From Rhodospirillales bacterium (lineage in GTDB: Bacteria; Pseudomonadota; Alphaproteobacteria; Rhodospirillales; Casp-alpha2), in contig JABJGO010000088.1 of assembly GCA_018662225.1 (NCBI GenBank), forward strand, positions 42,830 to 106,829: 64,000 nt of DNA. Reading direction: 5' to 3'. Shown one piece after another: positions 1 through 64,000 of the stretch. Below the pieces are notes generated by a model, which did not search any database, had not been told where the DNA came from, and worked only from the letters and a program-made list of their open reading frames with translations. The position numbers and the translations under genes were made by a program. Within the stretch, counting starts at the first letter, position 1. Every line of letters starts with the position of its first letter.

Positions 1-2
1 GC

Positions 3-422
3 GTGCCCATCGAAGGGCCGCATATCGACGACACCTACTGGATTGATCGCCTGCCGCAGGATTGCGCCGATTCAGGCTTTCCGGAATCGCGCGCCTTTGT
101 ACCCGAACGTTGGTTGGTCAATGAAGATCAGGTCACGGTGGGTAATCTGACGCTGGACGTTTATCACTGCCCCGGTCACACGCCGGGTCATGTGGTGTTT
201 CATGAACCCGAGGCCGATGTGGCCTTTGTGGGCGATGTTTTGTTTCAAGGCTCCATCGGTCGCACGGATTTCCCGCGCGGCAATCATGAAGACCTGCTCA
301 ATGCCATCCGTACCCGTCTGTGGCCGTTGGGTAATGATGTGACGTTTGTTCCCGGTCACGGCCCCACGTCTACATTCGGCCATGAACGCGCCACCAACCC
401 GTATGTGGGCGATCAGATTTAG
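3..422 (+). CDS. MBL-fold metallohydrolase (hydroxyacylglutathione hydrolase-like), C-terminal part; 5' end lies outside the window
   Basis: ORF runs from the window edge. It contains HCPGHTPGH and a later GHG motif typical of glyoxalase II-type MBL hydrolases. Confidence 0.8.
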   Translation: MPIEGPHIDDTYWIDRLPQDCADSGFPESRAFVPERWLVNEDQVTVGNLTLDVYHCPGHTPGHVVFHEPEADVAFVGDVLFQGSIGRTDFPRGNHEDLLNAIRTRLWPLGNDVTFVPGHGPTSTFGHERATNPYVGDQI

Positions 423-487
423 TACTATTTGATCGCATGCATATATATATGCGATGTGGCGATCTTGTCGGAATTTGTAGACAAAAC

Positions 488-504
488 ATATCATCAGATG
501 ATAT
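488..504. promoter_or_regulatory. Perfect 8-1-8 palindrome (ATATCATC-A-GATGATAT) just upstream of the toxin-like ORF; candidate TA operator
   Basis: Read directly from the sequence. It lies 10 nt upstream of the ATG at 514 in an AT-rich stretch with -10-like TATATT. A second AT-alternating palindrome, GCATATATATATGC, is at 439-452. Confidence 0.4.
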
Positions 505-513
505 ATTAAATAT

Positions 514-822
514 ATGTATGATGACAAAAGCATCAGCACACTGCTTGATTTGGATGGTAGTATCATTGAGCAAGCTGGTGGCTTCTGGGTAAAAATAGTA
601 GCGCATCGTGTGGAGCCTGACGAAAACATTCCACATGGCAATGCACATGCCCCGCCGCCGCCTAGGAAGTTCAAGTATGCTGGTGTGAAATTTACATATG
701 ATCACAAACACCGGAGTTCGATAGATAAAGGCGTCACTTACAAGTTCCAGGACGCTTATCAATTAATGTCAGATTTTTTCGCTGACGTTGACAACGTAAT
801 TAAAGAGGCCGCTGGACAATGA
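514..822 (+). CDS. TumE-like (DUF6516-type) toxin of a type II TA pair
   Basis: 102 aa. It overlaps the downstream HTH gene by 4 nt. The C-terminal pattern (YDHKH...YKF...DFFADVD) resembles the TumE family as I recall it. The context is AT-rich. Confidence 0.55.
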   Translation: MYDDKSISTLLDLDGSIIEQAGGFWVKIVAHRVEPDENIPHGNAHAPPPPRKFKYAGVKFTYDHKHRSSIDKGVTYKFQDAYQLMSDFFADVDNVIKEAAGQ

Positions 823-1166
823 AACGAGTAAGTATCGGAATCATGTCGCAAGAAGGAATCCGTAAGCGAGTGCTGGCGATTGCCAAGGGTGATTTAAAGC
901 CAAAACCCGGCGATCCGAAAATTTGGTTCACGTCAATAAAGTCACTTTCTGAGGTCTTGAGTGAGGATAATCGAGCCTTGTTAAAAGAAATGGAACGGTC
1001 AAAACCAAACTCTATCGGTGAGCTCGCCCACTTGACCGGACGCAATCAAAGTAACTTGTCACGAACACTAAAAACCATGAGCAAATATGGCTTGGTGGAA
1101 TTGTCAAAACGGGGGCGCACCGTTCAACCTGTGGCAAAGGCCACCGATTTTAAAATCTATGCATGA
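819..1166 (+). CDS. TumA-like HTH (MarR/winged-helix type) antitoxin or transcriptional regulator
   Basis: 115 aa. The N-terminal part (IAKGDLKPKPGDPKIWFTS..SLSEVLS) and the HTH (IGELAHLTGRNQSNLSRTLKTMSKYGLV) match the partner family of TumE-like toxins. The gene is translationally coupled by an ATGA overlap. Confidence 0.65.
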   Translation: MKRVSIGIMSQEGIRKRVLAIAKGDLKPKPGDPKIWFTSIKSLSEVLSEDNRALLKEMERSKPNSIGELAHLTGRNQSNLSRTLKTMSKYGLVELSKRGRTVQPVAKATDFKIYA

Positions 1167-1232
1167 CCAAATTTAGGGCAGCAAGATCGATCCGACCGGT
1201 GGTCTATCTTTGGTGGAAATGAATACAGCAGG

Positions 1233-3686
1233 CTAGCTACGCATGCGTGAGCCGTCCGGGTCCACGCGCGGGATCATGGTCATCATAGCCGGGCGTTCAT
1301 CGCCCAGAATCTCCACCGTACAGGCTGATCCTTCGCTAAAGGCAGTTGGATCGATATAAGCCAGTGCAAGGCTCTCACCAACCGTGTGACCATAGCCGCC
1401 CGATGATACATAGCCGATAAATTTTCCATCCACGAAGACGGCTTCGCCGCCAACGCAATCATAATTATCGGCGTCCACCACCAGCGTCACACGCTGAACA
1501 GACGGCCCGGCTTCTTTTGCAGCAAGCGCCGCATCACGACCAATAAAGTCGCCTTTGTCCAGCTTCAACCAGCGTTCCATACCGCATTCAAACGGCGTGT
1601 AGTCCGGCGACAAATCCGTGCCCCATGTAGGGAATGATTTCTCCAGCCTGAGCGACATGAGCGCCCGACCACCGGCCAGCCTCAGCCCAAGGTCAGCACC
1701 AGCCGTCATCAGCGTCTCAAACAGCGTGCGCTGATATTCCATGGGACAGTATATCTCGTATCCCAACTCGCCCGTGAACGACACGCGGAAGGCAATGGAA
1801 TCGGGCACGTTACCAATCTTCATGGATTGGGCGCTGAGGAATGGAAATGCATTGCCGCTTACATCTTCTTCGGCAACCTTGGCGAGGATCGTGCGGGCAT
1901 TCGGTCCGGCCAACATTAACCCGGCCCAGTTCAAGGACAGGTTTTCCATCTCCACGTCTTTGCTGACGAAGTCACTTTCGTCCAGCATGGTCTCGAAATG
2001 GCGCATGTGATAGCGCTGCATGCCACCGGCGCCCAGTAACATAAAGCCGGTTTCGTCCAGTTTAGTGACGGTGAAGTCACCGATAATCCGGCCCGCGGGG
2101 CTGAGCATAGGCGACAGGCGCGAGCGTCCGATTTCTGTGGGGACTCTGTTTGCTAACAGATAGTTCAGCCAGTCTTCGGCATCCTCACCCATAACCAGAT
2201 ACTTGGCGAAGGTGGAAACCTCGAATAATCCGGCCCCATCACGCACGGCGCGACATTCTTCGCCCACCGCGTCATGCCAGTTACCGCGCTTATAGCCGTA
2301 AATATCGTGCTGTTCGTCCTGCTCGCGGGCGTACCACAATGGTGATTCCCAACCAAAGCTCTCACCGAATACACCGCCCGCCGCCAATTGTTTGTCATAG
2401 ACGGGGAAGGTTCGCACCGGGCGACCAGCCGGGAAATGCTGTTCCGGATAAATCCGTGATGAGCGATTCTCATAGAAATACCGGGTCCGTTCGCGAGCAT
2501 AAGCCGCCCCCACGTGATCGCCGAAGCGGGCCACATCCCAGCCAAAGATATCCAAACTGGGTTCACCATCAATGATCCAGTGTGCCAATTCGCGGCCAAT
2601 GCCGCCGCCCTGATTAAACCCGGTCATCACACCGTTGGCGCAGAAGTAATCTTTCATGCCGGGGTAGGGTCCGAGCAAGGGGCCCAGATCAGGTGAGAAA
2701 ATCATAGGGCCGTTGATCACGGTCTTAATACCCGATGTTTCCAGCACAGGGAAAATCTCACAGCCGCGCTCGAAGTTCCATTCCATACGGGAAAGATCGT
2801 CTTCCAGCAATTCGTGATCGAAATCCAGCGGGGTGCCGTCCACGGCCCAATGGACGCATTTACTTTCGTACGCGCCCAGCAACAGGCCCTGGCCTTCCTG
2901 CCTGAAATACAAACCCGATTCCGCATCCGATATATTGGGGAAGCGTTTATCCATGGCTTCGATTTCAGGAATGCTTTCCGTCACCAGATAATGGTGTTCC
3001 ACCGGCATCAGCGGCAGCTGTATACCCGCCATGGCAGCAACTTCACGGCCCCACAGACCAGCGGCGTTGACCAGAACCTCACACTCGATGGTGCCGTTCT
3101 GGGTGACCACTTCCCACCCGCCTTGTGGCAGTGGGTTGGTCTCCATGACTTCGGTATGACGGTAAACTTTGGCCCCCATATTGCGCGCGGCCTTGGCATA
3201 GGCCTGCGTGGCGCTGGCTGGATCAACCTGCCCCTTCATGGGCTCATACATCACCGCATGCAGGGGATCGGTGTTCAGCAAGGGTGCATGTTTTTTGGCT
3301 TCGTCGAATGAGATAAATTCGGCTTCGATGCCTAAACGCTTGCCTCGACTGCGGGCCATTTTCATGGACGTATACTGATCTTCGGTACGGGCCACGCTGA
3401 GGCCACCGGCGGCAATGAAGCCACAATCCTGACCGCTTTCTTCCGTCAGCTTGTCATATAGCTCAAAGGTGTACTTTTGCAGAACCGATACGTTGTTGGG
3501 CGCAGTCAGAACGAACAGGTTGCCCGCCGCATGCCAACTGGACCCGGACGTGAGTTCTCGGCGCTCTAACAGAACGCAGTCAGTCCATCCCATTGAGGCT
3601 AAGTGGTACAGGATACTGCACCCGGTTACACCGCCGCCGATAACGACGACCTGGGTATGTGTTTTCATGGGTTCTGTGTCAGCCAT
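1233..3686 (-). CDS. FAD-dependent oxidoreductase fused to a GcvT-type folate-binding aminomethyltransferase domain (dimethylglycine/sarcosine dehydrogenase family)
   Basis: N-terminal dinucleotide-binding motif VVVIGGGVTGCS and a C-terminal GcvT-like region. Start chosen at MADTEP (ATG 3686), which is preceded by AAGGAGAG. The ORF-track start at 3740 lacks an RBS. Confidence 0.85.
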   Translation of the reverse strand: MADTEPMKTHTQVVVIGGGVTGCSILYHLASMGWTDCVLLERRELTSGSSWHAAGNLFVLTAPNNVSVLQKYTFELYDKLTEESGQDCGFIAAGGLSVARTEDQYTSMKMARSRGKRLGIEAEFISFDEAKKHAPLLNTDPLHAVMYEPMKGQVDPASATQAYAKAARNMGAKVYRHTEVMETNPLPQGGWEVVTQNGTIECEVLVNAAGLWGREVAAMAGIQLPLMPVEHHYLVTESIPEIEAMDKRFPNISDAESGLYFRQEGQGLLLGAYESKCVHWAVDGTPLDFDHELLEDDLSRMEWNFERGCEIFPVLETSGIKTVINGPMIFSPDLGPLLGPYPGMKDYFCANGVMTGFNQGGGIGRELAHWIIDGEPSLDIFGWDVARFGDHVGAAYARERTRYFYENRSSRIYPEQHFPAGRPVRTFPVYDKQLAAGGVFGESFGWESPLWYAREQDEQHDIYGYKRGNWHDAVGEECRAVRDGAGLFEVSTFAKYLVMGEDAEDWLNYLLANRVPTEIGRSRLSPMLSPAGRIIGDFTVTKLDETGFMLLGAGGMQRYHMRHFETMLDESDFVSKDVEMENLSLNWAGLMLAGPNARTILAKVAEEDVSGNAFPFLSAQSMKIGNVPDSIAFRVSFTGELGYEIYCPMEYQRTLFETLMTAGADLGLRLAGGRALMSLRLEKSFPTWGTDLSPDYTPFECGMERWLKLDKGDFIGRDAALAAKEAGPSVQRVTLVVDADNYDCVGGEAVFVDGKFIGYVSSGGYGHTVGESLALAYIDPTAFSEGSACTVEILGDERPAMMTMIPRVDPDGSRMRS

Positions 3687-3806
3687 GGGGACTCTCCTTC
3701 GGTTTCGCCTAATCGAGCACACGACCGTACGAATGTGCAAACGAAACCTATAATCGTCTGCTCAAATAGCGTTTGCTGGTACAGTAGATAGTAGGTACTA
3801 GAAGGC

Positions 3807-5141
3807 ATGACAAAAAACACTGATCAACATATCGCCCCGCGCGTGGGCATTATCAGCCTTGGTTGCCCCAAGGCGCTGGTGGATTCTGAACGGATCATCA
3901 CCAAATTACGCTCGGAAGGTTATGACCTGGTCGGAACTTACGAAGAATCCGACGTGGTTGTGGTCAATACCTGTGGTTTTCTGGACTCGGCCAAGGCCGA
4001 AAGCCTTGAGGCCATTGGTGAAGCAATCAAAGAAAACGGCAAAGTCATCGTCACCGGCTGTATGGGCGGCGACGAAAGCGCCATCCTCGATGTACATCCA
4101 GCGGTGCTAGCCGTATCCGGCCCGCAACAATACGAAGCCGTGATTGAGGCCGTACATGACGTGGTGCCACCCCTGCATGATCCGTTTATGGATTTGGTCC
4201 CCGAAGAGGGCCTGCACCTGACCCCCCGGCATTATGCGTACCTCAAGATATCCGAAGGCTGTCACAACAAGTGTACGTTCTGCATCATCCCCGACATTCG
4301 GGGCGATCTGGTCAGCCGACAGTCTAATGATGTGCTGTATGAGGCCGAACGCCTTGTACGGGCGGGTGTTGAAGAACTCCTGATCATCTCACAGGATACC
4401 AGCGCCTATGGTCAGGATATCAAGTATGCGGAAAGCAAATGGCATGACCAAATGGTTGCCGCCCGCATGGTGGATATGGTCGATGCCATGAGCTCGCTTG
4501 GTGCCTGGATCCGGTTGCATTACGTGTATCCCTATCCCAGCGTGGACAAGGTGATCCCGTTGATGGCCGAAGGCAAGGTCCTGCCTTATCTGGATATCCC
4601 GTTTCAGCACGCCAGCCCTGACGTTTTGAAAGCGATGCGCAGACCAGCGCACGGTGAGAAAACACTGGACCGGCTAGCCGCATGGCGACGGGACTGTCCG
4701 GACCTGACTATCCGGTCAACCTTCATCGTAGGCTTCCCCGGTGAGACCGAAGAAGATTTCGAATTGCTGCTGGATTGGCTGGATGAAGCCCAGATCGACC
4801 GCGTGGGTTGCTTTAAATATGAAGCCGTTGATGGTGCGATCGCCAATGAATTACCAGGCGTGGTGGACGAAGACGAGAAATCCGATCGCTGGGAACAGGT
4901 CATGGAACTGCAACGGCAAATTAGCGAAAGCAGGCTGGCCACCAAAGTAGGTCAGACCATGGACGTGATTATTGATGAGCTGGATTCCGAAGGTGCCATC
5001 GGGCGCACCAAAGGTGATGCGCCCGACGTAGATGGGTCCGTCTTTTTGGACGGTGATTTCGATGTTGAGCCCGGCGATATCGTCAAGGCCACGATTATCG
5101 AGGCCGACGAGTTCGATCTGTGGGCCACACGTAAAGACTAG
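3807..5141 (+). CDS. rimO: Ribosomal protein S12 methylthiotransferase RimO (radical SAM)
   Basis: Has an MTTase N-domain ([15 protein letters not shown]), a radical SAM motif ([11 protein letters not shown]) and a C-terminal TRAM domain. Length is 444 aa. Confidence 0.9.
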
Positions 5142-5146
5142 TCAGC

Positions 5147-5806
5147 CTATAAGTGCTCAGCCAGGAATGCCAGTGTACGGTCCCATGACAGGGCCGCCGC
5201 ATCTGCGTTGTAGGCAGGCGACACTTCGTTAAAGAACGCATGTTCGCCTTCATAACTATAGACCTCTTGCACAACGCCTGAGGGCTTCAGCGCAACTTCC
5301 AACGCAGCGACGGCTTCCGGCGTACACCAATCATCCTGCGTGGCAAAATGCCCCTGAAACGGTACCTTCATGGCCGATGGGTCAGCGACCTCTAGCGGCG
5401 GAATGCCGTAATAACACACCGCCACATCGCATTCCGGTACATGCACACCGGCGATCACCGTCAACGCGCCACCCATGCAATAGCCCATGACACCGGCCTT
5501 ACCGCCATCCTGTTTGAGAAATTGCAGTGCGCCACGCACGTCTTCGTTGGCGGCACCAGCCCAATCCAGCCCCGTCATCATATGGTTGGCCTCGTCCGGG
5601 TCCTGGGTTACCCGGCCCGCATATAAATCGGGTGATAACGCTGTATAGCCAGCCGCCGCAACTCGATCAGCAACACCCTTGATTTGATCGTTCAGCCCCC
5701 ACCATTCCTGCAAAACCACCATGGACCCTTTTGGGTTTTCAGCTGTGGCCAGGTAACCGGTCGATGAGCCACCACCCGGTCTCGAAAACGAAATCATATT
5801 GCCCAT
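5147..5806 (-). CDS. Dienelactone hydrolase family protein
   Basis: 219 aa alpha/beta hydrolase with a GYCMGG nucleophile motif and overall DLH-like layout. Confidence 0.8.
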   Translation of the reverse strand: MGNMISFSRPGGGSSTGYLATAENPKGSMVVLQEWWGLNDQIKGVADRVAAAGYTALSPDLYAGRVTQDPDEANHMMTGLDWAGAANEDVRGALQFLKQDGGKAGVMGYCMGGALTVIAGVHVPECDVAVCYYGIPPLEVADPSAMKVPFQGHFATQDDWCTPEAVAALEVALKPSGVVQEVYSYEGEHAFFNEVSPAYNADAAALSWDRTLAFLAEHL

Positions 5807-5849
5807 AACAGCCTCTCCTACAGGTTAATCGAATGATGTGTGTGATGCC

Positions 5850-7895
5850 TTAATCCTGAGACGGAAACACAATCGTTACCGTTGTGCCAACACCAATCTC
5901 ACTTTCCAGCGCCAACGAACCGCCGTGCAACCGCATAAGTTTATGACTTAGCGGTAGTCCAAGTCCCGTACCCTCGTGCGTGGTTGAAATACTCTGTCGG
6001 GCCTGGCCAAACGGCTCGAGCACCTTTGCCATATCATCAAGCGCAATACCGACACCTGTGTCTGCGATCCGGATGGCCACACTATCATCGGCATTTTTAT
6101 TATAGCTGATCACAATTTTTCCATCAGCGGGCGTAAACTTGCTGGCGTTGGATAACAGGTTCAGAAGAACCTGCCTGAAAATTCGAATATCAGCATATAG
6201 ATTAATATCATTGTCCGAAGGTTCCACATGGATTCGGCCCATCTGGTTCATATCTTGTGCGCTGACCAGCGTGATGCATTCGGTGATTGTGCGACGTAGC
6301 GGAAATTCCGTTTGGGAAACATCGATCTCACCAGCCTCGACCTTGGACAGATCAAGAATATCGTTGATCAACGAGAGAAGATGCAAACCGGAGTCATAAA
6401 TATCACCCGCGTACTCCCGGTATTTTGGACCACCAAGCGGACCAAAGGTTTCATTCATCATCATCTGGACAAAACCTGTGATCGCATTTAGCGGCGTCCG
6501 TAACTCGTGGCTCATATGCGCGAGAAATTCTGATTTGGCACGATTGGCCGCTTCGGCTTCCTCTTTTGCCATTCGCAGCGCCTGCTTGGATGCATTCTTC
6601 TCGGTAATATCCTCCATGGAATAGATCAACCGCGACCAGTCATGCCTGTATGACGGCGGAATAATGCCGCGTGTACGGGCCAAGAATTTACTACCCGCCA
6701 CATTCTTATCCATCATCTCCAGATCGAACGTCCAGATTCCCTTGATTAAACCAAGCAGGACTTCAATGAAGGCATCTATTTCCTCAGGTAATATCGAATC
6801 ACCTTGGGTGATCTCCTTGTATTCAATGGTATTCGCAGCACCATAGAGCTTCAGGCTGGCCTTACTGGTCTGCAGTACTGTCGCAGCATTGTATGCATCC
6901 ACAGCCCAATCCCGATGCGCGGCGATGTATGCGGCAAAATCCGTTACGCCATCGTCAGCAAGTTGGTCAACCATCTGCTTAATTGGTGACCAGTCCTCTA
7001 CACACAGGGTGGCGGGTGCCTCGTCAAAAATTTCCTGATAGTGGGCTTCACTGACAGCCAACGCATCTTCGGCAATCCTGTATCTGGAGATATCCTGCAA
7101 GGTTCCACGGGTACAAATCACCACACCATTGTCATCAAATACCGGCTCGCCAAATCCCCGCACGTGGCAGATATCACCGTCACAGGTGACAATTCTGTAT
7201 TCAATATCGAAGCCCGGCTCGCCCATGACCGTGTTGGCATAGCGGTCTTGGTCTTCCGGGTGAACCCAACCTACGTCGAGCTTAAAGGAGTCTGTCGCTT
7301 CAATACAATCTTTGACCGTTATTCCAAAAATTCGGGCGTATTCCTCGGAGCATGAAATAAGTCGATCATCAACTTTGTCCCACAACCAATGCCCCACATT
7401 GCCCATGCGTTCCGCCTGCTGGAAGTTCTCCAGTTGCTCTTTCAATTCATCCACGGCTCGCTGGCGATCAGTAATATCTGTGTAGGTAGAGGCATGCCCC
7501 CCGCCCGCCAATGCGTTCCGCTGAACATGAATAAGTCGGCCACCGAGCATTCTAAAGTCATCTTCAGACTCCGGTCCGGCCTGGCGAACACGATCAAGCT
7601 CGGTTTGCGCCAACGTAGCCGCATCGCCATCACCAAGCCCGCCCTTTTTCGCGATGTGACGCAACAGATCAATCATCGGCATGCCGGGTTGAAGAATCGC
7701 CTCTGGCTTATACCAGAATTCCACACACTCGTGGCTCCAGCAAACCAGGTTCTGCTCATGATCCCAAACGGCAACCCCCTGAGATCCAGAAGAGTACAAG
7801 TCGTCAGGAAGATCGGCGTGGCCTATCCGTAGTGCCTTTTTTGTTTCAGCATCACCGGTCTGCTCAGGCGTAGATTTTTTTGACATAGGCACCAT
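5850..7895 (-). CDS. Cytoplasmic multi-PAS sensor histidine kinase
   Basis: H-box HMSHELRTPLNAI, N-box LLNLLSNASKF, G-boxes DTGVGI and GTGLGLPLS. PAS-like repeats lie upstream. No obvious TM segments and no adjacent response regulator. Confidence 0.85.
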   Translation of the reverse strand: MVPMSKKSTPEQTGDAETKKALRIGHADLPDDLYSSGSQGVAVWDHEQNLVCWSHECVEFWYKPEAILQPGMPMIDLLRHIAKKGGLGDGDAATLAQTELDRVRQAGPESEDDFRMLGGRLIHVQRNALAGGGHASTYTDITDRQRAVDELKEQLENFQQAERMGNVGHWLWDKVDDRLISCSEEYARIFGITVKDCIEATDSFKLDVGWVHPEDQDRYANTVMGEPGFDIEYRIVTCDGDICHVRGFGEPVFDDNGVVICTRGTLQDISRYRIAEDALAVSEAHYQEIFDEAPATLCVEDWSPIKQMVDQLADDGVTDFAAYIAAHRDWAVDAYNAATVLQTSKASLKLYGAANTIEYKEITQGDSILPEEIDAFIEVLLGLIKGIWTFDLEMMDKNVAGSKFLARTRGIIPPSYRHDWSRLIYSMEDITEKNASKQALRMAKEEAEAANRAKSEFLAHMSHELRTPLNAITGFVQMMMNETFGPLGGPKYREYAGDIYDSGLHLLSLINDILDLSKVEAGEIDVSQTEFPLRRTITECITLVSAQDMNQMGRIHVEPSDNDINLYADIRIFRQVLLNLLSNASKFTPADGKIVISYNKNADDSVAIRIADTGVGIALDDMAKVLEPFGQARQSISTTHEGTGLGLPLSHKLMRLHGGSLALESEIGVGTTVTIVFPSQD

Positions 7896-7973
7896 AGGAA
7901 TGAGGATTGCTGTGTGTCTGCGCCAGGGTCAGCGATCACTGGTCACTCTTACCTACAGTTGTATACACAATAA

Positions 7974-8849
7974 CTAGTGCGCCATCAACACGGGCATGCG
8001 GCCATCATTGATAATCTCATCCGTCACACCACCCAGCACGAACTCTCTCAGGCGAGAGTGGCTATACGCCCCCATGACCAATAGTTGCGCATCGGTTTTT
8101 GCGGCTTCATCCTGAAGCCGTTGAGTTAGATTGACGTCATTCAGGGCAAACATGCTCGGACGGGCGTTAATACCGTGCCATTTTAGAGAATCTGCAAACG
8201 CGGTCACATCTTCCGGCTTCACATCATCGCTAGTGGCCGCAATCACGGATACAATTTCTGCTGATTCCAGCAAAGGCATGGCCAGCGACACGGCGCGGGC
8301 GGACTCCCGTGACCCATTCCAGGCAATGGCGATGGATTTGATCGCCTCCGGCTTTGAATCGCCGGGCACCAGCACAACAGGCTTGCCAGTTTCCATCAAT
8401 GCGGCCTGAATCAGAGAAGCTTCGTCAGCCGTTGCATCGTCGCTAGCGCGGGCCAGACAGATCATATCCACCATGCGCCCCGCCTCGGCCAAGTTGGTGA
8501 ACAGATCGCCAATAACCTCGCTATAAGAGACCGTCGTATCTGCATCATGGTCGGATGCCGGATTATCCACCTCAACAACGCCTGAGTCAGCGCACCATGC
8601 ATCGTAGCTGGCACGGGCGGTAGTGCGGTCATGGTTAATTTGCTGTTTGGCCGATTCAACCAACGAATCAACAACACCCATACTCAGCTCATAGCCCACA
8701 TGCGGGACTAACACATCCTGCGGATTCCGGTGTAAAAACAAGACCTGAATATGCGCACGTGACATACGCGCAATGGCTAAAGCCGCGCCCAGCACAGATA
8801 TATCGCAATTGCTGCCCGTTACGGGGGCCAGAACTGTTTTGATAGACAT
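7974..8849 (-). CDS. Universal stress protein (tandem USP domains)
   Basis: Two USP-like halves ending in GAYSHSRLREFVLGGVT. Start set at MSIKT (ATG 8849), preceded by AAGGAG. Confidence 0.75.
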   Translation of the reverse strand: MSIKTVLAPVTGSNCDISVLGAALAIARMSRAHIQVLFLHRNPQDVLVPHVGYELSMGVVDSLVESAKQQINHDRTTARASYDAWCADSGVVEVDNPASDHDADTTVSYSEVIGDLFTNLAEAGRMVDMICLARASDDATADEASLIQAALMETGKPVVLVPGDSKPEAIKSIAIAWNGSRESARAVSLAMPLLESAEIVSVIAATSDDVKPEDVTAFADSLKWHGINARPSMFALNDVNLTQRLQDEAAKTDAQLLVMGAYSHSRLREFVLGGVTDEIINDGRMPVLMAH

Positions 8850-8986
8850 GATCATCTCCTTTTTGATCAAGTAACAATAGAGGTAGTCTAGCACCGGTCC
8901 CAAATCACGACCTTGAGGAAGATCAAGTACATCTATAAGTTCTGATTGTAGGTTGAGATAACGAGCCTACCGGAGAGCCGTGATCT

Positions 8987-10198
8987 ATGCCTGAGAAGCC
9001 TGAATTAAAGCGCAGCCTGTCGTTGCCCATGCTGGCGCTATACGGTCTGGGCACGACCATTGGTGCGGGCATATATTCCCTGATTGGTGAAGTGACGAAC
9101 ATAGCGGGCATGCAGGCACCCGCTGCGTTCCTGATGGCCGCAATCATGGCAAGCCTGACGGCCTTTAGCTTCGCCGAACTTGCCAGCCGATTCCCGCGCA
9201 GCGCGGGCGAGGCCTTTTACATACAAAAAGCATTTGAGCTCAAGTGGCTGTCTCTGGTCATTGGCCTGATGGTGGTGTTTGCAGGCGTGGTCTCGGCGGC
9301 CGCGATCGCAAATGCATTTGTGGGATACCTGCATGAATTTCTGGATGTGTCGCGGGTGACGGCGATTATTCTTATTATTGGCCTGTTGGGTATTGTCGCC
9401 GCATGGGGGATTAGCGAGTCCGTGATCGCCGCGGGTGTTGTTACCATCATCGAAATTGGCGGCCTGTGCATGGTGATCTGGGCCGGCGGCGATGAACTCA
9501 CGCGATTACCCGAGGTACTGCCCCAGATGGTGCCAAGTCTGGAATGGGGATCGCTCTCAGTCGTTATGGCGGGGGCCGTTCTGGCGTTTTTCGCCTTCAT
9601 CGGGTTTGAGGATCTGGTGAATGTGGCTGAAGAAACCAAAAACCCGGCGAAGGTTTTGCCAATGGCCATCGTCATCACACTGGTTGTGACCACCGTGATC
9701 TATGTTCTGATCAGTGTGATCGCGGTGCTTGCGGTGCCGCTCGATCAACTTACGTCTCACGAAGCCCCATTGGTCCTGATCTATGAAAGCAAGACCGGGC
9801 AATCGGCTTATATCCTCAGTATGATCGGTATAATCGCTGTGCTGAATGGCGCGCTGATTCAGATTATTATGGCTTCGCGCGTCCTGTATGGATTGGCATC
9901 GCAACGCATGTTACCCGGCATCCTGGCCACCGTGAATGCCCGCACACGGACGCCCGTGTATGCAACCGGCATGGTCGTCGGTGTGGTGTTGGTCCTGGCG
10001 CTGGGGTTCGGACTGGCTGGACTAGCCCAGACCACATCACTGATCACGCTGGCTATCTTCGCGTTGGTAAATGGTGCGCTGATCCGCATCCGGTTACGCG
10101 ACGGCAGGTCATTTAAGACCGTGAGTTATCCGCTGGCGGTACCCATACTGGGATTACTGGTCAGCCTTGGGTTTCTCGCCATCGGTATATTTGGCTAG
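8987..10198 (+). CDS. APC-family amino acid permease
   Basis: 403 aa, about 12 hydrophobic segments, N-terminal LYGLGTTIGAGIY signature. Confidence 0.8.
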   Translation: MPEKPELKRSLSLPMLALYGLGTTIGAGIYSLIGEVTNIAGMQAPAAFLMAAIMASLTAFSFAELASRFPRSAGEAFYIQKAFELKWLSLVIGLMVVFAGVVSAAAIANAFVGYLHEFLDVSRVTAIILIIGLLGIVAAWGISESVIAAGVVTIIEIGGLCMVIWAGGDELTRLPEVLPQMVPSLEWGSLSVVMAGAVLAFFAFIGFEDLVNVAEETKNPAKVLPMAIVITLVVTTVIYVLISVIAVLAVPLDQLTSHEAPLVLIYESKTGQSAYILSMIGIIAVLNGALIQIIMASRVLYGLASQRMLPGILATVNARTRTPVYATGMVVGVVLVLALGFGLAGLAQTTSLITLAIFALVNGALIRIRLRDGRSFKTVSYPLAVPILGLLVSLGFLAIGIFG

Positions 10199-10515
10199 GT
10201 CGCGCAGTCCATACAGTGTGCGGCAATAGGTAGCGCTTCCAGCCGCTTTTCATCAATAGCCGATTTGCACAGGGTACATTGCCCATAGGTGCCAACATCC
10301 ATGCGCGCCAACGCGGCTTTGATTTGCGCAATTTCTTCAAGGGCGGCGAGGCCGATATCTTCAAGGACTTCGTCGTCTTCGTTCTCCGTAGCGCGCTCTT
10401 CCGAATCGGCGCTATCGGGTTCGCGAAGTGAGCTATCGATTTCCTTCGCTTTTTGGCTAAGTTCCTCGAGCCGAGCCGTCAGGCCAGACCGGACGTCATC
10501 AATGTTAATCATCAC
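10195..10515 (-). CDS. DksA/TraR-family C4 zinc-finger protein
   Basis: 106 aa with an acidic coiled-coil N-terminus and a C-terminal CTLC...HCMDC four-Cys finger. It is convergent with the permease and overlaps it by 4 nt. Confidence 0.75.
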   Translation of the reverse strand: MMINIDDVRSGLTARLEELSQKAKEIDSSLREPDSADSEERATENEDDEVLEDIGLAALEEIAQIKAALARMDVGTYGQCTLCKSAIDEKRLEALPIAAHCMDCAT

Positions 10516-10617
10516 GAATCCCTAACGTATTGTTGGTATTCATGAAATCATACGATTGATGCGCCTGCCCGTCCTTGAGTTAAGTCAAGGCATTGTGGTT
10601 GAGCCCTGGGAACAGGC

Positions 10618-11394
10618 CTAGTTACCTAACAACCCTTCAAGCAATCCACCGGCTTCTTCTGCGGCGTCTTTGACCGTATCGCCAACTTCACCCGCCACAT
10701 CGGCCGCTTTGCCGGAGATATCCGCCAGACCAAGTGACGACAGGTCAATGCCACTGGCAGCTGAACTGGAATACTTGGTGATGGCCGAGATAATCTCATC
10801 AGCGACTTCAGCCGGGCTGGCACCACCAGATTCCTTACCGATATCCGTTAAATGAATGTCCGGCAAATCGGTGCTCAGCGATGATCCATCCATGAACGAT
10901 GCCGAAATGTTGATCTTGCCGCCTTTGATGTACAGATCGTTGATCACCACTTTGGGGCCATCTTCACCACTTGATGATGAATCGGATGAGCCTGATCCGC
11001 CGGCAACCTTCTCCACATTGCTTTGGATAGCATCGATGTTTGAGCCGTTCGATCCAATTTCATAAGTGATTTCAGGCGCGCTAATCATCACTTCTTCCAC
11101 AACAATGGTGTCCATGGTCCAATCATCGCTGATCTTCACGCTGACTTCACCCAGACTGATGGCTTGCGGCGTTTTGAAGCCGTCTGGATTGCCGACGACC
11201 AAACCGCGAATACCAGCCTTGAGATCAGTCAGGCTCAAATCCACATTTGATACGGATACGGATACCTGCGTAACAGCAGAGCCTTGATCTTCAATAACGG
11301 CCTTAATGATTTTCGGCGCATTCTGACTCAGGAAAAACATGCCGCCAGCAACCGCCACAACAACAACACAAAGCCCAATAACAATCTTCTTCAT
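10618..11394 (-). CDS. Hypothetical membrane-anchored protein (single N-terminal TM, Ser/Gly-rich linker)
   Basis: Long ORF with an N-terminal hydrophobic anchor (IVIGLCVVVVAVAGGMFFL). I recognise no catalytic motifs. Confidence 0.5.
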   Translation of the reverse strand: MKKIVIGLCVVVVAVAGGMFFLSQNAPKIIKAVIEDQGSAVTQVSVSVSNVDLSLTDLKAGIRGLVVGNPDGFKTPQAISLGEVSVKISDDWTMDTIVVEEVMISAPEITYEIGSNGSNIDAIQSNVEKVAGGSGSSDSSSSGEDGPKVVINDLYIKGGKINISASFMDGSSLSTDLPDIHLTDIGKESGGASPAEVADEIISAITKYSSSAASGIDLSSLGLADISGKAADVAGEVGDTVKDAAEEAGGLLEGLLGN

Positions 11395-11464
11395 AACGAT
11401 AACCTCCTGAAAAGAACGCGTAACTCAGCGCGTTTGTAAAACCCCCGTTCCATTATGGCATGGA

Positions 11465-13108
11465 TCAGGCCTCATTAAACTTAAACCGCGCGTGCTCCGG
11501 TTTCATTTGTGGCACACCGCGGATGAAATCAGCGGCACGCTCGCCAATCATTTGTGTGGGCGCATTCAGATTCCCGCTGACCACCTGTGGCATGACAGAT
11601 GCATCCACCACCCGAAGACCTTCGATGCCGCGCACCTTCATTTCACCATCGACAACGGCCATTTCGTCATTACCCATCCGGCAGGTGGCACACGGATGGA
11701 AATCCGTACTCACCGCCGAACGGATCCAGGCTTCGACGTCCTTGTCAGATGCGTTGTCCGGGCCGGGATTAATCTCACGGCCCCGATAATCATCAAAGGC
11801 AGGTTGGGCCACGAGGTCGCGAGCCGTGCGCACAGCTTCAATCATCTCACGCCGATCGTGTTCTTCGGTCATGTAATTGAAATGCATCGCTGGTTTGTCG
11901 TCGGGTGATGCAGATTTCAGCTCAATCCGGCCTGAGCTTTTGGGCCGCAGCTGATCGACATGGATCGAAAAGGCCTGATCCATGCGGATTTCATCCCCCA
12001 CGTATTCCACCCCAAAGGGTCCAAAGTGATATTGCAGATTGGCATAATCTACATCTGAGTTACCACGCACACAGCCACCGGCCTCCCAGATGTTGGATGC
12101 CGCGATACCGGTTTGGTTGAACAACCACTGTGCACCGGCCAGAGCTTTATTGATGGGGTTTGCCACCTTGTGGATGGTTACCGGCTTGGTACATTCGTAC
12201 TTCAGGGTGATGTTGGCGTGATCCTGCAAATTCTGCCCCACACCGGGCGAATCCAGCACCACATCAATACCGTGTTCACGCAAATGATCCGCCGGACCAA
12301 CGCCCGACAACATCAGTAACTGTGGTGAATTGATCGCACCGCCTGACAGGATGACCTCCTTTTGGGCGTGCACGGTGTATGTCTTGCCTTTTCGCGTGTA
12401 TTCCACGCCCACGGCACGGTTGTCTTCAAACAGGATACGCTGAACCATGGCATGAGTTTCAAGATACAAATTAGGCCGCGACAGCGCTGGCTTTAGGTGA
12501 GCCACCGCCGCACTGCACCGCCGGCCTTTGCGTTTGGTGCTATCCAGTCGGCTGACGCCTTCCGGGTTATAACCGTTGGGATCATCGGTGCGGCCCTGCC
12601 CGGCCTGTTCACCGGCTTCAAGGAACACATCATACAATGGGTTCTTCAGGCTGGCTTGCGAGACGCTCAGCGGCCCGTCGCCCCCGTGCCATTCGCTTTC
12701 ACCCCGTTCATTGGACTCGCAGCGCCGAAAATAAGGCAGGCACTGGTCATAGGTCCATTTTTCCAACCCGAATTCTGAGGCCCAGCGGTCATAATCCTTA
12801 GGGTGACCGCGCATATAAACCATGGAATTGATAGACGACGATCCACCCAGAACCTTGCCACGGGGCATCTCAACCTGACGCTCAAACAGATCGGGTTCAG
12901 CCTCGGTGTCATAATTCCAGTTGATGCGTTTGTCCTTGTAGACCTTGTACACACCGGCCGGAATATGGATCATCAGATCGCGGTCCGCAGGGCCAGCTTC
13001 GAGGATAGCGATCTTGTCCTGACCGCCCTCGCTTAAGCGGTTAGCCAGCACACAGCCCGCCGACCCGGCGCCCACAATGACATAATCTACAACTTCGTTT
13101 CTTTTCAT
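11465..13108 (-). CDS. GMC-family FAD oxidoreductase (choline dehydrogenase-like)
   Basis: N-terminal DYVIVGAGSAGCVLANRLSE, GMC signatures and a C-terminal HPCATCRMG active-site region. Length is 547 aa. Confidence 0.85.
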   Translation of the reverse strand: MKRNEVVDYVIVGAGSAGCVLANRLSEGGQDKIAILEAGPADRDLMIHIPAGVYKVYKDKRINWNYDTEAEPDLFERQVEMPRGKVLGGSSSINSMVYMRGHPKDYDRWASEFGLEKWTYDQCLPYFRRCESNERGESEWHGGDGPLSVSQASLKNPLYDVFLEAGEQAGQGRTDDPNGYNPEGVSRLDSTKRKGRRCSAAVAHLKPALSRPNLYLETHAMVQRILFEDNRAVGVEYTRKGKTYTVHAQKEVILSGGAINSPQLLMLSGVGPADHLREHGIDVVLDSPGVGQNLQDHANITLKYECTKPVTIHKVANPINKALAGAQWLFNQTGIAASNIWEAGGCVRGNSDVDYANLQYHFGPFGVEYVGDEIRMDQAFSIHVDQLRPKSSGRIELKSASPDDKPAMHFNYMTEEHDRREMIEAVRTARDLVAQPAFDDYRGREINPGPDNASDKDVEAWIRSAVSTDFHPCATCRMGNDEMAVVDGEMKVRGIEGLRVVDASVMPQVVSGNLNAPTQMIGERAADFIRGVPQMKPEHARFKFNEA

Positions 13109-13124
13109 GTGACCATCAACTAGT

Positions 13125-13970
13125 GTGTTTCAAATTCCCGACTTTCATGATGAGGCCAGATTGATGGATGAGGCAAGAGTAATCGAACACATTACGGGCT
13201 GGCTGTCCGACTATGCGCAAAAATCAGGCACTAAAGGCTTTGTTGTCGGTGTATCAGGAGGCATTGATTCGGCCATTACCTCCACACTGGGCGCCCGCAC
13301 CGGCCTGCCCATGTTGTGTGTAGAAATGCCCATTCATCAGCCCGAAAATCAGGTCAACCGTGCCCGTCAGCACATTGAATGGCTGGAACAGAGCCACGAC
13401 AACGTACAGTCTGTCGAGGTGTCATTGACCGGCGTTTATGACGATTTTGTTGCGGCCCTATCTAAAACATCAGTGGCCGAAACATCGCCAGAGAACCTTG
13501 CCGGTCACGATATGGCCCTGGTGAATTCACGCGCGCGACTGCGTATGACCACGCTCTATTATCATGCCGCGGCCCGCGGGCTTCTGGTGCTGGGCACCGG
13601 CAACAAAGTTGAAGATTTCGGCGTGGGCTTTTACACCAAATACGGTGACGGCGGCGTTGATATATCACCCATCGCCGATCTGACCAAGACTCAGGTCTAC
13701 GCCGTGGCCAAGGGGCTGGGTATCAGCGACGAAATTATGCAGGCCCCGCCCACAGATGGTTTATGGGGCGATGACAGAACCGACGAGGACCAACTGGGCG
13801 CCACGTATCCTGAACTGGAATGGGCCATGGAATTTTCAGGTGATGAGAAAAACCTTAGTGACAGAGAGGCTGAAGTGCTTGCCATTTACCGCCGCTTGAA
13901 CCGGGCCAATCAGCACAAAATGGAACCCATTCCGGTTTGTGAAATTCCAGATGAAATGATTAAGCCATAA
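13125..13970 (+). CDS. nadE: Ammonia-dependent NAD+ synthetase
   Basis: PP-loop motif VGVSGGIDSA and NadE-like length. The start is uncertain; an alternative ATG lies at 13164. Confidence 0.85.
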   Translation: MFQIPDFHDEARLMDEARVIEHITGWLSDYAQKSGTKGFVVGVSGGIDSAITSTLGARTGLPMLCVEMPIHQPENQVNRARQHIEWLEQSHDNVQSVEVSLTGVYDDFVAALSKTSVAETSPENLAGHDMALVNSRARLRMTTLYYHAAARGLLVLGTGNKVEDFGVGFYTKYGDGGVDISPIADLTKTQVYAVAKGLGISDEIMQAPPTDGLWGDDRTDEDQLGATYPELEWAMEFSGDEKNLSDREAEVLAIYRRLNRANQHKMEPIPVCEIPDEMIKP

Positions 13971-13974
13971 CTGG

Positions 13975-14835
13975 TTATATGGCTTCAAACAGCCAGGTGA
14001 CGAATGCCTGCGCCGCAGTCTCTGCGCCCCGGCCCGAACCGATCGCCACGTAGTAGTTTTCATCAGAAACAATGGCGCCCGGCACAGGCTGGGACAATTG
14101 CCCCGATTCCAGCTTGTCACGGCACAAGAATTCTCCACACAGCGCAATGCCCTGCTTGTTTTCAGCCAGTTCAAGCGCCAGTTCATCTGAATCAACCGAC
14201 AGGCTGGCAATTGCACCAACATCCACACCGGTTTCACTGGACCACCGCCCCCAGGTATTTGCCGTCCCCATAGTGTGGATCAGAGGGCCCTGAAACGCAC
14301 CAGAATACAAAGATTCCATATCCGGGTGGCAAACGGGAAGCATGGTGTCCTGCATAAGGCGCTCGGCACCATCGCCGACCAGATCCCTCGATCCGTATCT
14401 GATCTGTACATCGCTATCCACCTTGGTGTAGTCATCCGGCCAGTTTGCGCTGACGATCCGTACATCCCGCGTAGACTGGTTATTCATAAAATTACCAATA
14501 TGGCCGCAAAGCCACAGCCGGGCGAAGCTGCTGCTACAGGCGATGACCAGAATGTCATCGCCCTGATGGGGATCAAACATCTCTGTGGCCAATGACAGAT
14601 CGGCCATAGCACCGGAAACATAAGGCATCAACCGGCGCCCGGATTCCGTTAGAGCAATACCGCGGGCCTTGCGCACGAACATCTGGGTACCCAACCGATT
14701 CTCCAGCAGGCGTACCTGCTGGCTAACGGCGGATTGAGTAATGTTCATTTCCCGCGCAGCGCCTGTAAAACTAAGATGTCGAGCCGCACATTCAAATGCC
14801 CGAAACCATGTGAGTGGTGGAAGTGATTTTGCCAT
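13975..14835 (-). CDS. LysR-family transcriptional regulator
   Basis: HTH FECAARHLSFTGAAREMNITQSAVSQQV. Start set at MAKSLPPL (14835). It is divergent from the HD/Rieske genes. Confidence 0.85.
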   Translation of the reverse strand: MAKSLPPLTWFRAFECAARHLSFTGAAREMNITQSAVSQQVRLLENRLGTQMFVRKARGIALTESGRRLMPYVSGAMADLSLATEMFDPHQGDDILVIACSSSFARLWLCGHIGNFMNNQSTRDVRIVSANWPDDYTKVDSDVQIRYGSRDLVGDGAERLMQDTMLPVCHPDMESLYSGAFQGPLIHTMGTANTWGRWSSETGVDVGAIASLSVDSDELALELAENKQGIALCGEFLCRDKLESGQLSQPVPGAIVSDENYYVAIGSGRGAETAAQAFVTWLFEAI

Positions 14836-14974
14836 AAGCCTCAACCTAGTCATAAGCAATACTAATGGCTTTGACAGTGTTTTTATCGATTGTCCAGCCA
14901 CGCAAGCGGTGTCACCTTGGTAACAGGGCCATTTTGGAATCATTTTTGAGTCGTTAATTCGACAGGGAGTTCGT

Positions 14975-15601
14975 ATGGAACAGGTCAAATTTACAGAAAT
15001 GCAACAAGGCGACGTAGAGGATTATGCCTTTCTTGAGCCATTGGAAATCGAATACGCCAGTGGCACGGGCCAGCGCGTATTCGACTCACTGGATGCGCTG
15101 GATACCAGCTTTTCAGGATTCCAGATTTCGCGCCTTGGTCATTCTGTTCAATCCGCCACCCGCGCATGGCGGGACGGTGCCGACATCGACTGGGTCGTAA
15201 GCGCGTTACTGCACGATATTGGTGATGTGTACGCGCCTTATAATCACGATGAATATGCGGCCGTTGTTCTGGCTCCGTTTGTGCGTGAACAATGCACCTG
15301 GACCGTGAAGGTTCATGCGGATTTTCAAAAATACTATTACGCTGACAAAGTGGGTGGCAACAAGGACGTGCGCGACAAATATCGCGATCATGCGTGCTTT
15401 GATGATTGTGCTGATTTTTGCGCGCTGTGGGATCAGAACAGTTTTGATCCGGCCTATGATGACCTGCCGCTGGAATTCTTCCGGCCCATGGTTTTGGAAG
15501 TTTTCGCCCGCAAAGCGTTTGATCCTGATGTGTTGCGTAGCGGCGTTCGTGAGCCGTTGGTCAATGATACCGTCGCCGCGCAGCGGAAAAAAGCGGCGTG
15601 A
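14975..15601 (+). CDS. HD-domain protein with a PhnZ/TmpB/MIOX-like diiron-oxygenase ligand pattern
   Basis: 208 aa. Candidate ligands are H56, H80-D81 (LLHDIGD), H91, H114 and D153 (ALWDQ). The block RLGHSVQSA...ALLHDIGD parallels the PhnZ pattern QLEHSLQCA...ALLHDLGH as I recall it. Confidence 0.55.
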   Translation: MEQVKFTEMQQGDVEDYAFLEPLEIEYASGTGQRVFDSLDALDTSFSGFQISRLGHSVQSATRAWRDGADIDWVVSALLHDIGDVYAPYNHDEYAAVVLAPFVREQCTWTVKVHADFQKYYYADKVGGNKDVRDKYRDHACFDDCADFCALWDQNSFDPAYDDLPLEFFRPMVLEVFARKAFDPDVLRSGVREPLVNDTVAAQRKKAA

Positions 15602-15619
15602 TTTTGAAAGGTCTATGCC

Positions 15620-16759
15620 ATGTTTGAGCAGCTGCATACTGATTTAAACGGTGTTGCGGCGCCCATCGAAACATCGGCCAGCCTGCCGCCAGCATGCTAT
15701 GCGGATGCAGACGTTGCAGGCTTGGAACGCGATGCGGTGTTCCGTACATCGTGGGTCGGCATCGGGCGATGGGATCAATGGAAAAACGTGGGCGACTACA
15801 GCGCCCTGACCATTGCCGATATTCCGGTTATTGTGGTGCGCGATAAATCCCAGGTTCTAAAGGCCTATTCCAATTCCTGTCGCCACCGGGGATCGTTGAT
15901 GCTGGAAGGCAGCGGTAATGCCCAGACCATCAGTTGCCCATTCCATCGCTGGACTTATGGTCTGGATGGTGAATTACGTGGCGCGCCCGATATGCCTGAA
16001 TGCGCAACCTTCAATAAATGTGACCATGGCCTGGTCCAGTTCCGCGCTGCCGAGCGCGACGGTTTCGCCTTTATCTGTTTCGATGATGCCACCCCGGACT
16101 TAGATGAATGGCTGGGTGATTTTTCTGAACTGCACGCGCCTTGGAAGATGGGCGAATTGGTTACAACCCGTCGGTTGGAACTTGAGGTGGATTGTAACTG
16201 GAAGGGCTTTCTTGAAGTCTTTAACGAGTACTATCACCTGCCCTATGTTCACCCCGATACCGTTGCCAATGTATATGCGCGACCAGAAGCTGCCGATGCG
16301 GTTACTGGAAAGTATGCCAGCCAGTTCAGCGTCACCGAAGGGACCGGTGGATTGCTGGAGGCAACGCAAGCCTACGCGCTGCCCGCCATTCCATGGTTGG
16401 AAGGCCGCAACAAGAGCGGCACCCGCTATACCTGGCTATTCCCCAACATGACATTTGCGGCCAGCACGGAAGCCATCTGGATTTATGAAGCAACGCCACT
16501 GGAAACAGGGCGTTGTCGGGTGGTCATGACGGTGTGTTTCCCACCGGAAACCGTGGCGCTGGATCAGTTCGAGGAATGCTCTCAAGTGTACTACGACCGC
16601 ATGGATGCGGCGCTGGCCGAAGATATCCCGGCTCTTGCCCGGTATCACAAAGGACTTGCGTCACCGTTTGCCAAACAGGGCTGCTATTGTGCCGATCTGG
16701 AACCGAATGTAGCGAGCTTCGCCTTTTGGTATGCTGATCATATGCGACAAGCAATATAG
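15620..16759 (+). CDS. Rieske [2Fe-2S] non-heme iron oxygenase alpha subunit (GbcA/CntA/Stc2-like architecture)
   Basis: Rieske motif CRHRG...CPFHRW and mononuclear-iron motif NEYYHLPYVH. Length is 379 aa. No reductase gene is adjacent. Confidence 0.85.
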   Translation: MFEQLHTDLNGVAAPIETSASLPPACYADADVAGLERDAVFRTSWVGIGRWDQWKNVGDYSALTIADIPVIVVRDKSQVLKAYSNSCRHRGSLMLEGSGNAQTISCPFHRWTYGLDGELRGAPDMPECATFNKCDHGLVQFRAAERDGFAFICFDDATPDLDEWLGDFSELHAPWKMGELVTTRRLELEVDCNWKGFLEVFNEYYHLPYVHPDTVANVYARPEAADAVTGKYASQFSVTEGTGGLLEATQAYALPAIPWLEGRNKSGTRYTWLFPNMTFAASTEAIWIYEATPLETGRCRVVMTVCFPPETVALDQFEECSQVYYDRMDAALAEDIPALARYHKGLASPFAKQGCYCADLEPNVASFAFWYADHMRQAI

Positions 16760-16765
16760 GCAAAA

Positions 16766-16798
16766 AAGAAGGCCGGCAAAGCCGACCTTCTTTTCTTC
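16766..16798. terminator. Bidirectional rho-independent terminator between convergent genes
   Basis: A 12-bp stem (11 of 12 paired) AAGAAGGCCGGC-AAA-GCCGACCTTCTT, flanked by an A-run upstream and a T-rich tract downstream. Confidence 0.55.
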
Positions 16799-16813
16799 AA
16801 ATCAATCGTGGAC

Positions 16814-18475
16814 TTAAGCGAACCACCAGCGCTCACCGAAGTGCGCACCATCCAGTTCCCAGTTGTTGCCGATGTTATCCTGCATGCCGACTTTGTCACT
16901 AACAGCCATAAGATCAGCCGCAAACAGAGGCAAACATACGCCGCCTTCCATATTGACGATCTGCTGCATCTCAACATAGATATCACGGCGTTTGGTTTGA
17001 TCCAGTTCAGCACGCCCCATGATCAGAAGTTCGTTAAACCGATCATGTTTCCAATAGGTATCGTTCCAACTGGCGTCTGCGGCGTAAACCTGAGAGAACA
17101 TCCAGTTTTCAGTTGGACGGCCACTCCAGTAACAAGCACTGAAAGCTTTTTTCATCCAAACATTGGACCAGTAGCCATCGTTAGGCTCGCGGATAACTTC
17201 CACGTCGATGCCAGCTGCACGGGCTGATTCACGCATCAGCTGACCCGCATCAACGGCACCGCCAAATCCGGTTTCCGCTGCATGGAACTGAATTTTCAGA
17301 CCATCCATGCCAGCCTTTTTCAGGTGATGTTTTGCTTTTTCAGGATCGTATGCACGCTGAGGCAACTCATCTGTGGTGGCCCGATAGAAGTTAGCTGGAC
17401 CAATAGGGTTATCATTACCCAACTCACCATTACCACGCAGGATCAGCTTCAACCACTGTTCACGATCCACGATATGTTTCACGGCCATACGAACATCATT
17501 GTTATCGTATGGCGCCGTGTCGGTACGCATGGGCAACGTAATCTGTTTGTTACCTGTGACGGAGTGAACATTGATACCAGGCGCTTTATCAAGCAAGTGA
17601 ACGGTTTTGTGTGCCACGTTGTTCATGGCATCGAACTCACCGGACTGAAGACCACTGGTACGGGCGGTGGCATCGGCGACCTGGAAAACTTCCACTTCGT
17701 CGAAATACGCCGAATTTTCTTTCCAGTAATTCGGGTTGCGTGTGGAAAGCGTACGCACACCGGGGTCATGCTCAGTGATTGAATAACTGCCGGTACCGAT
17801 ACCGGACTGCCAATCAATGGTGCCGTCGTCATTCGCCGGACACATGAGAAGGTGATAGTCGCTCAAAATATACGGGAAATCGGCATCGCCGCCGGACAAC
17901 TTCACAACAACGTTGTTCTTGCCATCAGTTTTGACGGATTCAACGCCGTTCAAAATGCCCTTGGCAGCAGATGTGGAATCCTCACCCAGATGATGATTGA
18001 GTGATGCAGCAACATCGTTGGCATCAAGCGTTTTGCCGTTTGTGAATTCAATACCTTTGCGGATATTGAAATTCCACTCGCTGGCGTCAGCAGAAGCTTC
18101 CCAGCTTTCCGCCAGTTCACCAACCAGCTCGCCATTGGCGTCAACCTCGGTGAGGTTGTTTCTGGCCTGACCAAACTGTACGACCAACATATAGAGATCG
18201 AGGATTTGACCCGGGTCCAGCGTATCACTTGTTGCGCCACCGGTCAGCGCGGTCCGCATGCGGCCACCCTTTTTCGGTGTCGCAGCCTGGACTTCGCTCA
18301 CAAAACTCGTCGCCGCAACCAACCCTACGCCGAGTGCAGCGGCACCGGTCATAAACCCGCGACGATCAATCGACCCTGATTCAAAGCCGGACTGTAGAGA
18401 AGCAATTTTAAGAGCTGTTTCACGGTCAGCTACGCCGTCTGAAAGCATTGTTTTTATAAGGTCTTTTCTAATCAT
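16814..18475 (-). CDS. ABC transporter substrate-binding protein, family 5 (peptide/nickel/opine type), with a twin-arginine signal
   Basis: 553 aa. A Tat-like motif DRRGFMTGAAALG is followed by AxA. Overall similarity to family-5 SBPs. No permease or ATPase genes are nearby. Confidence 0.85.
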   Translation of the reverse strand: MIRKDLIKTMLSDGVADRETALKIASLQSGFESGSIDRRGFMTGAAALGVGLVAATSFVSEVQAATPKKGGRMRTALTGGATSDTLDPGQILDLYMLVVQFGQARNNLTEVDANGELVGELAESWEASADASEWNFNIRKGIEFTNGKTLDANDVAASLNHHLGEDSTSAAKGILNGVESVKTDGKNNVVVKLSGGDADFPYILSDYHLLMCPANDDGTIDWQSGIGTGSYSITEHDPGVRTLSTRNPNYWKENSAYFDEVEVFQVADATARTSGLQSGEFDAMNNVAHKTVHLLDKAPGINVHSVTGNKQITLPMRTDTAPYDNNDVRMAVKHIVDREQWLKLILRGNGELGNDNPIGPANFYRATTDELPQRAYDPEKAKHHLKKAGMDGLKIQFHAAETGFGGAVDAGQLMRESARAAGIDVEVIREPNDGYWSNVWMKKAFSACYWSGRPTENWMFSQVYAADASWNDTYWKHDRFNELLIMGRAELDQTKRRDIYVEMQQIVNMEGGVCLPLFAADLMAVSDKVGMQDNIGNNWELDGAHFGERWWFA

Positions 18476-18580
18476 TATTAACTCCCTGGACTATCTGTTT
18501 TTCCTCCCTGTGAAGAAGGATATGCAAAAACCTACCATATAGAAGGAAGATTCCGCAATTTATTCGATAAATTAGTGAAT

Positions 18581-19432
18581 CTAGGCCGACAATGCCACAC
18601 CTTCCAGTGTGATCCGATGCATGACCCGGCGCTGGCCCGCGTAATCGTTGGTCGCATAGTGCCAGGTCGCGCGATTATCCCACATGGCGACGGACCCTTT
18701 CTGCCATTGAAAACGGCAGGTAAATTCGGGCTGAACACCATGATCATAGAGATAATTCAACAAAGGTTGTGATTCTTTCTGGGTCCATCCATCAAACCGG
18801 ACCGTGAAACTATCGTTCACATATAACGCCTTGCGGCCTGTATCCGGGTGGGTGATAACAACCGGGTGCAAGGCATCCTGCGTGGCCAGTTCCGGATTTC
18901 CTATTCGACCATCCTTGCGGGACTCAAGATCAACGTTCACATAACCATAGTTATGGCGGCTGGAATGCCAGGCCTGCAGGCCTTCCAGCGTTTCCTGCAT
19001 GCCTGGTGACAGGGCTTCATAGGCTTTGTACATGCTGGCAAAATGCGTATCACCGCCCATGGCAGGGACTTCACAGGCATACAGAATAGAACCCAGCGAG
19101 GGTATCTGGTCATAGGAATGATCCGTGTGCCACCCGCCGCCAATATTGTCCTTCTGGTCTGGCTCCTTTATGACCTGGGCGATCATGGGATGGGTATCCA
19201 GCGGTTTAAAAAACCGATTGATATTAATATCGCTCCACCGCTCGGCAAAGGCCACGTGCTGATCCGGAGTTATTTCCTGATCGTGGAAGAAAATGACGGA
19301 ATAGCGACCGAACGCCTCTTTAATTTCCGCAAATGTCTCGTCGTCCATCTGGGCGAGGTTCACCCCGCTGATTTCCGCCCCAAGGGCGGCAGCAACCGGC
19401 GTGACTTGAATGCGCTCAAAATTATCAGGCAT
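18581..19432 (-). CDS. TauD/TfdA-family Fe(II)/2-oxoglutarate dioxygenase
   Basis: 283 aa with WHTDHSY (HxD) and a distal His. The N-terminal layout is typical of TauD. Confidence 0.85.
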   Translation of the reverse strand: MPDNFERIQVTPVAAALGAEISGVNLAQMDDETFAEIKEAFGRYSVIFFHDQEITPDQHVAFAERWSDININRFFKPLDTHPMIAQVIKEPDQKDNIGGGWHTDHSYDQIPSLGSILYACEVPAMGGDTHFASMYKAYEALSPGMQETLEGLQAWHSSRHNYGYVNVDLESRKDGRIGNPELATQDALHPVVITHPDTGRKALYVNDSFTVRFDGWTQKESQPLLNYLYDHGVQPEFTCRFQWQKGSVAMWDNRATWHYATNDYAGQRRVMHRITLEGVALSA

Positions 19433-19456
19433 ATGGGCTCTTCCTTTGATGTCAGG

Positions 19457-20542
19457 CTACTCAAATACAATAATATTTCGCAAAGCATCACCCCGACGCA
19501 CGGATTCAATCGCCTCGTTTACCTGGTCCAGCGTGTAACGTCCGGTTATCAGCTCATCCAGTTTGAGACGGCCTTGTTTATAAAGCGATGTGAGCTTCGG
19601 AATATCTGAGACCAGCTTGGTCGATCCCATCTTGCTGCCCAATATTCTTTGCGTGGCGTCGGCCAGGTTCAATGGCGCGAACGCCGCCGTAGCACCCACT
19701 GGTGGCATGCCAACAATAACCACCGCACCACTGGGCGAGATCATTGATATGGCCTGTTCAACAGCGACCGTGGCCCCCACGGTCACAAATGCGTAATCCG
19801 CACCACGGCCATCGGTCAGCGCCTTGACCTGATCCACCACATCATTGGCACCAGCGTTTAGACCATGCGTTGCACCGAAATCCAGGGCGGCTTCAGTCTT
19901 GGCATCATTCAGATCAAGCGCAATGATCGTCTTGGCACCAGACAGGGCGGCACCCTGTACACTGTTTAGGCCCACACCACCTACGCCAATCACAACCACG
20001 TTGCTGCCCGCCGGGACTTGGGCGGTATTGGTCACAGCGCCCAGGCCCGTAATCACACCGCATGATATCAGCGAAGCGCTTTCCATGGGGATATCATCCG
20101 GGATCGGTGCCACCTGCGATGCATGAACAACAACCTGTTCCGCAAAAGCGGATGTTCCAAGCCCCTGCACAATGTCACCACGCCCGTCAGAAAATGACAG
20201 GGGACTTTTTTCACCCAATGAGAATACGGCTTCACAGTTTGTATGCGCACCTTGCGCGCAATAATGACAGGTCCCGCAGGATCGGATCAGCGTGACCAGA
20301 ACGTGATCGCCCACCTTTGTGTTTGTGACCCCGTCACCGGTGCTTTCTACGACGCCTGCGGCCTCATGCCCGTAAATGGCCGGCAACGCGCCGCCCCATT
20401 TTCCTTCCATATAGGTGATGTCACTATGGCAAATAGCACAGGCCGAGAGTCGGACTTTCACCTCACCAGATTGTGGATCAGCAATGTCCACGTCTTCGAT
20501 AACCAAAGGCTTTCCAAATTCGTGGCAAACAGCCGCTTTCAT
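19457..20542 (-). CDS. Zn-dependent alcohol dehydrogenase (MDR family)
   Basis: Catalytic and structural Zn Cys/His pattern (CAICHSD; CGTCHYCAQG) and a Rossmann motif VIGVGGVG. Confidence 0.85.
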   Translation of the reverse strand: MKAAVCHEFGKPLVIEDVDIADPQSGEVKVRLSACAICHSDITYMEGKWGGALPAIYGHEAAGVVESTGDGVTNTKVGDHVLVTLIRSCGTCHYCAQGAHTNCEAVFSLGEKSPLSFSDGRGDIVQGLGTSAFAEQVVVHASQVAPIPDDIPMESASLISCGVITGLGAVTNTAQVPAGSNVVVIGVGGVGLNSVQGAALSGAKTIIALDLNDAKTEAALDFGATHGLNAGANDVVDQVKALTDGRGADYAFVTVGATVAVEQAISMISPSGAVVIVGMPPVGATAAFAPLNLADATQRILGSKMGSTKLVSDIPKLTSLYKQGRLKLDELITGRYTLDQVNEAIESVRRGDALRNIIVFE

Positions 20543-20630
20543 TTAACGATCTCCTGACCGGAAGGAAATTGAACGTTGCGTGAGAGTATCTTACGATGGC
20601 TGGAAACCAGTGCAACCGGAATCCTTGCCC

Positions 20631-21731
20631 ATGGCGAAGCCGAACGTATTCAGAACCTGTGATACAGCCCTTATTTGGCCGCGCATGCCCAGTGCGGGTG
20701 ATGCCAGTATTCTGGTCATGGATATTCAACTGAGCCAAAGCCAGAGTTATGACGCCGAGCGGCTCCAGGCTTTGCAACTGAATCAGCTTAGTGGCCTCAT
20801 CGATCATGCCTTTGCCACCGTGCCGTTTTACCGGGACCGGCTGACTAGTGTTTGCACGGCAAGCGAGGCCACTAATCTCACCACGGGCCTCACAATAGAC
20901 ATGTGGCGACAGATACCCATTCTGAAGCGGGACGAGGTGGTGAAGGCGGGTGCCAAATTACAGTCCACGGCTGTACCATCATCGTTCGATCCGATTACGG
21001 GCGCATCCACATCGGGCACCACTGGTGATCCGGTAACAATCAAGAAAAGCAGTGTGGATCAACTGTTCTTTCACGCCAACCGTTTGAGGGCCCACCGATG
21101 GACGGGAGTCGAATTCTCTAAACCCATGGCTAACATCACTGTTCTGAATGCCCACACGAAAAAACTGGCCGATCAGAACAAAGCCGTGCCATGGGCCGCA
21201 GGGCATGTATCCGGCCCCATGTATTATTGCGACACCAACCGACCCGTTGATGACAAGATAGACTGGTTGCTCAAAACAAAAGTGGCCTATCTCATGACAT
21301 CGCCATCCAGTCTCAGGGACTTGATCACGAGGTCCAAAGCCCGCAATATTTCCTTCGAAACCTTGTCGCATATAATCTGCACGGGTGAGCCATTGAGCGG
21401 CGATACGCGCGCCCTTTGCGATGAGGAATGGAGCCTGCCTGTGTGGGATATCTATTCAACCCAGGAAGCCGGTATTATCGCTGCACAATGCCCCGACCAT
21501 GAGCACCTGCACACCATGGCGGAATCCCTGATGGTTGAGGTTCTCGACAATAACGACACGCCCTGCCAACCGGGACAGACAGGGCGGGTAGTCGTTACCC
21601 CGCTACAGAATTTCGTTATGCCCTTGATCAGATACGAAATTGGTGATCAAACCGAGGTAGGCGAAGCCGTGTGTTCTTGCGGAAGAGGCTTGCCCGTTAT
21701 TAAGCACATTCAAAGGGTGACGCCGTCATGA
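20631..21731 (+). CDS. Phenylacetate-CoA ligase/CapK-like adenylate-forming enzyme, apparently lacking the C-terminal subdomain
   Basis: Has TSGTTGDP (P-loop-like AMP motif), YSTQEAG and IRYEIGD. The ORF stops right where family members continue with the roughly 100-aa C-terminal lid. The start is uncertain (20580, 20631 or 20718). Confidence 0.6.
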   Translation: MAKPNVFRTCDTALIWPRMPSAGDASILVMDIQLSQSQSYDAERLQALQLNQLSGLIDHAFATVPFYRDRLTSVCTASEATNLTTGLTIDMWRQIPILKRDEVVKAGAKLQSTAVPSSFDPITGASTSGTTGDPVTIKKSSVDQLFFHANRLRAHRWTGVEFSKPMANITVLNAHTKKLADQNKAVPWAAGHVSGPMYYCDTNRPVDDKIDWLLKTKVAYLMTSPSSLRDLITRSKARNISFETLSHIICTGEPLSGDTRALCDEEWSLPVWDIYSTQEAGIIAAQCPDHEHLHTMAESLMVEVLDNNDTPCQPGQTGRVVVTPLQNFVMPLIRYEIGDQTEVGEAVCSCGRGLPVIKHIQRVTPS

Positions 21732-21738
21732 AACAGCC

Positions 21739-22635
21739 ATGAAACAAGAAGACATCCTAAAACACGAACCAACGGTGATCAGCAAAGCACAACGCCAGGG
21801 TTATTTCGATGATGGCTATATATGCCTGCCCCAGTTAATCAGTGCGGACTGGATTGAAAAGATCAATGCAGCCCTCGCCAAACAGATCGAAAACAGCCGA
21901 ACGTTGACCGAGTCCGAAGGGCCTTATGATCTGGAAGACGGGCATTGCTATGATGACCCGCGCCTGCGCCGAATTTCTTTCGTGGATGACTTAGACGCCG
22001 TGTTCTGGGAATTTGCCACTCAATCCATTCTACCCGATCTTGCCGCCGACATCATGGGGCCCAACATTTCATTTCGGGAATTCATGGTGAATTTCAAATG
22101 GTCTGGCGGCGGACAGGAAGTAAAGTGGCACCAGGACATTCCTTTTTATCCACACACCAATTTGTCACCGGCTCAATTTTTGGTCTTTCTTGATGATGTG
22201 GGCCCTGAACAGGGACCCTTGCAAGTCGTTCCCGGAAGCCACAAAGGCCCCGTCTATGATCACTATGATGATCAGGAAAACTGGGTCGGCTATATTCCGG
22301 ATGAACAACACGACAAGCTGGGGTTGGACAAGGCCCTTACGTTAACCGGCACAGCAGGCACGGTCAGTGTGCACCACTGCGCCACAGTTCATGGATCACG
22401 CCAGAATAACAGCCCGCAATCGCGCCCTGCATTGGTTATCGGCTATACGGCCGCCGATGCGGTGCCGTTTACAGCGGCGCCCTATCCGAGCACTCACTAT
22501 GGTGAAATCGTGCGCGGCGTTCGTACGGGGCGTGTCCATCAGGAAGCAACTGAGATGCGTATGCCGCCTGACTGGACACATGGTTACACATCCATCTTCT
22601 CTCACCAGAAAACTGACGACGTTACGATGGGGTAA
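21739..22635 (+). CDS. Phytanoyl-CoA dioxygenase (PhyH)-family Fe(II)/2-OG oxygenase
   Basis: 298 aa. WHQD (HxD) and a distal His in VHHCATVHGS, typical of the PhyH family. Confidence 0.8.
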   Translation: MKQEDILKHEPTVISKAQRQGYFDDGYICLPQLISADWIEKINAALAKQIENSRTLTESEGPYDLEDGHCYDDPRLRRISFVDDLDAVFWEFATQSILPDLAADIMGPNISFREFMVNFKWSGGGQEVKWHQDIPFYPHTNLSPAQFLVFLDDVGPEQGPLQVVPGSHKGPVYDHYDDQENWVGYIPDEQHDKLGLDKALTLTGTAGTVSVHHCATVHGSRQNNSPQSRPALVIGYTAADAVPFTAAPYPSTHYGEIVRGVRTGRVHQEATEMRMPPDWTHGYTSIFSHQKTDDVTMG

Positions 22636-22640
22636 GTATC

Positions 22641-23039
22641 ATGTTCGATCAACAAGTGACATTCCTCTATACCCGCGACCTGGATGCCAGCGCATTATTT
22701 TATGAGCAGACACTGGAACTCCCGCTGATCCTGGATCAGGGCGCCTGCCGGATATTCCAGTCCAGTCCCCACAGCTTTATTGGCGTATGTACATGCAGCG
22801 AAGAACGTCCATCTAACCCGGATGGTATCATTGTGACACTGGTATCAAACGATGTGGATGGATGGTACGATACACTGCGGTCGAAAGGCGTTATGTTCGA
22901 TACACCACCATCCGAAAATCCGGCCTACAATATCTATCACTGTTTCCTGAAAGATCCGGATGGCTATCAGATCGAAATTCAATCTTTCCGTGACGTCAAT
23001 TGGCCTGATACTGCCTCTGCCCCCGTAAACAAAACGTGA
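22641..23039 (+). CDS. VOC (glyoxalase/bleomycin resistance/dioxygenase) family protein
   Basis: 132 aa, beta-alpha-beta-beta-beta type. DPDGYQIEI near the C-terminus is characteristic of the family. Confidence 0.75.
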   Translation: MFDQQVTFLYTRDLDASALFYEQTLELPLILDQGACRIFQSSPHSFIGVCTCSEERPSNPDGIIVTLVSNDVDGWYDTLRSKGVMFDTPPSENPAYNIYHCFLKDPDGYQIEIQSFRDVNWPDTASAPVNKT

Positions 23040-23289
23040 TCGCGGCGGCATTATGGTTTCAGCTTGATGTAATCATAATAGAGTATCAGTGGGCGTTCAG
23101 ACATTCCAAGAACGTGCTGTGCGCGTCATCACATTAAGGTCAACTATCCATCTGTATACTTTCTTACAGTCTCGATATGTTGAAATATGTTGAAGTTCAC
23201 GCAGCGATCACCATGTGTACCGTCAGCACACACATTGCCATACAGATAATTTATTAACGTTTCGTACTAACACTTGGACAACAAGTAAA

Positions 23290-25476
23290 ATGGCGGGGTT
23301 ATTCGCGGCAAAAATCACGCATGGGATTTGGTGGGTTGAATTCTATGATGCTGATCTGACCATTTTATGTGGTGCCCCGGCGGATTCCGTCAAACACCTC
23401 ATGCGCCAGGGCTATATTATGCCACGCGAAATTGATGGGATTCGCACAGAATCCGGTCCCAACGCAATTTTGCTGTCTGACCTGCCCGTTCAAAACGGTA
23501 ATTTTTGTAATCTGGCAGAGTTCCCGGTCTTGCAAATGTTGTACCGGCAGGGAATGGCCTTGCCCGGTCACCCCAACAACACGGGTATCAAACCGCTACT
23601 GATTGGTCATGAAGACCAGGTCAATGCTCAGATGAACTATATCTACCGGGGTAATTACGGCCTGATCTCTGAGGAAGAGATTATCGCCACTGGTATTTCA
23701 CCCGAAGTCGCCCGTGACATGATGCGTATCAAACTGCACTTTGCCTTTGGCAGCATCAAACCCACGGAAGATTTTCTCGACACGTGTGTTGTGGACAAGG
23801 ACCCCGTCGAGATCAGAAACGGGGTATACGTCAAACGACTGCGGCTCAACGTGTATGAATTCTCATATAACGGGGAAACAATTGAAATCGACCTCAACCT
23901 CAAAGAGGGAGAGAATGTACCGCCCCCATTCCCACTTGGTTTCCATACGATTGAACGCGATTACTTTTCTGTGGTTCATTCCGGGAATGGCGATGGATGG
24001 GATATCAACCGCCCGGCCATGTCTTCGATCCTGATCTATCAGGGTCGTATTTTCCTGATTGATGCAGGGCCCAACATTGAAGCCGGCCTCAAGTCGCTGG
24101 GCATCGGTGTCAATGAAATCGAAGGCGTCTTTCATACCCATGCCCATGACGATCATTTAGCCGGCATTACATCTATTATCCGGACGGGTCGCAAACTTGA
24201 TTATTATGCTACCCCACTTGTTCGTGCGTCCGTGTTCAAGAAGTTGTCTGCCCTGATGAGTCGGGATGAGTCAGATTTCGAAAACTTCTTCAATGTGCGC
24301 GATTTGACATTTGATGAGTGGAATCCGATTGGCGGACTTTCCGTTAAACCTATTTACTCACCACATCCGGTTGAAACCAGTATCATGGAATTTCGAGCCT
24401 TGGGACCGGATGGTTATCGCACCTATGCCCACCTGGCCGACATTACCTCGTTCGATGTTCTTGAGGGCATGGTTACCGAGAACGATAGCGCACCGGGCAT
24501 ATCAAGAGAACACTGTGAGAAAATAAAGAAACAATATCTCAACAAGGTCTGTGTTAAGAAAATTGATGCGGGCGGCGGCATGATTCATGGTGAGCCAGAA
24601 GATTTTGCCAATGACCCATCCGGCAAAATTATTCTTTCACACCGCGCCGCGCCGTTTTCCGAACACGAAAAGGAAATCGGCTCTGGTGCGCCATTCGGAA
24701 CAGCCGAGCGTCTGATCGAATCCCATCAGGATTTCTCACGCCGGAACGCTTTCCATTACCTGCGGGGCTATTTCCCGGAATCCGACCCGGAAGAAATTCG
24801 AGGGTTGCTGAATAACCGAACCCTGAATTTCAACCCGGAGGCAAATGTCCTTGAAAAGGGCGACAGCCCCTCAAGCGTGTACCTGCTGATTTCCGGTACG
24901 GTTGAATCCTTCAATGCTGAAGATGATTTCAAAGCACAGATTACCGCCGGGGCCCTGATCGGTGAAACATCGTGCCTAACCGACAGGCCTTCATTCCGTA
25001 CCTACCGAACGTCAAGTTTTGTAACGGTCCTTCAAATCTCGTCAGTACAATACAAGGAATTCGTTCGTATTAATGATCTCCAAAGTACACTCAGCGAGGC
25101 CCGTGGGCGAAAATCCGTACTGGGAAAATGCTCGCTTTTCCGCGAATTCATCTCGCCGGTTGTTTTCTCAGCACTGGCCCGCAACGCACGGCTAGTAATC
25201 GTCAAAGCGGGCACAGATGTGCCGTTGACCGATGAAGATCACATTTATGTTGTGGCCAAGGGTCGATTGAACAGAATGCTTGAAGGTGAAATATACGAGA
25301 CTCTGGAGCTTGGGGATTTTTATGGCGAGGAAGCAAGTTTCATTCAGGTCCCAACCTCTTTTCATATGCATGCTGAAGAAGATGTCGAGGTCTACGCCAT
25401 TTCGGTCGAGGGCCTGAAAGATATCCCCGTCGTGCGCTGGAAAATCATCGAAACCCACGAACGCCGCCGCCGTTAA
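23290..25476 (+). CDS. Multidomain protein: unknown N-terminal domain + MBL-fold hydrolase + two cyclic-nucleotide-binding (CAP-effector) domains
   Basis: MBL motif HTHAHDDH. Two cNMP-binding-like segments (GALIGETSCLTDRPSFRTY; GDFYGEEASF). Start set at MAGLF (23290). Confidence 0.75.
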   Translation: MAGLFAAKITHGIWWVEFYDADLTILCGAPADSVKHLMRQGYIMPREIDGIRTESGPNAILLSDLPVQNGNFCNLAEFPVLQMLYRQGMALPGHPNNTGIKPLLIGHEDQVNAQMNYIYRGNYGLISEEEIIATGISPEVARDMMRIKLHFAFGSIKPTEDFLDTCVVDKDPVEIRNGVYVKRLRLNVYEFSYNGETIEIDLNLKEGENVPPPFPLGFHTIERDYFSVVHSGNGDGWDINRPAMSSILIYQGRIFLIDAGPNIEAGLKSLGIGVNEIEGVFHTHAHDDHLAGITSIIRTGRKLDYYATPLVRASVFKKLSALMSRDESDFENFFNVRDLTFDEWNPIGGLSVKPIYSPHPVETSIMEFRALGPDGYRTYAHLADITSFDVLEGMVTENDSAPGISREHCEKIKKQYLNKVCVKKIDAGGGMIHGEPEDFANDPSGKIILSHRAAPFSEHEKEIGSGAPFGTAERLIESHQDFSRRNAFHYLRGYFPESDPEEIRGLLNNRTLNFNPEANVLEKGDSPSSVYLLISGTVESFNAEDDFKAQITAGALIGETSCLTDRPSFRTYRTSSFVTVLQISSVQYKEFVRINDLQSTLSEARGRKSVLGKCSLFREFISPVVFSALARNARLVIVKAGTDVPLTDEDHIYVVAKGRLNRMLEGEIYETLELGDFYGEEASFIQVPTSFHMHAEEDVEVYAISVEGLKDIPVVRWKIIETHERRRR

Positions 25477-25515
25477 ATCACGCGCAGAAGGCATAATCGA
25501 CTACTGACAAAACTT

Positions 25516-26232
25516 TCAGGTCTTTTTTGATGCCTCATATCGGGCTTTGGTTTCCTCGTCCATAGGATAGAGCCCCGGCAACGATGCGCCGTTCTGTACC
25601 TCTTCCATAATCCATTCTTCCACGCGTTCCTGTTCCGGCGCTTCGGCGAGGACGTGGTCCAGTAAAGCCTGCGGGATAATGACCGCACCGTCCGCATCCG
25701 CCACAACAATATCGTCCGGGAAAACAGCAACGCCGCCGCACCCAATGGGTTCCTGCCAGCTAACGAACGTTAGGCCCGCCACGGAGGGCGGCGCAGCGGC
25801 ACCCTGGCACCAAACGGAAAGGCCTGTGCCGAGCACACCATCCACATCGCGCAATACCCCATCCGTAACCAGGCCGGATACCGCACGCTTTGCCATGCGC
25901 GCGCATAGTATATCGCCGAAAATACCCGCGTCCGTCACCCCCATGGCGTCTGTCACGACAACACAACCGCTGGGCATCGCTTCGATAGCTGCCCGGGTTG
26001 AGATAGGTGATGACCAGGATGCCGGCGTGGACAGGTCTTCGCGGGCAGGAACGAATCGTAGGGTAAAAGCGGGGCCAACCACGCGAGGTTGATCTGCTGA
26101 CAAGGGCGCCGTGCCACGCATCCACACATTGCGCAGCCCTTTTTTAAGCAACACCGTTGTAATGGTGGCCGTCGTCACATGTTGCAGAATGTTGATTGCG
26201 CCGGGGGTAATTGAGTTGGGGGTGGTTGCCAT
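25516..26232 (-). CDS. RraA-family protein (RraA / 4-hydroxy-4-methyl-2-oxoglutarate aldolase-like)
   Basis: Conserved GDILCARMAKRAVSGLVTDGVLRD core. Start set at MATTPN. Confidence 0.8.
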   Translation of the reverse strand: MATTPNSITPGAINILQHVTTATITTVLLKKGLRNVWMRGTAPLSADQPRVVGPAFTLRFVPAREDLSTPASWSSPISTRAAIEAMPSGCVVVTDAMGVTDAGIFGDILCARMAKRAVSGLVTDGVLRDVDGVLGTGLSVWCQGAAAPPSVAGLTFVSWQEPIGCGGVAVFPDDIVVADADGAVIIPQALLDHVLAEAPEQERVEEWIMEEVQNGASLPGLYPMDEETKARYEASKKT

Positions 26233-26333
26233 GTGGAGCCCTTCAAATGCTGTCACGATCTGAAAGGAAGTATGAGGCAACAGATACTTTGATCAAGCGC
26301 TTCCATAAGAGGGGCGACTAAAAAGGGGGGCGA

Positions 26334-26540
26334 TTAATAATCGCAAACATCCACAACCTTTTGCGCCCGTTTTTTGGCAATGGCTTTGACTCTTTCTTTG
26401 ATCATCCCCAGCAACCAGTTGTTATGTCCGGTATCGGCCCCGCCGTACTGGCAACTGGAACGGCGATACTCAAACCTGACCGCCAAAAAGATGGCGATAA
26501 ATACACATATCGTGCCAAGTATAATTGTCGTATTGTCCAT
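26334..26540 (-). CDS. Hypothetical small membrane protein
   Basis: 68 aa with one N-terminal TM (IILGTICVFIAIFLAV). Supported only by ORF length and position. Confidence 0.35.
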   Translation of the reverse strand: MDNTTIILGTICVFIAIFLAVRFEYRRSSCQYGGADTGHNNWLLGMIKERVKAIAKKRAQKVVDVCDY

Positions 26541-26672
26541 TGCCAGGGTGCTCCTTTAGTATTCGTCGTGTCATATGAGGGTATTCTACACGTCTATCAA
26601 GGATTAACAGTGATGAAAGTCACTTCGTTACGCATAAATCTAATCGTTCCACATTCGCAATAAGGATATGTA

Positions 26673-27632
26673 ATGAAAGACAATGATAAGTTCCAGCCGG
26701 TTGATCCTGCTGAATCCCCCAGATTTGCTGGTGTTGCCACATTTTTACGCACGGTTACCCATGAAATCACCGAAAATGTAGATATTGGTTTCGTAGGCGT
26801 TCCTTTCGATTTGGGGCTGAACTATCGCACCGGTGCCCGCCAGGGCCCCGCCGGCGTGCGTGAGGCGTCCCGCATCATCCGACGGGTTCACCCCACAAGC
26901 GGCATCAGACCCTTCGATGTGTGTAACGTGGCTGATCTGGGCGACACCCCCATCAACCCCATGAGCAAAGACAAATCTATCGATGGTATCCAGGCATTCT
27001 TTGAACGCCTTAAGGCCGCGGGTATTACCCCTATTGCCATCGGTGGGGATCACACCATCCCCCTCCCCATTATCCGGGCGCTGGCGGCGGACGAAAAAGT
27101 GGGCATCCTGCATTTCGACGCCCACGCAGACACCCTGGACGAGTTGTGTGGTGACAAGATCAACCACGCCACGTTCATGCGCCGGGGCGTGGAAGAAGGC
27201 CTGATTGATCCAAATCGGGTGATCCAGCTGGGCCTGCGCGGCAGCCGCTTCACCGGCGCCGAAGATATCCAGTATGGCTACGATGCCGGATTCGAAATCA
27301 TTACCATGGACGATTACGAAGACATGGGCCGCGCCGCGGCAATTGAGAAAATCGGCGAAGTCCTGGGTGATGGACCGGTGTATATATCGCTGGATATTGA
27401 CGGCCTTGATCCGGCCTTCCTGCCGGGGACGGGCGTGCCGGAGATTGGTGGCCTGATACCCCGTGATGTACAGGTTATCCTGCGCTCCTTGCGCGGCAAA
27501 AAGATCGTCGGCGCCGACATCAGCGAAGTATCACCATGCTTCGATCCCACCGGTATCACGTGCATTACCGTGGCAAACCTGATGTTCGAGATGCTGTGCG
27601 TCACCGCCGATTATATCGACGGAAACCGCTGA
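26673..27632 (+). CDS. Ureohydrolase (agmatinase/guanidino-acid hydrolase family)
   Basis: Mn-binding motifs GGDHTI, FDAHADT and SLDIDGLDP. Confidence 0.85.
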   Translation: MKDNDKFQPVDPAESPRFAGVATFLRTVTHEITENVDIGFVGVPFDLGLNYRTGARQGPAGVREASRIIRRVHPTSGIRPFDVCNVADLGDTPINPMSKDKSIDGIQAFFERLKAAGITPIAIGGDHTIPLPIIRALAADEKVGILHFDAHADTLDELCGDKINHATFMRRGVEEGLIDPNRVIQLGLRGSRFTGAEDIQYGYDAGFEIITMDDYEDMGRAAAIEKIGEVLGDGPVYISLDIDGLDPAFLPGTGVPEIGGLIPRDVQVILRSLRGKKIVGADISEVSPCFDPTGITCITVANLMFEMLCVTADYIDGNR

Positions 27633-27674
27633 CGATCAGATCATGCTCAATGAAATAATGGCCGGAGATACAGG

Positions 27675-28061
27675 ATGCCCATCACACCCGTAAAAGATTT
27701 GGTCGCGGCGGCCAAGTCAGAGATTGCCACACTACCAGCTTCGGACGCCGAAGCGGCCCATGCTGACCCGAATACACTATTCGTTGATATCCGGGACGTT
27801 CGTGAACTGGCCCGTGACGGCCGCATTCCCGGTGCCATGCACGCGCCGCGCGGCATGCTGGAATTCTGGGTCGATCCGGCAAGCCCCTATCACAAAACGG
27901 AATTCGCCTCCGGCAAACGCCTGGTGCTTTTCTGTGCGTCCAGCTGGCGCTCAGCCCTCGCCACCAAGACGCTTCAAGACATGGGTCTGGAAAACGTTTT
28001 TGAGCTGGACGGCGGCTTCAACGCCTGGCGCGACGCGGGATTGCCGGTCGAGACGGGGTGA
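27675..28061 (+). CDS. Rhodanese-domain sulfurtransferase
   Basis: 128 aa with active-site loop CASSWRS. Confidence 0.8.
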   Translation: MPITPVKDLVAAAKSEIATLPASDAEAAHADPNTLFVDIRDVRELARDGRIPGAMHAPRGMLEFWVDPASPYHKTEFASGKRLVLFCASSWRSALATKTLQDMGLENVFELDGGFNAWRDAGLPVETG

Positions 28062-28233
28062 TTGGTTGTAATGTTTTGGGGTAAGTGGCGGAGGGAGCGT
28101 CTGCCGTGTCACGCAATAACTTACTGATAATGTTTATTAAATTAGTCAGTTCATTTCTAGCCCCACATGCAGCCCCACATCGTGAGCGCCCTTTGGCCGT
28201 ATTGTTCTCGCACTGCGCGCCCGCTGCGCCCCA

Positions 28234-28437
28234 GCCTGTAAGAGCCACCCTCTCGCCACCCGTCAGTTCGATTCCCAGTTCAGTCGTCGCTGAGTGGCTT
28301 GTGGCTTCGTGTTACAAACTTAACAGTGATGTATGGAAAGGGCGACGGGGGGGGCACATGGACTGGAAATTATGACCGGGGGGCCTTATTAGATATGCCT
28401 CTTGAACCACAGGGTGTTTCTAGGTCGTGTAAAGTTT
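28234..28437. repeat. Copy A of a diverged ~200-bp direct repeat (noncoding, conserved blocks)
   Basis: Aligns by eye with 28857-29057 in shared blocks: GCCTGTAAGAG, CAGTTCGAWTCCCAGTTC, CTTARCAGTGATG, TGGACTGRAAATTATGACCGGGGGGCCT and CAGGGTGTTTYTAGGTCGTGTAAAGTTT. Confidence 0.7.
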
Positions 28438-28438
28438 T

Positions 28439-28642
28439 TCATCTTTCCCTTATTTTCAAAATCAGAAAACCAAGAAACATCCAACCTATGTAGATAGGCC
28501 AAACTATCGCGATCATCCAACAAATCAAGATTTTAGAACAAAATTCAACTAAGCCATTTATAGGTCCTTTGTTAGTGACCCATGCGTGGATGAACGCGGG
28601 GATAAGCCCCAGAACCCATATGATCCCCACAATGACTCCCAT
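28439..28642 (-). CDS. Hypothetical small (67 aa) hydrophobic membrane protein
   Basis: ATG at 28642 is preceded by GGAGG with a 5-nt spacer. Two or three hydrophobic segments. The gene is visibly AT-rich and sits between the two repeat copies. Confidence 0.45.
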   Translation of the reverse strand: MGVIVGIIWVLGLIPAFIHAWVTNKGPINGLVEFCSKILICWMIAIVWPIYIGWMFLGFLILKIRER

Positions 28643-28744
28643 AATATCCTCCCTCACTAAGACCCTGACGAACTTTGTAAGTTCTTTCTTTCCTCGCCAC
28701 CCTAGTAGCGGATTGATGTTGGAAACATCATTCATTCGAGTATA

Positions 28745-28764
28745 GAGCTATCGCGAGATAGCTC
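28745..28764. other. Perfect 8-bp stem with a 4-nt loop: GAGCTATC-GCGA-GATAGCTC
   Basis: Read directly from the sequence. It lies about 100 nt upstream of the small membrane-protein gene. Confidence 0.4.
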
Positions 28765-28856
28765 AACGACTCAAGAATGTTGGGCCGGGTTGGTATATTT
28801 ACAGAATAGACGCGTAGATATAAACTGCTGGTCTCTCCCTTATCTGATGTGCCTCT

Positions 28857-29057
28857 GCCTGTAAGAGACGCCCCCTAACCAGTTGCCAGTTCGAATCCCA
28901 GTTCTGTCGTGGCTGTGCCACTTGTGTCTTGATGCGCTGCACTTAGCAGTGATGCTGAGAAGCTGGACGTGCCCCCCTTGGACTGAGAATTATGACCGGG
29001 GGGCCTATATAGGATTTCATCTCTCTCCGCAGGGTGTTTTTAGGTCGTGTAAAGTTT
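28857..29057. repeat. Copy B of the diverged ~200-bp direct repeat
   Basis: Same conserved blocks as 28234-28437. Contains three CCAGTT iterations and a C6/G6 hairpin. Confidence 0.7.
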
Positions 29058-29420
29058 GGTGGTGGTCCAGTCTTCGGCCCATACAGCGCCGTCGGTTGAT
29101 TAGGTGGGTCTGGTGCCTGTCGGTGTGTGATGCGACTCAGTGACTCTTAAAACGACTCACAGCGTTATTGTATGGGTGGTGGTTCGCTAGAGAAACGTCT
29201 GTGCGCAGTGGCAATAGCAGACATTGAATGTCCGCTTAGCTCTCGATAACAGGCATATTTTGTGACCATTAAACATTTCCGAGAATAGCCAGAAGCGGAG
29301 GTTTGGGAAACGGCAAAATTGCCACAGATTACGCCTGCTTTCGCCCCAAGGCAGACATACGTATACGCCATTAACACAGTATTTTTTGGTTCAAACATCT
29401 TATGCAATCATGGTCACATT

Positions 29421-29645
29421 CTAAACAGCTTTAGTTGGCCTGTCGGTCATCTTCGACGCAACGCGCTCAAACCCCAGATCGCTCAGATCATGCTCGTTAA
29501 CAAATATATTGACCACACGGACAGGGTTGTCTTCGCAGATACTGTCATCAAGTCGCTCAAGGAATAAGGCGCGCTGGCTACGGTCTTCACCTTCAATAAG
29601 ACGCTTTATGAAATCTTCTCCAGAACGGTGGAAAAACAATATCAC
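29421..29645 (-). pseudogene. IS1182/IS5-type transposase N-terminal remnant (truncated after about 70 aa)
   Basis: The translation KRLIEGEDRSQRALFLERLDDSICEDNPVRVVNIFVNEHDLSDLGFERV matches the conserved N-terminus of IS1182-family transposases. No catalytic DDE region follows. Confidence 0.6.
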
Positions 29646-29685
29646 GCATCACGTTGTTGCACGGCCTCGCCCCGAAATCGGCCCA

Positions 29686-30300
29686 TCACAGAGCCTTCGG
29701 ACGCACCAGCAGAAGTTTGATGATGTCTTTATAGAGATATTTCTTTTTCACCAAATTCAATCCTGCGGCTTCCAGATACTGCTCTGTATGGCGGTCGAAT
29801 GCGGCGCCGTAGGCTAGACGCACCCATGGTGCCCAAAGGTTCATGATAAACCGTCGCAAGGGATTCTCTGAAATGGCATATTCCAGAATGTAGATGGTGC
29901 CATCGGGACGGCAAACCCGGCGAAGCTCTTCGAGGGCGGGTCGTTGAAGTTCAGGTTCGAGCACGCAAAACAGGAATGTTGAGACAATGGAATCAAAACT
30001 GTCATCGGCCACATCCATCGCCGTCACATTCATTTCCCTAAGCTCGACCACCGTGCCGAGTTTGTCTTTTCGACGGCGGGCACGATCAAGCATGGCCGGG
30101 CTGATGTCTATACCGGTGACCGTGCAGTCATCAGGGTAGAATGGGAAATTGCGCCCGGTGCCGACCCCGGCATCGAGCAATGCACCACTCAGTCCACTAA
30201 ATAGTGTCCGACGTAAATGTCTGTAACGACAGACCTCGAACGGCAGGTCCAGAATATCGTAAAACCAGGCGATGCGTTTATAGGTCTTTTGGCTGTTTAT
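29686..30300 (-). CDS. Class I SAM-dependent methyltransferase (UbiE/PmtA-like)
   Basis: Motif I LDAGVGTGRN. The family-typical N-terminus (YKRIAWFYDILDLPFE) is in frame upstream of the ORF-track TTG. There is no ATG, GTG or TTG between the upstream stop and that region. The 5' end is set at an ATA codon (30300-30298), 5 nt after GGAGG. Confidence 0.7.
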   Translation of the reverse strand: MNSQKTYKRIAWFYDILDLPFEVCRYRHLRRTLFSGLSGALLDAGVGTGRNFPFYPDDCTVTGIDISPAMLDRARRRKDKLGTVVELREMNVTAMDVADDSFDSIVSTFLFCVLEPELQRPALEELRRVCRPDGTIYILEYAISENPLRRFIMNLWAPWVRLAYGAAFDRHTEQYLEAAGLNLVKKKYLYKDIIKLLLVRPKAL

Positions 30301-30309
30301 AAGAACCTC

Positions 30310-31761
30310 CTACGTCGATACTGGTGATGCTTTTCGCTCAAGTAAGGCCTTGTAACACCCCAAAATCGCCGCGCTTGAGCGGTCGATATCGCGTGCCGTT
30401 GTCCGCCAGTTGCTTAGGGCGATGCGCATGGCATATTGGCCGTGCCACTCCACGCCAGCGACATAACAGGTTCTATCGTGCTGTACTGCCTCAATGACGG
30501 CCCGGGTCATGGCGTCGGTTTGTTCGTCGTCATCGACGATCTGCCCATCAATCAGCCGGTGGAAGCGATAGACCGCCTGATTTAGGACAACATGGTTGAG
30601 TAACTCAACACCGGGCATGCTAATGAGCTGGTCACGCATACGCTGTGACAGGTCACAGCAGCGCTCGATCAATTCCTGAACGCCGTTACGCCCGAGAGTA
30701 CGCAGGGCGGCATAAACACTGACGCCGCGGGCACGGCGCGACAACTCGGGCACAAAGTGCATGGGGTCTTGCCGTTCAGGGCCGTTGTCGGACAGATAAC
30801 TGGCGATGGAACAGGTCGCGGCGCGGTGTGCCGCAGGATCACGAACGATGACCATTGCGCTGTCATAGGGCACGTTGAGCCATTTGTGCGCGTCCACCGC
30901 CCAGGAATCGGCCAGTTCCACCCCGTCACTTAAATGGCACAGATTGGCACTGGCCTGCGCCCACAACCCAAAGGCACCATCAACATGCAACCACGCACCG
31001 TGTTCGCGGCACAGTGCGCTGATTTCTACGAAAGGATCGAATGCACCGGTATTGATCTGTCCGGCCTGGGCGCAAACAATGGTCGGCCCGTCAATTTCGG
31101 CAAGCGTTGCAGCCAGAGCACCGGGAATCATGCGGCCTTGCTCGTCAGCCTCGATCTTTCGCACAGCGTTTTGCCCCAAGCCCAGATAACGCACAGCGGA
31201 GAAAATCGCCAGATGACCTTCTTCACCGGCGATGACGGTCACTTTTGGAGCACCCTGCAAACCGTCTTCTTCTACATCCCAGCCATGTTTTTCCAAAACC
31301 GCATGCCGAGCAGCAGCCAGGCCAACAAGATTAGCCACCGTCGCACCAGTCACCATGCCGACGCTGCATGTGGAGGGCAATTTGAGCAAATCAAGCGCCC
31401 ACTTGGCAGCAACTTCCTCCATGGCGGCGCATGCCGGTGTGGTCTGATAAAAGGCCGTGTTCTGATCCCACGCACTGGTCAACCAGTCCGCCGCGATGGA
31501 AACCGGCAGTGTACCACCCTGAACCCAGGCGAACACGCGCGGCCCAGGCATGGCCATTAGGCCCGGGTCGGCTTTGTGTGCCAGGTCACGGATCACGTTC
31601 AACGGATCTTCGCCACGTTCACTCAGCGGTTGGGAGAATGCCGCGTACATGGAATCTGCGGTAGCGCTGGGCGCAACCGGACGCTCGTCGAGGCCATCAA
31701 GGTATTCCAGAGCCACTCGCGTGGCTTCATGGAGCACGACATTATCGTGGGCGATGGTCAT
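30310..31761 (-). CDS. PLP-dependent (group II) amino acid decarboxylase
   Basis: 483 aa, fold-type I. PLP-lysine context AVDAHKWLNVPYD. Confidence 0.85.
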   Translation of the reverse strand: MTIAHDNVVLHEATRVALEYLDGLDERPVAPSATADSMYAAFSQPLSERGEDPLNVIRDLAHKADPGLMAMPGPRVFAWVQGGTLPVSIAADWLTSAWDQNTAFYQTTPACAAMEEVAAKWALDLLKLPSTCSVGMVTGATVANLVGLAAARHAVLEKHGWDVEEDGLQGAPKVTVIAGEEGHLAIFSAVRYLGLGQNAVRKIEADEQGRMIPGALAATLAEIDGPTIVCAQAGQINTGAFDPFVEISALCREHGAWLHVDGAFGLWAQASANLCHLSDGVELADSWAVDAHKWLNVPYDSAMVIVRDPAAHRAATCSIASYLSDNGPERQDPMHFVPELSRRARGVSVYAALRTLGRNGVQELIERCCDLSQRMRDQLISMPGVELLNHVVLNQAVYRFHRLIDGQIVDDDEQTDAMTRAVIEAVQHDRTCYVAGVEWHGQYAMRIALSNWRTTARDIDRSSAAILGCYKALLERKASPVST

Positions 31762-31846
31762 TGGCGGGACACCTGCAATATTGTGCTATTGGCATTGCCG
31801 TCAGGCTACACTCGAAATCACAGGCCGTAATTGACCATAGACATCT

Positions 31847-32710
31847 TCACATCAGATACCGCCCCATCAGTTCTTGCAGTTCATCGCGATGATTATGGGG
31901 ATCATGGGCGCTGAGTTGCGCCGGGCTTGAATCGTTCTCCAGCCAGTCGGCACCAAAACAGGGGCGATCTTCGTGGTAAATCATGCCAGTTGGTATTTTG
32001 CCTTCTTCATTTAACGCGAGGGTTTTGACGAACGCAGCACCACGGTCTTCCGCCGTGTATTCCCGATCAGCATCCAGGTCATAAAACCGGGCATTCCAGT
32101 CGGGATAGGTGTCGTGATAGGTCACACATGGCGACAATACTTCCAGGAAGGCAAATCCCTTCTTGGCGCGTACATGCTCAAGCGCCTGGACCATCAGGCT
32201 GTTAAGCTGATCTGCCTGGCGGATAAACCCGCGTGCCAGGAACGTGGTGCCGGGAATGGACAACCCCATAGCGATACCATCAATCGGGGCATCGGCAATC
32301 GCCTGACCGAAACTGCCCGATGTGGGTGAGTCCTGGCCCTTGGTCAAACCATAGACTGCGTTGTTCATAAGGATGTAAAGCACGTTGGCATTGCGTTTGA
32401 AGGCATGAACAAGGTGCCCGGCACCGATGGCGTAACCATCGCCATCACCACCCGCCGCAATAACTGTCAGATCAGGATTTGCAATGGATGCCCCCGTCGC
32501 CGTGGGTAATACACGACCGTGCATGGAATGATAGCCATAAGCATTGACGTTGTTCTGTATGGAACCTGAGCACCCGATGCCCGTTAGCAACATGGTCTCG
32601 CATGGTTGAATGCCAAGCACGTCAAACGCCCGTTCCAGAGCACCCTTGACGCCGTAGTGTCCGCAGCCGGAACACCAGACCGGATTGGTAGGGGTATAGG
32701 TTATTGTCAT
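31847..32710 (-). CDS. 2-oxoacid:acceptor oxidoreductase beta subunit (TPP and Fe-S binding)
   Basis: WCSGCGHYG Cys motif, TPP-binding GGDGDG...NNAVYGLTKGQ. It overlaps the alpha subunit by 4 nt. Confidence 0.85.
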   Translation of the reverse strand: MTITYTPTNPVWCSGCGHYGVKGALERAFDVLGIQPCETMLLTGIGCSGSIQNNVNAYGYHSMHGRVLPTATGASIANPDLTVIAAGGDGDGYAIGAGHLVHAFKRNANVLYILMNNAVYGLTKGQDSPTSGSFGQAIADAPIDGIAMGLSIPGTTFLARGFIRQADQLNSLMVQALEHVRAKKGFAFLEVLSPCVTYHDTYPDWNARFYDLDADREYTAEDRGAAFVKTLALNEEGKIPTGMIYHEDRPCFGADWLENDSSPAQLSAHDPHNHRDELQELMGRYLM

Positions 32711-34500
32711 TGTGCACCCTCCGCATCCTTGATCAGTTCGGCCAGTTCGTCAGTCCAGAACGGCGTTCCATCATATTTACGGATACCGTGAAGTTTGTCT
32801 GGATTAGCGCCCGCCCCGCTCAAGACACGTTCAAGCTGACCGCTCTCTGAATGCTCGACCACATAGACGCGATCACATCCGGCGATAAAATCCAAGGTCT
32901 CATCAAGCATGGGGAACAGAACGCGCGGGCGATGAACCTTCAAGCGCACGCCGTCATTCTCCAACAATCGGTAGGTTTCACTAATGATACCAGCTGCGAC
33001 GCCCACACCGATAATGCCAATCTTTGACGATGTGTCACCATAGGATACAGCCCTTGGCAGTAGCGGCTTTATGGTTCCCAGTTTGCGCGCGCGTTTATCC
33101 ATCATGGTCACGCGGTTGCCCGGCTCAGCGGAAACCTGACCCCACTCATTGCGCTCGTTACCTGTCACAAGGCTCATACCGCCGGGCGTGCCGGGCACAG
33201 CCCAGGGTGAAATACCGTCTTCGGTTACGCTGTAGCGCTTGTACTCATCCAACTCGGCAACCTCAGTCGCGCTCAGCATTTTGCCTGTATTCATCTCAAC
33301 ACTGTCGAGATCGAATACCGGCACCGTCATGCTGTCCTGTGACAGGGCGCGATCAAGGGCGATAAACACCGGGCACTGGGCAATTTGCGCAAGATTTGTT
33401 GCAAGGGCACCTATTTCGAAGCATTCGCTGGCATCACCCGGCGACAAAACGATGCGTGGAAAGTCGCCATTGCCGCCACTGATCATCATGCCGAGATCGC
33501 CCTGCTCAATCTTCGTCGGCATGCCGGTTGACGGCCCGGCACGCTGAGAGTTGACAATCACCATCGGAATTTCGGCTGAACCACAATGGCTGATACTTTC
33601 GCCCATCAAGGCAATGCCGGGACTGGAAGACCCGGTCATGGCGCGCGCACCGGTCAGGGCGGCACCGATGGCCATATTTATGGCCGATAACTCATCCTCG
33701 GCCTGAACCATGACGCCATCGAACTGAGGCAGGTTCGCCCCCAGCCAGTCCATAACCTCGGTCGCGGGTGTGATGGGGTACCCCGCATAAAACCGGCCGC
33801 CGGCAGCCAGAAATCCAAATGCCGCAGCTTCGTTCCCGGTGATAAAAAGGCGTTTCTGTTTTTCTCCAGCGGGCAGTTGCAGCATGCTCTTCCCGGGCGT
33901 TAAGCCCAGTTCATCAGCAACACCAAAGCCCAGTTTCAGGGCCTGGCGGTTACCGTCCAGGGCGCGGGCCGAAAGTTTCTTGAACCGATTTCGCAGATAG
34001 TCGTCTGCGTCGTCGTCGTTCAGTCCAATGACACGGGACAACAATCCAAAACCGAAACTGTTCTTGAACAAATCCCGGCGTAATTCCCGTACAGAAAAAC
34101 GGCTGAATGGCACGGGAAGAACGGTAGCTGTATGAGGGACAATCCCCTCCGGCATGGGCCCGCGTGAGGTGTCATAAATAACAATGGCATCACTGGTCAG
34201 ATACTGACCCCGCATGCGAATGGCTTCTTCATCAAAGGCAACCAGAATATTGATGGCACTGCCCAAACCGCCGAACTGCTCATGCGATCCGCGGACCAGT
34301 GCCGAGGCATGTCCACCTTTGATCCGCGACGCGATATTGCTGGTCCGGTAAAGATGCAGACCATGATGGGCCAGCACATCGGCCAGCAGCGTAATGATGG
34401 TCAGCGAGCCGTCACCGCCCTGACCGGCGACACATACTGTCAGGTCGTCGCACAAGCGGGGCTCAGCCTGAAATTTTCCGGGGTTTGTCATGACATTCAT
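32707..34500 (-). CDS. 2-oxoacid:acceptor oxidoreductase fused gamma-alpha subunit
   Basis: N-terminal gamma-like domain (VAGQGGDGSLT), then an alpha domain (GNEAAAFGFLAAGGRFYAGYPITPATE). Length is 597 aa. Confidence 0.85.
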   Translation of the reverse strand: MNVMTNPGKFQAEPRLCDDLTVCVAGQGGDGSLTIITLLADVLAHHGLHLYRTSNIASRIKGGHASALVRGSHEQFGGLGSAINILVAFDEEAIRMRGQYLTSDAIVIYDTSRGPMPEGIVPHTATVLPVPFSRFSVRELRRDLFKNSFGFGLLSRVIGLNDDDADDYLRNRFKKLSARALDGNRQALKLGFGVADELGLTPGKSMLQLPAGEKQKRLFITGNEAAAFGFLAAGGRFYAGYPITPATEVMDWLGANLPQFDGVMVQAEDELSAINMAIGAALTGARAMTGSSSPGIALMGESISHCGSAEIPMVIVNSQRAGPSTGMPTKIEQGDLGMMISGGNGDFPRIVLSPGDASECFEIGALATNLAQIAQCPVFIALDRALSQDSMTVPVFDLDSVEMNTGKMLSATEVAELDEYKRYSVTEDGISPWAVPGTPGGMSLVTGNERNEWGQVSAEPGNRVTMMDKRARKLGTIKPLLPRAVSYGDTSSKIGIIGVGVAAGIISETYRLLENDGVRLKVHRPRVLFPMLDETLDFIAGCDRVYVVEHSESGQLERVLSGAGANPDKLHGIRKYDGTPFWTDELAELIKDAEGAQ

Positions 34501-35828
34501 GTTTTGGCCTCACCTTCATCTGGCTTTTCATCTATTTGGGGTGCACCCGGCCCGGTCAGATAGAACGTCTTCGGGCACAAACAATCCAGCGCCACACGCT
34601 CTGCCAGATTTGGCATTTGAGCGGGCAGCGGGCGGTTCTTTTTCTTATCCGCCGATAGCTTGTCCATGAGAAACTCACCACGCGGCTCGTCGCTCAAAGG
34701 TCGGGTTTCCAGCAATCCGGCATCAAACGCAGCTTGAAAAGCTTCGTGGCCCCGTTCGGTTCTGATCAAGGTGTAGGTCCAGCCATCAAGGCCAATGCCG
34801 CCGCACCCGATATCGGCATTCTCGGCACCGTAATCGAGGCAATAGAGGCAGGCCGGGCGAGCGAATTCACGATACTTCTTCAGTGATACAGACCTGATCT
34901 CTTCCTCGCCATCAACCCGCACCACAACTTTGCCCTTGATGTTGATGTTATCGATCCGCTTGGGATCGATTTCCAGGATTTCACCCAATTTTTCGATGCT
35001 CTCATGGGTGAAACTTTCCGAACAAAACAGGCCGAACACCAGGGATATGTTATCGCGATACCAGTTGCTCATATCCATGCGAATAGAGGAATTCTGTTGC
35101 AACCGAACACCGTCCACCTGACAGGGCACGCCAACCACCGCGAGGGGGCCAATGTTCGCGCGCATGGCTTGCTGCAAGGCGAGCGTGTTGGGGGCGTAGG
35201 TATAGCGCGACGCGGCACAACCCAGTACATCGTCTCTGGTTCTTGCCAGCTTGTGACGACCGATCTGCCGGTTGTCCGGATAAACGTCACCCGTGACAGC
35301 ACCTTTCAGTGTTCCCGTATCAAGGCCATGGATAATCATGGTCGAGACCACACCGCCATCCTGGCATTTGGCGAGAACATCAGGATCGGTAGAACGGGCA
35401 TAGAGGCCGTATGAGTACTCGCCGTAGCTTGACGGCTCATGCGTTTCGCCCGCCGGTGGTTCTTTGAAATTCAGTATTTCCGGCAGGTCATTATCCGTGG
35501 GACGCAAGACCGGGCAGACTTCGGCGCAAAGGATGCAGTAGACGCACGCATCGGCTCTGGTATCGATGGGTGTTTCGTTCACATAGTCAAATACATCGAC
35601 CGGGCAAATACTAACACACGACGCACAGCCGATACACTTGCCTGGCTCAACCACCTGTTTCATCATGAAATCATTGGCCTTGAAGCCGCCGCGATTGATT
35701 TCTGTGCGCCAGGCAAAGGCCCATTCGTTAGGATCTGCGCCTTCATTAATCAACATGCGATAACGCGTATCCACATCAGCGGTACTTTTATCAAGGACAC
35801 GTTCTGTCATTTGTGTACGATCTTTCAA
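34497..35828 (-). CDS. FrhB/FdhB/FpoF-family (F420 hydrogenase/dehydrogenase beta-like) flavo-Fe-S protein with an N-terminal 2x[4Fe-4S] ferredoxin domain
   Basis: CIGCASCVSICP and CVYCILCAEVCP, followed by FrhB-like blocks (CQDGGVVST; AVVGVPCQVDG; GLFCSESF; CLYCLDYGAENADIGCGGIG; LIRTERG). It overlaps the OFOR alpha gene by 4 nt. Confidence 0.8.
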   Translation of the reverse strand: MKDRTQMTERVLDKSTADVDTRYRMLINEGADPNEWAFAWRTEINRGGFKANDFMMKQVVEPGKCIGCASCVSICPVDVFDYVNETPIDTRADACVYCILCAEVCPVLRPTDNDLPEILNFKEPPAGETHEPSSYGEYSYGLYARSTDPDVLAKCQDGGVVSTMIIHGLDTGTLKGAVTGDVYPDNRQIGRHKLARTRDDVLGCAASRYTYAPNTLALQQAMRANIGPLAVVGVPCQVDGVRLQQNSSIRMDMSNWYRDNISLVFGLFCSESFTHESIEKLGEILEIDPKRIDNINIKGKVVVRVDGEEEIRSVSLKKYREFARPACLYCLDYGAENADIGCGGIGLDGWTYTLIRTERGHEAFQAAFDAGLLETRPLSDEPRGEFLMDKLSADKKKNRPLPAQMPNLAERVALDCLCPKTFYLTGPGAPQIDEKPDEGEAKT

Positions 35829-35883
35829 ATTAACTTGTACATGCTGCCAAATTTGCCCATTAGTCGGTCTAACCAGCCTTTCT

Positions 35884-35915
35884 GTAAACTTGAAAAAGGG
35901 TTGTTTTCGCGTAAC
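35884..35915 (+). promoter_or_regulatory. Copy 1 of the conserved 32-nt motif GTAAAC-N21-GTAAC
   Basis: GTAAACTTGAAAAAGGGTTGTTTTCGCGTAAC, located in the 127-bp divergent region between the FrhB-like/OFOR operon and cofE. Confidence 0.65.
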
Positions 35916-35955
35916 CTAATCTTCACGCCATAACTTACATGTGTGACTGGAACCT

Positions 35956-36726
35956 ATGACCACCGCTATCGAAGCTTTTGCTGTTCCCGGTATTCCCCTG
36001 CTGAAAGCGGGCGATGATCTGGCGGCTATTATCTATGAAAGCCTGAAGGCGGGCGATCGTTTGCTCGTGGACGGTGATATTGTCGTGATTGCCCAAAAGG
36101 CCGTTTCCAAGGTCGAGGGGCGTACGGTTGATCTCGGGACCATCACGCCGTCTGCCAGGGCTGAGGAAGTGGCCGCGAAATGTGAAAAAGATCCCCGCGA
36201 AGTGGAGGTCATACTGTCTGAATCCACACAAATCTTGCGGACCGGCGAAAATCTACTGATCGTCGAGCACCGTAACGGCGCAATCCTTGCCAATGCCGGG
36301 GTGGACCGCTCCAATGTTTCTTCTGATTCCGGTCAGGAGAACGTGTTGCTGTTGCCCGTGGATGCCGATGCCAGCGCCCGCGCATTATGCAAGCAATTCC
36401 GAGAGATCAGCGGTAAAGATGTGGCCGTGATTATCAATGACAGCCTGGGTCGACCGTGGCGGCTGGGCACAACGGGTGTGGCAATCGGCGTTGCGGGTAT
36501 GCCTGCTCTCGTCGATTTGCGCGGTGACACAGACCTGTTCGGGCGGGAACTGAAAGTCAGTGTCCAGGCCATTGCTGATGAACTTGCCGCAACCGGAGGC
36601 CTGCTTCAGGGGCAGGGTGCCGAGGGTCAGCCGGTTGCCGTCATACGCGGCGACTTTGGCTGGGATGAGGACGAAAGTCCGGCCACGGCCTTGATCAGAC
36701 CAGAAGACATGGACCTGTTTCGATGA
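35956..36726 (+). CDS. cofE: Coenzyme F420-0:L-glutamate ligase (stand-alone CofE type, no nitroreductase domain)
   Basis: 256 aa with CofE-like blocks (GDIVVIAQKAVSKVEGR; NAGVDRSN). It overlaps cofD by 4 nt. Confidence 0.85.
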   Translation: MTTAIEAFAVPGIPLLKAGDDLAAIIYESLKAGDRLLVDGDIVVIAQKAVSKVEGRTVDLGTITPSARAEEVAAKCEKDPREVEVILSESTQILRTGENLLIVEHRNGAILANAGVDRSNVSSDSGQENVLLLPVDADASARALCKQFREISGKDVAVIINDSLGRPWRLGTTGVAIGVAGMPALVDLRGDTDLFGRELKVSVQAIADELAATGGLLQGQGAEGQPVAVIRGDFGWDEDESPATALIRPEDMDLFR

Positions 36727-37667
36727 CGATATCTGTTGTTGCCCTATCTGGTGGTGTAGGCGGGGCCAAGCTGGCTTCGGGCCTGTCGCGTGTTGTGGCA
36801 CCGGGAAATTTGCTGGTTGCAGCAAATACCGGCGATGACTTTACTCATATGGGGTTGCACATTTCACCGGATATCGATTCCATCTTCTATGCGGTGACTG
36901 ATTTGAACAACACCGAGACCGGTTGGGGACGTGTGGGTGAAACCTGGAATTTTATGGCCGCTCTGAAGGAATTTGGCGGTGAGGACTGGTTCAATCTTGG
37001 TGACAGTGATCTGGCCATGCATGTACTGCGCAGCCACTGGCTGCGCCAGGGGAAATCATTAAGTGAGGTTACTGACCGTTTCTGTCAGGCAATGAAGGTC
37101 TCATTCAAACTGGCGCCCATGAGTGATGACCCGGTTGCGACGATGATCGAGTCGGATCGTGGCACCTTACCCATGCAGGATTATTTCGTGCGCGAACACT
37201 GTGAACCTGTTGCGAAGGCCTTTTCTTATGAAGGAGCTACCGAAGCGCGCGCCAATCCTGAACTGATGCAGGCCCTCAAAGACGGTTCTCTGCAAGCCAT
37301 CATCATCTGCCCCTCCAATCCATACCTGAGCATTGATCCCATTTTCAGCTTATCAGAAATCAGGGATCAACTCAGAGCCGCAAACGTGCCCGTTATCGCT
37401 GTTTCCCCCATAGTCGGTGGTGCAGCCCTCAAAGGACCGCTTGGCAAGATCATGGCTGAGTTGAAAATCGAGCCAAGTTCTCTCTCCATCGCTAAACACT
37501 ATGGTGATCTGATTGATGCGTTGGTGATTGATGAAAGCGATGCCCATGAGTGTGAAAGCATCGAAGCACTCGGCATCCGCGCCCATACCGCACCGACCAT
37601 TATGAAGACCGTGGACGATCAAAAGGTGCTGGCGAAGAAGGTGCTGGAACTCGTTGGCGTTGAATAA
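36723..37667 (+). CDS. cofD: 2-phospho-L-lactate (or analogue) transferase, CofD/FbiA
   Basis: N-terminal ALSGGVGGAKLASGL and overall CofD layout. Length is 314 aa. Confidence 0.85.
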   Translation: MTISVVALSGGVGGAKLASGLSRVVAPGNLLVAANTGDDFTHMGLHISPDIDSIFYAVTDLNNTETGWGRVGETWNFMAALKEFGGEDWFNLGDSDLAMHVLRSHWLRQGKSLSEVTDRFCQAMKVSFKLAPMSDDPVATMIESDRGTLPMQDYFVREHCEPVAKAFSYEGATEARANPELMQALKDGSLQAIIICPSNPYLSIDPIFSLSEIRDQLRAANVPVIAVSPIVGGAALKGPLGKIMAELKIEPSSLSIAKHYGDLIDALVIDESDAHECESIEALGIRAHTAPTIMKTVDDQKVLAKKVLELVGVE

Positions 37668-37670
37668 GGT

Positions 37671-38462
37671 TTAGTCACGTTGCCAACTGGGTTTGCTGCG
37701 GTCGAAGAAACAGGCCAGGCCTTCTTCGGTCTCGGATTCTTCCCAGCGGTCGGCCAGTCGTTCGGCTGATGCGCTCTGGTAGTTGTGACCCGGATTTCGG
37801 GCCAGTTCGATCATCCACGCTTTGGTATTGGTAACCGCGCCCGGTGCGCATTCTAAGAACAGATTGATCTGTTTATCCGTGGCTTCGTCCAGTTCACTGG
37901 CCGGAACGGCTTTGCTGACCAGACCAAGGCCCTGTGCCTCGTGTCCGTCAAAGGAGCTGGCATTGAGCGCGACCTGACGCACAGCCCGCTCTCCCATGCG
38001 GGCCGCGATAAACGGGCCAATAGTAGCGGGGATCAGGCCCAGCTTGGTCTCGGTCAGGGCAAAGCGGGCATCTTGCACAGCAATCACGATGTCGCAAACT
38101 GCCATTATACCGATGCCGCCGCCGTAGGCCTGCCCATTAACCCGCGCAATTACCGGTTTCGTCAGTTCGTCCAGTTCCTTGAGCATCGTCGCCAGTTCGG
38201 TTGCCTGGGCAATACGCCCGGCCCGATCGCTTTCAACCTGCTCCTTCATCCAGCCCAAATCGCCACCGGCGCAAAAGCTCTTGCCTTCACCGCTCAACAC
38301 CACGACGCGGACTTTATCATCACCATCAATTTGCATTAGGGCGGCGCGCAAATCGGCAATCATCTGGGCATTCAGGCTGTTATGTTTATCCGGACGATTG
38401 AGCGTCAGACGGGCCACACCACGTCCATCAACGTCCAGCCGGATAGTTTCAAACGCACTCAT
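37671..38462 (-). CDS. Enoyl-CoA hydratase/isomerase family protein (methylglutaconyl-CoA hydratase-like)
   Basis: Crotonase fold (FCAGGDL; GQAYGGG). Start set at MSAFETIRL (38462). The longer ORF-track version would overlap the upstream lyase gene by 148 nt. Confidence 0.8.
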   Translation of the reverse strand: MSAFETIRLDVDGRGVARLTLNRPDKHNSLNAQMIADLRAALMQIDGDDKVRVVVLSGEGKSFCAGGDLGWMKEQVESDRAGRIAQATELATMLKELDELTKPVIARVNGQAYGGGIGIMAVCDIVIAVQDARFALTETKLGLIPATIGPFIAARMGERAVRQVALNASSFDGHEAQGLGLVSKAVPASELDEATDKQINLFLECAPGAVTNTKAWMIELARNPGHNYQSASAERLADRWEESETEEGLACFFDRSKPSWQRD

Positions 38463-38467
38463 GACGA

Positions 38468-39328
38468 TTACCCTTCCTGCTTTATGGCCATGACGAGGTG
38501 TTCGGCTTCGGCGAGTTTCAAGGTGTCCACGCCCGTATCGAACCCAAGTTCCGCCAATCTTTGTGCCACAGCGCGTGTATCCACATTGCCTTTGGCACCA
38601 TGCGCGTAAGGACAACCACCGAGGCCACCGACCGCTGTATCGAAAGTGCGCAAATCAAAACGCAGGCTTTCCTCGATATTCCCAAGGGCATTATCGCCTG
38701 TGTCATGGAAATGCCCGGCGAGTTTATCTGGTGGCACGACGCTGACGACGGCTTCCAGCATGGCCGCAACCGTCTCCGGGTTGCCCGAACCGATGGTATC
38801 ACCGAGGGATATCTCATAGCAGCCCATATTGAGCAGGCTCTCGGCCACGCGGGCGACCTGTGATGGTGCGACCGGTCCATCGTAAGGACACGCCACCACA
38901 CAGGACACATAGCCACGAACCGGAATACCATCTTTATTGGCCGCCGCCATCACGGGTTCAAACCGTTCCAAGCTTTCGGCAATGGAGCAATTGATGTTTT
39001 TCTGGCTAAAACCTTCCGAGGCGGCAGCGAACACAGCCACTTCGTCGGCGTCGGCCTTATGGGCACGCTCATAACCCTTCAGGTTTGGCGTCAAAGCCGC
39101 ATAGCGGATACCGGGTTTGCGATTGATCCCGGCCAACACTTCGGCCGCATCGGCAAGTTGTGGTACCCACTTGGGAGAGACAAAGGCTGTCGCTTCAATG
39201 CGCGTGAGGCCGCATTGGGAAAGCAGATTAATCAACGCCACCTTCCGATCTGTGGCGATCTTGGCTGACTGGTTTTGTAAACCGTCGCGAGGACCAACTT
39301 CAAACAGGCAAATGGAGTCAGAGGCCAT
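38468..39328 (-). CDS. Hydroxymethylglutaryl-CoA lyase (HMGL-like family)
   Basis: EVGPRDGLQN N-terminus and HFHDTGDNALGN metal-site region. Length is 286 aa. Confidence 0.85.
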   Translation of the reverse strand: MASDSICLFEVGPRDGLQNQSAKIATDRKVALINLLSQCGLTRIEATAFVSPKWVPQLADAAEVLAGINRKPGIRYAALTPNLKGYERAHKADADEVAVFAAASEGFSQKNINCSIAESLERFEPVMAAANKDGIPVRGYVSCVVACPYDGPVAPSQVARVAESLLNMGCYEISLGDTIGSGNPETVAAMLEAVVSVVPPDKLAGHFHDTGDNALGNIEESLRFDLRTFDTAVGGLGGCPYAHGAKGNVDTRAVAQRLAELGFDTGVDTLKLAEAEHLVMAIKQEG

Positions 39329-39346
39329 GGTCTGAGAATTCCCGGT

Positions 39347-41734
39347 TTACGCAGACTTGGTGTAAATGAGCGGATTGTTGATGATGGGGCTCAATGGTGC
39401 CGCATTAAATGAGGTTTCCCGAATGGTTTTCGGCACAGGTTGGTAAAGCGTTGTTCGTTGCTCAGGGGTTCGGTCCATCCCCGCAATCAACGCTTCCATG
39501 TCTTCTGGTGGCATTTCCTGGCCGTGAGAACTTCCGGCTGCACGACTGATACTCTCGTTCATTAAAGTGCCACCCAGATCATTGCACCCGGCTTTGAGGG
39601 CTGCAATTGCTCCTTCCGGGCCCATTTTGGTCCACGACGTTTGAATATTGGTAATATGTGGGTGCAGGACCAATCGGGCCACCGCATGCATTAATACCGC
39701 TTCGCGGAATGTGGGGCCTCGGCGGACAGCGCTTTTCAAGAAGAATGGTGCCTCCATATGGACAAACGGCAGCGGAACGAACTCCGAAATACCACCCGTG
39801 GTTTTCTGAATATCGCGCAGTAATAATAAGTGTCTGGCCCAGTGAACAGGGCGTTCGATATGGCCAAACATGATGGTCGATGTGGTTCCGATCCCCGCTT
39901 CATGAGCGGCCATAATTACCTCGCCCCATTGGGCTGTATTGATCTTATCTTTGCAGAGCACATCGCGAATTTCATCATCAAGAATTTCCGCCGCCGTCCC
40001 GGGCAGCGATCCCAGGCCCGCCTCACGCAGCATGACCAGATAATCAGCGAGACTCATGGCCAGTGTCTCAGCCCCGTGCCACACCTCCAGCGGCGAAAAG
40101 GCATGCATATGAATGTCAGGAAAGGCATTCTTCACCGAGCGGCAGATATCAACGTAGGTCTCACCCGTGTAGGAAGGATGAATACCACCCTGCATACAGA
40201 CTTCCGTTGCGCCCCGCGTCTGGGCCTCGTTCACCCGGCGAAGAATCTCGTCCATGGTCAGATCATAGGGTGCCCCGCGCAGGGCTTCGGCTTTCTTGCC
40301 CTTGGAAAAGGCGCAGAACCCACATTTGAAATAACACACGTTGGTATAGTTGATGTTGCGGTTGACCACATAGGTCACCGTATCGCCATTGACCTCGCGG
40401 CGCAGGCTGTCAGCGGCATCACAGACTGTTGTGAAATCTTCGCCCCGTGCCGAAAATAATGTCTCGACTTCACCCTGTTTCAGGTCGTGCCCGTCTGCCG
40501 CCTTCGACAGCAGGCGGGCCAATCCGACGCTGACGTGAGGCGCGGTTGCACGGCTCCGAATTTCAGGTGGTGGAGTTTTGCATCCGGTCATCCAGCCATC
40601 ACCACGGGCGAACCCATGCGAGTCAATGTTTTCAAATACGGCTGAGCGTAGCTTGGGTTCAATCCATGCCTCGTTATTGAAAATGTATGCCGGGTAAACC
40701 GCCAGACGTTCCAACAGGGTTTTACCAGTCTTGGCTGTTTCCACTGCCAGTGCATCGATTTCGGGCCACGGTGCTTCCGGGTTAACGAAGTCCGGCGTTA
40801 CCGGCGAGATGCCACCCCAATCATTGATACCAGCACCAATCATCGCTTGCCCCAGACCGGGGCTAAGGTTTGGCGGTGCCTGAATGCTCATATCCGGGCC
40901 AAATATGTGGCGTGCTGTGGCGATGGCCCACAACAGGTATTTTGTATCTGGCTCCGGCGAAGCAGACATTTTCGTGCCAGATTTGGCACGGAAATTCTGC
41001 ACAATAATTTCCTGAATATGGCCGTAGCGATCGTGCAGGTCTCGCAACGCAATCAGAGACTGGATACATTCTTCGCGGGTTTCGCCGATCCCGATCAGAA
41101 TGCCTGATGTCATGGGTACACAAAGTTCACCCGCAAGGCGCAAGGTTTCGAGCCTCAGCGACGGAACCTTGTCCGGTGATCCGTAGTGGGGCCCACCCTT
41201 TTCACACAACCGCTCAGACGTGCTTTCCAGCATCAGCCCCATGGAAACAGAAACGCCTTTGAGCATCCGTATTTCATGGGCGTTCATCAAGCCGGGATTG
41301 ATGTGTGGCAGCAATCCGGTTTCCTTGAAAACGAGGTCGGCCATGGCGGCCACGTATTCCAGCGTGGACTCAAATCCCATCTGCTGCAATTCTTCCCGGG
41401 CCAGCCGGAACCGTAATTCCGGTTTGTCGCCCAGGGTAAACAGCGCTTCCTTGCATCCGGTGGCTTGGCCCTGTCCGGCGATCGCCAGCACCTCGTCAGC
41501 GCTCATATAGACGCGTTGCCCGGCCTTCGGTGGTTGGGTAAATGTGCAGTAATGACAAACGTTGCGGCATAACTGGGTAAGGGGGATAAAAACTTTCCGT
41601 GAATACGTTACGACGTTGCCGTGCCCCTGATCACGCAATCGGGCCGCCGTTCTCATCAGATCGTTCAGATCGGATGAAACCAGCGCGTCCAGTTCTGGCG
41701 TTACAGACCCGGCATAGGGGCGGATAACATTCAT
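39347..41734 (-). CDS. fbiC: FO synthase, fused CofG/CofH (FbiC), two radical-SAM domains
   Basis: 795 aa with two CxxxCxxC motifs (CRNVCHYCTF; CYFKCGFCAF). Confidence 0.9.
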   Translation of the reverse strand: MNVIRPYAGSVTPELDALVSSDLNDLMRTAARLRDQGHGNVVTYSRKVFIPLTQLCRNVCHYCTFTQPPKAGQRVYMSADEVLAIAGQGQATGCKEALFTLGDKPELRFRLAREELQQMGFESTLEYVAAMADLVFKETGLLPHINPGLMNAHEIRMLKGVSVSMGLMLESTSERLCEKGGPHYGSPDKVPSLRLETLRLAGELCVPMTSGILIGIGETREECIQSLIALRDLHDRYGHIQEIIVQNFRAKSGTKMSASPEPDTKYLLWAIATARHIFGPDMSIQAPPNLSPGLGQAMIGAGINDWGGISPVTPDFVNPEAPWPEIDALAVETAKTGKTLLERLAVYPAYIFNNEAWIEPKLRSAVFENIDSHGFARGDGWMTGCKTPPPEIRSRATAPHVSVGLARLLSKAADGHDLKQGEVETLFSARGEDFTTVCDAADSLRREVNGDTVTYVVNRNINYTNVCYFKCGFCAFSKGKKAEALRGAPYDLTMDEILRRVNEAQTRGATEVCMQGGIHPSYTGETYVDICRSVKNAFPDIHMHAFSPLEVWHGAETLAMSLADYLVMLREAGLGSLPGTAAEILDDEIRDVLCKDKINTAQWGEVIMAAHEAGIGTTSTIMFGHIERPVHWARHLLLLRDIQKTTGGISEFVPLPFVHMEAPFFLKSAVRRGPTFREAVLMHAVARLVLHPHITNIQTSWTKMGPEGAIAALKAGCNDLGGTLMNESISRAAGSSHGQEMPPEDMEALIAGMDRTPEQRTTLYQPVPKTIRETSFNAAPLSPIINNPLIYTKSA

Positions 41735-42438
41735 CCTGACCTCAGTTCACTCATATGAGCATATTCATCAAACCGCTCGAGAACACCGATGTTTGCCAGA
41801 TATCGCGCCGTGCGCGTGTCAGAATTCCACTCCATAAATGCGGGCAGGTCATCTGGTGTATCAAGATCAAGCGCCAATCCCAAAGAAGGAACCACCGTTG
41901 GCGCCAGGCCCATGTGAATCGCCGCACTCTTGTGCGCTGAAAAGCTGTTCTCGCCAAATTGGGGGGTGATCACATCCGCTGGTGTGCACAACAGGGCATT
42001 GGTCCCGCCGCCATCCCATGCCGGAATCACTGTTACAGCCGGGGCGGCGCCATGATTGAAGATAATTCGATCGATTTCTTCCGCACAAACCAGTGGTACG
42101 TCGCCCGGAATGCTGATCATACCCGCGCAACCCCGGGCATCAAGATATCGCCCGGCTGTGGCCACGGCCTCACACAAACCGCAGCTTGTTGTCTCGCTCA
42201 GCACTTCCGCGTCAAATGTCTTCGCCAACTCCATGGCATCACGCTCACAGGTAACGACCAGCGTGCCGGCAATATTTGAAGCCTTCGACAAAGCGTCAAG
42301 CACATCACCGAGCATGGCATACGATAATTGCTGGCGTTCACGGGTATTCAACACGGGAGACAGGCGCTGCTTTGCCAGATCAAATCGTTTGACCGGAACA
42401 ACGGCCCAAATACCAAATAGGGGTTCGTTTTGGTTCAT
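41731..42438 (-). CDS. cofC: CofC/FbiD-type guanylyltransferase for F420 side-chain activation
   Basis: VVPVKRFDLAKQRL N-terminus, GGTNAL, DLDTPDDL. It overlaps fbiC by 4 nt. Confidence 0.8.
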   Translation of the reverse strand: MNQNEPLFGIWAVVPVKRFDLAKQRLSPVLNTRERQQLSYAMLGDVLDALSKASNIAGTLVVTCERDAMELAKTFDAEVLSETTSCGLCEAVATAGRYLDARGCAGMISIPGDVPLVCAEEIDRIIFNHGAAPAVTVIPAWDGGGTNALLCTPADVITPQFGENSFSAHKSAAIHMGLAPTVVPSLGLALDLDTPDDLPAFMEWNSDTRTARYLANIGVLERFDEYAHMSELRSG

Positions 42439-42445
42439 GATCGAC

Positions 42446-43201
42446 CTACCTCACCACCCGTGCCCGGGCTTTGGCAACGGCTTCCTGACGTTCCGGTGAA
42501 GACAGTAATTTTTTGCGCTCATTTTCCCAAAATTCAGGATCATAGCTGTCGCTGTCCATGGCGTTCAAAAGCCGCTTGGTTGCGTCCACCGCGCCTCGAA
42601 CATTGTCGCCAGCCCATTTGGCAATTGCCAGCGCGGCCTCAAGGCAGCTATCACTTTTGACAACGGATGAGACAATACCGGCATCAAGTGCCGCATCAGC
42701 ATCATACCGTTCGCCCAGGACCAGCAAGCTCATAATCGCATCGCGGCCCAACAATTTGCGCAAGCGTATCACTGATTTGGGACTGTACAGTAATCCTAGG
42801 CGCGTGGCGGGGACCTGAAATATGGCGTTCGACGCCGCAATCCGTACATCGCAGGTAACGGCTACGTCGAATGCGCCACCCATGCAGGGGCCATCAATGG
42901 CGGCGATGACCGGAACTGGGGCCTCGCGAATGGCTGTGGTAACAGCCTCAATAGCATCATCAACGGCCAGGTCCTCAATGGTGCCGTTTAACTCCGTCAA
43001 ATCACCGCCGGCGCTGAAGCATCCACCCGACCCGTGCAGGATGACTGCGCTTGTGTCATCTCTGACTTCACTGGTCAGGGCTTGATGGAGTTCACCGAGC
43101 AGAGCCCTTGACAACGCATTCTTGCGCTCGGGCCTGTTCAGGGTCAGGACAAGTGTGCCATCTTGATGATTAACGTTGATCAGTTCATTCATGCAAGACA
43201 C
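42446..43201 (-). CDS. Enoyl-CoA hydratase/isomerase family protein
   Basis: Crotonase signatures (FSAGGDL; DGPCMGGAF). Length is 251 aa. Confidence 0.8.
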   Translation of the reverse strand: MSCMNELINVNHQDGTLVLTLNRPERKNALSRALLGELHQALTSEVRDDTSAVILHGSGGCFSAGGDLTELNGTIEDLAVDDAIEAVTTAIREAPVPVIAAIDGPCMGGAFDVAVTCDVRIAASNAIFQVPATRLGLLYSPKSVIRLRKLLGRDAIMSLLVLGERYDADAALDAGIVSSVVKSDSCLEAALAIAKWAGDNVRGAVDATKRLLNAMDSDSYDPEFWENERKKLLSSPERQEAVAKARARVVR

Positions 43202-45429
43202 TCCTTGAATTGTGCTGCCTTCGATGATTCGTGATCATTCAGCGTGCGCCAAACCTGTTCCGGTGTCATGGGTAAATTATACTGACGCACACCGATAGCG
43301 TCATAAATGGCATTAGCGACGCAACCCGCGACGGGGATTACCGGCGGTTCCCCAATTGTTTTGGCGCCTGCGGGGCCATTGTCTTCAAACACTGGTGAAA
43401 AATATACATTTACCTGGGGCACATCAGGGAAGGTGGGTACTCGGTCATCCAGATAGCTGGGATTTAGCAACTGGCCGTTCTTTGAAACGGACGTGGTTTC
43501 AGATAGTGCCATACCAAGCCCTTGTACAACGCCGCCAATGACCTGGCCGATGGCCCCAAGGGGGTTAATGATCGTACCCGCATCGTGGGCTGCCCAGTAT
43601 TCTTCAACGGTAGACTTGCCGGTGAGGGTATCAACCTTCACACAACAACCGTGTACAGCGAATGTGTAGGCCGAGGCGATATTGCCGAAACCATGTATGT
43701 CAGCCGCGATCACACCCTTGGGTTTGTACTGTCCGGCTGCATGGAGTTCGTTTGCTCGACTTTTTGCAAGGGCGAGTTTGGCAATCTCGGCAATGGATGC
43801 ATTGGTTGAAATGCCGAGTTCCTTTACCAGGCTCATGCAGTTTTCCATGAATTTCTGGCACGCAATAATAGCGGCATGGGCGACAAAATATGAAGTTCGG
43901 CTGGCATAACTTCCGCGCCCGAAAGGCCCCGTTGCCGTATGCCCAAGCACAATTCTGAGCGAGTCCCGCGTAACACCCAGCTCCCGTTCAACGGTATGCC
44001 GGAGAACTTCTGCCGTACCACAACCCAGTTCCACCTCGCCCGAGGCGACGCAAATCATGCCATCAGCATTGACATCGATAGTGACATTGGAAATATCCGA
44101 GGTCTCATCATAGCCAGAGTTGCTGACACAATGGATGGCAGTGGAGAGGCCATAACCGTATTTAAAACGATCACCGGAACCAGACCGCTCCTGATTGCGA
44201 TGAGCCTGCATTTGTTCCTCGACTGTATCGAGGCAATCACCGTATCCACAGCTACTGATTTCCCATCCATGGATGCTGGTATCACCAGCGCCAACTGTAT
44301 TTCGGCGGCGCATATGCGCAGGATCGAGCCCAATCTTGCGGGCAAGTTCATCGACCAGTTGTTCCTGGGCAAATGTTGACTGCGGAATGCCGAAACCGCG
44401 GAAGCATTCGGTTGGCATATTGTTAGTATAAATCAATTGCCCCCGAGCCCTGACGGCGGCGTACTTGTAGAGATTGTCACCGCGCACCGCCGATGCCAGC
44501 ATGACTGGTGGCCCATGCAAGGTATAGGCACCATTGTCGGCCCAAACTTCAGTTTCCTTGGCCACAAGCTCGCCGTCTGATGTAGCACCGATGCGCATCT
44601 TTAAACGTGTAGCAAGACGGGTTCGGCCCGCCATCATGTCATCGCGATGTGATAGTACCAAGGCAACGTCACGCTGCAGTTTATGAGCAAACGCGAGGCA
44701 AACCAGATGCGTGGGATGTTCCCACTTGGCACCAAACGATCCACCCATGTCAGGTGTTACCACATCAACCGTGGCACCCCAGTGCTTTGCGATTTCGCTA
44801 TAACGACTGGCCAGCACGGAGGGGGCATGGGAGGCACTGACCAGTTCCAGATGGTCGCCACTTACACGAACGAAACACGCGCGAGGTTCCAGGTAGGCAT
44901 GAGGAACAGCCGCTGTTTCAAAGATGCCTTCCACCCAATGGGTGGCGCGTGCGGCGGCGTCATGCCAATCACCGGGGTTGGCAGAAAACCGGTCAGCAAC
45001 ATTATCTGGACAGGCTTCGTGCAGCGGTACTTCAAGCGCAAGGGCATCATCCACTCTGATGGCGTGAGGCAGAATTTCATAATCAATTTCAAGTGCGGCA
45101 ATTCCGGCGATCAAGGCTGCGTCATTGATGGCTGCCACAGCAGCCACGCCTTCACCCACATAACGAACGTGCGACGCTAAAACCGGTTCATCTGCAATGT
45201 GATGGCCCAGGGTAATATCCGCAAAATCTTCGGACGTCAGGACGCCCAGCACACCAGGAATGTTCATTGCTTTTTCTGTATTGATGCGAACAACACGGGC
45301 ATGGGCGTGAGGGCTACGGGCCAACCCGGTTACAGCTGTTTCCGGCGGGATCAAATCAGCCGTATAATGCGCCCGCCCGCAGCAACGATCCGAGATAGTC
45401 GCAATCTTCGGCGGGGGCATATATGACAT
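43189..45429 (-). CDS. Molybdopterin-binding large subunit of a xanthine dehydrogenase/CO dehydrogenase-family hydroxylase
   Basis: About 746 aa with a/b-hammerhead and MoCo-binding domain similarity. Start set at MSYMPP (45429), where TAATG overlaps the small-subunit stop. Confidence 0.85.
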   Translation of the reverse strand: MSYMPPPKIATISDRCCGRAHYTADLIPPETAVTGLARSPHAHARVVRINTEKAMNIPGVLGVLTSEDFADITLGHHIADEPVLASHVRYVGEGVAAVAAINDAALIAGIAALEIDYEILPHAIRVDDALALEVPLHEACPDNVADRFSANPGDWHDAAARATHWVEGIFETAAVPHAYLEPRACFVRVSGDHLELVSASHAPSVLASRYSEIAKHWGATVDVVTPDMGGSFGAKWEHPTHLVCLAFAHKLQRDVALVLSHRDDMMAGRTRLATRLKMRIGATSDGELVAKETEVWADNGAYTLHGPPVMLASAVRGDNLYKYAAVRARGQLIYTNNMPTECFRGFGIPQSTFAQEQLVDELARKIGLDPAHMRRRNTVGAGDTSIHGWEISSCGYGDCLDTVEEQMQAHRNQERSGSGDRFKYGYGLSTAIHCVSNSGYDETSDISNVTIDVNADGMICVASGEVELGCGTAEVLRHTVERELGVTRDSLRIVLGHTATGPFGRGSYASRTSYFVAHAAIIACQKFMENCMSLVKELGISTNASIAEIAKLALAKSRANELHAAGQYKPKGVIAADIHGFGNIASAYTFAVHGCCVKVDTLTGKSTVEEYWAAHDAGTIINPLGAIGQVIGGVVQGLGMALSETTSVSKNGQLLNPSYLDDRVPTFPDVPQVNVYFSPVFEDNGPAGAKTIGEPPVIPVAGCVANAIYDAIGVRQYNLPMTPEQVWRTLNDHESSKAAQFKECLA

Positions 45430-45884
45430 TATCCGACTTCCACAATAGCTTTGGTCAGCTGCTGATATCCACCGCAGCGGCAGATATTTCCCGCCACCAG
45501 TTTCGATACCGGCTCGACCCCCGTTTCGGTTCCGCCATCCTTGATCCAGGAACTCATTACGGCCATGCCGCCTGTGCAAAACCCACACTGTACGCCGCCG
45601 TGCTTCTCACAGGCGCAGGAAAATCTTTCGAGATGATCCTTTTGTAATCCTTCAACAGTCGTGATTTCGCGCCCCTCAACCACGCCACTGAGCAGCAGGC
45701 ACGAACACATGGGTTGTCCATCCACCAGTACCGTACAGGCACCGCAGTCACCTTCGCTGCAACCGTCTTTTACCCCGGTCAGGCCAAGTTTGGTGCGCAG
45801 AAAATCGATCAATCGCCGTGCGTACCAGACGTCGGGGATATCGTGGTTATGACCATTTACACGTACTGACTTATTGGCCATCAT
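45429..45884 (-). CDS. [2Fe-2S]-binding small subunit of the molybdenum hydroxylase
   Basis: CSEGDCGACTV and CGFCTGG...CRCGGY motifs. Length is 151 aa. Confidence 0.9.
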   Translation of the reverse strand: MMANKSVRVNGHNHDIPDVWYARRLIDFLRTKLGLTGVKDGCSEGDCGACTVLVDGQPMCSCLLLSGVVEGREITTVEGLQKDHLERFSCACEKHGGVQCGFCTGGMAVMSSWIKDGGTETGVEPVSKLVAGNICRCGGYQQLTKAIVEVG

Positions 45885-46813
45885 GACCTCTCTCCATATC
45901 GCGCAGCAGCCTGTTTGATCACATCGACAACCAGCGCTCTGATCAATTGGTGTCGATACCCGGCACTGGCGCGCTGATCGGAAATCGGTTCACACATTTG
46001 GCTGGCCGCATCGGCACACTGACTCAATCTGTCTTCTGAAAGCGGGTATCCAATCAGACCATCCGCTGCCGAGCTGGCATCAATAGCCGTTTCCCCAACA
46101 GCGCCAAGAACCAGCATGACAGATTTTAGGGCTACGCCGTCTTGATCGAAATCAAGTTTGACCGCCACACTGGCAAAGGCCAGATCCAGGGCAGCACGCT
46201 GGGTAAACCGCTGATAGGCACTGGTTTGATTTTTACCCAACCTGGTCAGGGTCAGGCCTGTAACCAGTTCTCCATCACGCAGCGCCGTTTTGCCGGGGCC
46301 TATCATGAAGTTCTTCAGGTCAATACGTCGGGTGTTGTTTTTTCTGTCAGCGGTTTCAACGACGCAGTCGTGGACGAGTAGACCGGGTACGGTATCGGCG
46401 GCCGGTGAAGCCGTGCAGACGTTACCAACAATGGTGGCCTGATTGCGCAACTGTACGGAGCCGACCAATTGCGCCCCGTCGGCCACGGCGGGTGCCTTAT
46501 GGCGGAAAGATTGAGAGCGAATTAGTTGGGCCAGAGGCGTTGCCGCGCCGATGCGAATTGTCTCGCCCGATTCTTCAAACTCCTTAAGGGCCTCAATCCC
46601 ACCGGTCCAGACCAGATGGTGCGGCGCACCACGTTGGGCCGCCACTAACAGGATATCCGTGCCGCCGGCGATCAGGCTGGCTCCCTGATGCATGTGTTCG
46701 AACACCTCGGCCAGATCAGTCGGGCATTGCAGTGCAATTTCCGGTAAGTGACTGGGGCGCAGAGAAGAAGCGGGTTCAATGATAAAGTCAGGTAACATAA
46801 GCGGTTTACACAA
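45881..46813 (-). CDS. FAD-binding medium subunit of the molybdenum hydroxylase (CoxM/XdhB-like)
   Basis: LIAGGTDILL FAD-binding motif. The start is ambiguous: TTG at 46813 or ATG at 46798. Confidence 0.8.
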   Translation of the reverse strand: MCKPLMLPDFIIEPASSLRPSHLPEIALQCPTDLAEVFEHMHQGASLIAGGTDILLVAAQRGAPHHLVWTGGIEALKEFEESGETIRIGAATPLAQLIRSQSFRHKAPAVADGAQLVGSVQLRNQATIVGNVCTASPAADTVPGLLVHDCVVETADRKNNTRRIDLKNFMIGPGKTALRDGELVTGLTLTRLGKNQTSAYQRFTQRAALDLAFASVAVKLDFDQDGVALKSVMLVLGAVGETAIDASSAADGLIGYPLSEDRLSQCADAASQMCEPISDQRASAGYRHQLIRALVVDVIKQAAARYGERS

Positions 46814-46857
46814 CGTTTCGTTAATGTCGTGTCAGTTAATGCAGATGGCCTCAAATC

Positions 46858-46889
46858 GTAAACTTGAAAAAGGGTTCGCATTACGTAAC
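46858..46889 (+). promoter_or_regulatory. Copy 2 of the conserved 32-nt motif GTAAAC-N21-GTAAC
   Basis: GTAAACTTGAAAAAGGGTTCGCATTACGTAAC. It ends 9 nt before the LysR ATG (46899), in the region divergent from the Mo-hydroxylase/cofC/fbiC operon. Confidence 0.65.
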
Positions 46890-46898
46890 AATATTTTC

Positions 46899-47804
46899 AT
46901 GCAAAACCTCAGAAAATATCTACCTCCCGTTAATAGTCTGGTTGCCTTCGAGGCTTCGGCCCGACATTTGAGTTTCACCCGCGCCGGACAAGAGCTGTTG
47001 ATTAGCCGTGAAGCGGTTTCCCGGCAAATCCGGATTCTTGAAGATTATCTGAGGATAAAGCTGTTTGTGCGGTTGTATCGGGCACTGGAACTGACGCCGG
47101 CGGGCGAAGAAATGCAGGTTGTCGTTTCAGAAAGCCTCGACAGGATCGCGCGAACCGCTACGTCTCTTCAACACGACAACCAACCTACCAAAATTTCTGT
47201 TACGGCGACCATTGCCATTACGACATTCTGGCTAACCCCCAGATTGTCGCACTTCAGCGACACCCATCCCCAGGTGGATATCAGTATCAGTTCGTCGGAT
47301 ACGCCTCTCGACATGATGGACGCTGGCAGCGACGTGGGTATTCTTTACGGCAAGGGGAAATGGCCGGGTTACAAGTCTACGCATCTTTTTGATGTGGAGA
47401 ATTTTCCGATATGTTCGCCGCGTTATCTGGAAGAAACTGATCCGATCTCCTCTTTGGAGGATTTGAAGAACCATACCTTGCTCTATCTGAACGGGAGCAT
47501 GCATGCGATCGAAAACTGGGATTGGTGGATGGAAAGCCTCGGTATGGAAATGCCTGCCAATGTTCGCAAGCTGGGATTCGATAGTTACGATAATGTGATT
47601 CAGGCTGCCATGGACAGCCAGGGAATCGCATTGGGGTTTACCAACCTGTTGGGTGACCAGTTATCCAAAGGCCGCCTGGTCCGTCCTTTGGAACAGGCAT
47701 TCAGCAAGGGTAACGGCATCTATCTGGTGGTGCCGCGCGGCAAACCAATGAGTGCCAATGCGCAGAAGTTCTTCGACTGGGTTAAGAGTGAAGTTGAAGC
47801 GTAA
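46899..47804 (+). CDS. LysR-family transcriptional regulator
   Basis: HTH FEASARHLSFTRAGQELLISREAVSRQI. Start set at MQNLRKY. No Shine-Dalgarno sequence is visible upstream. Confidence 0.85.
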   Translation: MQNLRKYLPPVNSLVAFEASARHLSFTRAGQELLISREAVSRQIRILEDYLRIKLFVRLYRALELTPAGEEMQVVVSESLDRIARTATSLQHDNQPTKISVTATIAITTFWLTPRLSHFSDTHPQVDISISSSDTPLDMMDAGSDVGILYGKGKWPGYKSTHLFDVENFPICSPRYLEETDPISSLEDLKNHTLLYLNGSMHAIENWDWWMESLGMEMPANVRKLGFDSYDNVIQAAMDSQGIALGFTNLLGDQLSKGRLVRPLEQAFSKGNGIYLVVPRGKPMSANAQKFFDWVKSEVEA

Positions 47805-47834
47805 AACGCCCCGGCGATCTTACATGAAGAAAAC

Positions 47835-47866
47835 GTTACGTTAGCCCAATCCTTTTTCAAGTTTAC
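47835..47866 (-). promoter_or_regulatory. Copy 3 (inverted orientation) of the conserved 32-nt motif
   Basis: The reverse complement reads GTAAACTTGAAAAAGGATTGGGCTAACGTAAC. It lies between the LysR stop and the LLM operon. Confidence 0.65.
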
Positions 47867-47960
47867 GCTCAATTCAATCCTGCCTATTCCTCCAAAAGAT
47901 AAATTTCGGGGTGCAAATCCACTTTGTTTGCCCCACAGACCATTTGAGGAGGATACCAAC

Positions 47961-48962
47961 GTGCATATTGGAACGTCTTTGGGGATTAGCCCCCGCGAGC
48001 CGATCACACATACAGTAGACGTCGTTAAAAGCGCAGAAAATCTTGGTTTTGACAGCGCCTGGATTGCCGACGTGCAGCTTTCCATGAAGGATTGCTATAC
48101 GGCCATGCCGTTATGCGCCGTGGCCACCTCAAAAATTCAAATCGGCACGGGCGTTACTAACCCGATTACCCGCGATCCAACGACCCTTGCGTGTTCCTTT
48201 ACGGCGCTCAACGAAATCAGTGACGGGCGGGCGATTTGTGGCATTGGTACCGGCTGGACCGGCGTTTTCTCTATTGGCAAGAAACCGTCGACCATCGATA
48301 ACCTGGAGCGATCCATCAACGACATCCATACGCTGACGGAAGGTGGGGACATCACCGGCCCGCACGGGATGGATTACCGATTGACCACCCATAATGGTCG
48401 TGTATCCGTCTATGTGGCTGCTAACCAGCCGCGTATCCTGCGTATGTGTGGCCGGGTTGCCGATGGCGTTATCATGATGGGTGGTGCCAACGAAGAGTTT
48501 ACAAAATGGCAAATTGATCTGGTTAAAGAGGGCGCTGAAGAAGTCGGGCGCGATTTCAACGAGATTACCCTGCATCTGTGGGCGGCGATCGGAATGGATG
48601 AAGACAAGGCACAGGGCCGCGAAGATGTCAGTCACTGGGCCGCATCCCAGGCCGAGACCTTCAGCCAGTGGAAACACACACCAGATTTTCTGGAAAAATG
48701 GCGCGACGACTTTACCGCTGCCAGTAACGCCTATGATCGTCTTGAGCACATGTCTTCTCATGCCAGCCACAAGAGCGTTCTGTCACCGGAATTCATTGAC
48801 TGGGTCGCCTTCACCGGCGGGCCACAGGAATGCCGAGACCAGATCAGCAAGTTGAAGGCACTCGGTCTTCATGGTGTCACGCTGGCCTTCCGTGCCGGAG
48901 CCGGCGGTCGTCAGGCTCGTATGGAAGAACTGTCCCGAGAAATCATTGAACACTTCAAGTAA
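47961..48962 (+). CDS. LLM-class (luciferase-like, Mer-like) oxidoreductase, probably F420-dependent
   Basis: LLM family blocks (GFDSAWIADVQ; GTGVTNPITRDP; ISDGRAICGIGTG). GTG start at 47961, 7 nt after GGAGGA. Confidence 0.75.
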   Translation: MHIGTSLGISPREPITHTVDVVKSAENLGFDSAWIADVQLSMKDCYTAMPLCAVATSKIQIGTGVTNPITRDPTTLACSFTALNEISDGRAICGIGTGWTGVFSIGKKPSTIDNLERSINDIHTLTEGGDITGPHGMDYRLTTHNGRVSVYVAANQPRILRMCGRVADGVIMMGGANEEFTKWQIDLVKEGAEEVGRDFNEITLHLWAAIGMDEDKAQGREDVSHWAASQAETFSQWKHTPDFLEKWRDDFTAASNAYDRLEHMSSHASHKSVLSPEFIDWVAFTGGPQECRDQISKLKALGLHGVTLAFRAGAGGRQARMEELSREIIEHFK

Positions 48963-48968
48963 GAGAAC

Positions 48969-49748
48969 ATGATGAGTAGCGACAAAACCATTGTCCTGAT
49001 TCATGGACTGTCCGAAGAACGCAGCGCCTGGAAACGGCAGATTGCGTTCCTTAGCGATCACATGAACGTGGTCGCCTATGATGTGCGGGGGTTCGGTTCC
49101 AGCCCGGTTGGGGCCGGTAACGGTACCGTGCATCAGATGGCCGACGATCTGGCCCAGATTGTCAGCGCCCAAGATGGCAGCAATGGGGGGACAGGGTCGG
49201 TTTATCTGTGTGGTTTTTCCATGGGTGGCGTCATTTCCCAGCGCTTTGCGCTGGATTTTCCTGATCTGTGCAGCGGGCTAATTCTTATCGCCAGTTCCTG
49301 TGTGGTTGGGCACCCGGGTGCTGAGTTCTTCACCCAACGCTTGAGTGACGTAGAGGCTGGTGGCCTGGATACACTGAATGCCACCAATACCAGTGACGCC
49401 CGGGGCTGTTTTGCGCCTGATAAGGAAAGCAACGAACCACTGATCGCTGAGTACCAGAAACTGCGGACTGAAGCCGTGCGTGATGTTAATGGTTATCTGA
49501 ATGCCGGGCGTGCCATGCTGCGGCTTAATACCGAGCCGATGATCCAGGACCTGGGTGCGATTCAACACCCCACACTGGTCATTGCCGGCGAGCTTGATCC
49601 CTTTTGCCCGCCAAGAGCATCGGAAATGATTACGGATGGTATCCCCAGTGCAGAAATGTGCGTGATCCCCGCTGTGGGGCATTGCCTGCATTGGGAAGAG
49701 CCGGACGTCACCAATAATCTGATCAAGGAATTTGTCGACACACATTAG
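48969..49748 (+). CDS. Alpha/beta hydrolase
   Basis: Nucleophile elbow GFSMGG and a C-terminal His (VGHCLHWE). Confidence 0.8.
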   Translation: MMSSDKTIVLIHGLSEERSAWKRQIAFLSDHMNVVAYDVRGFGSSPVGAGNGTVHQMADDLAQIVSAQDGSNGGTGSVYLCGFSMGGVISQRFALDFPDLCSGLILIASSCVVGHPGAEFFTQRLSDVEAGGLDTLNATNTSDARGCFAPDKESNEPLIAEYQKLRTEAVRDVNGYLNAGRAMLRLNTEPMIQDLGAIQHPTLVIAGELDPFCPPRASEMITDGIPSAEMCVIPAVGHCLHWEEPDVTNNLIKEFVDTH

Positions 49749-49765
49749 GTGAGGCTGGAACGATC

Positions 49766-50554
49766 ATGAGCGATGAAGAAAAAACAGAAGAAGGCCCTCC
49801 CCTGATTTGGGAAAAGCGCGGCCACGTTGCGATTCTGACCCTGAACAGGCCCAAGGCCATGAATTCATGGGATCCGGAAATGATGGACGAACATCGCCGG
49901 TTGCTAACTGAATTTGAAGATGATGATGACTTGCGGGTTCTGATCTACACGGGTGAAGGCCGAGCGTTTTCCACCGGCATCAATATTCGCAAAGCACCTG
50001 ACTATCTGTATCTTAACCCTAAAGAACGCACCACCAAATGGATCACCCCGAATTCCATCAAGCTGAGCAAGCCAACCATCGCAGCCATTAACGGCTTTGC
50101 CATTGGCGGCGGTCTGGAACTGGCTCTCGGGTGTGACATGCGGATCATGGCCGAAAGCGCCAAGGTGGGTCTGTCAGAAGTCAAACTCGGCGCACTGCCG
50201 GGCGGTGGCGGAACCCAGTGGTTGCCACGCCTCATCGGACTTGGCGATGCCTTGATGATGATGCTAACGGGTGAGCCCATTGATGCGGCAGAAGCATTCC
50301 GTTTGCGTCTGGTGCAGAAAGTTGTTCCCGATGACCAACTTTTGGACGAGGCCATGAAAATTGCCGAAGCCATCGCGGCCAATGGCAAAACCGCTGTGCG
50401 CCTGACCAAGGAAGTTGCCTTGCTGGGCCTCAATGCTTCGCTGGCCGACGCATTGTGGCTCGAAGAAATTTACTTTGCTCGCAACCGTGTTGATGCCGCT
50501 GATGAAATCAAGGAGCGTCTGGACGCTTTCCAGAACGCGGCAAAGAAAAAATAG
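49766..50554 (+). CDS. Enoyl-CoA hydratase/isomerase family protein
   Basis: Crotonase fold with NGFAIGGGLELALGCD. Confidence 0.85.
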   Translation: MSDEEKTEEGPPLIWEKRGHVAILTLNRPKAMNSWDPEMMDEHRRLLTEFEDDDDLRVLIYTGEGRAFSTGINIRKAPDYLYLNPKERTTKWITPNSIKLSKPTIAAINGFAIGGGLELALGCDMRIMAESAKVGLSEVKLGALPGGGGTQWLPRLIGLGDALMMMLTGEPIDAAEAFRLRLVQKVVPDDQLLDEAMKIAEAIAANGKTAVRLTKEVALLGLNASLADALWLEEIYFARNRVDAADEIKERLDAFQNAAKKK

Positions 50555-50565
50555 GAACACCGATT

Positions 50566-51372
50566 ATGGATTTAGGATTAAAGGGTAAGACTGCCATTGT
50601 AACCGGCGCCGCTTCCAACATTGGCAAGGCCATTGCTGTCGGTTTGTTCGGTGAAGGGGCCAATGTTGTCATCATTGATCTTGATGTGGCGCAGGCCGAA
50701 AAAGTTGTCGCCGACCTCAATGGCAATTCAGACGGCAATGAAGCCATGTTTGTAAAGGCCGATGTGGGCAACCGTGAAGAAGTTGGCGCTATGGCCGAAG
50801 CTGTCATGACCAAGTTCGGCTCCGTTGAAATTCTGGTCAATAATGCAGGCTGGACAGCCAACAACCTGTTTCTGAACAAGCCATACTCTGACTTTGAAAA
50901 AGAAGTCTCCATTAACCTGTGGGGTCCCATCAACTGCATTCATGCCATCGCGCCATCCATGATCGAAAGCAAATACGGCAAGATCGTCAATATTGGATCG
51001 GATGCCGGGCGGGTGGGTGAATATAACGAGGCTGTTTATGGCGCTTGCAAGGCTGGCCTGATTTCATTGACCAAGACTTTGGCTATCGAGTTTGGCAAGC
51101 ATGGCCTCAATTTGAATTGTGTTTGTCCTGGCTTGACCCTGCCCGACAATCCCGCAGCCGATGCTGGTATCGATAGCCTGTGGCATCCGGACAGCCCGCA
51201 AAGCAAGATTTTCCGTGATGAGGAAACCATGAAGAAGGTGGTGAAGCACTATCCCCTTCGTCGCCATGGCGTGCCGGAAGATCTGGTTCCCATGGTGATG
51301 ATGATGGCTTCGGATAAGACGTCCTATGTCACCGGCCAAACCATAAGCGTCAGCGGCGGTTACGCCATGTAA
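50566..51372 (+). CDS. SDR-family oxidoreductase
   Basis: TGAASNIGKA cofactor motif, NNAG, YGACK catalytic motif. Confidence 0.85.
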   Translation: MDLGLKGKTAIVTGAASNIGKAIAVGLFGEGANVVIIDLDVAQAEKVVADLNGNSDGNEAMFVKADVGNREEVGAMAEAVMTKFGSVEILVNNAGWTANNLFLNKPYSDFEKEVSINLWGPINCIHAIAPSMIESKYGKIVNIGSDAGRVGEYNEAVYGACKAGLISLTKTLAIEFGKHGLNLNCVCPGLTLPDNPAADAGIDSLWHPDSPQSKIFRDEETMKKVVKHYPLRRHGVPEDLVPMVMMMASDKTSYVTGQTISVSGGYAM

Positions 51373-51397
51373 GGCGAGAGACTGGAAGGGAGACAAC

Positions 51398-53044
51398 GTG
51401 AGCGATCTGGCGGAAACATACCGCGCCGAGGGTTACTGGACGGACAAGCTTCTGACGGATTTTTTTGAAGCTGCCGTGAAAGCGACTCCTGACAAGGTCT
51501 TTGTGAAAGATGATCGTCACGGTGCCTTTAGCTATGCGGACACGTCGCCAATCGTGCTAAAACTGGCGGCGGCCTTGCAGGAAAAAGGTATCGGACGGGA
51601 TGACAAATTCGTTGTAGCCCTGCCAAACTGGTATCACGTGCCGGTATTTGCTTTGGCTCTTAACTATCTGGGTGCGGTCTGCGTTCACATGCCGGCGACT
51701 GGCGGTGCGCATGAGTTCTCCGGTGTCTTATCCGTTTCCGAAGCCAAAGGCATTGTTGTACCGCGCTCCTTTGGCAGCAGCGATCATGTGCAGATGATCA
51801 ATAGCATTGCCAGTGATCTGGAAAATCTGGAGCTGTGCATTGCCGTTGATGGTGATCCTGAGGATTCTAAATGGTTGGGTTTTGATGAGCTGATGGCGGG
51901 TGCCCAGGAAAGCGGTCCGGACCACAGCCACAGACCGGACGCATCGGACGTGACAGCCCTGATCTTCACGTCTGGATCATCGGGCGCGCCCAAAGGTGTG
52001 GTGCATAGTTCCAACTCCCTGACGGCATTGAATACAACCCTTTACCCAATCTTTGATTTTGGATCTGATGAAATCATTTTCATGGGTGCACCGCTGGGGT
52101 TTTCGGCGGGCCTCGCCCATGGTTTACGCCTAGCCGTGGTGCTTGGCTGCACGCTGATCCTGCAGGAAGTCTGGAATTCAGAGCGGGCGCTTGAAACCAT
52201 GGCCCGGGAGAAGGCTACGTTCACCCTGACCACGCCCACACTGTTACATGATATTTTCCGCAGCCCGGCGTTCGATGAGTTCAGTGAGCAGATTTGCCTG
52301 AAACTCATGCTGTGCGGTGGTATGTATGTTCCCACACCCTTGCTGCGGGAAGCCAGGGAGCGTTGGCCCAATACACTCACATCTGTGATCTGGGGCATGA
52401 CCGAAGGGATTGGTACGTGCAGCCGTTATGACACGCCCGTGGACAAGCTCGTGGAAACCGACGGTCGACCGTTTCTTGGTACGGAACTGAAAATCGTCCG
52501 CCAGAACGATGAAGCCGCGGCACCGGGCGAAATTGGAGATCTGGTCATGCGTGGGCCACAGCTATTCCTGGGTTACTACAAGCGACCCGAGTTGGATGCA
52601 GACGTCTTCCTTGCGGGCGATCCAACCGGTCGCTGGTTCCGGACAGGCGATGTCGCCTCCATTGATGAAGATGGTTATCTGAAACTGCGTGGTCGCAAGA
52701 AGGAGTTGATCATTCGCGGTGGGGCCAACCTGTCTCCATCCGAAATTGAGGAACAACTGGCCAGTGATGCGCGAATTCACGCTGTGCTGGTGGTTGGTAT
52801 CCCGGACGAACGATTGGGCGAAAAAGTCTGCGCATGCATCATCCCGACCCCGGGTTGTGAAAATTTCTGTCTGGATGACCTCATCGAAATCGCAGGTCTA
52901 TCGGGGCTTTCCAAGGCCAAGTGGCCGGAACGATTGGAAATAGTCGAAGCATTTCCTACGACATCAGCAGGCAAGATCCAGCGCCACGTGTTACAAGAAC
53001 AAGTGTGCAAGAAAATTGAAGCTGAACAAGCGGGAGAGGCATAG
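51398..53044 (+). CDS. AMP-binding acyl-CoA synthetase/ligase
   Basis: FTSGSSGAPKG, WGMTEG, FRTGD and a C-terminal GKIQR. GTG start. Confidence 0.85.
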   Translation: MSDLAETYRAEGYWTDKLLTDFFEAAVKATPDKVFVKDDRHGAFSYADTSPIVLKLAAALQEKGIGRDDKFVVALPNWYHVPVFALALNYLGAVCVHMPATGGAHEFSGVLSVSEAKGIVVPRSFGSSDHVQMINSIASDLENLELCIAVDGDPEDSKWLGFDELMAGAQESGPDHSHRPDASDVTALIFTSGSSGAPKGVVHSSNSLTALNTTLYPIFDFGSDEIIFMGAPLGFSAGLAHGLRLAVVLGCTLILQEVWNSERALETMAREKATFTLTTPTLLHDIFRSPAFDEFSEQICLKLMLCGGMYVPTPLLREARERWPNTLTSVIWGMTEGIGTCSRYDTPVDKLVETDGRPFLGTELKIVRQNDEAAAPGEIGDLVMRGPQLFLGYYKRPELDADVFLAGDPTGRWFRTGDVASIDEDGYLKLRGRKKELIIRGGANLSPSEIEEQLASDARIHAVLVVGIPDERLGEKVCACIIPTPGCENFCLDDLIEIAGLSGLSKAKWPERLEIVEAFPTTSAGKIQRHVLQEQVCKKIEAEQAGEA

Positions 53045-54210
53045 TGGATTTTTCCCTCACATCTGATCAGCAGGCGATTTGTGAAACGGTCCAGAAAATC
53101 TGTGACGATTTCGACGATGATTACTGGCTGGAACACGATAAATCCGGCGAATTTCCCGACGACTTCCATATGGCCATGGCAAATGGCGGCTGGCTTGGCA
53201 TTGCCATGCCTGAAGAATTCGGTGGTGCTGGACTGGGTGTTACCGAGGCGGCCCTGATGATGCATAAAGTCGCAAGTTCATCCGGGGCCATGGCGGCTGC
53301 ATCGGCTATCCACATCAACGTGTTCGGCCCACACGCCATTGTGGTTTTTGGTAGCGAAGAACAAAAAAAGAAATGGTTGCCTGATCTGATCGAAGGGCGT
53401 GTGAAGACCTGTTTCGGGATCACCGAGCCCGACGCTGGACTTAACACCACATCCATCAAGACGCGCGCTGAGCGTGACGGCGACAGCTACAAGGTTTTCG
53501 GCAAGAAGGTGTGGACGTCAACGGGTCTGCAGGCCGACAAGATTATGCTGCTGACCCGCACCACACCCAAGGAAGAGTGCGAACGCCCCACCGATGGCAT
53601 GACGCTGTTTTACACGGATCTGGACCGTAAATACTGTGACGTGCGGGCAATCCCCAAGATGGGTCGCGCGGCGGTACCCTCATGTGAAACCTTTATTGAC
53701 GGCTTGCCCGTGCCGGCTGAGGACCGCATCGGTGAGGAAGGCAAGGGGTTCAAGTATATCCTGCACAGTCTTAATCCAGAACGGGTGCTGGTTGCCATGG
53801 AAGGCATTGGCATTGGACAGAATGCGTTGGCGCGGGCCGCCCAGTACGCCAAAGACCGCGTTGTGTTCGACCGCCCTATTGGCATGAACCAATCCATTCA
53901 GCACCCGCTGGCTGAGAACTGGATTGAGTTGGAGGCCGCTTTCCTCATGGCCATGAAAGCGGCATATCTCTATGACACGGACCAGCCGTGTGGCCTCGAA
54001 GCCAATGCGGCCAAGTATCTTGGCGGCGAGGCTGGCTTCAAGGCCTGTACACAAGCCATTATGACCCACGGCGGCATGGGTTACGCCAAGGAATTTCATG
54101 TGGAGCGACTGTTGCGCGAAGTCTTGATTACCCGCCTGGCCCCCATTAGCCCGCAACTAATTCTATGCAACATCGCCGAAAAGGCGCTGGGGTTACCCAA
54201 GTCATACTGA
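53044..54210 (+). CDS. Acyl-CoA dehydrogenase
   Basis: 388 aa ACAD fold (GITEPDAGLN; C-terminal catalytic region). GTG start overlaps the upstream stop (TAGTG). Confidence 0.85.
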   Translation: MDFSLTSDQQAICETVQKICDDFDDDYWLEHDKSGEFPDDFHMAMANGGWLGIAMPEEFGGAGLGVTEAALMMHKVASSSGAMAAASAIHINVFGPHAIVVFGSEEQKKKWLPDLIEGRVKTCFGITEPDAGLNTTSIKTRAERDGDSYKVFGKKVWTSTGLQADKIMLLTRTTPKEECERPTDGMTLFYTDLDRKYCDVRAIPKMGRAAVPSCETFIDGLPVPAEDRIGEEGKGFKYILHSLNPERVLVAMEGIGIGQNALARAAQYAKDRVVFDRPIGMNQSIQHPLAENWIELEAAFLMAMKAAYLYDTDQPCGLEANAAKYLGGEAGFKACTQAIMTHGGMGYAKEFHVERLLREVLITRLAPISPQLILCNIAEKALGLPKSY

Positions 54211-55449
54211 CGTCAGCGTTTTCCATTGTGTCCGTAACCCATGCCTGAATTCCGGGGCGGCCAACTCTATCAGTGCCTCGGCGCGGGCTTGTACAGGCAG
54301 ATGCTTGATGCGCTGCGCGCCGAACTCTGTCACCACATAATCTATGTCACTGCGGAGTGCCGTGGCTGGTGTGTTCGAAGTCAGTGCAGGCACAATGCGT
54401 GAAACTGTGCCACCGGAGGCTGTGGCGTTGAGCGCGATGATGGAGCGTCCACCATTCGAGAGTGCTGCACCGCGCATCATATCCACCGAGCCGCCGGTAC
54501 CACTGACTTGGCTTCCACCCAGCACGTCGGCGTTGATCTGTCCGAACAGATCGATCTCCAGAGCCGAGTTAATGGAAACGAAATTGTCAATCTGGCGCAA
54601 GGTACCCGGATCATGGGTATGGTTGACCGGGCGGAAGCTTAGCCGCTCGGATTTGCCAACCCAGTCAATTAACTTTTGTGAGCCCAATGTGGCACCGGTC
54701 GTCAGCGTGCCCTTGATGTTACCGGCATTGGCCAGTGCCATCACACCGTCGGTAATCATACCCGAATGAAACTTCAGATCGTTCTTGTCTGTGAGCGCGG
54801 CCAACGTGGCGTCTGGAATGGCCCCAATCCCGATCTGGAGACAGTCGCCATCGTTGATCAACTGAGCCACCGACGCGCCAATGGCACGCGTCGCATCACC
54901 CGCTTTCGCGACGGGAAACGTAAGGATCGCACGATCCGTTTTTACGGCATGGGTTAGTCGGTCCGCTGGCATTCGGAGACTGTCAACAGGTAATGGTTGT
55001 CGGGCATTTATCTCACCGATCACCAGCTTGGCCTTGCCCAGAACGGCGGGTAGAAAATCCGCACTGATACCGTGGCTGATCATGCCGTCCTCGTCTGCTG
55101 GTGGCAGTTGCACGATAACCGCATCGATATCCAGTTCGCATTCCAGATAGTCATAGATGGCACGATATTGCAGGGGCAGATAATCGACCCGACCCGCCGC
55201 CATGCTGTCGCGATTCTGCGGTGTTGCGAAAAAGGCGGTTGAACGCGCGTCAGGATGAAAGCTTGAAAAGTCCACGCCATTCATGCCAGGCACCGAAATC
55301 GAGATGAAATGAACCCCGGCACAGGCATCGCCTGAATTTCCCAAAGCATCGAGAATATCACTGGGTTCCGCCGTGGCGCCCGCTACAAAAACCGTCATGC
55401 CGGGTTTTAGCAGTTCAGCGACCTGATCGGCTTCAACCCAGTTGGTCAT
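54202..55449 (-). CDS. Acetyl-CoA hydrolase/transferase-family CoA-transferase
   Basis: 415 aa with family-typical GGSVDM and overall layout. Confidence 0.8.
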   Translation of the reverse strand: MTNWVEADQVAELLKPGMTVFVAGATAEPSDILDALGNSGDACAGVHFISISVPGMNGVDFSSFHPDARSTAFFATPQNRDSMAAGRVDYLPLQYRAIYDYLECELDIDAVIVQLPPADEDGMISHGISADFLPAVLGKAKLVIGEINARQPLPVDSLRMPADRLTHAVKTDRAILTFPVAKAGDATRAIGASVAQLINDGDCLQIGIGAIPDATLAALTDKNDLKFHSGMITDGVMALANAGNIKGTLTTGATLGSQKLIDWVGKSERLSFRPVNHTHDPGTLRQIDNFVSINSALEIDLFGQINADVLGGSQVSGTGGSVDMMRGAALSNGGRSIIALNATASGGTVSRIVPALTSNTPATALRSDIDYVVTEFGAQRIKHLPVQARAEALIELAAPEFRHGLRTQWKTLTSV

Positions 55450-55464
55450 ACAGAAACCATCCCT

Positions 55465-56898
55465 TTAAGCACTTACCGGTGGGCGACGATCCGCCCATGG
55501 TTTTGCCTGCTCAAGCTGGGCAGCCAATGACAGCAGCGTGGCCTCGTCCCCATAGCGCCCGGTAAAGTGTGTACCAATGGGCAGGTTGGCATCATTCCAG
55601 TGCAGCGGCAATGAAATACCCGGCTGTCCCGTGGCATTGGCGATCAGGGTGAAGCCGGTAAAATCGCCCAGTCGTTTAAAGTGCTCGTCCCGGGTTTCCG
55701 GTGTGTATTCGAAGTAGCCCAGCGGCACCGGTGGTTGGGCCAGAGTGGGCGTCAGCCACACGTCATAATCTTCGAAGAAAAGGCCGAAGTCGCGATTGAT
55801 TTTTTGCAACTGTTGCATCGCGAGCAGGTACTTGCCGCCGCTCATGCCAAGGCCGTGCTGGTACATTTTCCAGGTTACCGGCTCGAAGTGCTCTTCGGCT
55901 GGCTCGCGCCCGGTGATCTGCTGCCATCCCTGAATAGCCCAGACCAGATAGTTGGTGAATGCGATGCCAAAGGATTTCAGCATCGCCCGGCTGTCCACCT
56001 GGGGTGAGGCGATTTCCACATCGTGGCCCAGATCTTCACACAGTTTCGCGGTAGCGTGTGCTGCGGCAATACAATCGGCATGGGTTTCGGCACCGGTAAG
56101 AGGTTCCGTACCCAGAGCAATGCGCAGGCGCTTCGGGGTTTGTTTGATCTGTTCCAGATAGGGATACGCGGGTGGTGTAGGAGCATAAGGCTCACCCGGT
56201 ACAGAGCCGTTGGTGGCGTCGAGGATCGCCGCACTATCACGGACAGAGCGAGTTACCACGTGTTCGCAGATAATACCGCCCAGAATATCACCATAGTTTG
56301 GCGCCAGCGAGTTACGGCCACGCGTCGGTTTAAGACCCACCAGTCCACATGCCGAAGCGGGAATACGGATGGAGCCGCCGCCATCGTTGGCATGCGCCGC
56401 CGCCACCATGCCCGACGCCACGGCAGCGGATGAGCCGCCACTGGAGCCGCCGGTGCCCCGGCTTAAATCCCACGGGTTGCAGGTCGGGCCATAGTGGCCG
56501 GGCTCGGTGGTTGGTAGTAGTCCGTATTCTGAGGAATTGGTTTTGCCCATGATGATCAGGCCTGCCTGCTTGTAACGGCGGACAAGTTCGCAATCTTCTT
56601 TTGAGACGTATTGTCCGGCAAGATAGGCCGAGCCATCCGTGCGTGGCATGCCCTCACATTCTGACACCAGATCTTTTAACAAGAATGGAACACCGCAGAA
56701 GGGAGCATCTGAATGATCCAATGCCCTGGTCGCTGCATCGCGTGCCATATCGAAGAAAGGCATGATCACGGCGTTCAGGTCCGGATTTAATTTCTCAATG
56801 CGATCAATCGCAGCATTGACCATTTCAAGCGGTGTAACGTCCTTTGAACGGACCAGTTCCGCCTGCGCCGTAGCGTCTAAAAATGCAATATTTTCCAT
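55465..56898 (-). CDS. Amidase (amidase-signature family)
   Basis: [14 protein letters not shown] signature and a Ser-cisSer-Lys context. Confidence 0.85.
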
Positions 56899-56991
56899 AA
56901 CTTAAGTCGACTCCGGTATGTGTAGCCGTTTGTAAAACATTCGAAGCGTTCACACGCTGAGGCGTGTATCCAACATCGTGATACGCCTGTC

Positions 56992-57023
56992 GTAAACCTG
57001 AAAAAATCACCTTTCCGGGTAAC
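56992..57023 (+). promoter_or_regulatory. Copy 4 of the conserved 32-nt motif (more diverged spacer)
   Basis: GTAAACCTGAAAAAATCACCTTTCCGGGTAAC, between the divergent amidase and LLM genes. An extra GTAAC lies at 57076-57080. Confidence 0.55.
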
Positions 57024-57122
57024 ATATTCATCATGTTATTTTTTGTGTTGCGCCCGTCAAATTTCTGTATTTAACGTAACCTTGGGGCCTTGGACAATTT
57101 GCGAATATTGGGGATTGACCTA

Positions 57123-58091
57123 ATGGTAAAAATTTCAGATGTCAGCGTTATGATGTTCCCCTGGGGTGTGGAAACACCCAAGGTGAGCGAAATCGTTGAA
57201 GCCGCTCAACTGGCTGAAGAGTTGGGGTTCTATTCCGTAACACTGCCCATGCACATGACCATGCCGCCGGGCTGGCTGTTTACCACGTTTCCTAATCAGG
57301 ACGTGCTCGATGCTATGGTTGTTTTACCAGCCATAGCGGCGGGAACCAAAACGCTCAGGCTCGGCACTAACTCGGCACTCCTGCCCCTGCTGCCGCCCTA
57401 CGAATGGGCCAAGTATTTTTCCACGCTCGACGTCATGTCGGAGGGCCGTGTGATAATCGGTGCCGCCATGGGGTGGTGGCATGAAGATTTCGGATCCGTC
57501 GGCGTCAACAGCAAGAAACGCGGCAAGCTGTTTGACGAGCAGCTTGAAATTCTTACCCGTCTATGGACCGAAGACCGGATTACGTTCGAAGGCGAGCACT
57601 ATCAGATTGATGATATTCCCATGCAACCTCGACCCGTTCAGGCCAAGCCGCCTATCTGGATTGGCGGCGGTGTAAAATCTATCGATAGGGCGGCCAAATA
57701 CGGCGAATGCATTGTGCCCTTCTGGCCATCACCCGATGACGTCAGAGACCTGTGGAAGCCCAAGTTGATGGAAGCGGCCGCCCGGTTTGGCACAACACCC
57801 AAACTGTCATCCTTTACGTTCGCCTATATCGCCGACAGTGATGAGGACCTCGAGAAATACATGCCAGTTCTGCGTAATTGTGTGGCATTTGAAGACCCAA
57901 GTATTGAGCCTTCCAATGTGACGATCAGTGGATCACCCGAACAATGTGCTGAGAAAATCATGGCGCTTTCCGATGCGGGGATTGATCACTTTGTGGTTGA
58001 GTTCCAGTTCCACGGATTGGAATCCGTTGCCTTCGGCATGAACCAGTTGGAAAAATTTGCGACGAAGGTCGCGCCATTGCTAACAGATTAA
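57123..58091 (+). CDS. LLM-class oxidoreductase resembling the probable-F420-dependent Rv2161c-type subfamily
   Basis: Blocks LRLGTNSALLPL, LDVMSEGRVIIGAAMGWWHEDF, RGKLFDEQLEILTRLW and PPIWIGGG. Start set at MVKISD. Confidence 0.75.
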   Translation: MVKISDVSVMMFPWGVETPKVSEIVEAAQLAEELGFYSVTLPMHMTMPPGWLFTTFPNQDVLDAMVVLPAIAAGTKTLRLGTNSALLPLLPPYEWAKYFSTLDVMSEGRVIIGAAMGWWHEDFGSVGVNSKKRGKLFDEQLEILTRLWTEDRITFEGEHYQIDDIPMQPRPVQAKPPIWIGGGVKSIDRAAKYGECIVPFWPSPDDVRDLWKPKLMEAAARFGTTPKLSSFTFAYIADSDEDLEKYMPVLRNCVAFEDPSIEPSNVTISGSPEQCAEKIMALSDAGIDHFVVEFQFHGLESVAFGMNQLEKFATKVAPLLTD

Positions 58092-58888
58092 CGGGGTTTA
58101 CGGGCGCGCAGGTTGCAGTGGACCAGCGCGCCCCCCTGCAAGGCTTCCAGCCGGTTTATGGCGCGGATAACGATGTCTTCATATCCCTCGTCGCCGAGCG
58201 ACTGTGTTAGTTCGCTTCGTAACGGACCACGAGATTTTTCCAGATATTGGGCGCTCAAATTGGTAATCCAGTCACTGTTGTTTTTCAGCTCTACGTTTTC
58301 AAACCCGGCGTTTTCAATTTCCCTGGTTGTCTGTTCTTCGGAGGCGAAGAAGAAATTCAAACCCGCAGCACATAAGTGATCGCACCATTTTGTGTAGGCC
58401 GCTCTGCCCGGACCATCGCAGTCATACAACCAGTCGCTGCCTATGAGATATCCACCGGGTCGTATAACCCGACAAATTTCCGCGTAGAACGGAGGCTTGT
58501 CTTCGATATGACAGAGCATTTCCTTGCATACCACCACATCGTAACTGGCATCGGGAATGGGGAATGGGCCAGGTTCAACCTGCTCCAATTCAATTCGATC
58601 TTCCAGACCCGTTGCCCGAACCCGTTCGCGGGCGCGCGACAATACTGAGGCTTCCAGATCTATCCCGTGCACCCGCCGGGCACCGTGGTTGCGCGCCAAC
58701 GCCACAACCCCGCCGCCAAGACCACAGCCAATTTCCAGAACATCACGGCCTTCTAGATCGAGACCTTCGGTTATTCGGTGAACTGATTCCTCGCCCCCTG
58801 GCGACAGGAATCCTTCACCATACACCAGTTCAATACCGGCAATTACGGCGTCGCTATATTGGCCTTGGGGATTGTTGTTACCCGGCAT
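58088..58888 (-). CDS. Class I SAM-dependent methyltransferase resembling phosphoethanolamine N-methyltransferase catalytic domains
   Basis: YGEGFLSPGG, VLEIGCGLGGG, GIDLE, LCHIEDKP and IRPGGYLIGSDW, collinear with PEAMT/PMT-type domains. Confidence 0.7.
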   Translation of the reverse strand: MPGNNNPQGQYSDAVIAGIELVYGEGFLSPGGEESVHRITEGLDLEGRDVLEIGCGLGGGVVALARNHGARRVHGIDLEASVLSRARERVRATGLEDRIELEQVEPGPFPIPDASYDVVVCKEMLCHIEDKPPFYAEICRVIRPGGYLIGSDWLYDCDGPGRAAYTKWCDHLCAAGLNFFFASEEQTTREIENAGFENVELKNNSDWITNLSAQYLEKSRGPLRSELTQSLGDEGYEDIVIRAINRLEALQGGALVHCNLRARKPR

Positions 58889-59126
58889 GCAGTTTCACCA
58901 ACATTTATAACCATACAAAAATTATGATTATTAATGTTGGGGTATTTGAGGGGGAAGATCAATAGTCACGACTGCATAGCCAAACGCTATCCAACACAAA
59001 GTAAATTGGAAATTTAATTATTCAAGATGTCGTGCCAAGTTCTGATTTGGAATAACCACAACATTGACAAGAGTAATCGAAACGAACCCAAAAAAGTAGA
59101 CCAATCTGTGAAAGCGAGGTGCTGAC

Positions 59127-60584
59127 GTGGAGGGATTTAACGGAAAACTAGTGGGCTCTGTCTATCCCATTACCCCTGACGAATGCAAAATGGTGCATGA
59201 TGCCGCCATTCGCGTTCTTCAAGAGGGCGGTGTCAGGTGCGATGACGAGCGGGCGGCCAAGATGTTTGAGGCTGTCGGGTGTACGCTCGAGAATGATCGC
59301 CAGCTGGTCAAAATCTCCGAAAAAGTTGTTATGGCAGCTTTGGAAACCTGCCCCAGCAATTTTACACTGCACGGTCGCAATGACCCCAGCAAGGACTGTT
59401 CGATTGGCACGGGTGAGGTGCACTTCTGCACGGTGACGGGCCGCTATATTGATGATGTTCGTACCGGCGAGCGACGCAAAGTCACCCGCCAGGATGCCAT
59501 TGATGGCACGTTAATGGCAGACGCACTGGAAAATGTGCATGGTCTGTATAAGCCCGTCATGTGGATTTATGACGAAGAAATGATCTGTAACTCACAGATC
59601 CTGACCACAGAATGGATGAAGCACACCAATAAGCCGGGCACCTGGGTCTATAACACAGGCGCCGAGCATGAAGTATCCGATCTGATCAAAATGTGGCAGA
59701 TCGCGGCTGGTGGTGAAGAGGAAATGCGCGCCAAACCCCATATGCTGGGTCACGTTGTGGTCAACCCACCGCGCGTTATTGATGTTCACTATACAGACTG
59801 GCTCATGGGCTTCTGTGATTCGGGCACGCCCCTTTCTATTGAGAGCGCACTCATGGGCGGTGCCACGGGTCCGGCGACCCGCGCGGGTATGCTGGTTCAG
59901 TGCATGGTCGAAATCTATGCGCTTGTGGTTCAGGCGCAAAGCTATAAACCCGGCCATCCGCTGGCATTTTGCTCATTCAACCCAGCCATGGATATGCGCA
60001 CAGGTCTATGGGCCACCGGAACACCGGAATATGGCATTAATGGCGGTGGTATTGCGGCCATGGCCAAATATCACAACGTCCCGGTGGTCGGTTTCGGTAT
60101 GAGTGACAGTTGTGATTTTGATCAGCAATCGGCTTATGAAAAGGCACTAAAAAGCTACAATTATGCGCTTGCGGGATTGAGCTGGATCATAGATCTGGGC
60201 GGCACAGCAGGGTTTAATCTGGTGTCCTGGCCCGAAATGGTTCTGGAAAACGAAATGGCTGCCTATATCGGCGAGTATCTTAAAGGGATCGTGATTGATG
60301 AAGAACGTCTCGCCGTAGATACCATCCTGAAAGTCGGCCCGCTTCCCGGCAGTTACATGAAAGAGAAGCACACCCGGCAGTGGTTTCGAAAGGAATTTTA
60401 CATTCCAGAACTGAGCAACAAGGAATTCTTTGAATCGTGGGAGCGCGAGCACGTTGAGTTGCAGGATAAGGCAAAAGCCAAAGCGCTCGATATTCTCGAT
60501 AATCACGAGTCCCCGGTCGATCCGGCAATCCAGCAGGAACTGGATGATTATCTCGCACACTGCATGAAGCGTGATCTCGGTTAA
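59127..60584 (+). CDS. MttB-superfamily methyltransferase, non-pyrrolysine type (quaternary amine:corrinoid methyltransferase, MtgB-like)
   Basis: 485 aa uninterrupted ORF with no in-frame TAG. Size and sequence are typical of the family. GTG start follows GAGGTG. Confidence 0.85.
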   Translation: MEGFNGKLVGSVYPITPDECKMVHDAAIRVLQEGGVRCDDERAAKMFEAVGCTLENDRQLVKISEKVVMAALETCPSNFTLHGRNDPSKDCSIGTGEVHFCTVTGRYIDDVRTGERRKVTRQDAIDGTLMADALENVHGLYKPVMWIYDEEMICNSQILTTEWMKHTNKPGTWVYNTGAEHEVSDLIKMWQIAAGGEEEMRAKPHMLGHVVVNPPRVIDVHYTDWLMGFCDSGTPLSIESALMGGATGPATRAGMLVQCMVEIYALVVQAQSYKPGHPLAFCSFNPAMDMRTGLWATGTPEYGINGGGIAAMAKYHNVPVVGFGMSDSCDFDQQSAYEKALKSYNYALAGLSWIIDLGGTAGFNLVSWPEMVLENEMAAYIGEYLKGIVIDEERLAVDTILKVGPLPGSYMKEKHTRQWFRKEFYIPELSNKEFFESWEREHVELQDKAKAKALDILDNHESPVDPAIQQELDDYLAHCMKRDLG

Positions 60585-60612
60585 GAACATACAGATACAG
60601 GAGACTTCACTC

Positions 60613-61296
60613 ATGGGTATCGTAATTGATGATGAATACTTCGAGAAATTGGCACAAACCGTTATCGACGGTGAAGATGAAGAATGTGTCAGGCTGGTAA
60701 ATGAAGGCCTGGAAGCTGGTGTGGACCCTCTCGAAGCCGTTGAGAGAGGGCTGGCAAAGGGCATCAATCAGGTCGGTGTTGATTTCGGAGCTGGCGTTAT
60801 CTTCCTGCCGGAACTCGCTATGGCAGCCGATGTCATGAAAGAAGGGGCTGCCATTCTTGATGCCAAAATCAAGGAAGCGGGCGAAAAGCGGATGTCTCAC
60901 GGCAAAATTGTGATTGGCACCATCAAGGGTGACATACACGATATCGGAAAATCCGTGGTCGCTGCCGTTTTACAGGCGAATGGCTATGATGTTGTCGACA
61001 TCGGTATTGATGTGGATATCGATGCATTCATTCAGGCGGTTAAAGACAACGATGCCGATGCACTCGGTATGTCCACACTGCTAACACTTCCGCTCATGGA
61101 AATGGAGAAAGTCATTATACGCCTGAAAGAAATCGGCATGCGCGACAGCATTAAAGTTATTGTCGGGGGTTGCCCTGTCACGCAGGAATTTGCTGACGAG
61201 ATTGGGGCTGACGCCGTCGGCTTCGATGCCCAGGATGCCGTGTTCAAGCTCGATGGACTCATGGGGGTTAACCGACCAATTGCCAGTGCCGGGTAA
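60613..61296 (+). CDS. Corrinoid (B12)-binding protein (MtgC/MtbC-like)
   Basis: N-terminal helical cap domain and the B12-binding DxHxxG motif (GDIHDIGK). Start follows AGGAGA. Confidence 0.85.
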   Translation: MGIVIDDEYFEKLAQTVIDGEDEECVRLVNEGLEAGVDPLEAVERGLAKGINQVGVDFGAGVIFLPELAMAADVMKEGAAILDAKIKEAGEKRMSHGKIVIGTIKGDIHDIGKSVVAAVLQANGYDVVDIGIDVDIDAFIQAVKDNDADALGMSTLLTLPLMEMEKVIIRLKEIGMRDSIKVIVGGCPVTQEFADEIGADAVGFDAQDAVFKLDGLMGVNRPIASAG

Positions 61297-61301
61297 ACCA
61301 C

Positions 61302-62114
61302 ATGATTATTGTCGGAGAACGGATCAACAGCACGAGAAAACCGATCACGGCGGCCCTGGAGGCTCATGACGAAGCTCACATCGTGAATGAAGCCCGGCGG
61401 CAATGGGATACCGGTGCGGCATACCTGGATGTGAACACGGCCATGATGCGCGCTGGTGAGCCTGAGGCCATGACGTGGGTCATCGAGCTCATTCAGAACG
61501 AAATTCCGGAAGCCCAGATTGCCATTGATAGCGCCAACCCGGAAGCCGTTGAAGCCGGGTTCAAGGCACATCAGGGTCGCGCGTTACTAAATTCCATCAA
61601 TATGGAAAAAGAGCGCATGGAGTCTATCATTCCGCTCATTCGAGAGCACAAACCAAGGGTGATCGGCCTGACCATCGATGATAACGGCGTCACTCAGGAC
61701 GCCGACAAGCGGTTTGATCTCGGCGTCCAATTGATAGAACTGTTGACTAAGAATGATATTGATCTGGATGATATTTTTATTGATCCACTGATCTTTCCTG
61801 TCAGCGCCGAATTACAGGCTGGCAATGTTTCACTCAACATCATGGGCCGACTGAAAGAACAATACCCCGGCGTACACATGGTGTGCGGCCTATCAAATAT
61901 TTCGTTTGGACTGCCCGAACGAAAATTGATCAACCAGGTCTATATGATGATGGCCATGGGCCGGGGGCTGGATGCGGCGATCATTGATCCGCTTGATAAG
62001 CGTATGATGGCCAGCATTATCACAGCCCGAACATTACTGGGCCAGGACAAAGCCTGTAAAGGATATCTCAAGGCATATCGCAGCGACGGGTTAAATCTGG
62101 AACTTGTCCCATAG
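61302..62114 (+). CDS. Pterin-binding methylcorrinoid:tetrahydrofolate methyltransferase (MtgA/MtrH-like)
   Basis: 270 aa TIM-barrel pterin-binding family with N-terminal IIVGERINSTRK. Confidence 0.75.
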   Translation: MIIVGERINSTRKPITAALEAHDEAHIVNEARRQWDTGAAYLDVNTAMMRAGEPEAMTWVIELIQNEIPEAQIAIDSANPEAVEAGFKAHQGRALLNSINMEKERMESIIPLIREHKPRVIGLTIDDNGVTQDADKRFDLGVQLIELLTKNDIDLDDIFIDPLIFPVSAELQAGNVSLNIMGRLKEQYPGVHMVCGLSNISFGLPERKLINQVYMMMAMGRGLDAAIIDPLDKRMMASIITARTLLGQDKACKGYLKAYRSDGLNLELVP

Positions 62115-62121
62115 GGTCGTG

Positions 62122-63990
62122 ATGGGCACACACCACACCACTGTCAGGTTTTCTGAAGCTTCCGAGGCATTGGACTGTCCGACAGGTGACAGCCTGTTAC
62201 AACTCGCGCAGCAAAACGGTGTAGATATTACGGCCACATGCGGTGGCCGTGGCCGGTGCCGAAGTTGCCGCATCAAACTGGTTGAAGGTAACCTGCCCGA
62301 ACCCACAGTCGCCGACCGCGCGCAGTTGAGCGGAGAGGAAATTCGCGAAAGATACCGTCTGTCGTGCCAGTGCCTGTTGACTAGCGATGCGACTGTATCC
62401 ATCGCACCACCCATAAATGAGACTTCCTTCCAGATTCTTAGCGAAACGGGTGAGCGCGATGAGGGGCATGTGTGGAAACTCGATAGTGGCATCACAAAAA
62501 CCTACCTTCATCCTGAGCGGCCTTCTACCGAGTCGCAAAAGACGTCAGAGAGCGAAGTGCTGCTTGGTGCATCAGAATCCGGTAACGGACTGGATATCGG
62601 CCTGGATACGGTTCGGCGAATACCCGAGATGCTTGATGATATAAGCGGCGGTGTCACGGTGACCCGGTTTAGGGGGCAAATACTGTCTATTGAGGCCGGT
62701 GACACATCGCCTCAATCATTTGGTTTGGCTTTTGATATCGGCACCACGACGGTTGTTGCATACCTTATCAACCTGATCACGGGGGAAACTGTTTCATCTG
62801 TATCCGGGTTAAATCCGCAGACAGTTTTTGGCGGCGATCTGATCTCGCGTATAACATTTGCCGCTGAACAACCTTCGAACGTTCAAAAACTCCATTCACG
62901 CATCATTGCGTATCTGAATGATCTGAGTAAGCAGGCTTGCCAACTTGCGGGCGTCGAGTGTGATCATGTGTACAAAGCTGTCATCGTCGGCAATACCTGC
63001 ATGCATCATTTGTTACTGGGGATTGATCCCACCTCTGTGGGGAAGGCGCCGTACCTTCCGATCATCCGTCATTCATATGCCTGTTCGGCGCGCGAGGCAG
63101 GGTTGCGGCTAAATCGTGGAGCCCGACTATTCATGCTGCCCCTGGTGGCGGGGTTTGTTGGTGCCGATACAGTGGGCATGATCCTCTCCACCGGGATCGA
63201 CGATAAACCGGGCATTTGCATTGCTGCCGATATTGGCACAAATGCCGAGGTCGTGCTAAGTGGCCCTGACGGCATTATCGCTTGTTCATCGCCCGCCGGG
63301 CCGGCACTCGAAGGGGGGCAAATCCACGACGGTATGCGCGCGGCTCTCGGGGCCATCGACAAGGTATCAATTGATGAGGATATCCGTATTCATACGATTG
63401 GCGATGTTCCGGCCTTGGGAATTTGTGGGTCAGGGTTGATTGATGCCGTTGCCGCATTACTGGACGTAGGCATTATTGCGCCATCGGGCCGGATGGTGCT
63501 CGAGCCGGAAAAACAGCTCCCCGAACCTTTGGTCGGCCGCCTGCGGCTTGGAGCGGATGACAGACCTGAATTCGTATTGGTCTGGGCCGATTCCAGCGCC
63601 AACCGCACCGATATTGTACTCAGCCAAGGCGATATTCGAGAGCTTCAACTGGCCAAGGCCGCAATCATAAGCGGCGTCGAGGCCCTAGTCGTACAAGCCG
63701 GCGTGGCGACTGATGATATTGCTGAGTTCATGCTTGCTGGCGGGTTTGGAAACTATCTGAACATTCACAGCGCGCGACGGATCGGTCTGATCCCTGATAT
63801 TCCAGCCGACCGCATCCGATATGTCGCCAACGCCGCTGGATCGGGCGCGCAAATGGCCCTGTTGTCGGAGACCGAGCGGGACAGGGCAGACGCGTTGGCA
63901 GAGTCAGTGACGCACATCTCACTGGCGGGGTACCCTGAGTTTCAAAAAATGTACCTGGGTGCCATGGGTTTCCCAAAGATGATAAGATGA
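62122..63990 (+). CDS. Reductive activator of corrinoid proteins (RACo/AcsV-like: [2Fe-2S] ferredoxin + ASKHA ATPase)
   Basis: N-terminal plant-type ferredoxin Cys pattern (CGGRGRCRSCRIKL...C) and an ASKHA-type body (DIGTTTV; ADIGTNAE). Confidence 0.8.
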   Translation: MGTHHTTVRFSEASEALDCPTGDSLLQLAQQNGVDITATCGGRGRCRSCRIKLVEGNLPEPTVADRAQLSGEEIRERYRLSCQCLLTSDATVSIAPPINETSFQILSETGERDEGHVWKLDSGITKTYLHPERPSTESQKTSESEVLLGASESGNGLDIGLDTVRRIPEMLDDISGGVTVTRFRGQILSIEAGDTSPQSFGLAFDIGTTTVVAYLINLITGETVSSVSGLNPQTVFGGDLISRITFAAEQPSNVQKLHSRIIAYLNDLSKQACQLAGVECDHVYKAVIVGNTCMHHLLLGIDPTSVGKAPYLPIIRHSYACSAREAGLRLNRGARLFMLPLVAGFVGADTVGMILSTGIDDKPGICIAADIGTNAEVVLSGPDGIIACSSPAGPALEGGQIHDGMRAALGAIDKVSIDEDIRIHTIGDVPALGICGSGLIDAVAALLDVGIIAPSGRMVLEPEKQLPEPLVGRLRLGADDRPEFVLVWADSSANRTDIVLSQGDIRELQLAKAAIISGVEALVVQAGVATDDIAEFMLAGGFGNYLNIHSARRIGLIPDIPADRIRYVANAAGSGAQMALLSETERDRADALAESVTHISLAGYPEFQKMYLGAMGFPKMIR

Positions 63991-64000
63991 GAACATGAAC

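Follow-up and report, generated by a model that had tools for sequence, protein, structure and literature searches.

As judged from its sequence, the HD protein described here belongs to a large family of its own, uncharacterised and sister to the PhnZ/TmpB diiron oxygenases, and it is an orthologue of neither PhnZ, TmpB nor MIOX. The family defined here kept the diiron site and had a different pocket. Since its members occur in carnitine and betaine breakdown contexts, and since a Rieske oxygenase gene is fixed beside the HD gene in the lineage of the window (the whole stretch of 64,000 nucleotides that was analysed), the substrate that the protein cleaves is probably a hydroxylated quaternary ammonium compound and not a phosphonate. 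The preliminary description of this DNA had offered two kinds of substrate, an aminoalkylphosphonate or a hydroxylated onium compound. The second fitted the evidence best.

The positions of the genes are listed in Table 1. The TGA stop codon of the HD frame ends at 15601 and the ATG of the Rieske frame starts at 15620, which confirmed the reported gap of 18 nt. An AGGGAG ribosome-binding site was read 7 nt 5′ of the HD start codon, a GAAAGG-type ribosome-binding stretch was present between the two genes, and no terminator-like site was seen there. The Rieske gene is predicted to be co-transcribed with the HD gene. The LysR gene was divergent, as had been claimed, and only its start required correction: the mechanical open reading frame (13975–14988) overlaps the start of the HD gene, its HTH domain does not begin until residue 59, and the LysR gene in fact starts with the ATG at 14835 (MAKSLPP...). 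The regulator scored 212 bits with NF008352 and 178 bits with TIGR03418, both below the cut-offs. No sigma-70-like match was found on the plus strand of the region between the LysR and HD genes. A LysR gene was also divergent from the HD gene in two related loci (L083 and L091) and in the Phaeobacter and Ruegeria plasmids, and the HD gene and its regulator may form an inducible catabolic module.

Table 1. Genes and intergenic region around the HD and Rieske genes, with positions counted from the first nucleotide of the window.
Feature	Position	Strand	Basis
GMC oxidoreductase, choline dehydrogenase subfamily	11465-13108	-	NF002550 750 bits, cut-off 605
LysR-family regulator, GcvA / choline-sulfate-regulator-like	13975-14835	-	HTH_1 + LysR_substrate
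Divergent LysR-HD intergenic region, 139 bp, presumed regulatory	14836-14974	.	sequence reading
HD-domain protein, 208 aa	14975-15601	+	ORF; ligands H56, H80, D81, H91, H114, D153
Rieske non-haem iron oxygenase alpha subunit, 379 aa	15620-16759	+	PF00355 + PF00848
Family-5 solute-binding protein, TAT-exported	16814-18475	-	PF00496; TIGR01409 above cut-off
TauD-family Fe/2-OG dioxygenase	18581-19432	-	PF02668; NF007104 250 bits, cut-off 313
Zn-dependent alcohol dehydrogenase	19457-20542	-	ADH_N + ADH_zinc_N; strand shared with TauD and binding protein
PaaK-like adenylate-forming enzyme, PhyH and VOC, one direction	20580-23039	+	profile matches
PhyH-family dioxygenase	21739-22635	+	
VOC/glyoxalase protein	22641-23039	+	

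All six residues of the H...HD...H...H...D set proposed for the HD protein were present, and alignment showed that the full diiron ligand set was in place. These residues were invariant in a 16-member alignment of the family, and the six ligands were retained in 93–97 of 100 diverse representatives. They were in register with the TmpB ligands both in the sequence alignment and in hhalign, in which the comparison with a TmpB-type profile reached 97.8% probability (E 1e-12). PDB sequence matches at E < 0.01 were to PhnZ only, and PhnZ was the best match with a single sequence (E 4e-5) as well as with a profile (E 5e-8). The AF2 model had a pLDDT of 84, and the top 10 Foldseek matches to it were all PhnZ or TmpB (E 7e-6 to 3e-4, TM 0.60–0.72), followed by a match at E 0.34. 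No hydrolase was found among the significant neighbours of the protein in the PDB sequence search or in Foldseek. The PDB, Foldseek and hhalign results thus agreed with the earlier view that the HD protein resembles diiron oxygenases and not phosphohydrolases. The six-ligand motif also occurs in some dinuclear HD hydrolases (PMC8177086), so the motif alone is no proof of oxygenase activity.

TmpB, which is the (R)-1-hydroxy-2-(trimethylammonio)ethylphosphonate oxygenase (PDB 6NPA), had the same HD fold and ligand set (Foldseek E 6e-5, TM 0.61–0.69), and the same ligand set was found in PhnZ, the 2-amino-1-hydroxyethylphosphonate oxygenase (PDB 4MLN/4N6W), which also gave the best fold match (Foldseek E 7e-6). 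The HD protein shared 19–21% identity with the solved TmpB when matched by fold and 22–29% with TmpB-type sequences in the alignment. Its scores, however, remained below every curated cut-off: 22.3 bits with the TmpB model NF049941 (cut-off 300), 31.4 bits with the PhnZ model TIGR03276 (cut-off 214.6), 24.0 bits with the PhnZ1 model NF052439 (cut-off 300), which represents the Gimesia maris enzyme, and 21.6 bits with the MIOX family PF05153 (gathering score 25), where residues 42–111 aligned with positions 48–117 of the 249 in the profile. The true TmpB encoded at one related locus (L092) scored 319.9 bits with NF049941.

Differences were also found around the metal site. The His three residues past the HD dyad, which gives HDxGH in PhnZ and TmpB (HDIGH in TmpB), was replaced, so that the family reads HDIGD/E; the residue is D84 in the window protein and D or E in 77 of the 100 representatives. 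The Lys four residues past the fifth ligand was replaced by Q118, with Q in 84 of the 100. From the PhnZ structures, we take this His and this Lys to have roles in catalysis and phosphonate binding. The YxxE loop (YLGE in TmpB), ten residues before the first His, was absent from the window protein, whose aligned positions are F46 and F49; the stretch became (L/F)SG(Y/F) in the HD family, where L/V/T and Y/F/A occupied these two positions. The loop is common to PhnZ and TmpB, and its Tyr caps Fe2 and its Glu binds the substrate amine (PMC8177086). The TmpB segments 'LCAT..' and 'LQGGPM..' were absent, four TmpB-specific insertions were missing from the HD protein, and it differed from TmpB by an N-terminal extension of ~25 residues. 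With the YxxE loop, the His and the Lys replaced and the TmpB segments absent, these comparisons, made on sequence and profile alignments, suggested that the pocket of the family is not of the phosphonate type. The orthology with PhnZ, TmpB and MIOX was rejected because of the scores below all cut-offs, the missing loop, the Asp in place of His, the absent TmpB segments and the coexistence of the HD protein with TmpA/TmpB in one genome.

MIOX (myo-inositol oxygenase) was the sole Pfam family match of the HD protein, below threshold, and some relatives carry the NCBI name 'inositol oxygenase family protein'. MIOX is larger than the HD protein and was absent among the fold matches; its scaffold can cleave C–C bonds. 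SmaX also cleaves a C–C bond and acts on an alpha-hydroxy acid, whereas MIOX uses a vicinal diol (PMC12186529). SmaX is mononuclear and has no second-metal ligands, while the HD family keeps all six. PhoF is a natural PhnY-PhnZ fusion of fungi (PMC10574752) and resembles the hydroxylase-HD fusions of protists described below, although PhoF acts on aminophosphonates. SmaO/SmaX and PhoF follow the two-step logic that is proposed here for the HD family, a hydroxylase followed by oxidative cleavage in an HD domain.

The order of HD gene and Rieske gene was kept in six genome loci (the window, L001, L002, L003/L091, L005/L092 and L083), with a spacing from a 4-bp overlap to 33 nt and with different flanks. 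The identities across these loci were 63–78% for the HD protein and 56–79% for the Rieske protein. About 11 metagenome contigs also had matches to both, paired by equal size. The Rieske-linked HD proteins formed one clade, and the adjacency occurred in 4 of the 80 best HD loci. The pairing singled out in the preliminary description was therefore conserved within one clade, in the same order and with different flanks; the survey of 80 loci led to its rejection as a trait of the whole family. A Rieske protein with 71% identity was found in L081 in the same GMC-NadE-Rieske-TauD synteny, without the HD and LysR genes, which indicated that the Rieske enzyme is not dependent on the HD protein. Of seven more remote relatives of the Rieske protein, five were not encoded next to an HD gene.

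Clustering at 90% identity gave about 3,500 clusters for the HD family, from more than 550 species. At 50% identity, there were 288 clusters with E ≤ 1e-30, plus fusion proteins of protists. The gene contexts were surveyed in the 80 best genome loci. The family was found most often in the carnitine/gamma-butyrobetaine operon that Mesorhizobium, Hoeflea and their relatives carry: 54 of the 80 loci lay inside such an operon, in the order BKACE, HD, carnitine 3-dehydrogenase, acyl-CoA dehydrogenase, CoA ligase and a crotonobetainyl-CoA-hydratase-like gene, and no phosphonate gene was found in these 54. Most genomic copies of the HD gene are flanked by the genes for BKACE and carnitine dehydrogenase, whereas the window has no homologue of either. 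The S. meliloti carnitine pathway described by Bazire in 2019 reportedly has five enzymes, none of them known to be an HD protein. No biochemical datum on any family member was found in the searchable literature, and full-text searches returned nothing relevant that connects an HD oxygenase with carnitine or with a Rieske enzyme.

Other clades had other hydroxylases beside the HD gene. A PhyH-type 2-OG dioxygenase gene preceded the HD gene and overlapped its start in 11 of the 80 best loci. On a P. aeruginosa plasmid, a TmpA-like TauD gene (347 bits, cut-off 400) was followed by the HD gene, in a cluster with a choline-binding protein, a choline dehydrogenase and a betaine-aldehyde-dehydrogenase-like gene. 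In Phaeobacter, the HD gene was followed by a sterol-desaturase-type hydroxylase (FA_hydroxylase). Marine protists encoded fusions of a BBOX/TmpA-like TauD domain, or of an FA_hydroxylase domain, with an HD domain that has the signature residues of the family; the TauD parts scored 201–234 bits against the TmpA cut-off of 400. PhnZ and TmpB, unlike MIOX, act after a hydroxylase whose gene is their neighbour. At the family level, a hydroxylase adjoined the HD protein as PhyH, TmpA-like TauD, FA-hydroxylase or fusion partner; in the window, the Rieske enzyme, a putative hydroxylase, was the only oxygenase encoded directly beside it. Some HD genes were solitary. In the Ruegeria TM1040 plasmid, a hidden partner after the HD gene was rejected, as the unannotated stretch is a tRNA/rRNA region. 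TmpB and the HD family share a link to trimethylammonium catabolism and a hydroxylase that often adjoins both. A true TmpA/TmpB pair adjoined the HD and Rieske genes in L092, and the presence of a true TmpB in that locus argued for a different job of the HD protein.

The Rieske protein had both expected domains (PF00355, E 4e-17; PF00848, E 1e-34). Its best characterised relatives were CntA, GbcA and Stc2 (stachydrine demethylase), and the best solved one was the carnitine monooxygenase CntA (6y8j, E 1e-28), with which the cluster motif CxH...CxxH and the iron motif E-x-x-H-x4-H could be aligned (CRH...CPFH and NEYYHLPYVH). The best NCBIfam model was GbcA (NF058607), with 133.3 bits against a cut-off of 670 over residues 18–227 only, that is, the N-terminal ~210 residues. 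The label GbcA/CntA-like was therefore justified as a resemblance and not as a membership. No GbcB/CntB-type reductase gene was found among the neighbours and about 40 scanned open reading frames of the window, where the sole Fer2 domain belonged to a RACo protein (62104–63990). A protein with 100% identity to the Rieske protein was recorded from a Rhodospirillales MAG. Relatives of the Rieske gene were found near OpuAC and MttB genes.

From homology, the ligand set, the fold, the gene contexts and the fusions, we infer a metal state, a reaction, a substrate and an order of the enzymes. In the explanation that we prefer, and to which we give about an even chance, the HD protein would be a diiron oxygenase of the PhnZ/TmpB/MIOX type, its substrate would likely be a carnitine-like trimethylammonium compound, and the Rieske enzyme would most likely supply the hydroxylated substrate. 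By analogy with the known enzymes, the substrate hydroxyl would bind one iron and O2 the other, the C–H next to the hydroxyl would be abstracted, and a four-electron oxidation would cleave the adjacent C–X bond with no external reductant. The substrate would most likely have the form Me3N+-CH2-CH(OH)-X, where X bears a carboxylate as in L-carnitine and is not a phosphonate, and the most likely product would be glycine betaine. The link to quaternary ammonium compounds draws on the carnitine operons, on the choline and betaine genes of the P. aeruginosa plasmid cluster, on the TmpA/TmpB pair of L092 and, in the window, on the choline-dehydrogenase-type GMC enzyme and the dimethylglycine/sarcosine-dehydrogenase-like and MttB/corrinoid/RACo proteins. 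As the fixed and co-transcribed partner in the lineage of the window, the Rieske enzyme would fill the slot held elsewhere by PhyH, TmpA/BBOX-like TauD or fatty-acid-type hydroxylases; consumption of the betaine product by the Rieske enzyme seems less likely. Against this explanation, the carnitine dehydrogenase and BKACE already give glycine betaine in the carnitine operons, so that a second carnitine-cleaving enzyme looks redundant. We know of no precedent among HD oxygenases for C–C cleavage next to a plain methylene. The Rieske gene of L081, the Rieske relatives that do not adjoin an HD gene, the solitary HD genes and the failure to find a reductase gene among the scanned frames of the window also count against it.

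We tentatively speculated further, in a form that is rather doubtful, that the HD family may be a new class of diiron oxygenases. It would cleave a C–C bond of a carnitine-type compound (Me3N+-CH2-CH(OH)-CH2-COO- or a close analogue) to glycine betaine in one O2-dependent step without CoA, NAD or external reductant, and its hydroxylase partner would have been swapped repeatedly (Rieske, PhyH, TmpA/BBOX-like TauD, fatty-acid-type, or none if carnitine is the substrate). Quaternary ammonium compounds are major osmolytes in the sea and in soil and a source of trimethylamine and glycine betaine. To our knowledge, characterised HD-domain oxygenases are few (MIOX, PhnZ, PhnZ1, TmpB, PhoF and the mononuclear SmaX), and all known bacterial two-enzyme HD cascades use an Fe/2-OG hydroxylase. 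If the proposal is true, there would be an unrecognised route in the well-studied carnitine pathway and a first cascade from a Rieske enzyme to an HD oxygenase. Pathway maps and gene-based flux estimates would have to change if glycine betaine were reached by an O2-dependent shortcut, and surveys of 'phnZ-like' genes may miscount the family as phosphonate enzymes. The swappable partners, the Rieske enzyme included, would offer a natural experiment in the assembly of two-step oxidative cleavage pathways.

The two enzymes might also act in the reversed order, which we consider unlikely but worth serious attention: the HD protein would make glycine betaine or a close analogue from a compound that naturally carries a hydroxyl, for example carnitine, and the Rieske enzyme would then oxidise an N-methyl or N-adjacent carbon of this product, in the manner of GbcA, Stc2 and CntA. 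The Rieske enzyme would in that case not be a 'new hydroxylase partner' feeding the HD protein. This order is consistent with the HD gene being first in the operon, with the nearest characterised Rieske relatives (CntA, the Stc2-type 3vca/4qup, the GbcA model), which attack carbons on a quaternary nitrogen, and with the OpuAC and MttB genes near Rieske relatives. The GMC-Rieske-TauD-GMC setting of the HD-less L081 resembles choline/betaine oxidation, and the many HD proteins without an adjoining hydroxylase, in carnitine operons or as solitary genes, fit an already hydroxylated substrate. However, C–H hydroxylases, sometimes fused, fill the slot beside the HD protein in other clades, which favours a hydroxylase acting before it; in addition, the Rieske protein reached only 133 bits with GbcA (cut-off 670) over its N-terminal half, and no GbcB-like reductase was nearby.

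An improbable reading is a variant oxidative C–P cleavage of an aminoalkylphosphonate (2-AEP itself, an N-methylated form of it or a homologue), in which the Rieske enzyme would replace PhnY/TmpA and the HD protein would release phosphate as an isoenzyme of PhnZ/TmpB. Among characterised proteins, the closest relatives are PhnZ and TmpB, the fungal fusion PhoF is known (PMC10574752), and the TmpA-like partners and fusions, together with the TmpA/TmpB pair adjoining the HD and Rieske genes in L092, make a phosphonate substrate possible. On the other hand, the HD protein was far under all three model cut-offs (31 vs. 215, 24 vs. 300 and 22 vs. 300 bits), the residues and TmpB-invariant segments named above were replaced or deleted, the true TmpB of L092 argued for another job, and more than half of the surveyed loci were carnitine operons free of phosphonate genes. 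The window contained no phosphonate transport or Pho gene and no TmpA or PhnY homologue, and hence no PhnY-type partner for a PhnZ. On these grounds, the aminoalkylphosphonate option of the preliminary description was weak. It is still less probable that the HD protein is a hydrolase (a betainyl-CoA/carnitinyl-CoA thioesterase or a nucleotide phosphohydrolase), which would make the Rieske adjacency mechanistically meaningless. Most HD proteins are phosphohydrolases, those that are dinuclear have the same ligand pattern (PMC8177086), and the public names of the family include 'predicted HD phosphohydrolase' and 'peptidase'. The carnitine dehydrogenase of Mesorhizobium lacks the C-terminal thioesterase part of NF005716 (profile 1–339 of 495). 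The HD protein as a substitute for this missing domain was rejected, because in Hoeflea (L008) and in L004 it adjoins a full-length dehydrogenase-thioesterase (profile 1–486 and 4–494 of 495). The lack of hydrolases among the significant neighbours also speaks against this reading, and the fusion to or adjacency with four kinds of O2-dependent hydroxylases would be hard to explain.

The further neighbours named in the preliminary description (TauD, PhyH, the Tat-exported solute-binding protein, Zn-ADH and VOC) were present as described. The GMC gene kept its synteny in L001, L002 and L081. The solute-binding protein had no adjoining permease genes, and L001 and L002 encoded copies in the corresponding position, with 90 and 67% identity, respectively. 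The TauD protein, encoded on the strand opposite to the HD gene, was taurine-dioxygenase-like and not TmpA/BBOX-like; it accompanied the Rieske gene in L002 and in L081. It was rejected as the canonical HD partner, since it stays with the Rieske gene where the HD gene is absent. The PhyH protein had 29% identity over 154 aa to the HD-partner PhyH of Rhodobacteraceae, and the set of PaaK-like, PhyH and VOC genes was not found in the related loci; this PhyH was also rejected as the canonical partner. The Zn-ADH is possibly a member of the pathway. Further genes of the window encoded an MttB/corrinoid/RACo system and a protein resembling dimethylglycine/sarcosine dehydrogenases.

The ORF listing confirmed the HD-domain gene and the Rieske oxygenase gene (Table), separated by 18 nt as the preliminary description had claimed. 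A purine stretch resembling a ribosome-binding site precedes both start codons, and no terminator-like site was found in the 18-nt gap. The LysR-family gene was indeed divergent from the HD gene; domain matches to its mechanical ORF begin at residue 52–59, and its actual start codon is the ATG at position 14835, which leaves a 139-bp divergent control region between the two genes. The other neighbours named earlier (TAT-signal binding protein, TauD, Zn-ADH, PhyH, and VOC) were all real according to domain and model searches. The TAT-signal binding protein was an orphan with no permease or ATPase gene beside it, and it occupied the same position in two other loci (L001 and L002). A Rhodospirillales MAG protein on record was 100% identical to the Rieske ORF.

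Table. Positions of features in the window and in related loci (L numbers).
Sequence	Feature	Position	Strand	Remarks
Window	Dimethylglycine/sarcosine dehydrogenase-type protein	1233–3740	−	835 aa; DAO, FAO_M, GCV_T
Window	GMC oxidoreductase, choline-dehydrogenase type	11465–13108		NF002550, 750 bits, above cut-off
Window	NAD synthetase (NadE)			Neighbour gene; Pfam/NCBIfam searches
Window	HD protein	14975–15601	+	208 aa
Window	Rieske oxygenase	15620–16759	+	379 aa
Window	Family-5 solute-binding protein	16814–18475	−	TAT signal
Window	TauD enzyme, taurine-dioxygenase-like			Neighbour gene
Window	Zn-ADH			Neighbour gene
Window	PaaK-like ligase			Neighbour gene
Window	PhyH enzyme			Neighbour gene
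Window	VOC protein			Neighbour gene
Window	Metallo-beta-lactamase-fold protein	23215–25476	+	753 aa
Window	Coenzyme F420-type genes	34497–41734, 47928–48962, 57090–58091
Window	Corrinoid methyltransferase set	59127–63990		Complete
L023	Carnitine operon with HD	9050–15755
L030	Cobalamin cluster with HD	9511–11112
L081	Rieske without HD	4371–10639
L088	HD on plasmid pDOK1-1-2	7001–9483
L092	TmpA/TmpB beside HD-Rieske-TauD	5699–10998

The proposed likeness of the HD protein to diiron oxygenases was borne out by both sequence and fold. MIOX was its sole contact in Pfam, below the threshold (21.6 vs. 25 bits), and in NCBIfam it touched only three phosphonate HD oxygenase models (22–31 bits against cut-offs of 215–300). 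PhnZ provided the only PDB matches at E < 0.01 in a single-sequence search, while the family profile reached PhnZ at E 5e-8 and TmpB at E 3e-4. Profile–profile comparison with TmpB-type sequences gave a probability of 97.8% (E 1e-12). The ten best fold matches of the AlphaFold model (pLDDT 84, pTM 0.81) were PhnZ and TmpB (E 7e-6 to 3e-4, TM 0.60–0.72); the first other protein appeared at E 0.34, and the HD hydrolases RelH, PgpH, Ddi2, and GppA at E ≥ 0.8. In direct alignment with the bona fide TmpB of locus L092 (320 bits vs. a cut-off of 300), all six ligands (H56, H80, D81, H91, H114, and D153) were in register; they were invariant in close relatives and kept in 93–97 of the 100 sequences taken to represent the wider family. 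Thus, the ligand set was complete, and the protein did not cluster with phosphohydrolases.

However, the HD protein is not an orthologue of PhnZ or TmpB, as judged from its sequence, and every feature tested as a mark of PhnZ, TmpB, PhnZ1, or MIOX was absent from it. An HD-domain review described a YxxE loop common to PhnZ and TmpB (PMC8177086); the aligned window residues were F46 and F49, and in the family at large these positions were L/V/T and Y/F/A. In place of the His that follows the dyad in the HDxGH motif of PhnZ/TmpB stood Asp or Glu; Gln took the position of the Lys found four residues past the fifth ligand, and four TmpB-specific insertions, including "LCAT.." and "LQGGPM..", were absent. 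The family instead had its own N-terminal extension and a peculiar set of near-invariant residues (R63, N90, W109, F117, Q118, R133, C149, F157, and D158). The missing TmpB/PhnZ residues are presumably those that bind phosphonate in the PhnZ structures. The HD protein resembles PhnZ and TmpB in its metal site and probably in its chemistry.

The HD family comprised 3,485 clusters at 90% identity (E ≤ 1e-3) and occurred in more than 552 species genomes; 288 representatives at 50% identity were found at E ≤ 1e-30 and 1,414 at E ≤ 1e-10. Database names included "predicted HD phosphohydrolase," "peptidase," and "HD domain-containing protein." Genomic context was surveyed in the 80 best genome loci, whose HD proteins were 62–78% identical to that of the window. 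In 54 of them (Mesorhizobium, Hoeflea, Ahrensia, Zhengella, and some Rhodobacterales; for example L023, L008, L019, and L039), the HD gene was wedged between BKACE (PF05853), a dehydrocarnitine-cleavage-type enzyme, and carnitine 3-dehydrogenase (NF005716, above cut-off), followed by acyl-CoA dehydrogenase, ADP-forming CoA ligase, and an enzyme resembling crotonobetainyl-CoA hydratase. This gene set is that of carnitine/gamma-butyrobetaine catabolism, a pathway in which an HD protein is not known to have a role. The thioesterase part of the adjoining carnitine 3-dehydrogenase was absent in Mesorhizobium and kept in Hoeflea and L004.

A PhyH-family Fe/2-OG dioxygenase gene ended on the HD start codon in 11 of the 80 loci, all from Rhodobacteraceae, and the Rieske gene was the partner in four loci of Rhodospirillales/Kiloniellaceae (L001, L002, L003, and L005). 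In five Aestuariivirga-type loci (L015, L030, L053, L064, and L069), a glyoxalase-like ORF lay on one side of the HD gene and a conserved 160-aa ORF without a Pfam match on the other, and this trio was embedded among the cobalamin biosynthesis genes CbiX, CobN, and CobO. The remaining six had none of these contexts. Outside the survey, the gene was solitary in L093 and paired with LysR on a Ruegeria plasmid. A P. aeruginosa plasmid showed the order LysR, TmpA-like TauD (347 bits vs. a cut-off of 400), HD, choline-binding protein, choline dehydrogenase, and a gene resembling betaine-aldehyde dehydrogenase; a CaiB-family CoA-transferase lay close by. Among distant representatives, fusions from marine protists (Dracoamoeba, Mucochytrium quahogii, and Mantoniella antarctica) and metagenomes joined a BBOX/TmpA/TMLH-like TauD domain (P0269, P0274, P0287, P0293, and P0389) or a fatty-acid-hydroxylase domain (P0281/P0513) to an HD domain with the family signature residues; an epimerase-HD fusion (P0277) was also found. 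On the Phaeobacter inhibens plasmid pDOK1-1-2, the order was LysR, divergent HD, sterol-desaturase-type hydroxylase, and PanB-like gene. RefSeq named this 61%-identical homologue "inositol oxygenase family protein" and gave it a GO term for inositol catabolism; the name is probably misleading, given the hydroxylase and PanB-like operon partners.

The HD gene preceded the Rieske gene in the window, L001, L002, L003 (=L091), L005 (=L092), and L083, with spacing from a 4-bp overlap to 33 nt and identities down to 63% for HD and 56% for Rieske. The flanks varied: L091 had hydrogenase genes and a two-component system, L083 had phage-like genes, and L092 had a true TmpA/TmpB pair. Eleven top HD metagenome matches each equalled a top Rieske match in the size of the longest contig. 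In the neighbour-joining tree, the Rieske-linked HDs formed one clade, the PhyH-linked HDs formed a separate clade nested among the carnitine-operon HDs, and true TmpB had a very long branch. The pairing is tight inside its clade. It did not extend to L081, where a 71%-identical Rieske gene lay in the synteny of the window (GMC, NadE, Rieske, TauD, and GMC) with both HD and LysR missing between NadE and Rieske, nor to five of seven Rieske relatives at 55–59% identity, which had no HD nearby; some of these relatives adjoined OpuAC/MttB or TetR/DctPQM genes. The difference between L081 and the window is an indel of LysR plus HD, and these observations make LysR plus HD look like a unit placed ahead of a pre-existing Rieske gene. 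In L092, a Rhodospirillales MAG, TmpA and TmpB (567 and 320 bits, each above cut-off) were divergent beside HD-Rieske-TauD, so that two different HD oxygenase-type genes lay in one 5-kb stretch.

In the proposed reaction, the substrate hydroxyl would bind one iron and O2 the other, and a four-electron oxidative cleavage would follow, similar to that of PhnZ, TmpB, and MIOX (summarised in PMC8177086). The HD family was coupled repeatedly, both physically and genetically, to O2-dependent hydroxylases and was repeatedly associated with trimethylammonium catabolism. L-carnitine and OH-TMAEP, the substrate of TmpB, share the skeleton Me3N+-CH2-CH(OH)-X, and the carbon that BBOX hydroxylates corresponds to the one hydroxylated by TmpA. 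Carnitine would be supplied directly in the carnitine-operon loci and to the solitary genes, and a hydroxylase would be supplied in the PhyH, Rieske, plasmid, and fusion contexts. Based on this skeleton, the shared carbon, and these contexts, the most economical reading is that the HD enzyme would cleave a carnitine-type compound to form glycine betaine. The bond broken would then be a C-C bond adjoining a methylene. Speculatively, a zwitterion could be bound by the conserved Arg63 and Arg133 together with acidic residues 84 and 158.

In the window, the Rieske enzyme would serve as the hydroxylase ahead of HD. It resembled CntA/GbcA, yet scored far below the GbcA cut-off. The reversed order, in which HD acts first and the Rieske enzyme then oxidises the betaine product, is a possible alternative, favoured both by L081, with its Rieske gene lacking HD, and by what CntA, GbcA, and Stc2 do.

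The literature searched gave no account of this HD family, which may nevertheless have appeared earlier in a similarity network, and described neither an HD oxygenase in carnitine metabolism nor a Rieske-HD cascade. The family is of interest mainly for its size, its common occurrence in the environment, and its unexplained place in a well-studied pathway.

Elsewhere in the window, the dimethylglycine/sarcosine-dehydrogenase-like protein, the GMC enzyme, and the corrinoid methyltransferase set support a context of methylated-amine metabolism. The first of these would act downstream of glycine betaine. The corrinoid set consisted of an MttB-family protein, a B12-binding protein, a pterin-binding methyltransferase, and the reductive activator RACo with a 2Fe-2S domain; such systems demethylate glycine betaine or other quaternary amines. 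Among the F420-type genes in this alphaproteobacterial window were those for an FrhB/FdhB-like protein, CofD, and a CofG/CofH-like radical-SAM fusion of 795 aa, as well as two luciferase-like monooxygenases. The 753-aa metallo-beta-lactamase-fold protein carried a C-terminal cyclic-nucleotide-binding domain.

Follow-up and report, generated by a model that had tools for sequence, protein, structure and literature searches.

The connection of normally ferredoxin-linked enzymes to F420 has been demonstrated experimentally in Ca. Ethanoperedens thermophilum, where a ferredoxin plus F420-reductase module rewires CODH and Fwd to this cofactor (Lemaire, Wegener, Wagner, 2024; PMC11493965), and the ACDS zeta (8RIU) and FwdI (8RJA) modules reduce F420 in assays (PMC11493965). 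For 2-oxoacids, the ANME-1 "FrhB6" gene is clustered with pyruvate:ferredoxin oxidoreductase genes, and F420 reduction by oxidative decarboxylation of pyruvate was proposed from these genomes (Chadwick et al. 2022, PMC9012536). Reviews still class FrhB-type F420 enzymes as archaeal only. FrhB homologues with other acceptors also exist, as Thermococcus FrhAGB reduces rubredoxin, going by the title of PMC13333549. HCAR, for instance, works with ferredoxin and chlorophyll. 2-Oxoacid:ferredoxin oxidoreductases (OFORs) joined to a reductase for a hydride carrier include the Euglena/Cryptosporidium pyruvate:NADP+ oxidoreductase, the Azoarcus 2-oxoglutarate:NADP+ oxidoreductase KorABC and the phenylglyoxylate:NAD+ oxidoreductase PadEFGHI.

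Here, we analysed a three-gene operon within a 64,000-nucleotide stretch of DNA (the window), and the three genes likely encode one complex, a 2-oxoacid:F420 oxidoreductase, with no activity data available for any member. A first-pass annotation had stated that it knew of no characterised enzyme coupling 2-oxoacid decarboxylation to F420; the idea does have some precedent in the FrhB6 clusters and the rewiring of CODH and Fwd. The source of the trio is a marine alphaproteobacterium with the gene content of an aerobic heterotroph, including oxygenases, GMC oxidoreductases, and TauD/PhyH dioxygenases.

Gene layout and domain content of the three proteins

The genes lie on the minus strand and encode an FrhB-like, putative F420-reductase subunit (34497-35828), an OFOR gamma-alpha subunit of 597 aa (32707-34500), and an OFOR beta subunit of 287 aa (31847-32710). 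The length of the FrhB-like subunit depends on the start codon, with 443 aa resting on a TTG start, while public gene calls pick the ATG at 35810 (residue 7), giving 437 aa. The 4-nt overlaps at 34497-34500 and 32707-32710 reported in the first-pass annotation held, with the open reading frames verified and a minus-strand ATGA present at both junctions, and the peptides QDGGVVS, VVGVPCQV, and CLYCLDYGAENADIGCGG that it had quoted, along with its two CxxCxxCxxxCP motifs, were all found in the translation. Its expectation that profile HMMs would assign the 443-aa protein to FrhB_FdhB N and C domains and the partners to POR_N, POR, and TPP_enzyme_C was likewise met.

The domain content and cofactor ligands of the FrhB-like subunit are shown by these assignments. 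A Pfam Fer4 dicluster (residues 59-107) falls within a ferredoxin domain at residues 57-110 (35499..35660, minus; Fer4_21 and related models), in which C65/68/71/75 and C95/98/101/105 of the CxxCxxCxxxCP motifs were assigned as the ligands of two [4Fe-4S] clusters. It is followed by FrhB_FdhB_N (residues 143-218; 1.5e-15) and FrhB_FdhB_C (residues 229-380; 3.8e-34), together at 34689..35402 (minus), carrying the [4Fe-4S] ligands C236, C269, C327, and C330 and the FAD motifs QDGG (156-159), SRYT (207-210), and GLFCSE (266-271), which match the MmFrhB FAD loops 23-30, 71-77, and 131-138 (PMC3930138). All 12 Fe-S cluster cysteines are 100% conserved across 27 FrhB-like sequences, in which the FAD motifs are also invariant. 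Flanking this core are two family-specific extensions. The N-terminal one (residues 15-56; 35661..35786, minus) contains the motif P.EW..AWR.E.NRGGF, is missing from FrhB in the PDB phmmer alignment, and has a mean top-residue frequency of 0.74 over 27 sequences, the same as the catalytic core; the C-terminal one (residues 399-431; 34536..34634, minus) is also conserved, and FrhB alignments stop at about residue 398. Since both are specific to the family and as conserved as the core, they are possible docking elements, a role inferred from conservation, and the N-terminal extension in particular may anchor the subunit to the OFOR. The predicted structure is of moderate quality only (mean pLDDT 65), and the ferredoxin domain falls below 40.

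The position of the subunit within the FrhB family was examined by phmmer against the PDB, which returned FrhB at 145 bits (2e-41), ACDS zeta (8riu_B) and FwdI (8rja_E) at 124-126 bits (approximately 1e-35), Fsr at 97 bits, and HCAR at 48 bits (4.5e-12). The FwdI and ACDS zeta alignments begin at residue 53-58, thus covering their N-terminal ferredoxin domains. Foldseek agreed with this ranking, placing F420-reactive relatives over HCAR, with 8riu_B and 8rja_E as top matches (E 3e-21 and 1.5e-20). The modules most similar to the subunit are thus ones proven to reduce F420, and both sequence and structure similarity support grouping it with F420-reactive members, far from HCAR. The first-pass annotation had named grouping with HCAR/BciB and a lack of F420-site residues as grounds for rejecting its reading; the former runs against the phmmer and Foldseek comparisons, in which HCAR is a far weaker match, and the latter proved unusable, because no FrhB structure contains F420 (PMC10229431, PMC3930138), the literature defines no F420 site at the level of residues, and specificity for F420 cannot be read from the sequence. 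In the NCBIfam models the subunit falls under both the FrhB (170 bits vs a cut-off of 331.5) and FpoF equivalog cut-offs. Its nearest relatives outside the family, at 41-46% identity, are stand-alone orphan genes of Thaumarchaeota and Caldiarchaeum (Aigarchaeota), with no OFOR in their gene neighbourhoods; because these closest archaeal relatives stand alone, it is possible that the FrhB-like module does not require a fixed partner.

The partner proteins form a two-subunit OFOR by domain content. The second protein combines POR (8.8e-20) and POR_N (3.6e-50), as expected of a gamma domain fused to an alpha subunit, scores 546.6 bits against the TIGR03710 cut-off of 482.75, and carries YPITP and the QRAGPSTGMPTK motif, which contains the catalytic Arg (both conserved in 23 loci); its nearest structure is MmOGOR (6n2n_A, 1e-87). 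The third protein contains TPP_enzyme_C (1.6e-22) and PFO_beta_C (3.6e-6), with a TPP/Mg site (GDGD...NN) and one [4Fe-4S] cluster (C13, C16, C47, C195), and its nearest structures are 6n2n_B (2.6e-47) and 5b48_B. These beta motifs are conserved in 22 loci, and conservation of the OFOR catalytic motifs overall spans 21-23 loci. A delta/ferredoxin domain is absent from the beta subunit. In the substrate pocket, beta position 50 is Ser/Thr and alpha position 448 is Asn; since these residues differ from those of 2-oxoglutarate-using enzymes, they offer a faint hint against 2-oxoglutarate as the substrate, resting on pocket residues without activity data.

Conservation of the trio and linkage to F420 genes

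The order FrhB-like, alpha, beta is strictly kept, in 27 of 27 GTDB loci and on three further contigs (30/30 loci), covering Alpha- and Gammaproteobacteria, Acidimicrobiia, Thermoleophilia, Dehalococcoidia, and Poribacteria, with at least five bacterial phyla represented; every match comes from a MAG or metagenome. ATGA overlaps between trio genes occur in several loci. Pairwise identities of the FrhB-like subunit track those of its partners (r = 0.945 for alpha, 0.934 for beta) about as tightly as alpha tracks beta (0.961). Among the trio loci for which called gene tables were available, none lists a ferredoxin gene.

Physical linkage to F420 biosynthesis is shown as well. Divergent from the trio, across a gap of 127 bp (TTG start) or 145 bp (ATG start), lie cofE, a stand-alone F420-0:glutamate ligase of 256 aa (35956-36726, plus; TIGR01916 280.5 vs a cut-off of 180.65), and cofD, the 2-phospho-L-lactate transferase (36723-37667, plus; TIGR01819 294.6 vs 257.45). 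With fbiC, a CofG/CofH fusion of 795 aa, and cofC (39347..42438, minus; NF006687 1126.5 vs 1018 and TIGR03552 144.7 vs 105), the complete set cofC, fbiC, cofD, and cofE sits inside 7 kb. In 13 loci (the window and 12 others), at most approximately 10 kb separates the trio from genes of F420 biosynthesis, and in several of them it sits inside the cof operon itself. The arrangements include trio-cofE-cofD-cofC-fbiC on a single strand (L009, L012, L023, L024), trio-cofD-cofE-cofC-fbiC (L038), trio-cofD-cofC-fbiC (L037), cofE immediately upstream of the trio (L015, L016), and a CofC-FbiC fusion 4 kb downstream (L036). No cof genes were found within 10 kb of the trio in Dehalococcoidia, most Actinomycetota, or the Gammaproteobacteria locus L021. 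The co-occurrence check put forward by the first-pass annotation is thus favourable as locus-level linkage, with some loci lacking nearby cof genes.

The same annotation had claimed that the OFOR operon shares a GTAAAC-N21-GTAAC motif with F420-linked operons. The motif is real, occurring four times exactly in the window where 0.38 copies would be expected, and five times at one mismatch or fewer, a count reached by 0 of 100 shuffles, but the promoter/operator-like copy in the divergent intergenic region (GTAAACTTGAAAAAGG-N-CGTAAC, 35884..35915, plus) points toward cofE, 41 nt ahead of its ATG, and looks like the cofE promoter and not that of the OFOR operon. Further copies precede two luciferase-like (LLM) genes, both candidate F420H2 consumers. 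The copy at 47835-47866(-) precedes an LLM oxidoreductase gene (47928..48962, plus; Pfam Bac_luciferase), which in NCBIfam best matches F420-dependent LLM and Mer families, in every case under cut-off, and the copy at 56992-57023(+) precedes an F420-dependent LLM-class oxidoreductase gene (57090..58091, plus; TIGR03619 175 vs 166.9). F420-type LLM genes neighbour the trio in the window and in L001, L023, L024, L037, and L038.

Proposed reaction and rival explanations

In the proposed mechanism, the alpha-beta core would oxidatively decarboxylate a 2-oxoacid with CoA on TPP, and electrons would leave singly to the lone [4Fe-4S] cluster in beta. A two-subunit OFOR has an open pocket where free ferredoxin normally docks; here the 443-aa subunit is predicted to fill it with its N-terminal dicluster ferredoxin domain, so that electrons may pass over the two clusters of this domain, then over the [4Fe-4S] cluster of the FrhB domain, to reach FAD, which would gather two electrons and hand a hydride to F420. 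F420H2 formed in this way may serve the F420H2-dependent luciferase-like oxidoreductases encoded nearby. F420 has a potential of about -340 mV and the acyl-CoA + CO2/2-oxoacid couple about -500 mV, and because of these standard potentials we infer flow from 2-oxoacid to F420. The stable complex and F420 as acceptor are also inferred; each proposed computational test that was run supported the 2-oxoacid:F420 oxidoreductase reading of the first-pass annotation, while activity remains an inference. If true, reduced F420 would be made directly from a keto acid of central metabolism, a route biochemically unproven in any organism.

Two rivals appear unlikely. The FrhB-like subunit could lead electrons out of the OFOR as a flavo-Fe-S module with an acceptor other than F420 (NAD(P)+, rubredoxin, quinone, or another small redox protein), resembling FrhB homologues from organisms or pathways without a role for F420. 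HCAR (5dqr) has the same fold without using F420, the Thermococcus rubredoxin report is known by title, both equivalog cut-offs are failed, and the specificity residues are undefined without an F420-bound structure; against this stand the proximity to F420 biosynthesis genes in 13 loci of several phyla, several in one operon, the 124-145 bits for FrhB, FwdI, and zeta compared with 48 for HCAR, and the adjoining F420-type LLM genes. Alternatively, no stable complex may form, with the 443-aa protein acting as a free-standing ferredoxin:F420 oxidoreductase or self-contained ferredoxin-F420 reductase, co-expressed with an ordinary ferredoxin-dependent OFOR and receiving electrons by transient docking or through soluble ferredoxin. 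The orphan archaeal relatives without a nearby OFOR favour this idea, as does the diffusible ferredoxin normal for two-subunit OFORs (PMC5020499), but the invariant gene order with its ATGA overlaps, the co-variation of all three subunits, the conserved extensions missing from FrhB, and the lack of a ferredoxin gene in the available gene tables speak against it.

The remaining rivals are less likely still. One assigns the trio to F420 biosynthesis instead of catabolic F420 reduction, either as a source of low-potential electrons for FbiC, a radical-SAM enzyme, or as a reductase of dehydro-F420-0, the latter option arising because CofE here lacks the FbiB nitroreductase domain. Radical-SAM enzymes require a low-potential reductant, single operons combine the trio with cofE, cofD, cofC, and fbiC, and CofE is stand-alone, yet Dehalococcoidia and Actinomycetota keep the trio without adjacent cof genes, a FAD/F420-type hydride module is unnecessary for feeding a radical-SAM cluster, and an OFOR features in no known F420 pathway (review PMC8498797). 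The other has the complex run in reverse as an F420H2-driven 2-oxoacid synthase carboxylating acyl-CoA. OFORs are reversible in principle, and MmOGOR, the nearest solved relative, acts in the reductive TCA cycle; nevertheless, F420 is roughly 160-180 mV too positive for reductive carboxylation, an equivalent argument was made for the ANME FrhB-PFOR clusters (PMC9012536), and the host carries the genes of an aerobic heterotroph. A 2-oxoacid:F420 oxidoreductase thus remains the preferred reading.

Comparison with known systems

FrhB of the F420-reducing [NiFe] hydrogenase (3ZFS, 4OMF, 4CI0, 6QGR, 9R51) is the best sequence match; its FAD loops and all four cysteines of its cluster are conserved in the window protein, with Foldseek TM-scores of 0.73-0.77 normalised to FrhB. 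Unlike FrhB, the window protein has its ferredoxin domain fused, whereas FrhG supplies that domain in the hydrogenase, and no FrhA/FrhG hydrogenase genes were found near the trio. The ANME-1 FrhB6 system likewise clusters an FrhB-family gene with a 2-oxoacid:ferredoxin oxidoreductase, but it is archaeal and a genomic inference only, and PFORs of archaea typically consist of more subunits than the alpha-beta pair seen here. The nearest sequence relatives of the window family are the Thaumarchaeota/Aigarchaeota orphans, a direct comparison with FrhB6 being lacking.

On the OFOR side, the gamma-alpha fusion plus beta corresponds to the two-subunit (alpha-beta)2 enzymes, Magnetococcus marinus OGOR (6N2N) and Sulfolobus tokodaii OFOR1/2 (5B46-5B48), which likewise have one [4Fe-4S] cluster, lack a delta domain, and leave the ferredoxin pocket open; YPITP, the TPP motif, the catalytic Arg, and the four Cys are common to all. 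Those enzymes use diffusible ferredoxin, unlike the proposed window complex, and the pocket also differs, with Ser/Thr at beta position 50 in place of Lys49 (StOFOR1) or Arg (MmOGOR), and Asn at alpha position 448 in place of Asp468 (StOFOR1) or Leu (OGORs). The NAD(P)+-linked OFORs resemble the proposal in joining an OFOR core to a flavoprotein module, through which electrons released singly are passed as a hydride to a two-electron carrier, but their carrier is NAD(P)+ and their flavoprotein modules are unrelated to FrhB.

With ACDS zeta and FwdI, the window protein shares an N-terminal 2x[4Fe-4S] ferredoxin, an FrhB-type [4Fe-4S]/FAD domain, and a C-terminal extension, although identity is only 26-27% (Foldseek) and the window protein adds a conserved N-terminal extension of approximately 55 residues. 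Its partner is a TPP-dependent OFOR and not CODH or Fwd, and the trio hosts are aerobic bacteria in contrast to the anaerobic alkane-oxidising archaea; in those systems, as proposed here for the trio, a CO2-releasing enzyme that is normally ferredoxin-linked is rewired to F420.

Composition of the operon

The analysis of the operon resolves three minus-strand ORFs, which encode an FrhB-like subunit of 443 aa (35828-34497), the 597-aa alpha subunit of a ferredoxin-linked type of 2-oxoacid oxidoreductase, or OFOR (34500-32707), and the 287-aa OFOR beta subunit (32710-31847), with both gene junctions formed by ATGA on the minus strand in a 4-nt stop/start overlap. The length of 443 aa is counted from a TTG start; public gene callers use an ATG six codons in, giving 437 aa. 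A sigma-70 and terminator scan of the operon returned nothing exceeding shuffled expectation. The first-pass annotation had described these three chained genes, and that observation held for the ORFs, the overlaps, the Pfam/NCBIfam domains and the cofE-cofD neighbours, as did the peptide strings it cited, every one of which was found in the translation. Its interpretation of the trio as a 2-oxoacid:F420 oxidoreductase is supported, on computational evidence only and with F420 reduction inferred.

Pfam/NCBIfam searches place a dicluster ferredoxin domain at residues 59-107 of the FrhB-like subunit and, in the PF04422/PF04432 superfamily test, recover FrhB_FdhB_N at 57.5 bits (gathering threshold 22; 1.5e-15), together with FrhB_FdhB_C at 118.2 bits (gathering threshold 23.3; 3.8e-34). 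Across 27 family members from several phyla, the eight cysteines of the ferredoxin domain and the four [4Fe-4S] ligands of the FrhB cluster (C236, C269, C327 and C330) are invariant, and the FAD loops QDGG (156-159), SRYT (207-210) and GLFCSE (266-271) are conserved, matching 24QDGG, 73GTKYT77 and 131-138 of MmFrhB (loop definitions from PMC3930138). With both domains above threshold and the cysteine ligands and FAD loops present, the protein is a member of the FrhB/FdhB/FpoF superfamily. Residues 15-56 (P.EW..AWR.E.NRGGF) and 399-431 are missing from FrhB, are conserved equally to the core in the same 27 members, and may represent docking elements, a role that is inferred.

Among solved structures, the best sequence matches are FrhB of F420-reducing hydrogenases (9r51_B, E 2e-41; 3zfs_C, 5e-40), followed by FwdI (8rja_E) and the ACDS zeta subunit (8riu_B), both at about 1e-35, Fsr (7np8_A, 1e-26) and HCAR (5dqr, 4.5e-12). 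The FwdI and zeta alignments begin at residue 53-58 and therefore include the ferredoxin domain; these two F420-reductase subunits of Ca. Ethanoperedens thermophilum share their build with the FrhB-like subunit, namely a 2x[4Fe-4S] ferredoxin domain at the N terminus and an FrhB-type [4Fe-4S]/FAD domain after it. An AlphaFold model built with 50 homologues (mean pLDDT 65; FrhB core good, ferredoxin domain poor with pLDDT <40) was used solely for a fold search of the FrhB core, in which Foldseek ranked 8riu_B and 8rja_E at the top, then FrhB, Fsr, HCAR and FdhB, with HCAR at rank 13.

Three narrower identities were considered and ruled out. FrhB proper is excluded by scores below the equivalog cut-offs (TIGR03289, 170 vs 331.5 bits; PRK09325, 190 vs 269) and by the lack of hydrogenase genes for FrhA/FrhG partners in the window or the compared loci. 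FpoF/FqoF is excluded by 105-107 bits against cut-offs of 444-475, with no nuo or fpo genes nearby, and HCAR/BciB by the 48 bits of HCAR 5dqr against 145 bits for FrhB.

The OFOR subunits meet the criteria of a two-subunit 2-oxoacid:acceptor oxidoreductase with a single [4Fe-4S] cluster and no delta domain. The alpha subunit combines POR (gamma) and POR_N (alpha) and passes TIGR03710, the 2-oxoacid:acceptor oxidoreductase alpha family (546.6 bits vs a cut-off of 482.75); the beta subunit carries the Pfam domains TPP_enzyme_C (80.4 bits) and PFO_beta_C (27.4 bits) and falls below the TIGR02177 subfamily cut-off (223 vs 261.9 bits). YPITP, the catalytic Arg, the GDGD..NN TPP motif and the beta cysteines C13/C16/C47/C195 are conserved in 21-23 loci. 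The nearest solved relatives are MmOGOR of Magnetococcus marinus (6n2n; alpha 1e-87, beta 3e-47) and StOFOR of Sulfolobus tokodaii, likewise two-subunit enzymes with one [4Fe-4S] cluster and without a delta domain; in StOFOR, the absence of delta leaves an open pocket that was modelled to accept an external dicluster ferredoxin (PMC5020499).

Two pocket positions, beta 50 and alpha 448, set the family apart and hardly vary within it. At beta 50, each of the 22 sequences has Ser/Thr, whereas StOFOR1 has Lys49, whose K49I mutant lost 2-oxoglutarate activity (PMC5020499), and MmOGOR has Arg; alpha 448 is Asn, in contrast to Asp468 in StOFOR1 and Leu in OGORs. The OGOR/KOR equivalog was not reached (PRK09627, 194 bits vs a cut-off of 579). 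The differences from OGOR/StOFOR1 at beta 50 and alpha 448 hint only weakly at a substrate other than 2-oxoglutarate, and the substrate is left open.

Conservation and genomic setting

Scanning GTDB with one genome for each species yielded 27 loci, all from MAGs, and three long contigs brought the set to 30 (handles L001 to L038 denote these and other related loci), with neighbouring genes identified by tblastn with window proteins and from called-gene tables. The sources span Rhodospirillales and other Alphaproteobacteria, Spongiibacteraceae, Acidiferrobacteraceae and other Gammaproteobacteria, Acidimicrobiia and other Actinomycetota, Thermoleophilia/Gaiellales, Dehalococcoidia and Poribacteria. 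In 30/30 loci, as far as the contigs reach, the genes stand on one strand in the order FrhB-like, alpha, beta. Pairwise identities of the FrhB-like subunit correlate with those of alpha (r = 0.945) and beta (r = 0.934) as tightly as alpha does with beta (0.961), which argues that the trio was inherited as a unit.

F420 biosynthesis genes recur beside the trio in varied arrangements: cofE-cofD immediately after it in L001, L003 and L007, and cofE-cofD-cofC-fbiC in the same position in L009, L012, L023 and L024. In L038 the trio is followed by cofD-cofE-cofC-fbiC and in L037 by cofD-cofC-fbiC, and in L015 and L016 cofE immediately precedes it. On the 1.24-Mb contig of L036, a 1039-aa product 4 kb downstream of the trio (17818-20937) carries CofC, radical-SAM and CofH_C domains and appears to be a CofC-FbiC fusion.

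Within the window itself, cofE and cofD are encoded on the strand opposite the operon, 127 bp from it, and both exceed their equivalog cut-offs; rightward of them, two genes of CoA metabolism come before fbiC, a CofG/H fusion (1126 bits vs a cut-off of 1018), and cofC (145 vs 105), thus placing a full F420 biosynthesis set within 7 kb of the operon. CofE (35956-36726) is a stand-alone 256-aa ligase without an FbiB-type nitroreductase domain, for which the dehydro-F420-0 (PEP) route would require another reductase; otherwise 2-phospholactate or 3-phosphoglycerate would be used. The genes between cofD and fbiC encode an enoyl-CoA hydratase and an HMG-CoA-lyase-like protein (37671-39328, minus strand); the hydratase ORF, from a TTG at 38615, overlaps the end of the lyase-like gene by 148 nt, and since the hydratase has 263 aa in public calls, the mechanical ORF begins too far upstream.

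Farther right lie a coxLSM-like molybdenum hydroxylase, a LysR regulator and a catabolic cluster centred on luciferase-like oxidoreductases (LLMs), candidate F420H2 consumers; a second LLM passes the F420-dependent family TIGR03619 (175 bits vs a cut-off of 166.9). LLM genes also border the trio in L001, where there are five paralogues, and in L023, L024, L037 and L038. A set of LLM, alpha/beta-hydrolase, enoyl-CoA hydratase, SDR, acyl-CoA synthetase, acyl-CoA dehydrogenase, CoA-transferase and amidase genes occupies 47928-56898 in the window and adjoins the trio and cof genes in two more lineages (L037, 700-4476; L038, 1976-9174), accompanied by LysR or TetR; we infer that it is likely the F420H2-consuming catabolic pathway, with its substrate undetermined. 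The hydroxylase, with large, [2Fe-2S] and FAD subunits, lies between cofC and the LysR/LLM cluster (43189-46813, minus strand), and similar genes occur near the trio in L037 (4636-8188) and L013 (819-3029). The window matches the Rhodospirillales MAG GCA_018656975.1, whose gene content is typical of an aerobic heterotroph (Rieske, TauD and PhyH oxygenases, GMC oxidoreductases). An MttB-family methyltransferase homologue (59127-60584, plus strand; 2.2e-80) was also found, which probably belongs to the non-pyrrolysine members and uses a quaternary amine; such members are common in marine Alphaproteobacteria.

A PLP-decarboxylase (30310-31761) and a SAM methyltransferase (29686-30180), which follow beta on the minus strand, were rejected as parts of the unit. 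No counterparts were found by tblastn in the 27 GTDB loci or in the gene tables of L036-L038, and the only other copies of the pair lie in contigs of the same genome; the decarboxylase is PanP/diaminobutyrate-decarboxylase-like, below cut-offs.

The window holds four copies, against 0.38 expected, of a conserved element roughly 45 nt long, cGTAAACtTGAAAAAgG-N12-cGTAAC-N4-TTCATG, at 35884-35915(+), 46858-46889(+), 47835-47866(-) and 56992-57023(+), upstream of cofE, the LysR regulator and two LLM genes. It resembles a sigma-70-type promoter (TTGAAA, 16-nt spacer, TAACnT) flanked by a direct repeat, and it might mark a small F420 regulon under the adjacent LysR protein, with the GTAAACTTGAAAAAGG motif as a possible binding site. 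A motif search across all fetched loci gave matches only in contigs of the same genome; the element is therefore confined to this lineage and lies outside the conserved system.

Proposed electron path and alternative explanations

The trio likely forms a stable 2-oxoacid:F420 oxidoreductase complex, in which both complex formation and F420 as acceptor are inferred from computational evidence only. The cofactor sites shown for the three subunits add up to an unbroken chain, along which electrons would pass from TPP to the beta [4Fe-4S] cluster, through the two clusters of the ferredoxin domain to the FrhB cluster, and on to FAD, which as a one-/two-electron switch would pass a hydride to F420, an established role in FrhB (PMC3930138). 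F420 has a potential near -340 mV and acyl-CoA + CO2/2-oxoacid couples lie near -500 mV, and the oxidative direction is therefore strongly exergonic.

The FrhB-like subunit could use an acceptor other than F420, as FrhB homologues without F420 use exist (HCAR and, by the title of PMC13333549, Thermococcus Frh). F420 specificity is not readable from residues: no residue-level binding determinants separating F420 users from HCAR-type proteins exist to compare, F420 density is absent from Fsr crystals (PMC10229431), and the F420 pocket in the Frh cryo-EM structure is empty (PMC3930138). With the site residues undefined, F420 use was judged by relative similarity and gene context instead. The first-pass annotation had named grouping with HCAR/BciB as a refuting outcome; this case failed for HCAR, the subunit being nearer to F420-reactive members, and we consider a non-F420 acceptor unlikely. 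A second possibility is that no fixed complex exists and that the proteins dock transiently or communicate through soluble ferredoxin. Binding of the FrhB-like subunit to the OFOR and substrate-dependent F420 reduction have indirect support only, from the synteny in 30/30 loci, the ATGA coupling and co-variation at r about 0.94, with complex and catalysis both inferred; this alternative likewise appears improbable.

Two further explanations are judged very unlikely. The trio might serve F420 biosynthesis itself, beside whose genes it often stands; no cof genes were found within 10 kb of it in Dehalococcoidia, most Actinomycetota and the Gammaproteobacteria locus L021, and Chloroflexota and Actinomycetota are known F420 makers (PMC8498797). 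Operation of the complex in reverse is implausible on the potentials, the same argument having been made for ANME clusters (PMC9012536). Beyond the preferred 2-oxoacid:F420 oxidoreductase complex lies a bolder joint reading that we regard as equally likely to hold or to fail, namely that the operon is the founding member of a widespread bacterial 2-oxoacid:F420 oxidoreductase, on which marine and sponge-associated Proteobacteria, SAR202-type Dehalococcoidia, Acidimicrobiia, Thermoleophilia and Poribacteria would mainly rely for F420H2. On the same even balance, it would travel between phyla in a self-contained cassette of cofC/cofD/cofE/fbiC for biosynthesis, the trio for reduction and LLM-centred catabolic genes for consumption. 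It would then give Bacteria their first FrhB-type F420 enzyme and, for the first time, link TPP-dependent keto-acid oxidation directly to F420.

Family boundaries and comparison with known F420-reducing systems

Among 1.84 billion representatives at 50% identity, the family collapses to one full-length representative and fragments. Beyond it, identity falls to 41-46%, first to ferredoxin-FrhB genes that stand alone in Thaumarchaeota and Caldiarchaeum and to a Chloroflexota group. The orphan archaeal relatives (Thaumarchaeota/Nitrososphaerota and Caldiarchaeum; L031, 6001-7173, and L033, 6001-7203) have no OFOR or redox partner nearby and are possible candidates for free-standing ferredoxin:F420 oxidoreductases of aerobic archaea. 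The Chloroflexota homologue in L035 (3644-8188; about 41%, 395 aa) is divergent from lipoate-type E1alpha/E1beta/E2 genes, with no E3 gene in view beside this 2-oxoacid dehydrogenase cluster, and might represent a second, independent pairing of an FrhB module with keto-acid oxidation. As the relatives lack an OFOR or stand beside a lipoate-type cluster, the OFOR partnership belongs to this bacterial clade.

As far as the literature was searched, no characterised enzyme couples a 2-oxoacid to F420, and no description of the bacterial trio was found in the full texts searched. Early reports of F420-linked pyruvate oxidation by methanogen extracts were later put down to secondary reduction mediated by ferredoxin (summarised in PMC9012536). 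The bacterial routes of F420 reduction usually cited are FGD, using glucose-6-phosphate, and Fno, using NADPH. F420 reduction in bacteria outside Actinobacteria is poorly understood; a 2021 review confines the FrhB-type 'FDRC' family to Euryarchaeota, mentions neither pyruvate nor 2-oxoglutarate and contains no keto-acid route (PMC8498797), and Mascotti et al. 2021 state that the FrhB-type class has archaeal sequences only (PMC8518648). If true, the proposed activity would make F420H2 supply a direct outcome of central carbon metabolism, backed by a large driving force, account for the trio in or beside F420 biosynthesis clusters of several phyla, give a rationale for the many F420-type LLMs of marine DOM-degrading bacteria and sponge symbionts, and offer F420H2 regeneration from cheap substrates for biocatalysis.

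The closest precedent is archaeal: Lemaire et al. 2024 established by structure and assay that zeta and FwdI turn CODH and Fwd from ferredoxin to F420 reduction (PMC11493965), and Chadwick et al. 2022 reached the same idea from genomes alone for the ANME-1 FrhB paralogue FrhB6, clustered with PFOR genes (PMC9012536). If the present reading is true, this 'bolt-on F420 reductase' principle would take in a third enzyme class and reach aerobic bacteria. Known partners of the FrhB-type module are hydrogenase, formate dehydrogenase, Fpo, sulfite reductase, CODH and Fwd; in the present family it is joined to a two-subunit OFOR in aerobic bacteria of several phyla, a pairing seen in the genes with the activity inferred.

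Follow-up and report, generated by a model that had tools for sequence, protein, structure and literature searches.

Genes and sites at the locus

The window, by which is meant the whole 64-kb stretch of Rhodospirillales DNA analysed here, contains four copies of the motif GTAAAC-N21-GTAAC, described in an earlier note as a 32-nt unit in the promoter regions of F420-linked operons. Pattern counts, shuffled sequences and position weight matrices (PWMs) bear out all four copies in position and strand, and each is intergenic and adjoins the 5' end of a gene. The gene names given earlier agree with Pfam and NCBIfam. Coordinates below are those of the full 44-nt element.

Site 1 (GTAAACTTGAAAAAGGGTTGTTTTCGCGTAACCTAATCTTCACG, 35884..35927, plus strand) lies between an FrhB-like gene on the minus strand (ATG 35810) and cofE (ATG 35956), and its counterpart between cofE and FrhB is conserved in a locus of a Rhodospirillales metagenome-assembled genome (L046). 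The rightward promoter predicted here has a -35 TTGAAA at 35890-35895, a -10 region at 35912-35918 and a start at A 35925, leaving a 31-nt leader to cofE. On the minus strand, a divergent promoter for the FrhB-like/OFOR/PLP-decarboxylase operon is predicted from the consensus at 35859..35888 (-35 TTTACA 35883-35888, 18-nt spacer, -10-like ACTAAT 35859-35864), and L046 carries an equivalent GATTAAT box.

Site 2 (46858..46901, plus strand) coincides with the predicted promoter of a lysR gene (-35 TTGAAA 46864-46869, 17-nt spacer, -10 AACAAT 46887-46892), with the start at the A of the ATG at 46899. This gene (46899..47804, plus strand) encodes a 301-aa LysR-type regulator of the GcvA subfamily with the Pfam domains HTH_1 and LysR_substrate, the candidate binder of the element. 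The predicted divergent promoter (46833..46862, minus strand; -35 TTTACG 46857-46862, 17-nt spacer, -10-like TTAACT 46834-46839) would serve the Mo-hydroxylase/ECH/cofC/fbiC/HMGL/ECH operon, the gene for the FAD subunit of the Mo-hydroxylase having its ATG at 46798 on the minus strand. A ATTAACTG box is kept at equal distance on the Mo-hydroxylase side in three other loci (L056, L059, L061).

Site 3 (47823..47866, minus strand) is an inverted copy directly after the lysR stop codon. Its rightward promoter would run antisense into lysR from a predicted start at 47825; a TAA directly follows its ATG, and no open reading frame lies downstream. On the plus strand, a promoter for the LLM1/hydrolase/ECH/SDR/CoA-ligase/ACAD operon is predicted at 47862..47890 (-35 TTTACG 47862-47867, 17-nt spacer, -10 TATTCC 47885-47890, start at about 47897), followed by the Shine-Dalgarno sequence GAGGAGG and a GTG start codon at 47961. 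A yTATTACC box stands at identical distance on the LLM1 side in L056, L059, L061, L063, L064, L074 and L028. Site 4 (56992..57035, plus strand), which has CTGAAA for TTGAAA, has as neighbours an amidase gene on the minus strand (ATG 56898) and LLM2 (ATG 57123). Its predicted rightward start is A 57033, with a 90-nt leader and a 13-codon open reading frame opening at the element's own ATG; on the divergent side a -35 TTTACG is present at 56991-56996, and the -10 candidate (TTGGAT/TGGATA) is poor.

Extent, copy number and conservation of the element

The four matches in the window compare with 0.02 expected, and none of 100 shuffles reached four. A PWM built from the four sites scored them at 57-67 bits against 6.5 for the runner-up position, while one trained on 60 copies, all from other genomes, gave 51.7, 57.7, 61.2 and 32.0 bits for sites 1 to 4 and -12.0 for the runner-up. 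Since both matrices leave a wide gap to the next-best position, the 64 kb hold exactly four copies, all far above background; the one at 56992 is the most diverged. The full unit is 44 nt long and reads GTAAAC-yTGAAAAA-N11-GC-GTAAC-N7-TCAyG, the 12-nt extension past GTAAC being N4-T-N2-TCAyG. The earlier note was right that the motif is a regulatory element; its length is 44 rather than 32 nt.

Among genomes with 48-71% GC, sequences agree at a mean pairwise identity of 0.78 in the element, 0.32 in the 44 nt upstream and 0.69-0.75 in adjoining coding DNA, and A31 and T35 are conserved in about 100% of 47 copies; the collection is partly motif-selected, which inflates pooled conservation at positions 1-14 and 28-32, although the protein-selected subset described below still shows it. 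The evidence supports a specific cis-regulatory element of 44 nt that has been conserved among marine Alphaproteobacteria.

Two inverted copies flank lysR about 1 kb apart, an arrangement that might recall the terminal inverted repeats of a mobile lysR cassette or a dispersed REP/MITE-like repeat. The probability of such an origin appears negligible. No transposase is present, and the inverted pair is confined to one conserved synteny, in which even the variable spacer of site 3 (GGATTGGGCTA...) is orthologously conserved across genomes, so that the copies must be ancient rather than recently transposed. A complete Rhodospirillales chromosome of 6.04 Mb (L005) holds one exact motif match. The generic dispersed repeat that the earlier note had named as its refutation is likewise contradicted within the window, where four copies in 64 kb stand at gene 5' ends, with no weaker copies. 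Copies also occupy orthologous positions in different genomes.

Register with the lysR start codon

A scan of species-representative genomes with the motif pattern returned 61 matches in 60 loci, 22 of the 61 in Alphaproteobacteria. The TCAyG extension, which was absent from the search pattern, accompanies 21 of these 22 matches and none of the other 39. In 17 genome loci the ATG at element positions 42-44 encodes residue 1 of a LysR orthologue (49-82% identity). An independent sample of 60 metagenome loci, picked via peptide patterns in the LysR effector domain, comprised 27 with the full element, 16 with the core lacking GTAAAC, five with GTAAC-N7-TCATG only and 12 with none; about 43 of the 60 carry the element at lysR codon 1. 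Altogether, in more than 50 alphaproteobacterial loci spanning 48-71% GC, an orthologous lysR gene of the GcvA subfamily begins at the element ATG, and an independent gene call in one locus (L124) starts at the same ATG. The ancestral and most conserved position of the 44-nt unit is the lysR promoter itself. The adjacent LysR, already singled out as the obvious regulator, is by far the best candidate, given the position of the element at orthologue codon 1 in 17 genome and about 43 of 60 metagenome loci.

The element contains the entire predicted lysR promoter, -35, -10 and start included. A generic sigma-70 scanner passed site 2 (TTGAAA-17-AACAAT, 9/12), with +1 on the lysR ATG, and placed sites 1, 3 and 4 below threshold. 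Read rightward, the element would be a sigma-70-type promoter with a -35 TTGAAA, a 17-nt spacer, a -10 AACAwT inside GTAAC-Aw-T and a start at the A of TCATG. The last base of the predicted -10 stands 7 nt ahead of the A in the lysR start codon. The 14 nt preceding this ATG are invariant and purine-poor and allow no Shine-Dalgarno sequence, whereas the target genes have GGAGG-type sites. With the predicted start at the A of its ATG, the lysR mRNA would be leaderless, and both transcription start and leaderless translation are inferred from the predicted promoter. The earlier suggestion of an embedded -35-like TTGAAA and a -10 beginning in GTAAC gains support from this geometry, which, being fixed from -35 through -10 to start, would also account for the exact 21-nt spacer of the motif.

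The same geometry is what would be expected if the element were a promoter only, that is, a highly constrained core promoter for a housekeeping or alternative sigma factor, with the start fixed by the leaderless mRNA, the copies representing duplicated strong promoters and no dedicated regulator. The -35/-10/start spacing fits, conservation runs deepest in the -10/start block (GCGTAAC-N7-TCATG), and CTTGAAA resembles a -35 of the sigma-32 type. We nevertheless regard this as unlikely. The strongly conserved spacer positions T18, T24, G26, C27 and G28 are not read by RNA polymerase with sigma-70 and argue for a bound protein; the inverted copy behind lysR, conserved as it is, would then drive no gene; and the element adjoins one LysR orthologue group only, with a single copy in the complete 6-Mb chromosome, a distribution not expected of a general class of promoters. 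As to specific alternative sigma factors, the -10 region does not match the CCCCATnT of sigma-32. An ECF-sigma promoter was rejected because it requires 16-17 nt between AAC and CGT, and the gap here is 20 nt when measured from GTAAAC and 13 nt when measured from TGAAAA; the sister clade, moreover, lacks GTAAAC.

The divergent side

Read on the opposite strand with its preceding base, GTAAAC becomes TTTACG, a -35-like sequence for a divergent promoter. A divergent upstream open reading frame accompanies 41 of 46 GTAAAC-bearing copies against 2 of 13 in the sister clade that lacks GTAAAC, where the upstream gene is co-directional in 11 of 13 and other sequence replaces GTAAAC. At -20 to -25 an isolated A/T box stands out from a 60% GC background, and class-specific -10-like hexamers occur at fixed distance on the divergent side, followed by leaders containing Shine-Dalgarno sequences. 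Leftward, then, TTTACG may serve as the -35 of a divergent promoter with an A/T-rich -10 17-19 nt beyond. The treatment of GTAAAC and GTAAC as equivalent half-sites does not survive this comparison, in that GTAAAC tracks divergent genes while GTAAC belongs to the -10/start block common to all variants. Relative to the predicted divergent starts, GTAAC..TCATG lies at -58..-74 and GTAAAC/TTGAAA at -31..-44.

Dyad symmetry is a hallmark of LysR-type sites; in the main clade (group A) it is modest, with the best centre at 10.5-12 (54% complementary pairs at 10.5-11) and a weak AAC-N5-GTT centred at 35.5 in a subset only, and no clean T-N11-A box was found in the main-clade element. The sister clade (group B) has a clear ATGTGA-N11-TCACAT palindrome centred at 12. 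Both the weakness of a LysR-type dyad in group A and the group B palindrome, which could suit another protein family, would be compatible with an operator bound by some other transcription factor whose gene lies elsewhere, with the adjacent lysR as one of its targets. This is distinctly unlikely in view of the co-occurrence of the element with the LysR orthologue group in every genome found, which together represent at least four groups of Alphaproteobacteria (Rhodospirillales, Kiloniellales, Thalassospiraceae and Hyphomicrobiales). Moreover, the element overlaps the regulator's own predicted promoter, as in classical LysR autoregulation, the recognition helix is invariant where the element is invariant and altered in most lineages losing it, and no further regulator gene occurs at 30-59 kb of the window.

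The inverted copy behind lysR

Site 3 is conserved at an identical position in every locus with the FAD-subunit<-lysR->LLM1 synteny (L028, L043, L061, L063, L064/65 and L074) and diverged in L056, L059 and L054. TCATG is kept in these inverted copies although they open no reading frame, so it is constrained as DNA. The position of site 3 downstream of the regulator gene leaves lysR bracketed by two candidate operators. The earlier description of this copy as lying upstream of the LLM operon holds in part: the element itself points away, into the 3' end of lysR, and could serve LLM1 through its divergent side only. In at least eight loci site 3 keeps all promoter-like features pointing into lysR, which might speak for action at the RNA level, through a 5' leader element or an antisense RNA, notably one from site 3 against lysR. 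As an explanation of the element this has a slim chance, because most of the 44 nt lie upstream of the predicted start and would be untranscribed in the rightward direction, lysR is predicted to have no leader, and primary sequence is conserved in both orientations with no compensatory pattern. An Rfam search of 35000-58000 on both strands gave no match at the gathering score.

An inverted pairing of the half-sites, GTAAC-N7-GTTTAC at 46792-46809, had also been put forward. It is explained by chance, as free spacing yields at least one such pair in 51% of shuffles; L056 and L059, which are orthologous loci, lack the pairing, and its GTAAC is, on the opposite strand, codons 1-3 (M-L-P) of the FAD-subunit gene.

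Candidate regulator and proposed mechanism

The LysR protein scores 271 bits against the NCBIfam GcvA subfamily model, whose cutoff is 288. GcvA proper was rejected on this score, on the lack of ATTAG-n5-CTAAT repeats and on a gene context unrelated to gcv. The recognition helix SREAVSRQIRxLE is near-invariant among element-bearing LysR orthologues. R45H is present in every protein whose locus retains only GTAAC-N7-TCATG, and other helix changes are seen in most element-less paralogues; in L071 and L073 the orthologues have an unchanged helix and yet no element, and the covariation of helix and element as a whole is confounded by phylogeny. It lends indirect support to the LysR as candidate binder.

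We consider it reasonably probable that the 44-nt element is a bidirectional promoter/operator of the adjacent GcvA-subfamily LysR that has been reused at four operon pairs. The LysR, probably as a tetramer, would cover the element from end to end. With respect to the divergent promoter, a recognition-site position at about -58 to -74 would fall to the GC-GTAAC-N7-TCATG block; since this block spans the rightward -10 and start, binding there would lead to autorepression. An activation-site position at about -31 to -50 would fall to the GTAAAC/TTGAAAAA/GGnTT block. The pairs under its control would be FrhB-OFOR-decarboxylase with cofE-cofD, Mo-hydroxylase-cofC-fbiC-HMGL with lysR, LLM1-to-ACAD with the antisense-lysR start opposite, and amidase-CoA-transferase with LLM2. 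Classical rightward autorepression would, however, mean that cofE-cofD is repressed while fbiC-cofC is activated, which is not obviously sensible and counts against the LysR model.

Link to F420 and significance

In this genome and one relative (L046/L059), the element joins F420 synthesis genes with LLM/CoA-ester catabolism. The divergent genes of distant relatives encode LLM-class enzymes, mostly below F420-family cutoffs, with a flavin reductase in two loci; this pairing of the element with flavin-reductase/LLM operons makes the F420 link lineage-specific. Of the compact F420 regulon proposed earlier, the tie between F420 synthesis and LLM/CoA-ester catabolism is supported here and in L046/L059; the regulator family is not F420-specific. 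The arrangement suggests that F420 synthesis and reduction are switched on alongside F420-using enzymes in this lineage.

More speculatively, and against the balance of probability, one substrate-responsive LysR may run a 'cofactor on demand' regulon in marine Rhodospirillales through the one 44-nt module; the conserved inverted copy would also drive an antisense transcript across lysR, and the regulator would in this way control transcription of its own gene on both strands. Such a regulon would have fbiC and cofC in the activated operon and cofE-cofD expressed from the module's own promoter, and would also span the putative F420-reducing 2-oxoacid oxidoreductase-FrhB module, the F420-dependent LLM enzymes and the catabolic CoA-ester pathway. 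If true, Proteobacteria would thereby gain their first described case of dedicated transcriptional control over F420 biosynthesis; regulation of F420 supply outside archaea and actinobacteria was not found in the literature searched.

The element offers a precise and testable operator/promoter sequence for widespread, uncharacterized GcvA-like regulators of marine Alphaproteobacteria. As its PWM leaves a margin of over 40 bits between true sites and background, regulons should be predictable straight from metagenomes. It would also provide a clean natural case of a regulon growing as an entire promoter-operator cassette is copied, down to the vestigial start codon, and an example of a regulator gene, predicted to be leaderless, with its start codon inside its own candidate operator.

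Comparison with known systems

In classical LysR divergent promoters (BenM/CatM, CbnR, IlvY and OxyR), a recognition site (RBS) lies at about -65 and an activation site (ABS) at about -35. The present locus shares the divergence of regulator and target, a site over the (here predicted) regulator promoter, a conserved region the size of a tetramer footprint and, relative to predicted starts, matching positions. It differs in that the main clade has no clear T-N11-A dyad, the binder is a candidate, and site 3 places an inverted copy behind the regulator gene.

The GcvA operator of the gcvA-gcvB region in Escherichia coli was footprinted experimentally over 48 bp, with inverted repeats whose centres lie at -65 and -43 relative to the divergent target, the -65 site covering the gcvA promoter (Wilson et al., 1995, as summarized in PMC5002191). 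The regulator there is of the same LysR subfamily, and both systems have one long divergent-intergenic region (48 bp there, 44 nt or more here), in which one sub-site at about -65, here the most conserved part, covers the regulator promoter or start and a second at about -43 lies beside the target -35, the positions at the present locus being predicted. The sequences are unrelated, the blocks here being GCGTAAC-N7-TCATG and GTAAAC/TTGAAAAA and not ATTAG-n5-CTAAT repeats. The present locus further differs in a regulator mRNA predicted to lack a leader, in having LLM/Mo-hydroxylase/F420 operons as likely targets where E. coli has gcvB/gcvTHP, and in the reuse of the complete module at further operons, vestigial start codon and all.

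A leaderless transcript is also known from the lysG-lysE LysR system of Mycobacterium tuberculosis, in which the lysE P2 transcript was mapped by RNA-seq (PMC5648196). Both are LysR-type divergent pairs with a -10, predicted in the present case, about 7 nt before an ATG that lacks a Shine-Dalgarno sequence. In M. tuberculosis the leaderless gene is the target, whereas here it is predicted to be the regulator, in an arrangement conserved across alphaproteobacterial orders.

The element and its copies in the window

The window contains four copies of the pattern GTAAAC-N21-GTAAC, at 35884(+), 46858(+), 47835-47866(-) and 56992(+) (sites 1 to 4), as the earlier note had reported; 0.02 matches were expected, and none of 100 dinucleotide-preserving shuffles gave four. 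When the sites are aligned with their flanks, conservation extends in the 3' direction and the shared unit is 44 nt long, GTAAAC-yTGAAAAA-N13-GTAAC-N4-T-N2-TCAyG (the element, numbered from GTAAAC). A 48-nt position weight matrix (PWM) built from the four sites scored them at 57-67 bits, with the runner-up position in the 64 kb at 6.5 bits. A 44-nt PWM trained exclusively on 60 copies from other genomes gave 61.2 bits for site 3, 57.7 for site 2, 51.7 for site 1 and 32.0 for site 4, the runner-up window position scoring -12.0. Site 4 is the outlier among the four copies, and the gap between the four sites and all other positions indicates a discrete family with exactly four members in the window. 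The two PWMs found no weaker extra copies in the window, such as before the MttB-like or methyltransferase genes, and an Rfam search of the element region returned no match.

The element has a mean pairwise identity of 0.78 among 35 unique full copies of the lysR type, against 0.32 for the 44 nt 5' of it and 0.69-0.75 for the coding DNA next to it, which encodes the helix-turn-helix. A profile of 47 unique copies revealed strong conservation at T18, T24, G26, C27 and G28 of the spacer, at A33-T37 and at T39-G44. Copies that do not precede lysR encode no conserved peptide from the ATG (M-stop, MQ-stop, MLF-stop and, at site 4, a 13-aa ORF). The best explanation of the element, and one that we consider reasonably probable, is a bidirectional promoter/operator module controlled by the LysR-type regulator encoded at 46899-47804.

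Occurrence in other genomes

A scan of 185,579 species-representative genomes with GTAAACNTGAAAAA-N13-GTAAC yielded 61 matches in 60 loci (numbered with the prefix L, as are all loci outside the window). TCAyG (positions 40-44), which lies outside the query, was found in 21 matches, and a further one has the near-miss TCGTG. These 22 all come from alphaproteobacterial MAGs (Rhodospirillales, Kiloniellales/Kiloniellaceae, Thalassospiraceae and Hyphomicrobiales; locus GC 48-70%), and none of the 39 other matches (Bacteroidota, Firmicutes, Vibrio and other groups) has TCAyG. In 17 loci, tblastn with the window proteins showed a LysR orthologue (49-82% identity to the window LysR) whose first residue is encoded by the ATG at positions 42-44. 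Site 1 is kept in L046, between cofE and an FrhB-like gene and on one contig with a lysR site (L059), and site 2 and the inverted site 3 are both kept in L028. A generic dispersed repeat, which the earlier note had named as the alternative, was tested and does not fit: four copies lie within 64 kb, and a complete 6.04-Mb Rhodospirillales chromosome contains a single exact match, at lysR (L005).

Because the scan loci had been picked by the motif itself, a second sample was chosen by protein, using peptide patterns in the LysR effector domain, and comprised 60 loci with upstream sequence. The full element is present in 27 of these, with minor variants including TTGTAAAA, TTGCAAAA and GGAAC. Another 16 loci (47-54% identity) form group B, a sister clade of the main, GTAAAC-bearing clade (group A), and carry TTGAAAAA-N11-(C)GC-GTAAC-N7-TCATG aligned exactly to codon 1; (AT)GTGA stands in place of GTAAAC and creates a palindrome, ATGTGA-N11-TCACAT, around the -35. 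Five loci have GCGTAAC-N7-TCATG alone, and 12 have nothing of the element, two of them being non-orthologues of about 28% identity.

The group B palindrome is near-perfect and spans element positions 1-23, with its centre on the -35 TTGAAA, in L081, L083, L088, L090-L092, L094, L097, L098 and L105. The genes on its 5' side encode enoyl-CoA hydratase and 3-hydroxyacyl-CoA dehydrogenase and are co-directional; on its 3' side are a convergent BCCT (betaine/carnitine/choline) transporter gene and Mo-hydroxylase genes. The palindrome may be the cleanest spot for defining the regulator half-site. In L037 (3051-3150), a perfect element is followed by the ATG of a 17-codon ORF (MSNMFQRVHRGLELIPA, then a stop), with an intact lysR orthologue about 940 nt beyond it (4030-4935). 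The short ORF resembles a lysR remnant that has lost the helix-turn-helix (MSN...LFxRxHRxLELTPA), and the locus looks like a decayed regulator-gene duplicate that retained its operator.

Genes and the putative regulon

The gene names in the earlier note agree with Pfam and NCBIfam. On the minus strand at 30310-35828, an FrhB-like F420-binding subunit fused to a 2x[4Fe-4S] ferredoxin domain is encoded with the alpha/gamma and beta subunits of a 2-oxoacid:ferredoxin oxidoreductase (OFOR) and a PLP-dependent decarboxylase. The FrhB-like protein scores under the curated frhB cutoffs; the operon is possibly a 2-oxoacid-driven F420-reducing module, an unusual route of F420 reduction for a proteobacterium. 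Next to it are cofE and cofD (35956-37667) and a minus-strand operon (37671-46798) of three Mo-hydroxylase subunits, enoyl-CoA hydratases, cofC, a CofGH fusion and an HMG-CoA-lyase-like gene, in which the CofGH fusion is a true one (1126 bits; cutoff 1018). Beyond lysR lie an LLM/hydrolase/ECH/SDR/CoA-ligase/ACAD operon (47961-54210), a CoA-transferase and an amidase gene on the minus strand (54202-56898) and a second LLM gene (LLM2), whose product is above the F420-dependent TIGR03619 cutoff (175 vs 166.9 bits). Longest-ORF calls for the enoyl-CoA hydratase at 37671-38615(-) and the HMG-CoA-lyase-like gene at 38468-39328(-) overlap by 148 nt, an overlap that vanishes in the public gene call, which starts the hydratase later (263 aa). 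Adjoining the island, an MttB-superfamily methyltransferase, a corrinoid protein, a pterin-binding methyltransferase and a RACo-type reductive activator (59127-63990(+)) make up a complete corrinoid-dependent demethylation system, probably with a quaternary amine as substrate; the PWM scan found no copy of the element in this cluster.

In the window, the divergent side of the element, on which activation is predicted, faces the FrhB-OFOR-decarboxylase, Mo-hydroxylase-cofC-fbiC, LLM1-ACAD (LLM1 being the first LLM gene) and amidase-CoA-transferase operons. The rightward side faces cofE-cofD, lysR, nothing (antisense to lysR) and LLM2. The element occupies the sole intergenic DNA 5' of cofE, which makes its predicted rightward promoter the only one visible for this gene. 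Site 3 is found in every locus with the gene order FAD-subunit<-lysR->LLM1 (the window, L028, L043, L061, L063, L064/65 and L074), and is diverged in L056, L059 and L054. Its variable spacer (GGATTGGGCTA...) is positionally conserved among genomes, which implies that the copies are old and orthologous.

LLM-class oxidoreductases account for 19 of 33 divergent neighbours, their best matches being F420-type families, mostly under cutoff, and Mo-hydroxylase FAD subunits for six; a flavin reductase is the divergent neighbour in L005 and L067, and other neighbours are an ABC-transporter operon (L038) and an AMP-ligase (L043). The LLM, Mo-hydroxylase and flavin-reductase neighbours tie the regulator family to LLM-type redox catabolism generally. 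The earlier note had proposed an F420-linked regulon under the adjacent LysR. The regulator stands as candidate and LLM genes recur beside the element in related genomes; the link to F420 biosynthesis is documented solely in the window genome and the relative carrying L046 and L059.

The rightward side: a predicted lysR promoter

The best promoter frame places a -35 TTGAAA at positions 7-12, a 17-nt spacer and a -10 AACAwT at positions 30-35. A31 and T35 are conserved in nearly 100% of copies, and A42, preceded by C41, falls seven bases past the -10. The embedded promoter suggested in the earlier note is recovered by a generic scanner at site 2 (TTGAAA-17-AACAAT, 46864-46892; +1 at 46899, the A of the lysR ATG), and sites 1, 3 and 4 are under its threshold. 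The invariant, purine-poor 14 nt 5' of the lysR ATG can hold no Shine-Dalgarno sequence, whereas target genes at the same loci have GGAGG-type sites. The same ATG was called independently on a contig with an identical LysR (JABJCA010000092.1, GCA_018665645.1). These features suggest that lysR is leaderless, with transcription predicted to start on the ATG. A transcript that must begin on the start codon would fix the -35/-10/+1 geometry, which is the simplest cause of the exact 21-nt spacer. ECF-sigma and sigma-32 promoters were considered and rejected, their spacing and -10 being unsuited.

The scanner also reported a leftward sigma-70-like site, TTGACG-16-TAACAT, at 57033-57060(-). Its -10 shares bases with the site 4 ATG, and transcription from it would run back across the element toward the amidase gene; about 0.6 such chance matches are expected there.

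The leftward side: a predicted divergent promoter

On the opposite strand, positions 5 to -1 read TTTACG, with position -1 a C in 87% of copies. In nearly all copies an isolated A/T-rich hexamer lies 17-19 nt past TTTACG in an otherwise 60% GC background, and position -22 is A/T in 94%. The hexamer is class-specific and its distance fixed: TATTAC/TATTCC before LLM1 (eight loci), TTAACT before the FAD-subunit gene (the window, L056, L059 and L061) and TCTAAT/TCTATT/TCTTAT before LLM2-like genes. In many copies, most clearly those of the LLM1 and LLM2-like classes, a leader containing a Shine-Dalgarno sequence comes after it.

The strongest point for GTAAAC as a divergent -35 comes from orientation. 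A divergent upstream ORF is present at 41 of 46 GTAAAC-bearing copies; among the five exceptions, L056 and L061 are divergent by tblastn, L054 is obscured by an N run, and L067 and L070 rest on short ORFs of 87 aa. In group B, which has no GTAAAC, a co-directional upstream gene ends 4-45 nt 5' of the element in 11 of 13 cases. The GTAAAC/TTGAAA junction is thus predicted to be a pair of back-to-back -35 boxes.

GTAAAC and GTAAC had been proposed as paired half-sites, and this part of the earlier reading must be given up. As equivalent direct repeats they would be 26-27 bp apart, centre to centre, and so on opposite helix faces; the sister clade drops GTAAAC and keeps all else; and since GTAAAC tracks the divergent gene, the two are not duplicates of one half-site. 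The inverted pairing of the same sequences at 46792-46809 is at chance level and not conserved.

The regulator and its probable binding

Could the element be a promoter without a bound regulator? The fixed lysR start would account for its spacing, but four features would be left over: the conserved spacer bases, the retention of TCATG in copies without an ORF, the finding of the element with a single group of regulator orthologues only, and the conserved inverted copy 3' of lysR, which has no gene to express. These argue for a bound regulator.

The block common to all clades, and the last to be lost, is GCGTAAC-N7-TCATG. Groups A and B share one recognition helix (SREAVSRQIRxLE); the differences between them are confined to the N-terminal arm (R5G, N12K) and to residues 57, 63 and 64 of the wing. 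R45H occurs in all LysR proteins that keep GCGTAAC-N7-TCATG alone, and most paralogues without the element have other changes in the helix. This co-variation of helix and element is suggestive, though confounded by phylogeny. All four orthologues without the TTGAAAAA block and with GCGTAAC-N7-TCATG (L079, L102, L106 and L111) have R45H (SREAVSRQIH); residue 45 is a candidate specificity-determining contact, with shared ancestry again a confounder. Dyad symmetry is modest, centred at 10.5-12 in both groups, with a weak AAC-N5-GTT at 35.5, and dyad analysis did not give clean LysR half-sites. An apparent periodicity of about 10.7 bp in the conserved T's (7/8, 18/19, 29, 39/40) is broken by T24.

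Comparison with known systems

The window LysR belongs to the GcvA subfamily (NCBIfam), at 271 bits slightly under the cutoff of 288. In Escherichia coli, GcvA gives a 48-bp DNase footprint with two inverted repeats in the divergent gcvA-gcvB region. Of these, the repeat with its centre at -65 of gcvB overlies the gcvA promoter; it is the most conserved and is responsible for autorepression. Activation is mediated by the other, centred at -43 beside the target -35 (PMC5002191). Counted from the predicted LLM1 start (about 47897), GTAAC..TCATG occupies -58 to -74 and GTAAAC/TTGAAA occupies -31 to -44, so that the layout of sub-sites matches that of GcvA, with a predicted start on the window side. 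The late loss of GCGTAAC-N7-TCATG also fits the -65 repeat being the most conserved one. By analogy, the element would be a classical LysR-type divergent promoter/operator with GcvA as the nearest paradigm. The regulator itself is not GcvA, given its score under the family cutoff and its unlike operator sequence and targets.

Among LysR divergent pairs, leaderless transcription has been described for lysG-lysE of Mycobacterium tuberculosis, where the target gene is leaderless (PMC5648196); in the window, the predicted leaderless gene is the regulator. In the literature library searched, no paper was found that contains the motif or deals with a LysR/F420 regulon of Alphaproteobacteria. Less usual traits of the proposed system are a start codon inside the operator, conserved across orders, the reuse of the entire cassette, vestigial ATG included, and the wiring of cofactor-biosynthesis genes into a catabolic regulon.
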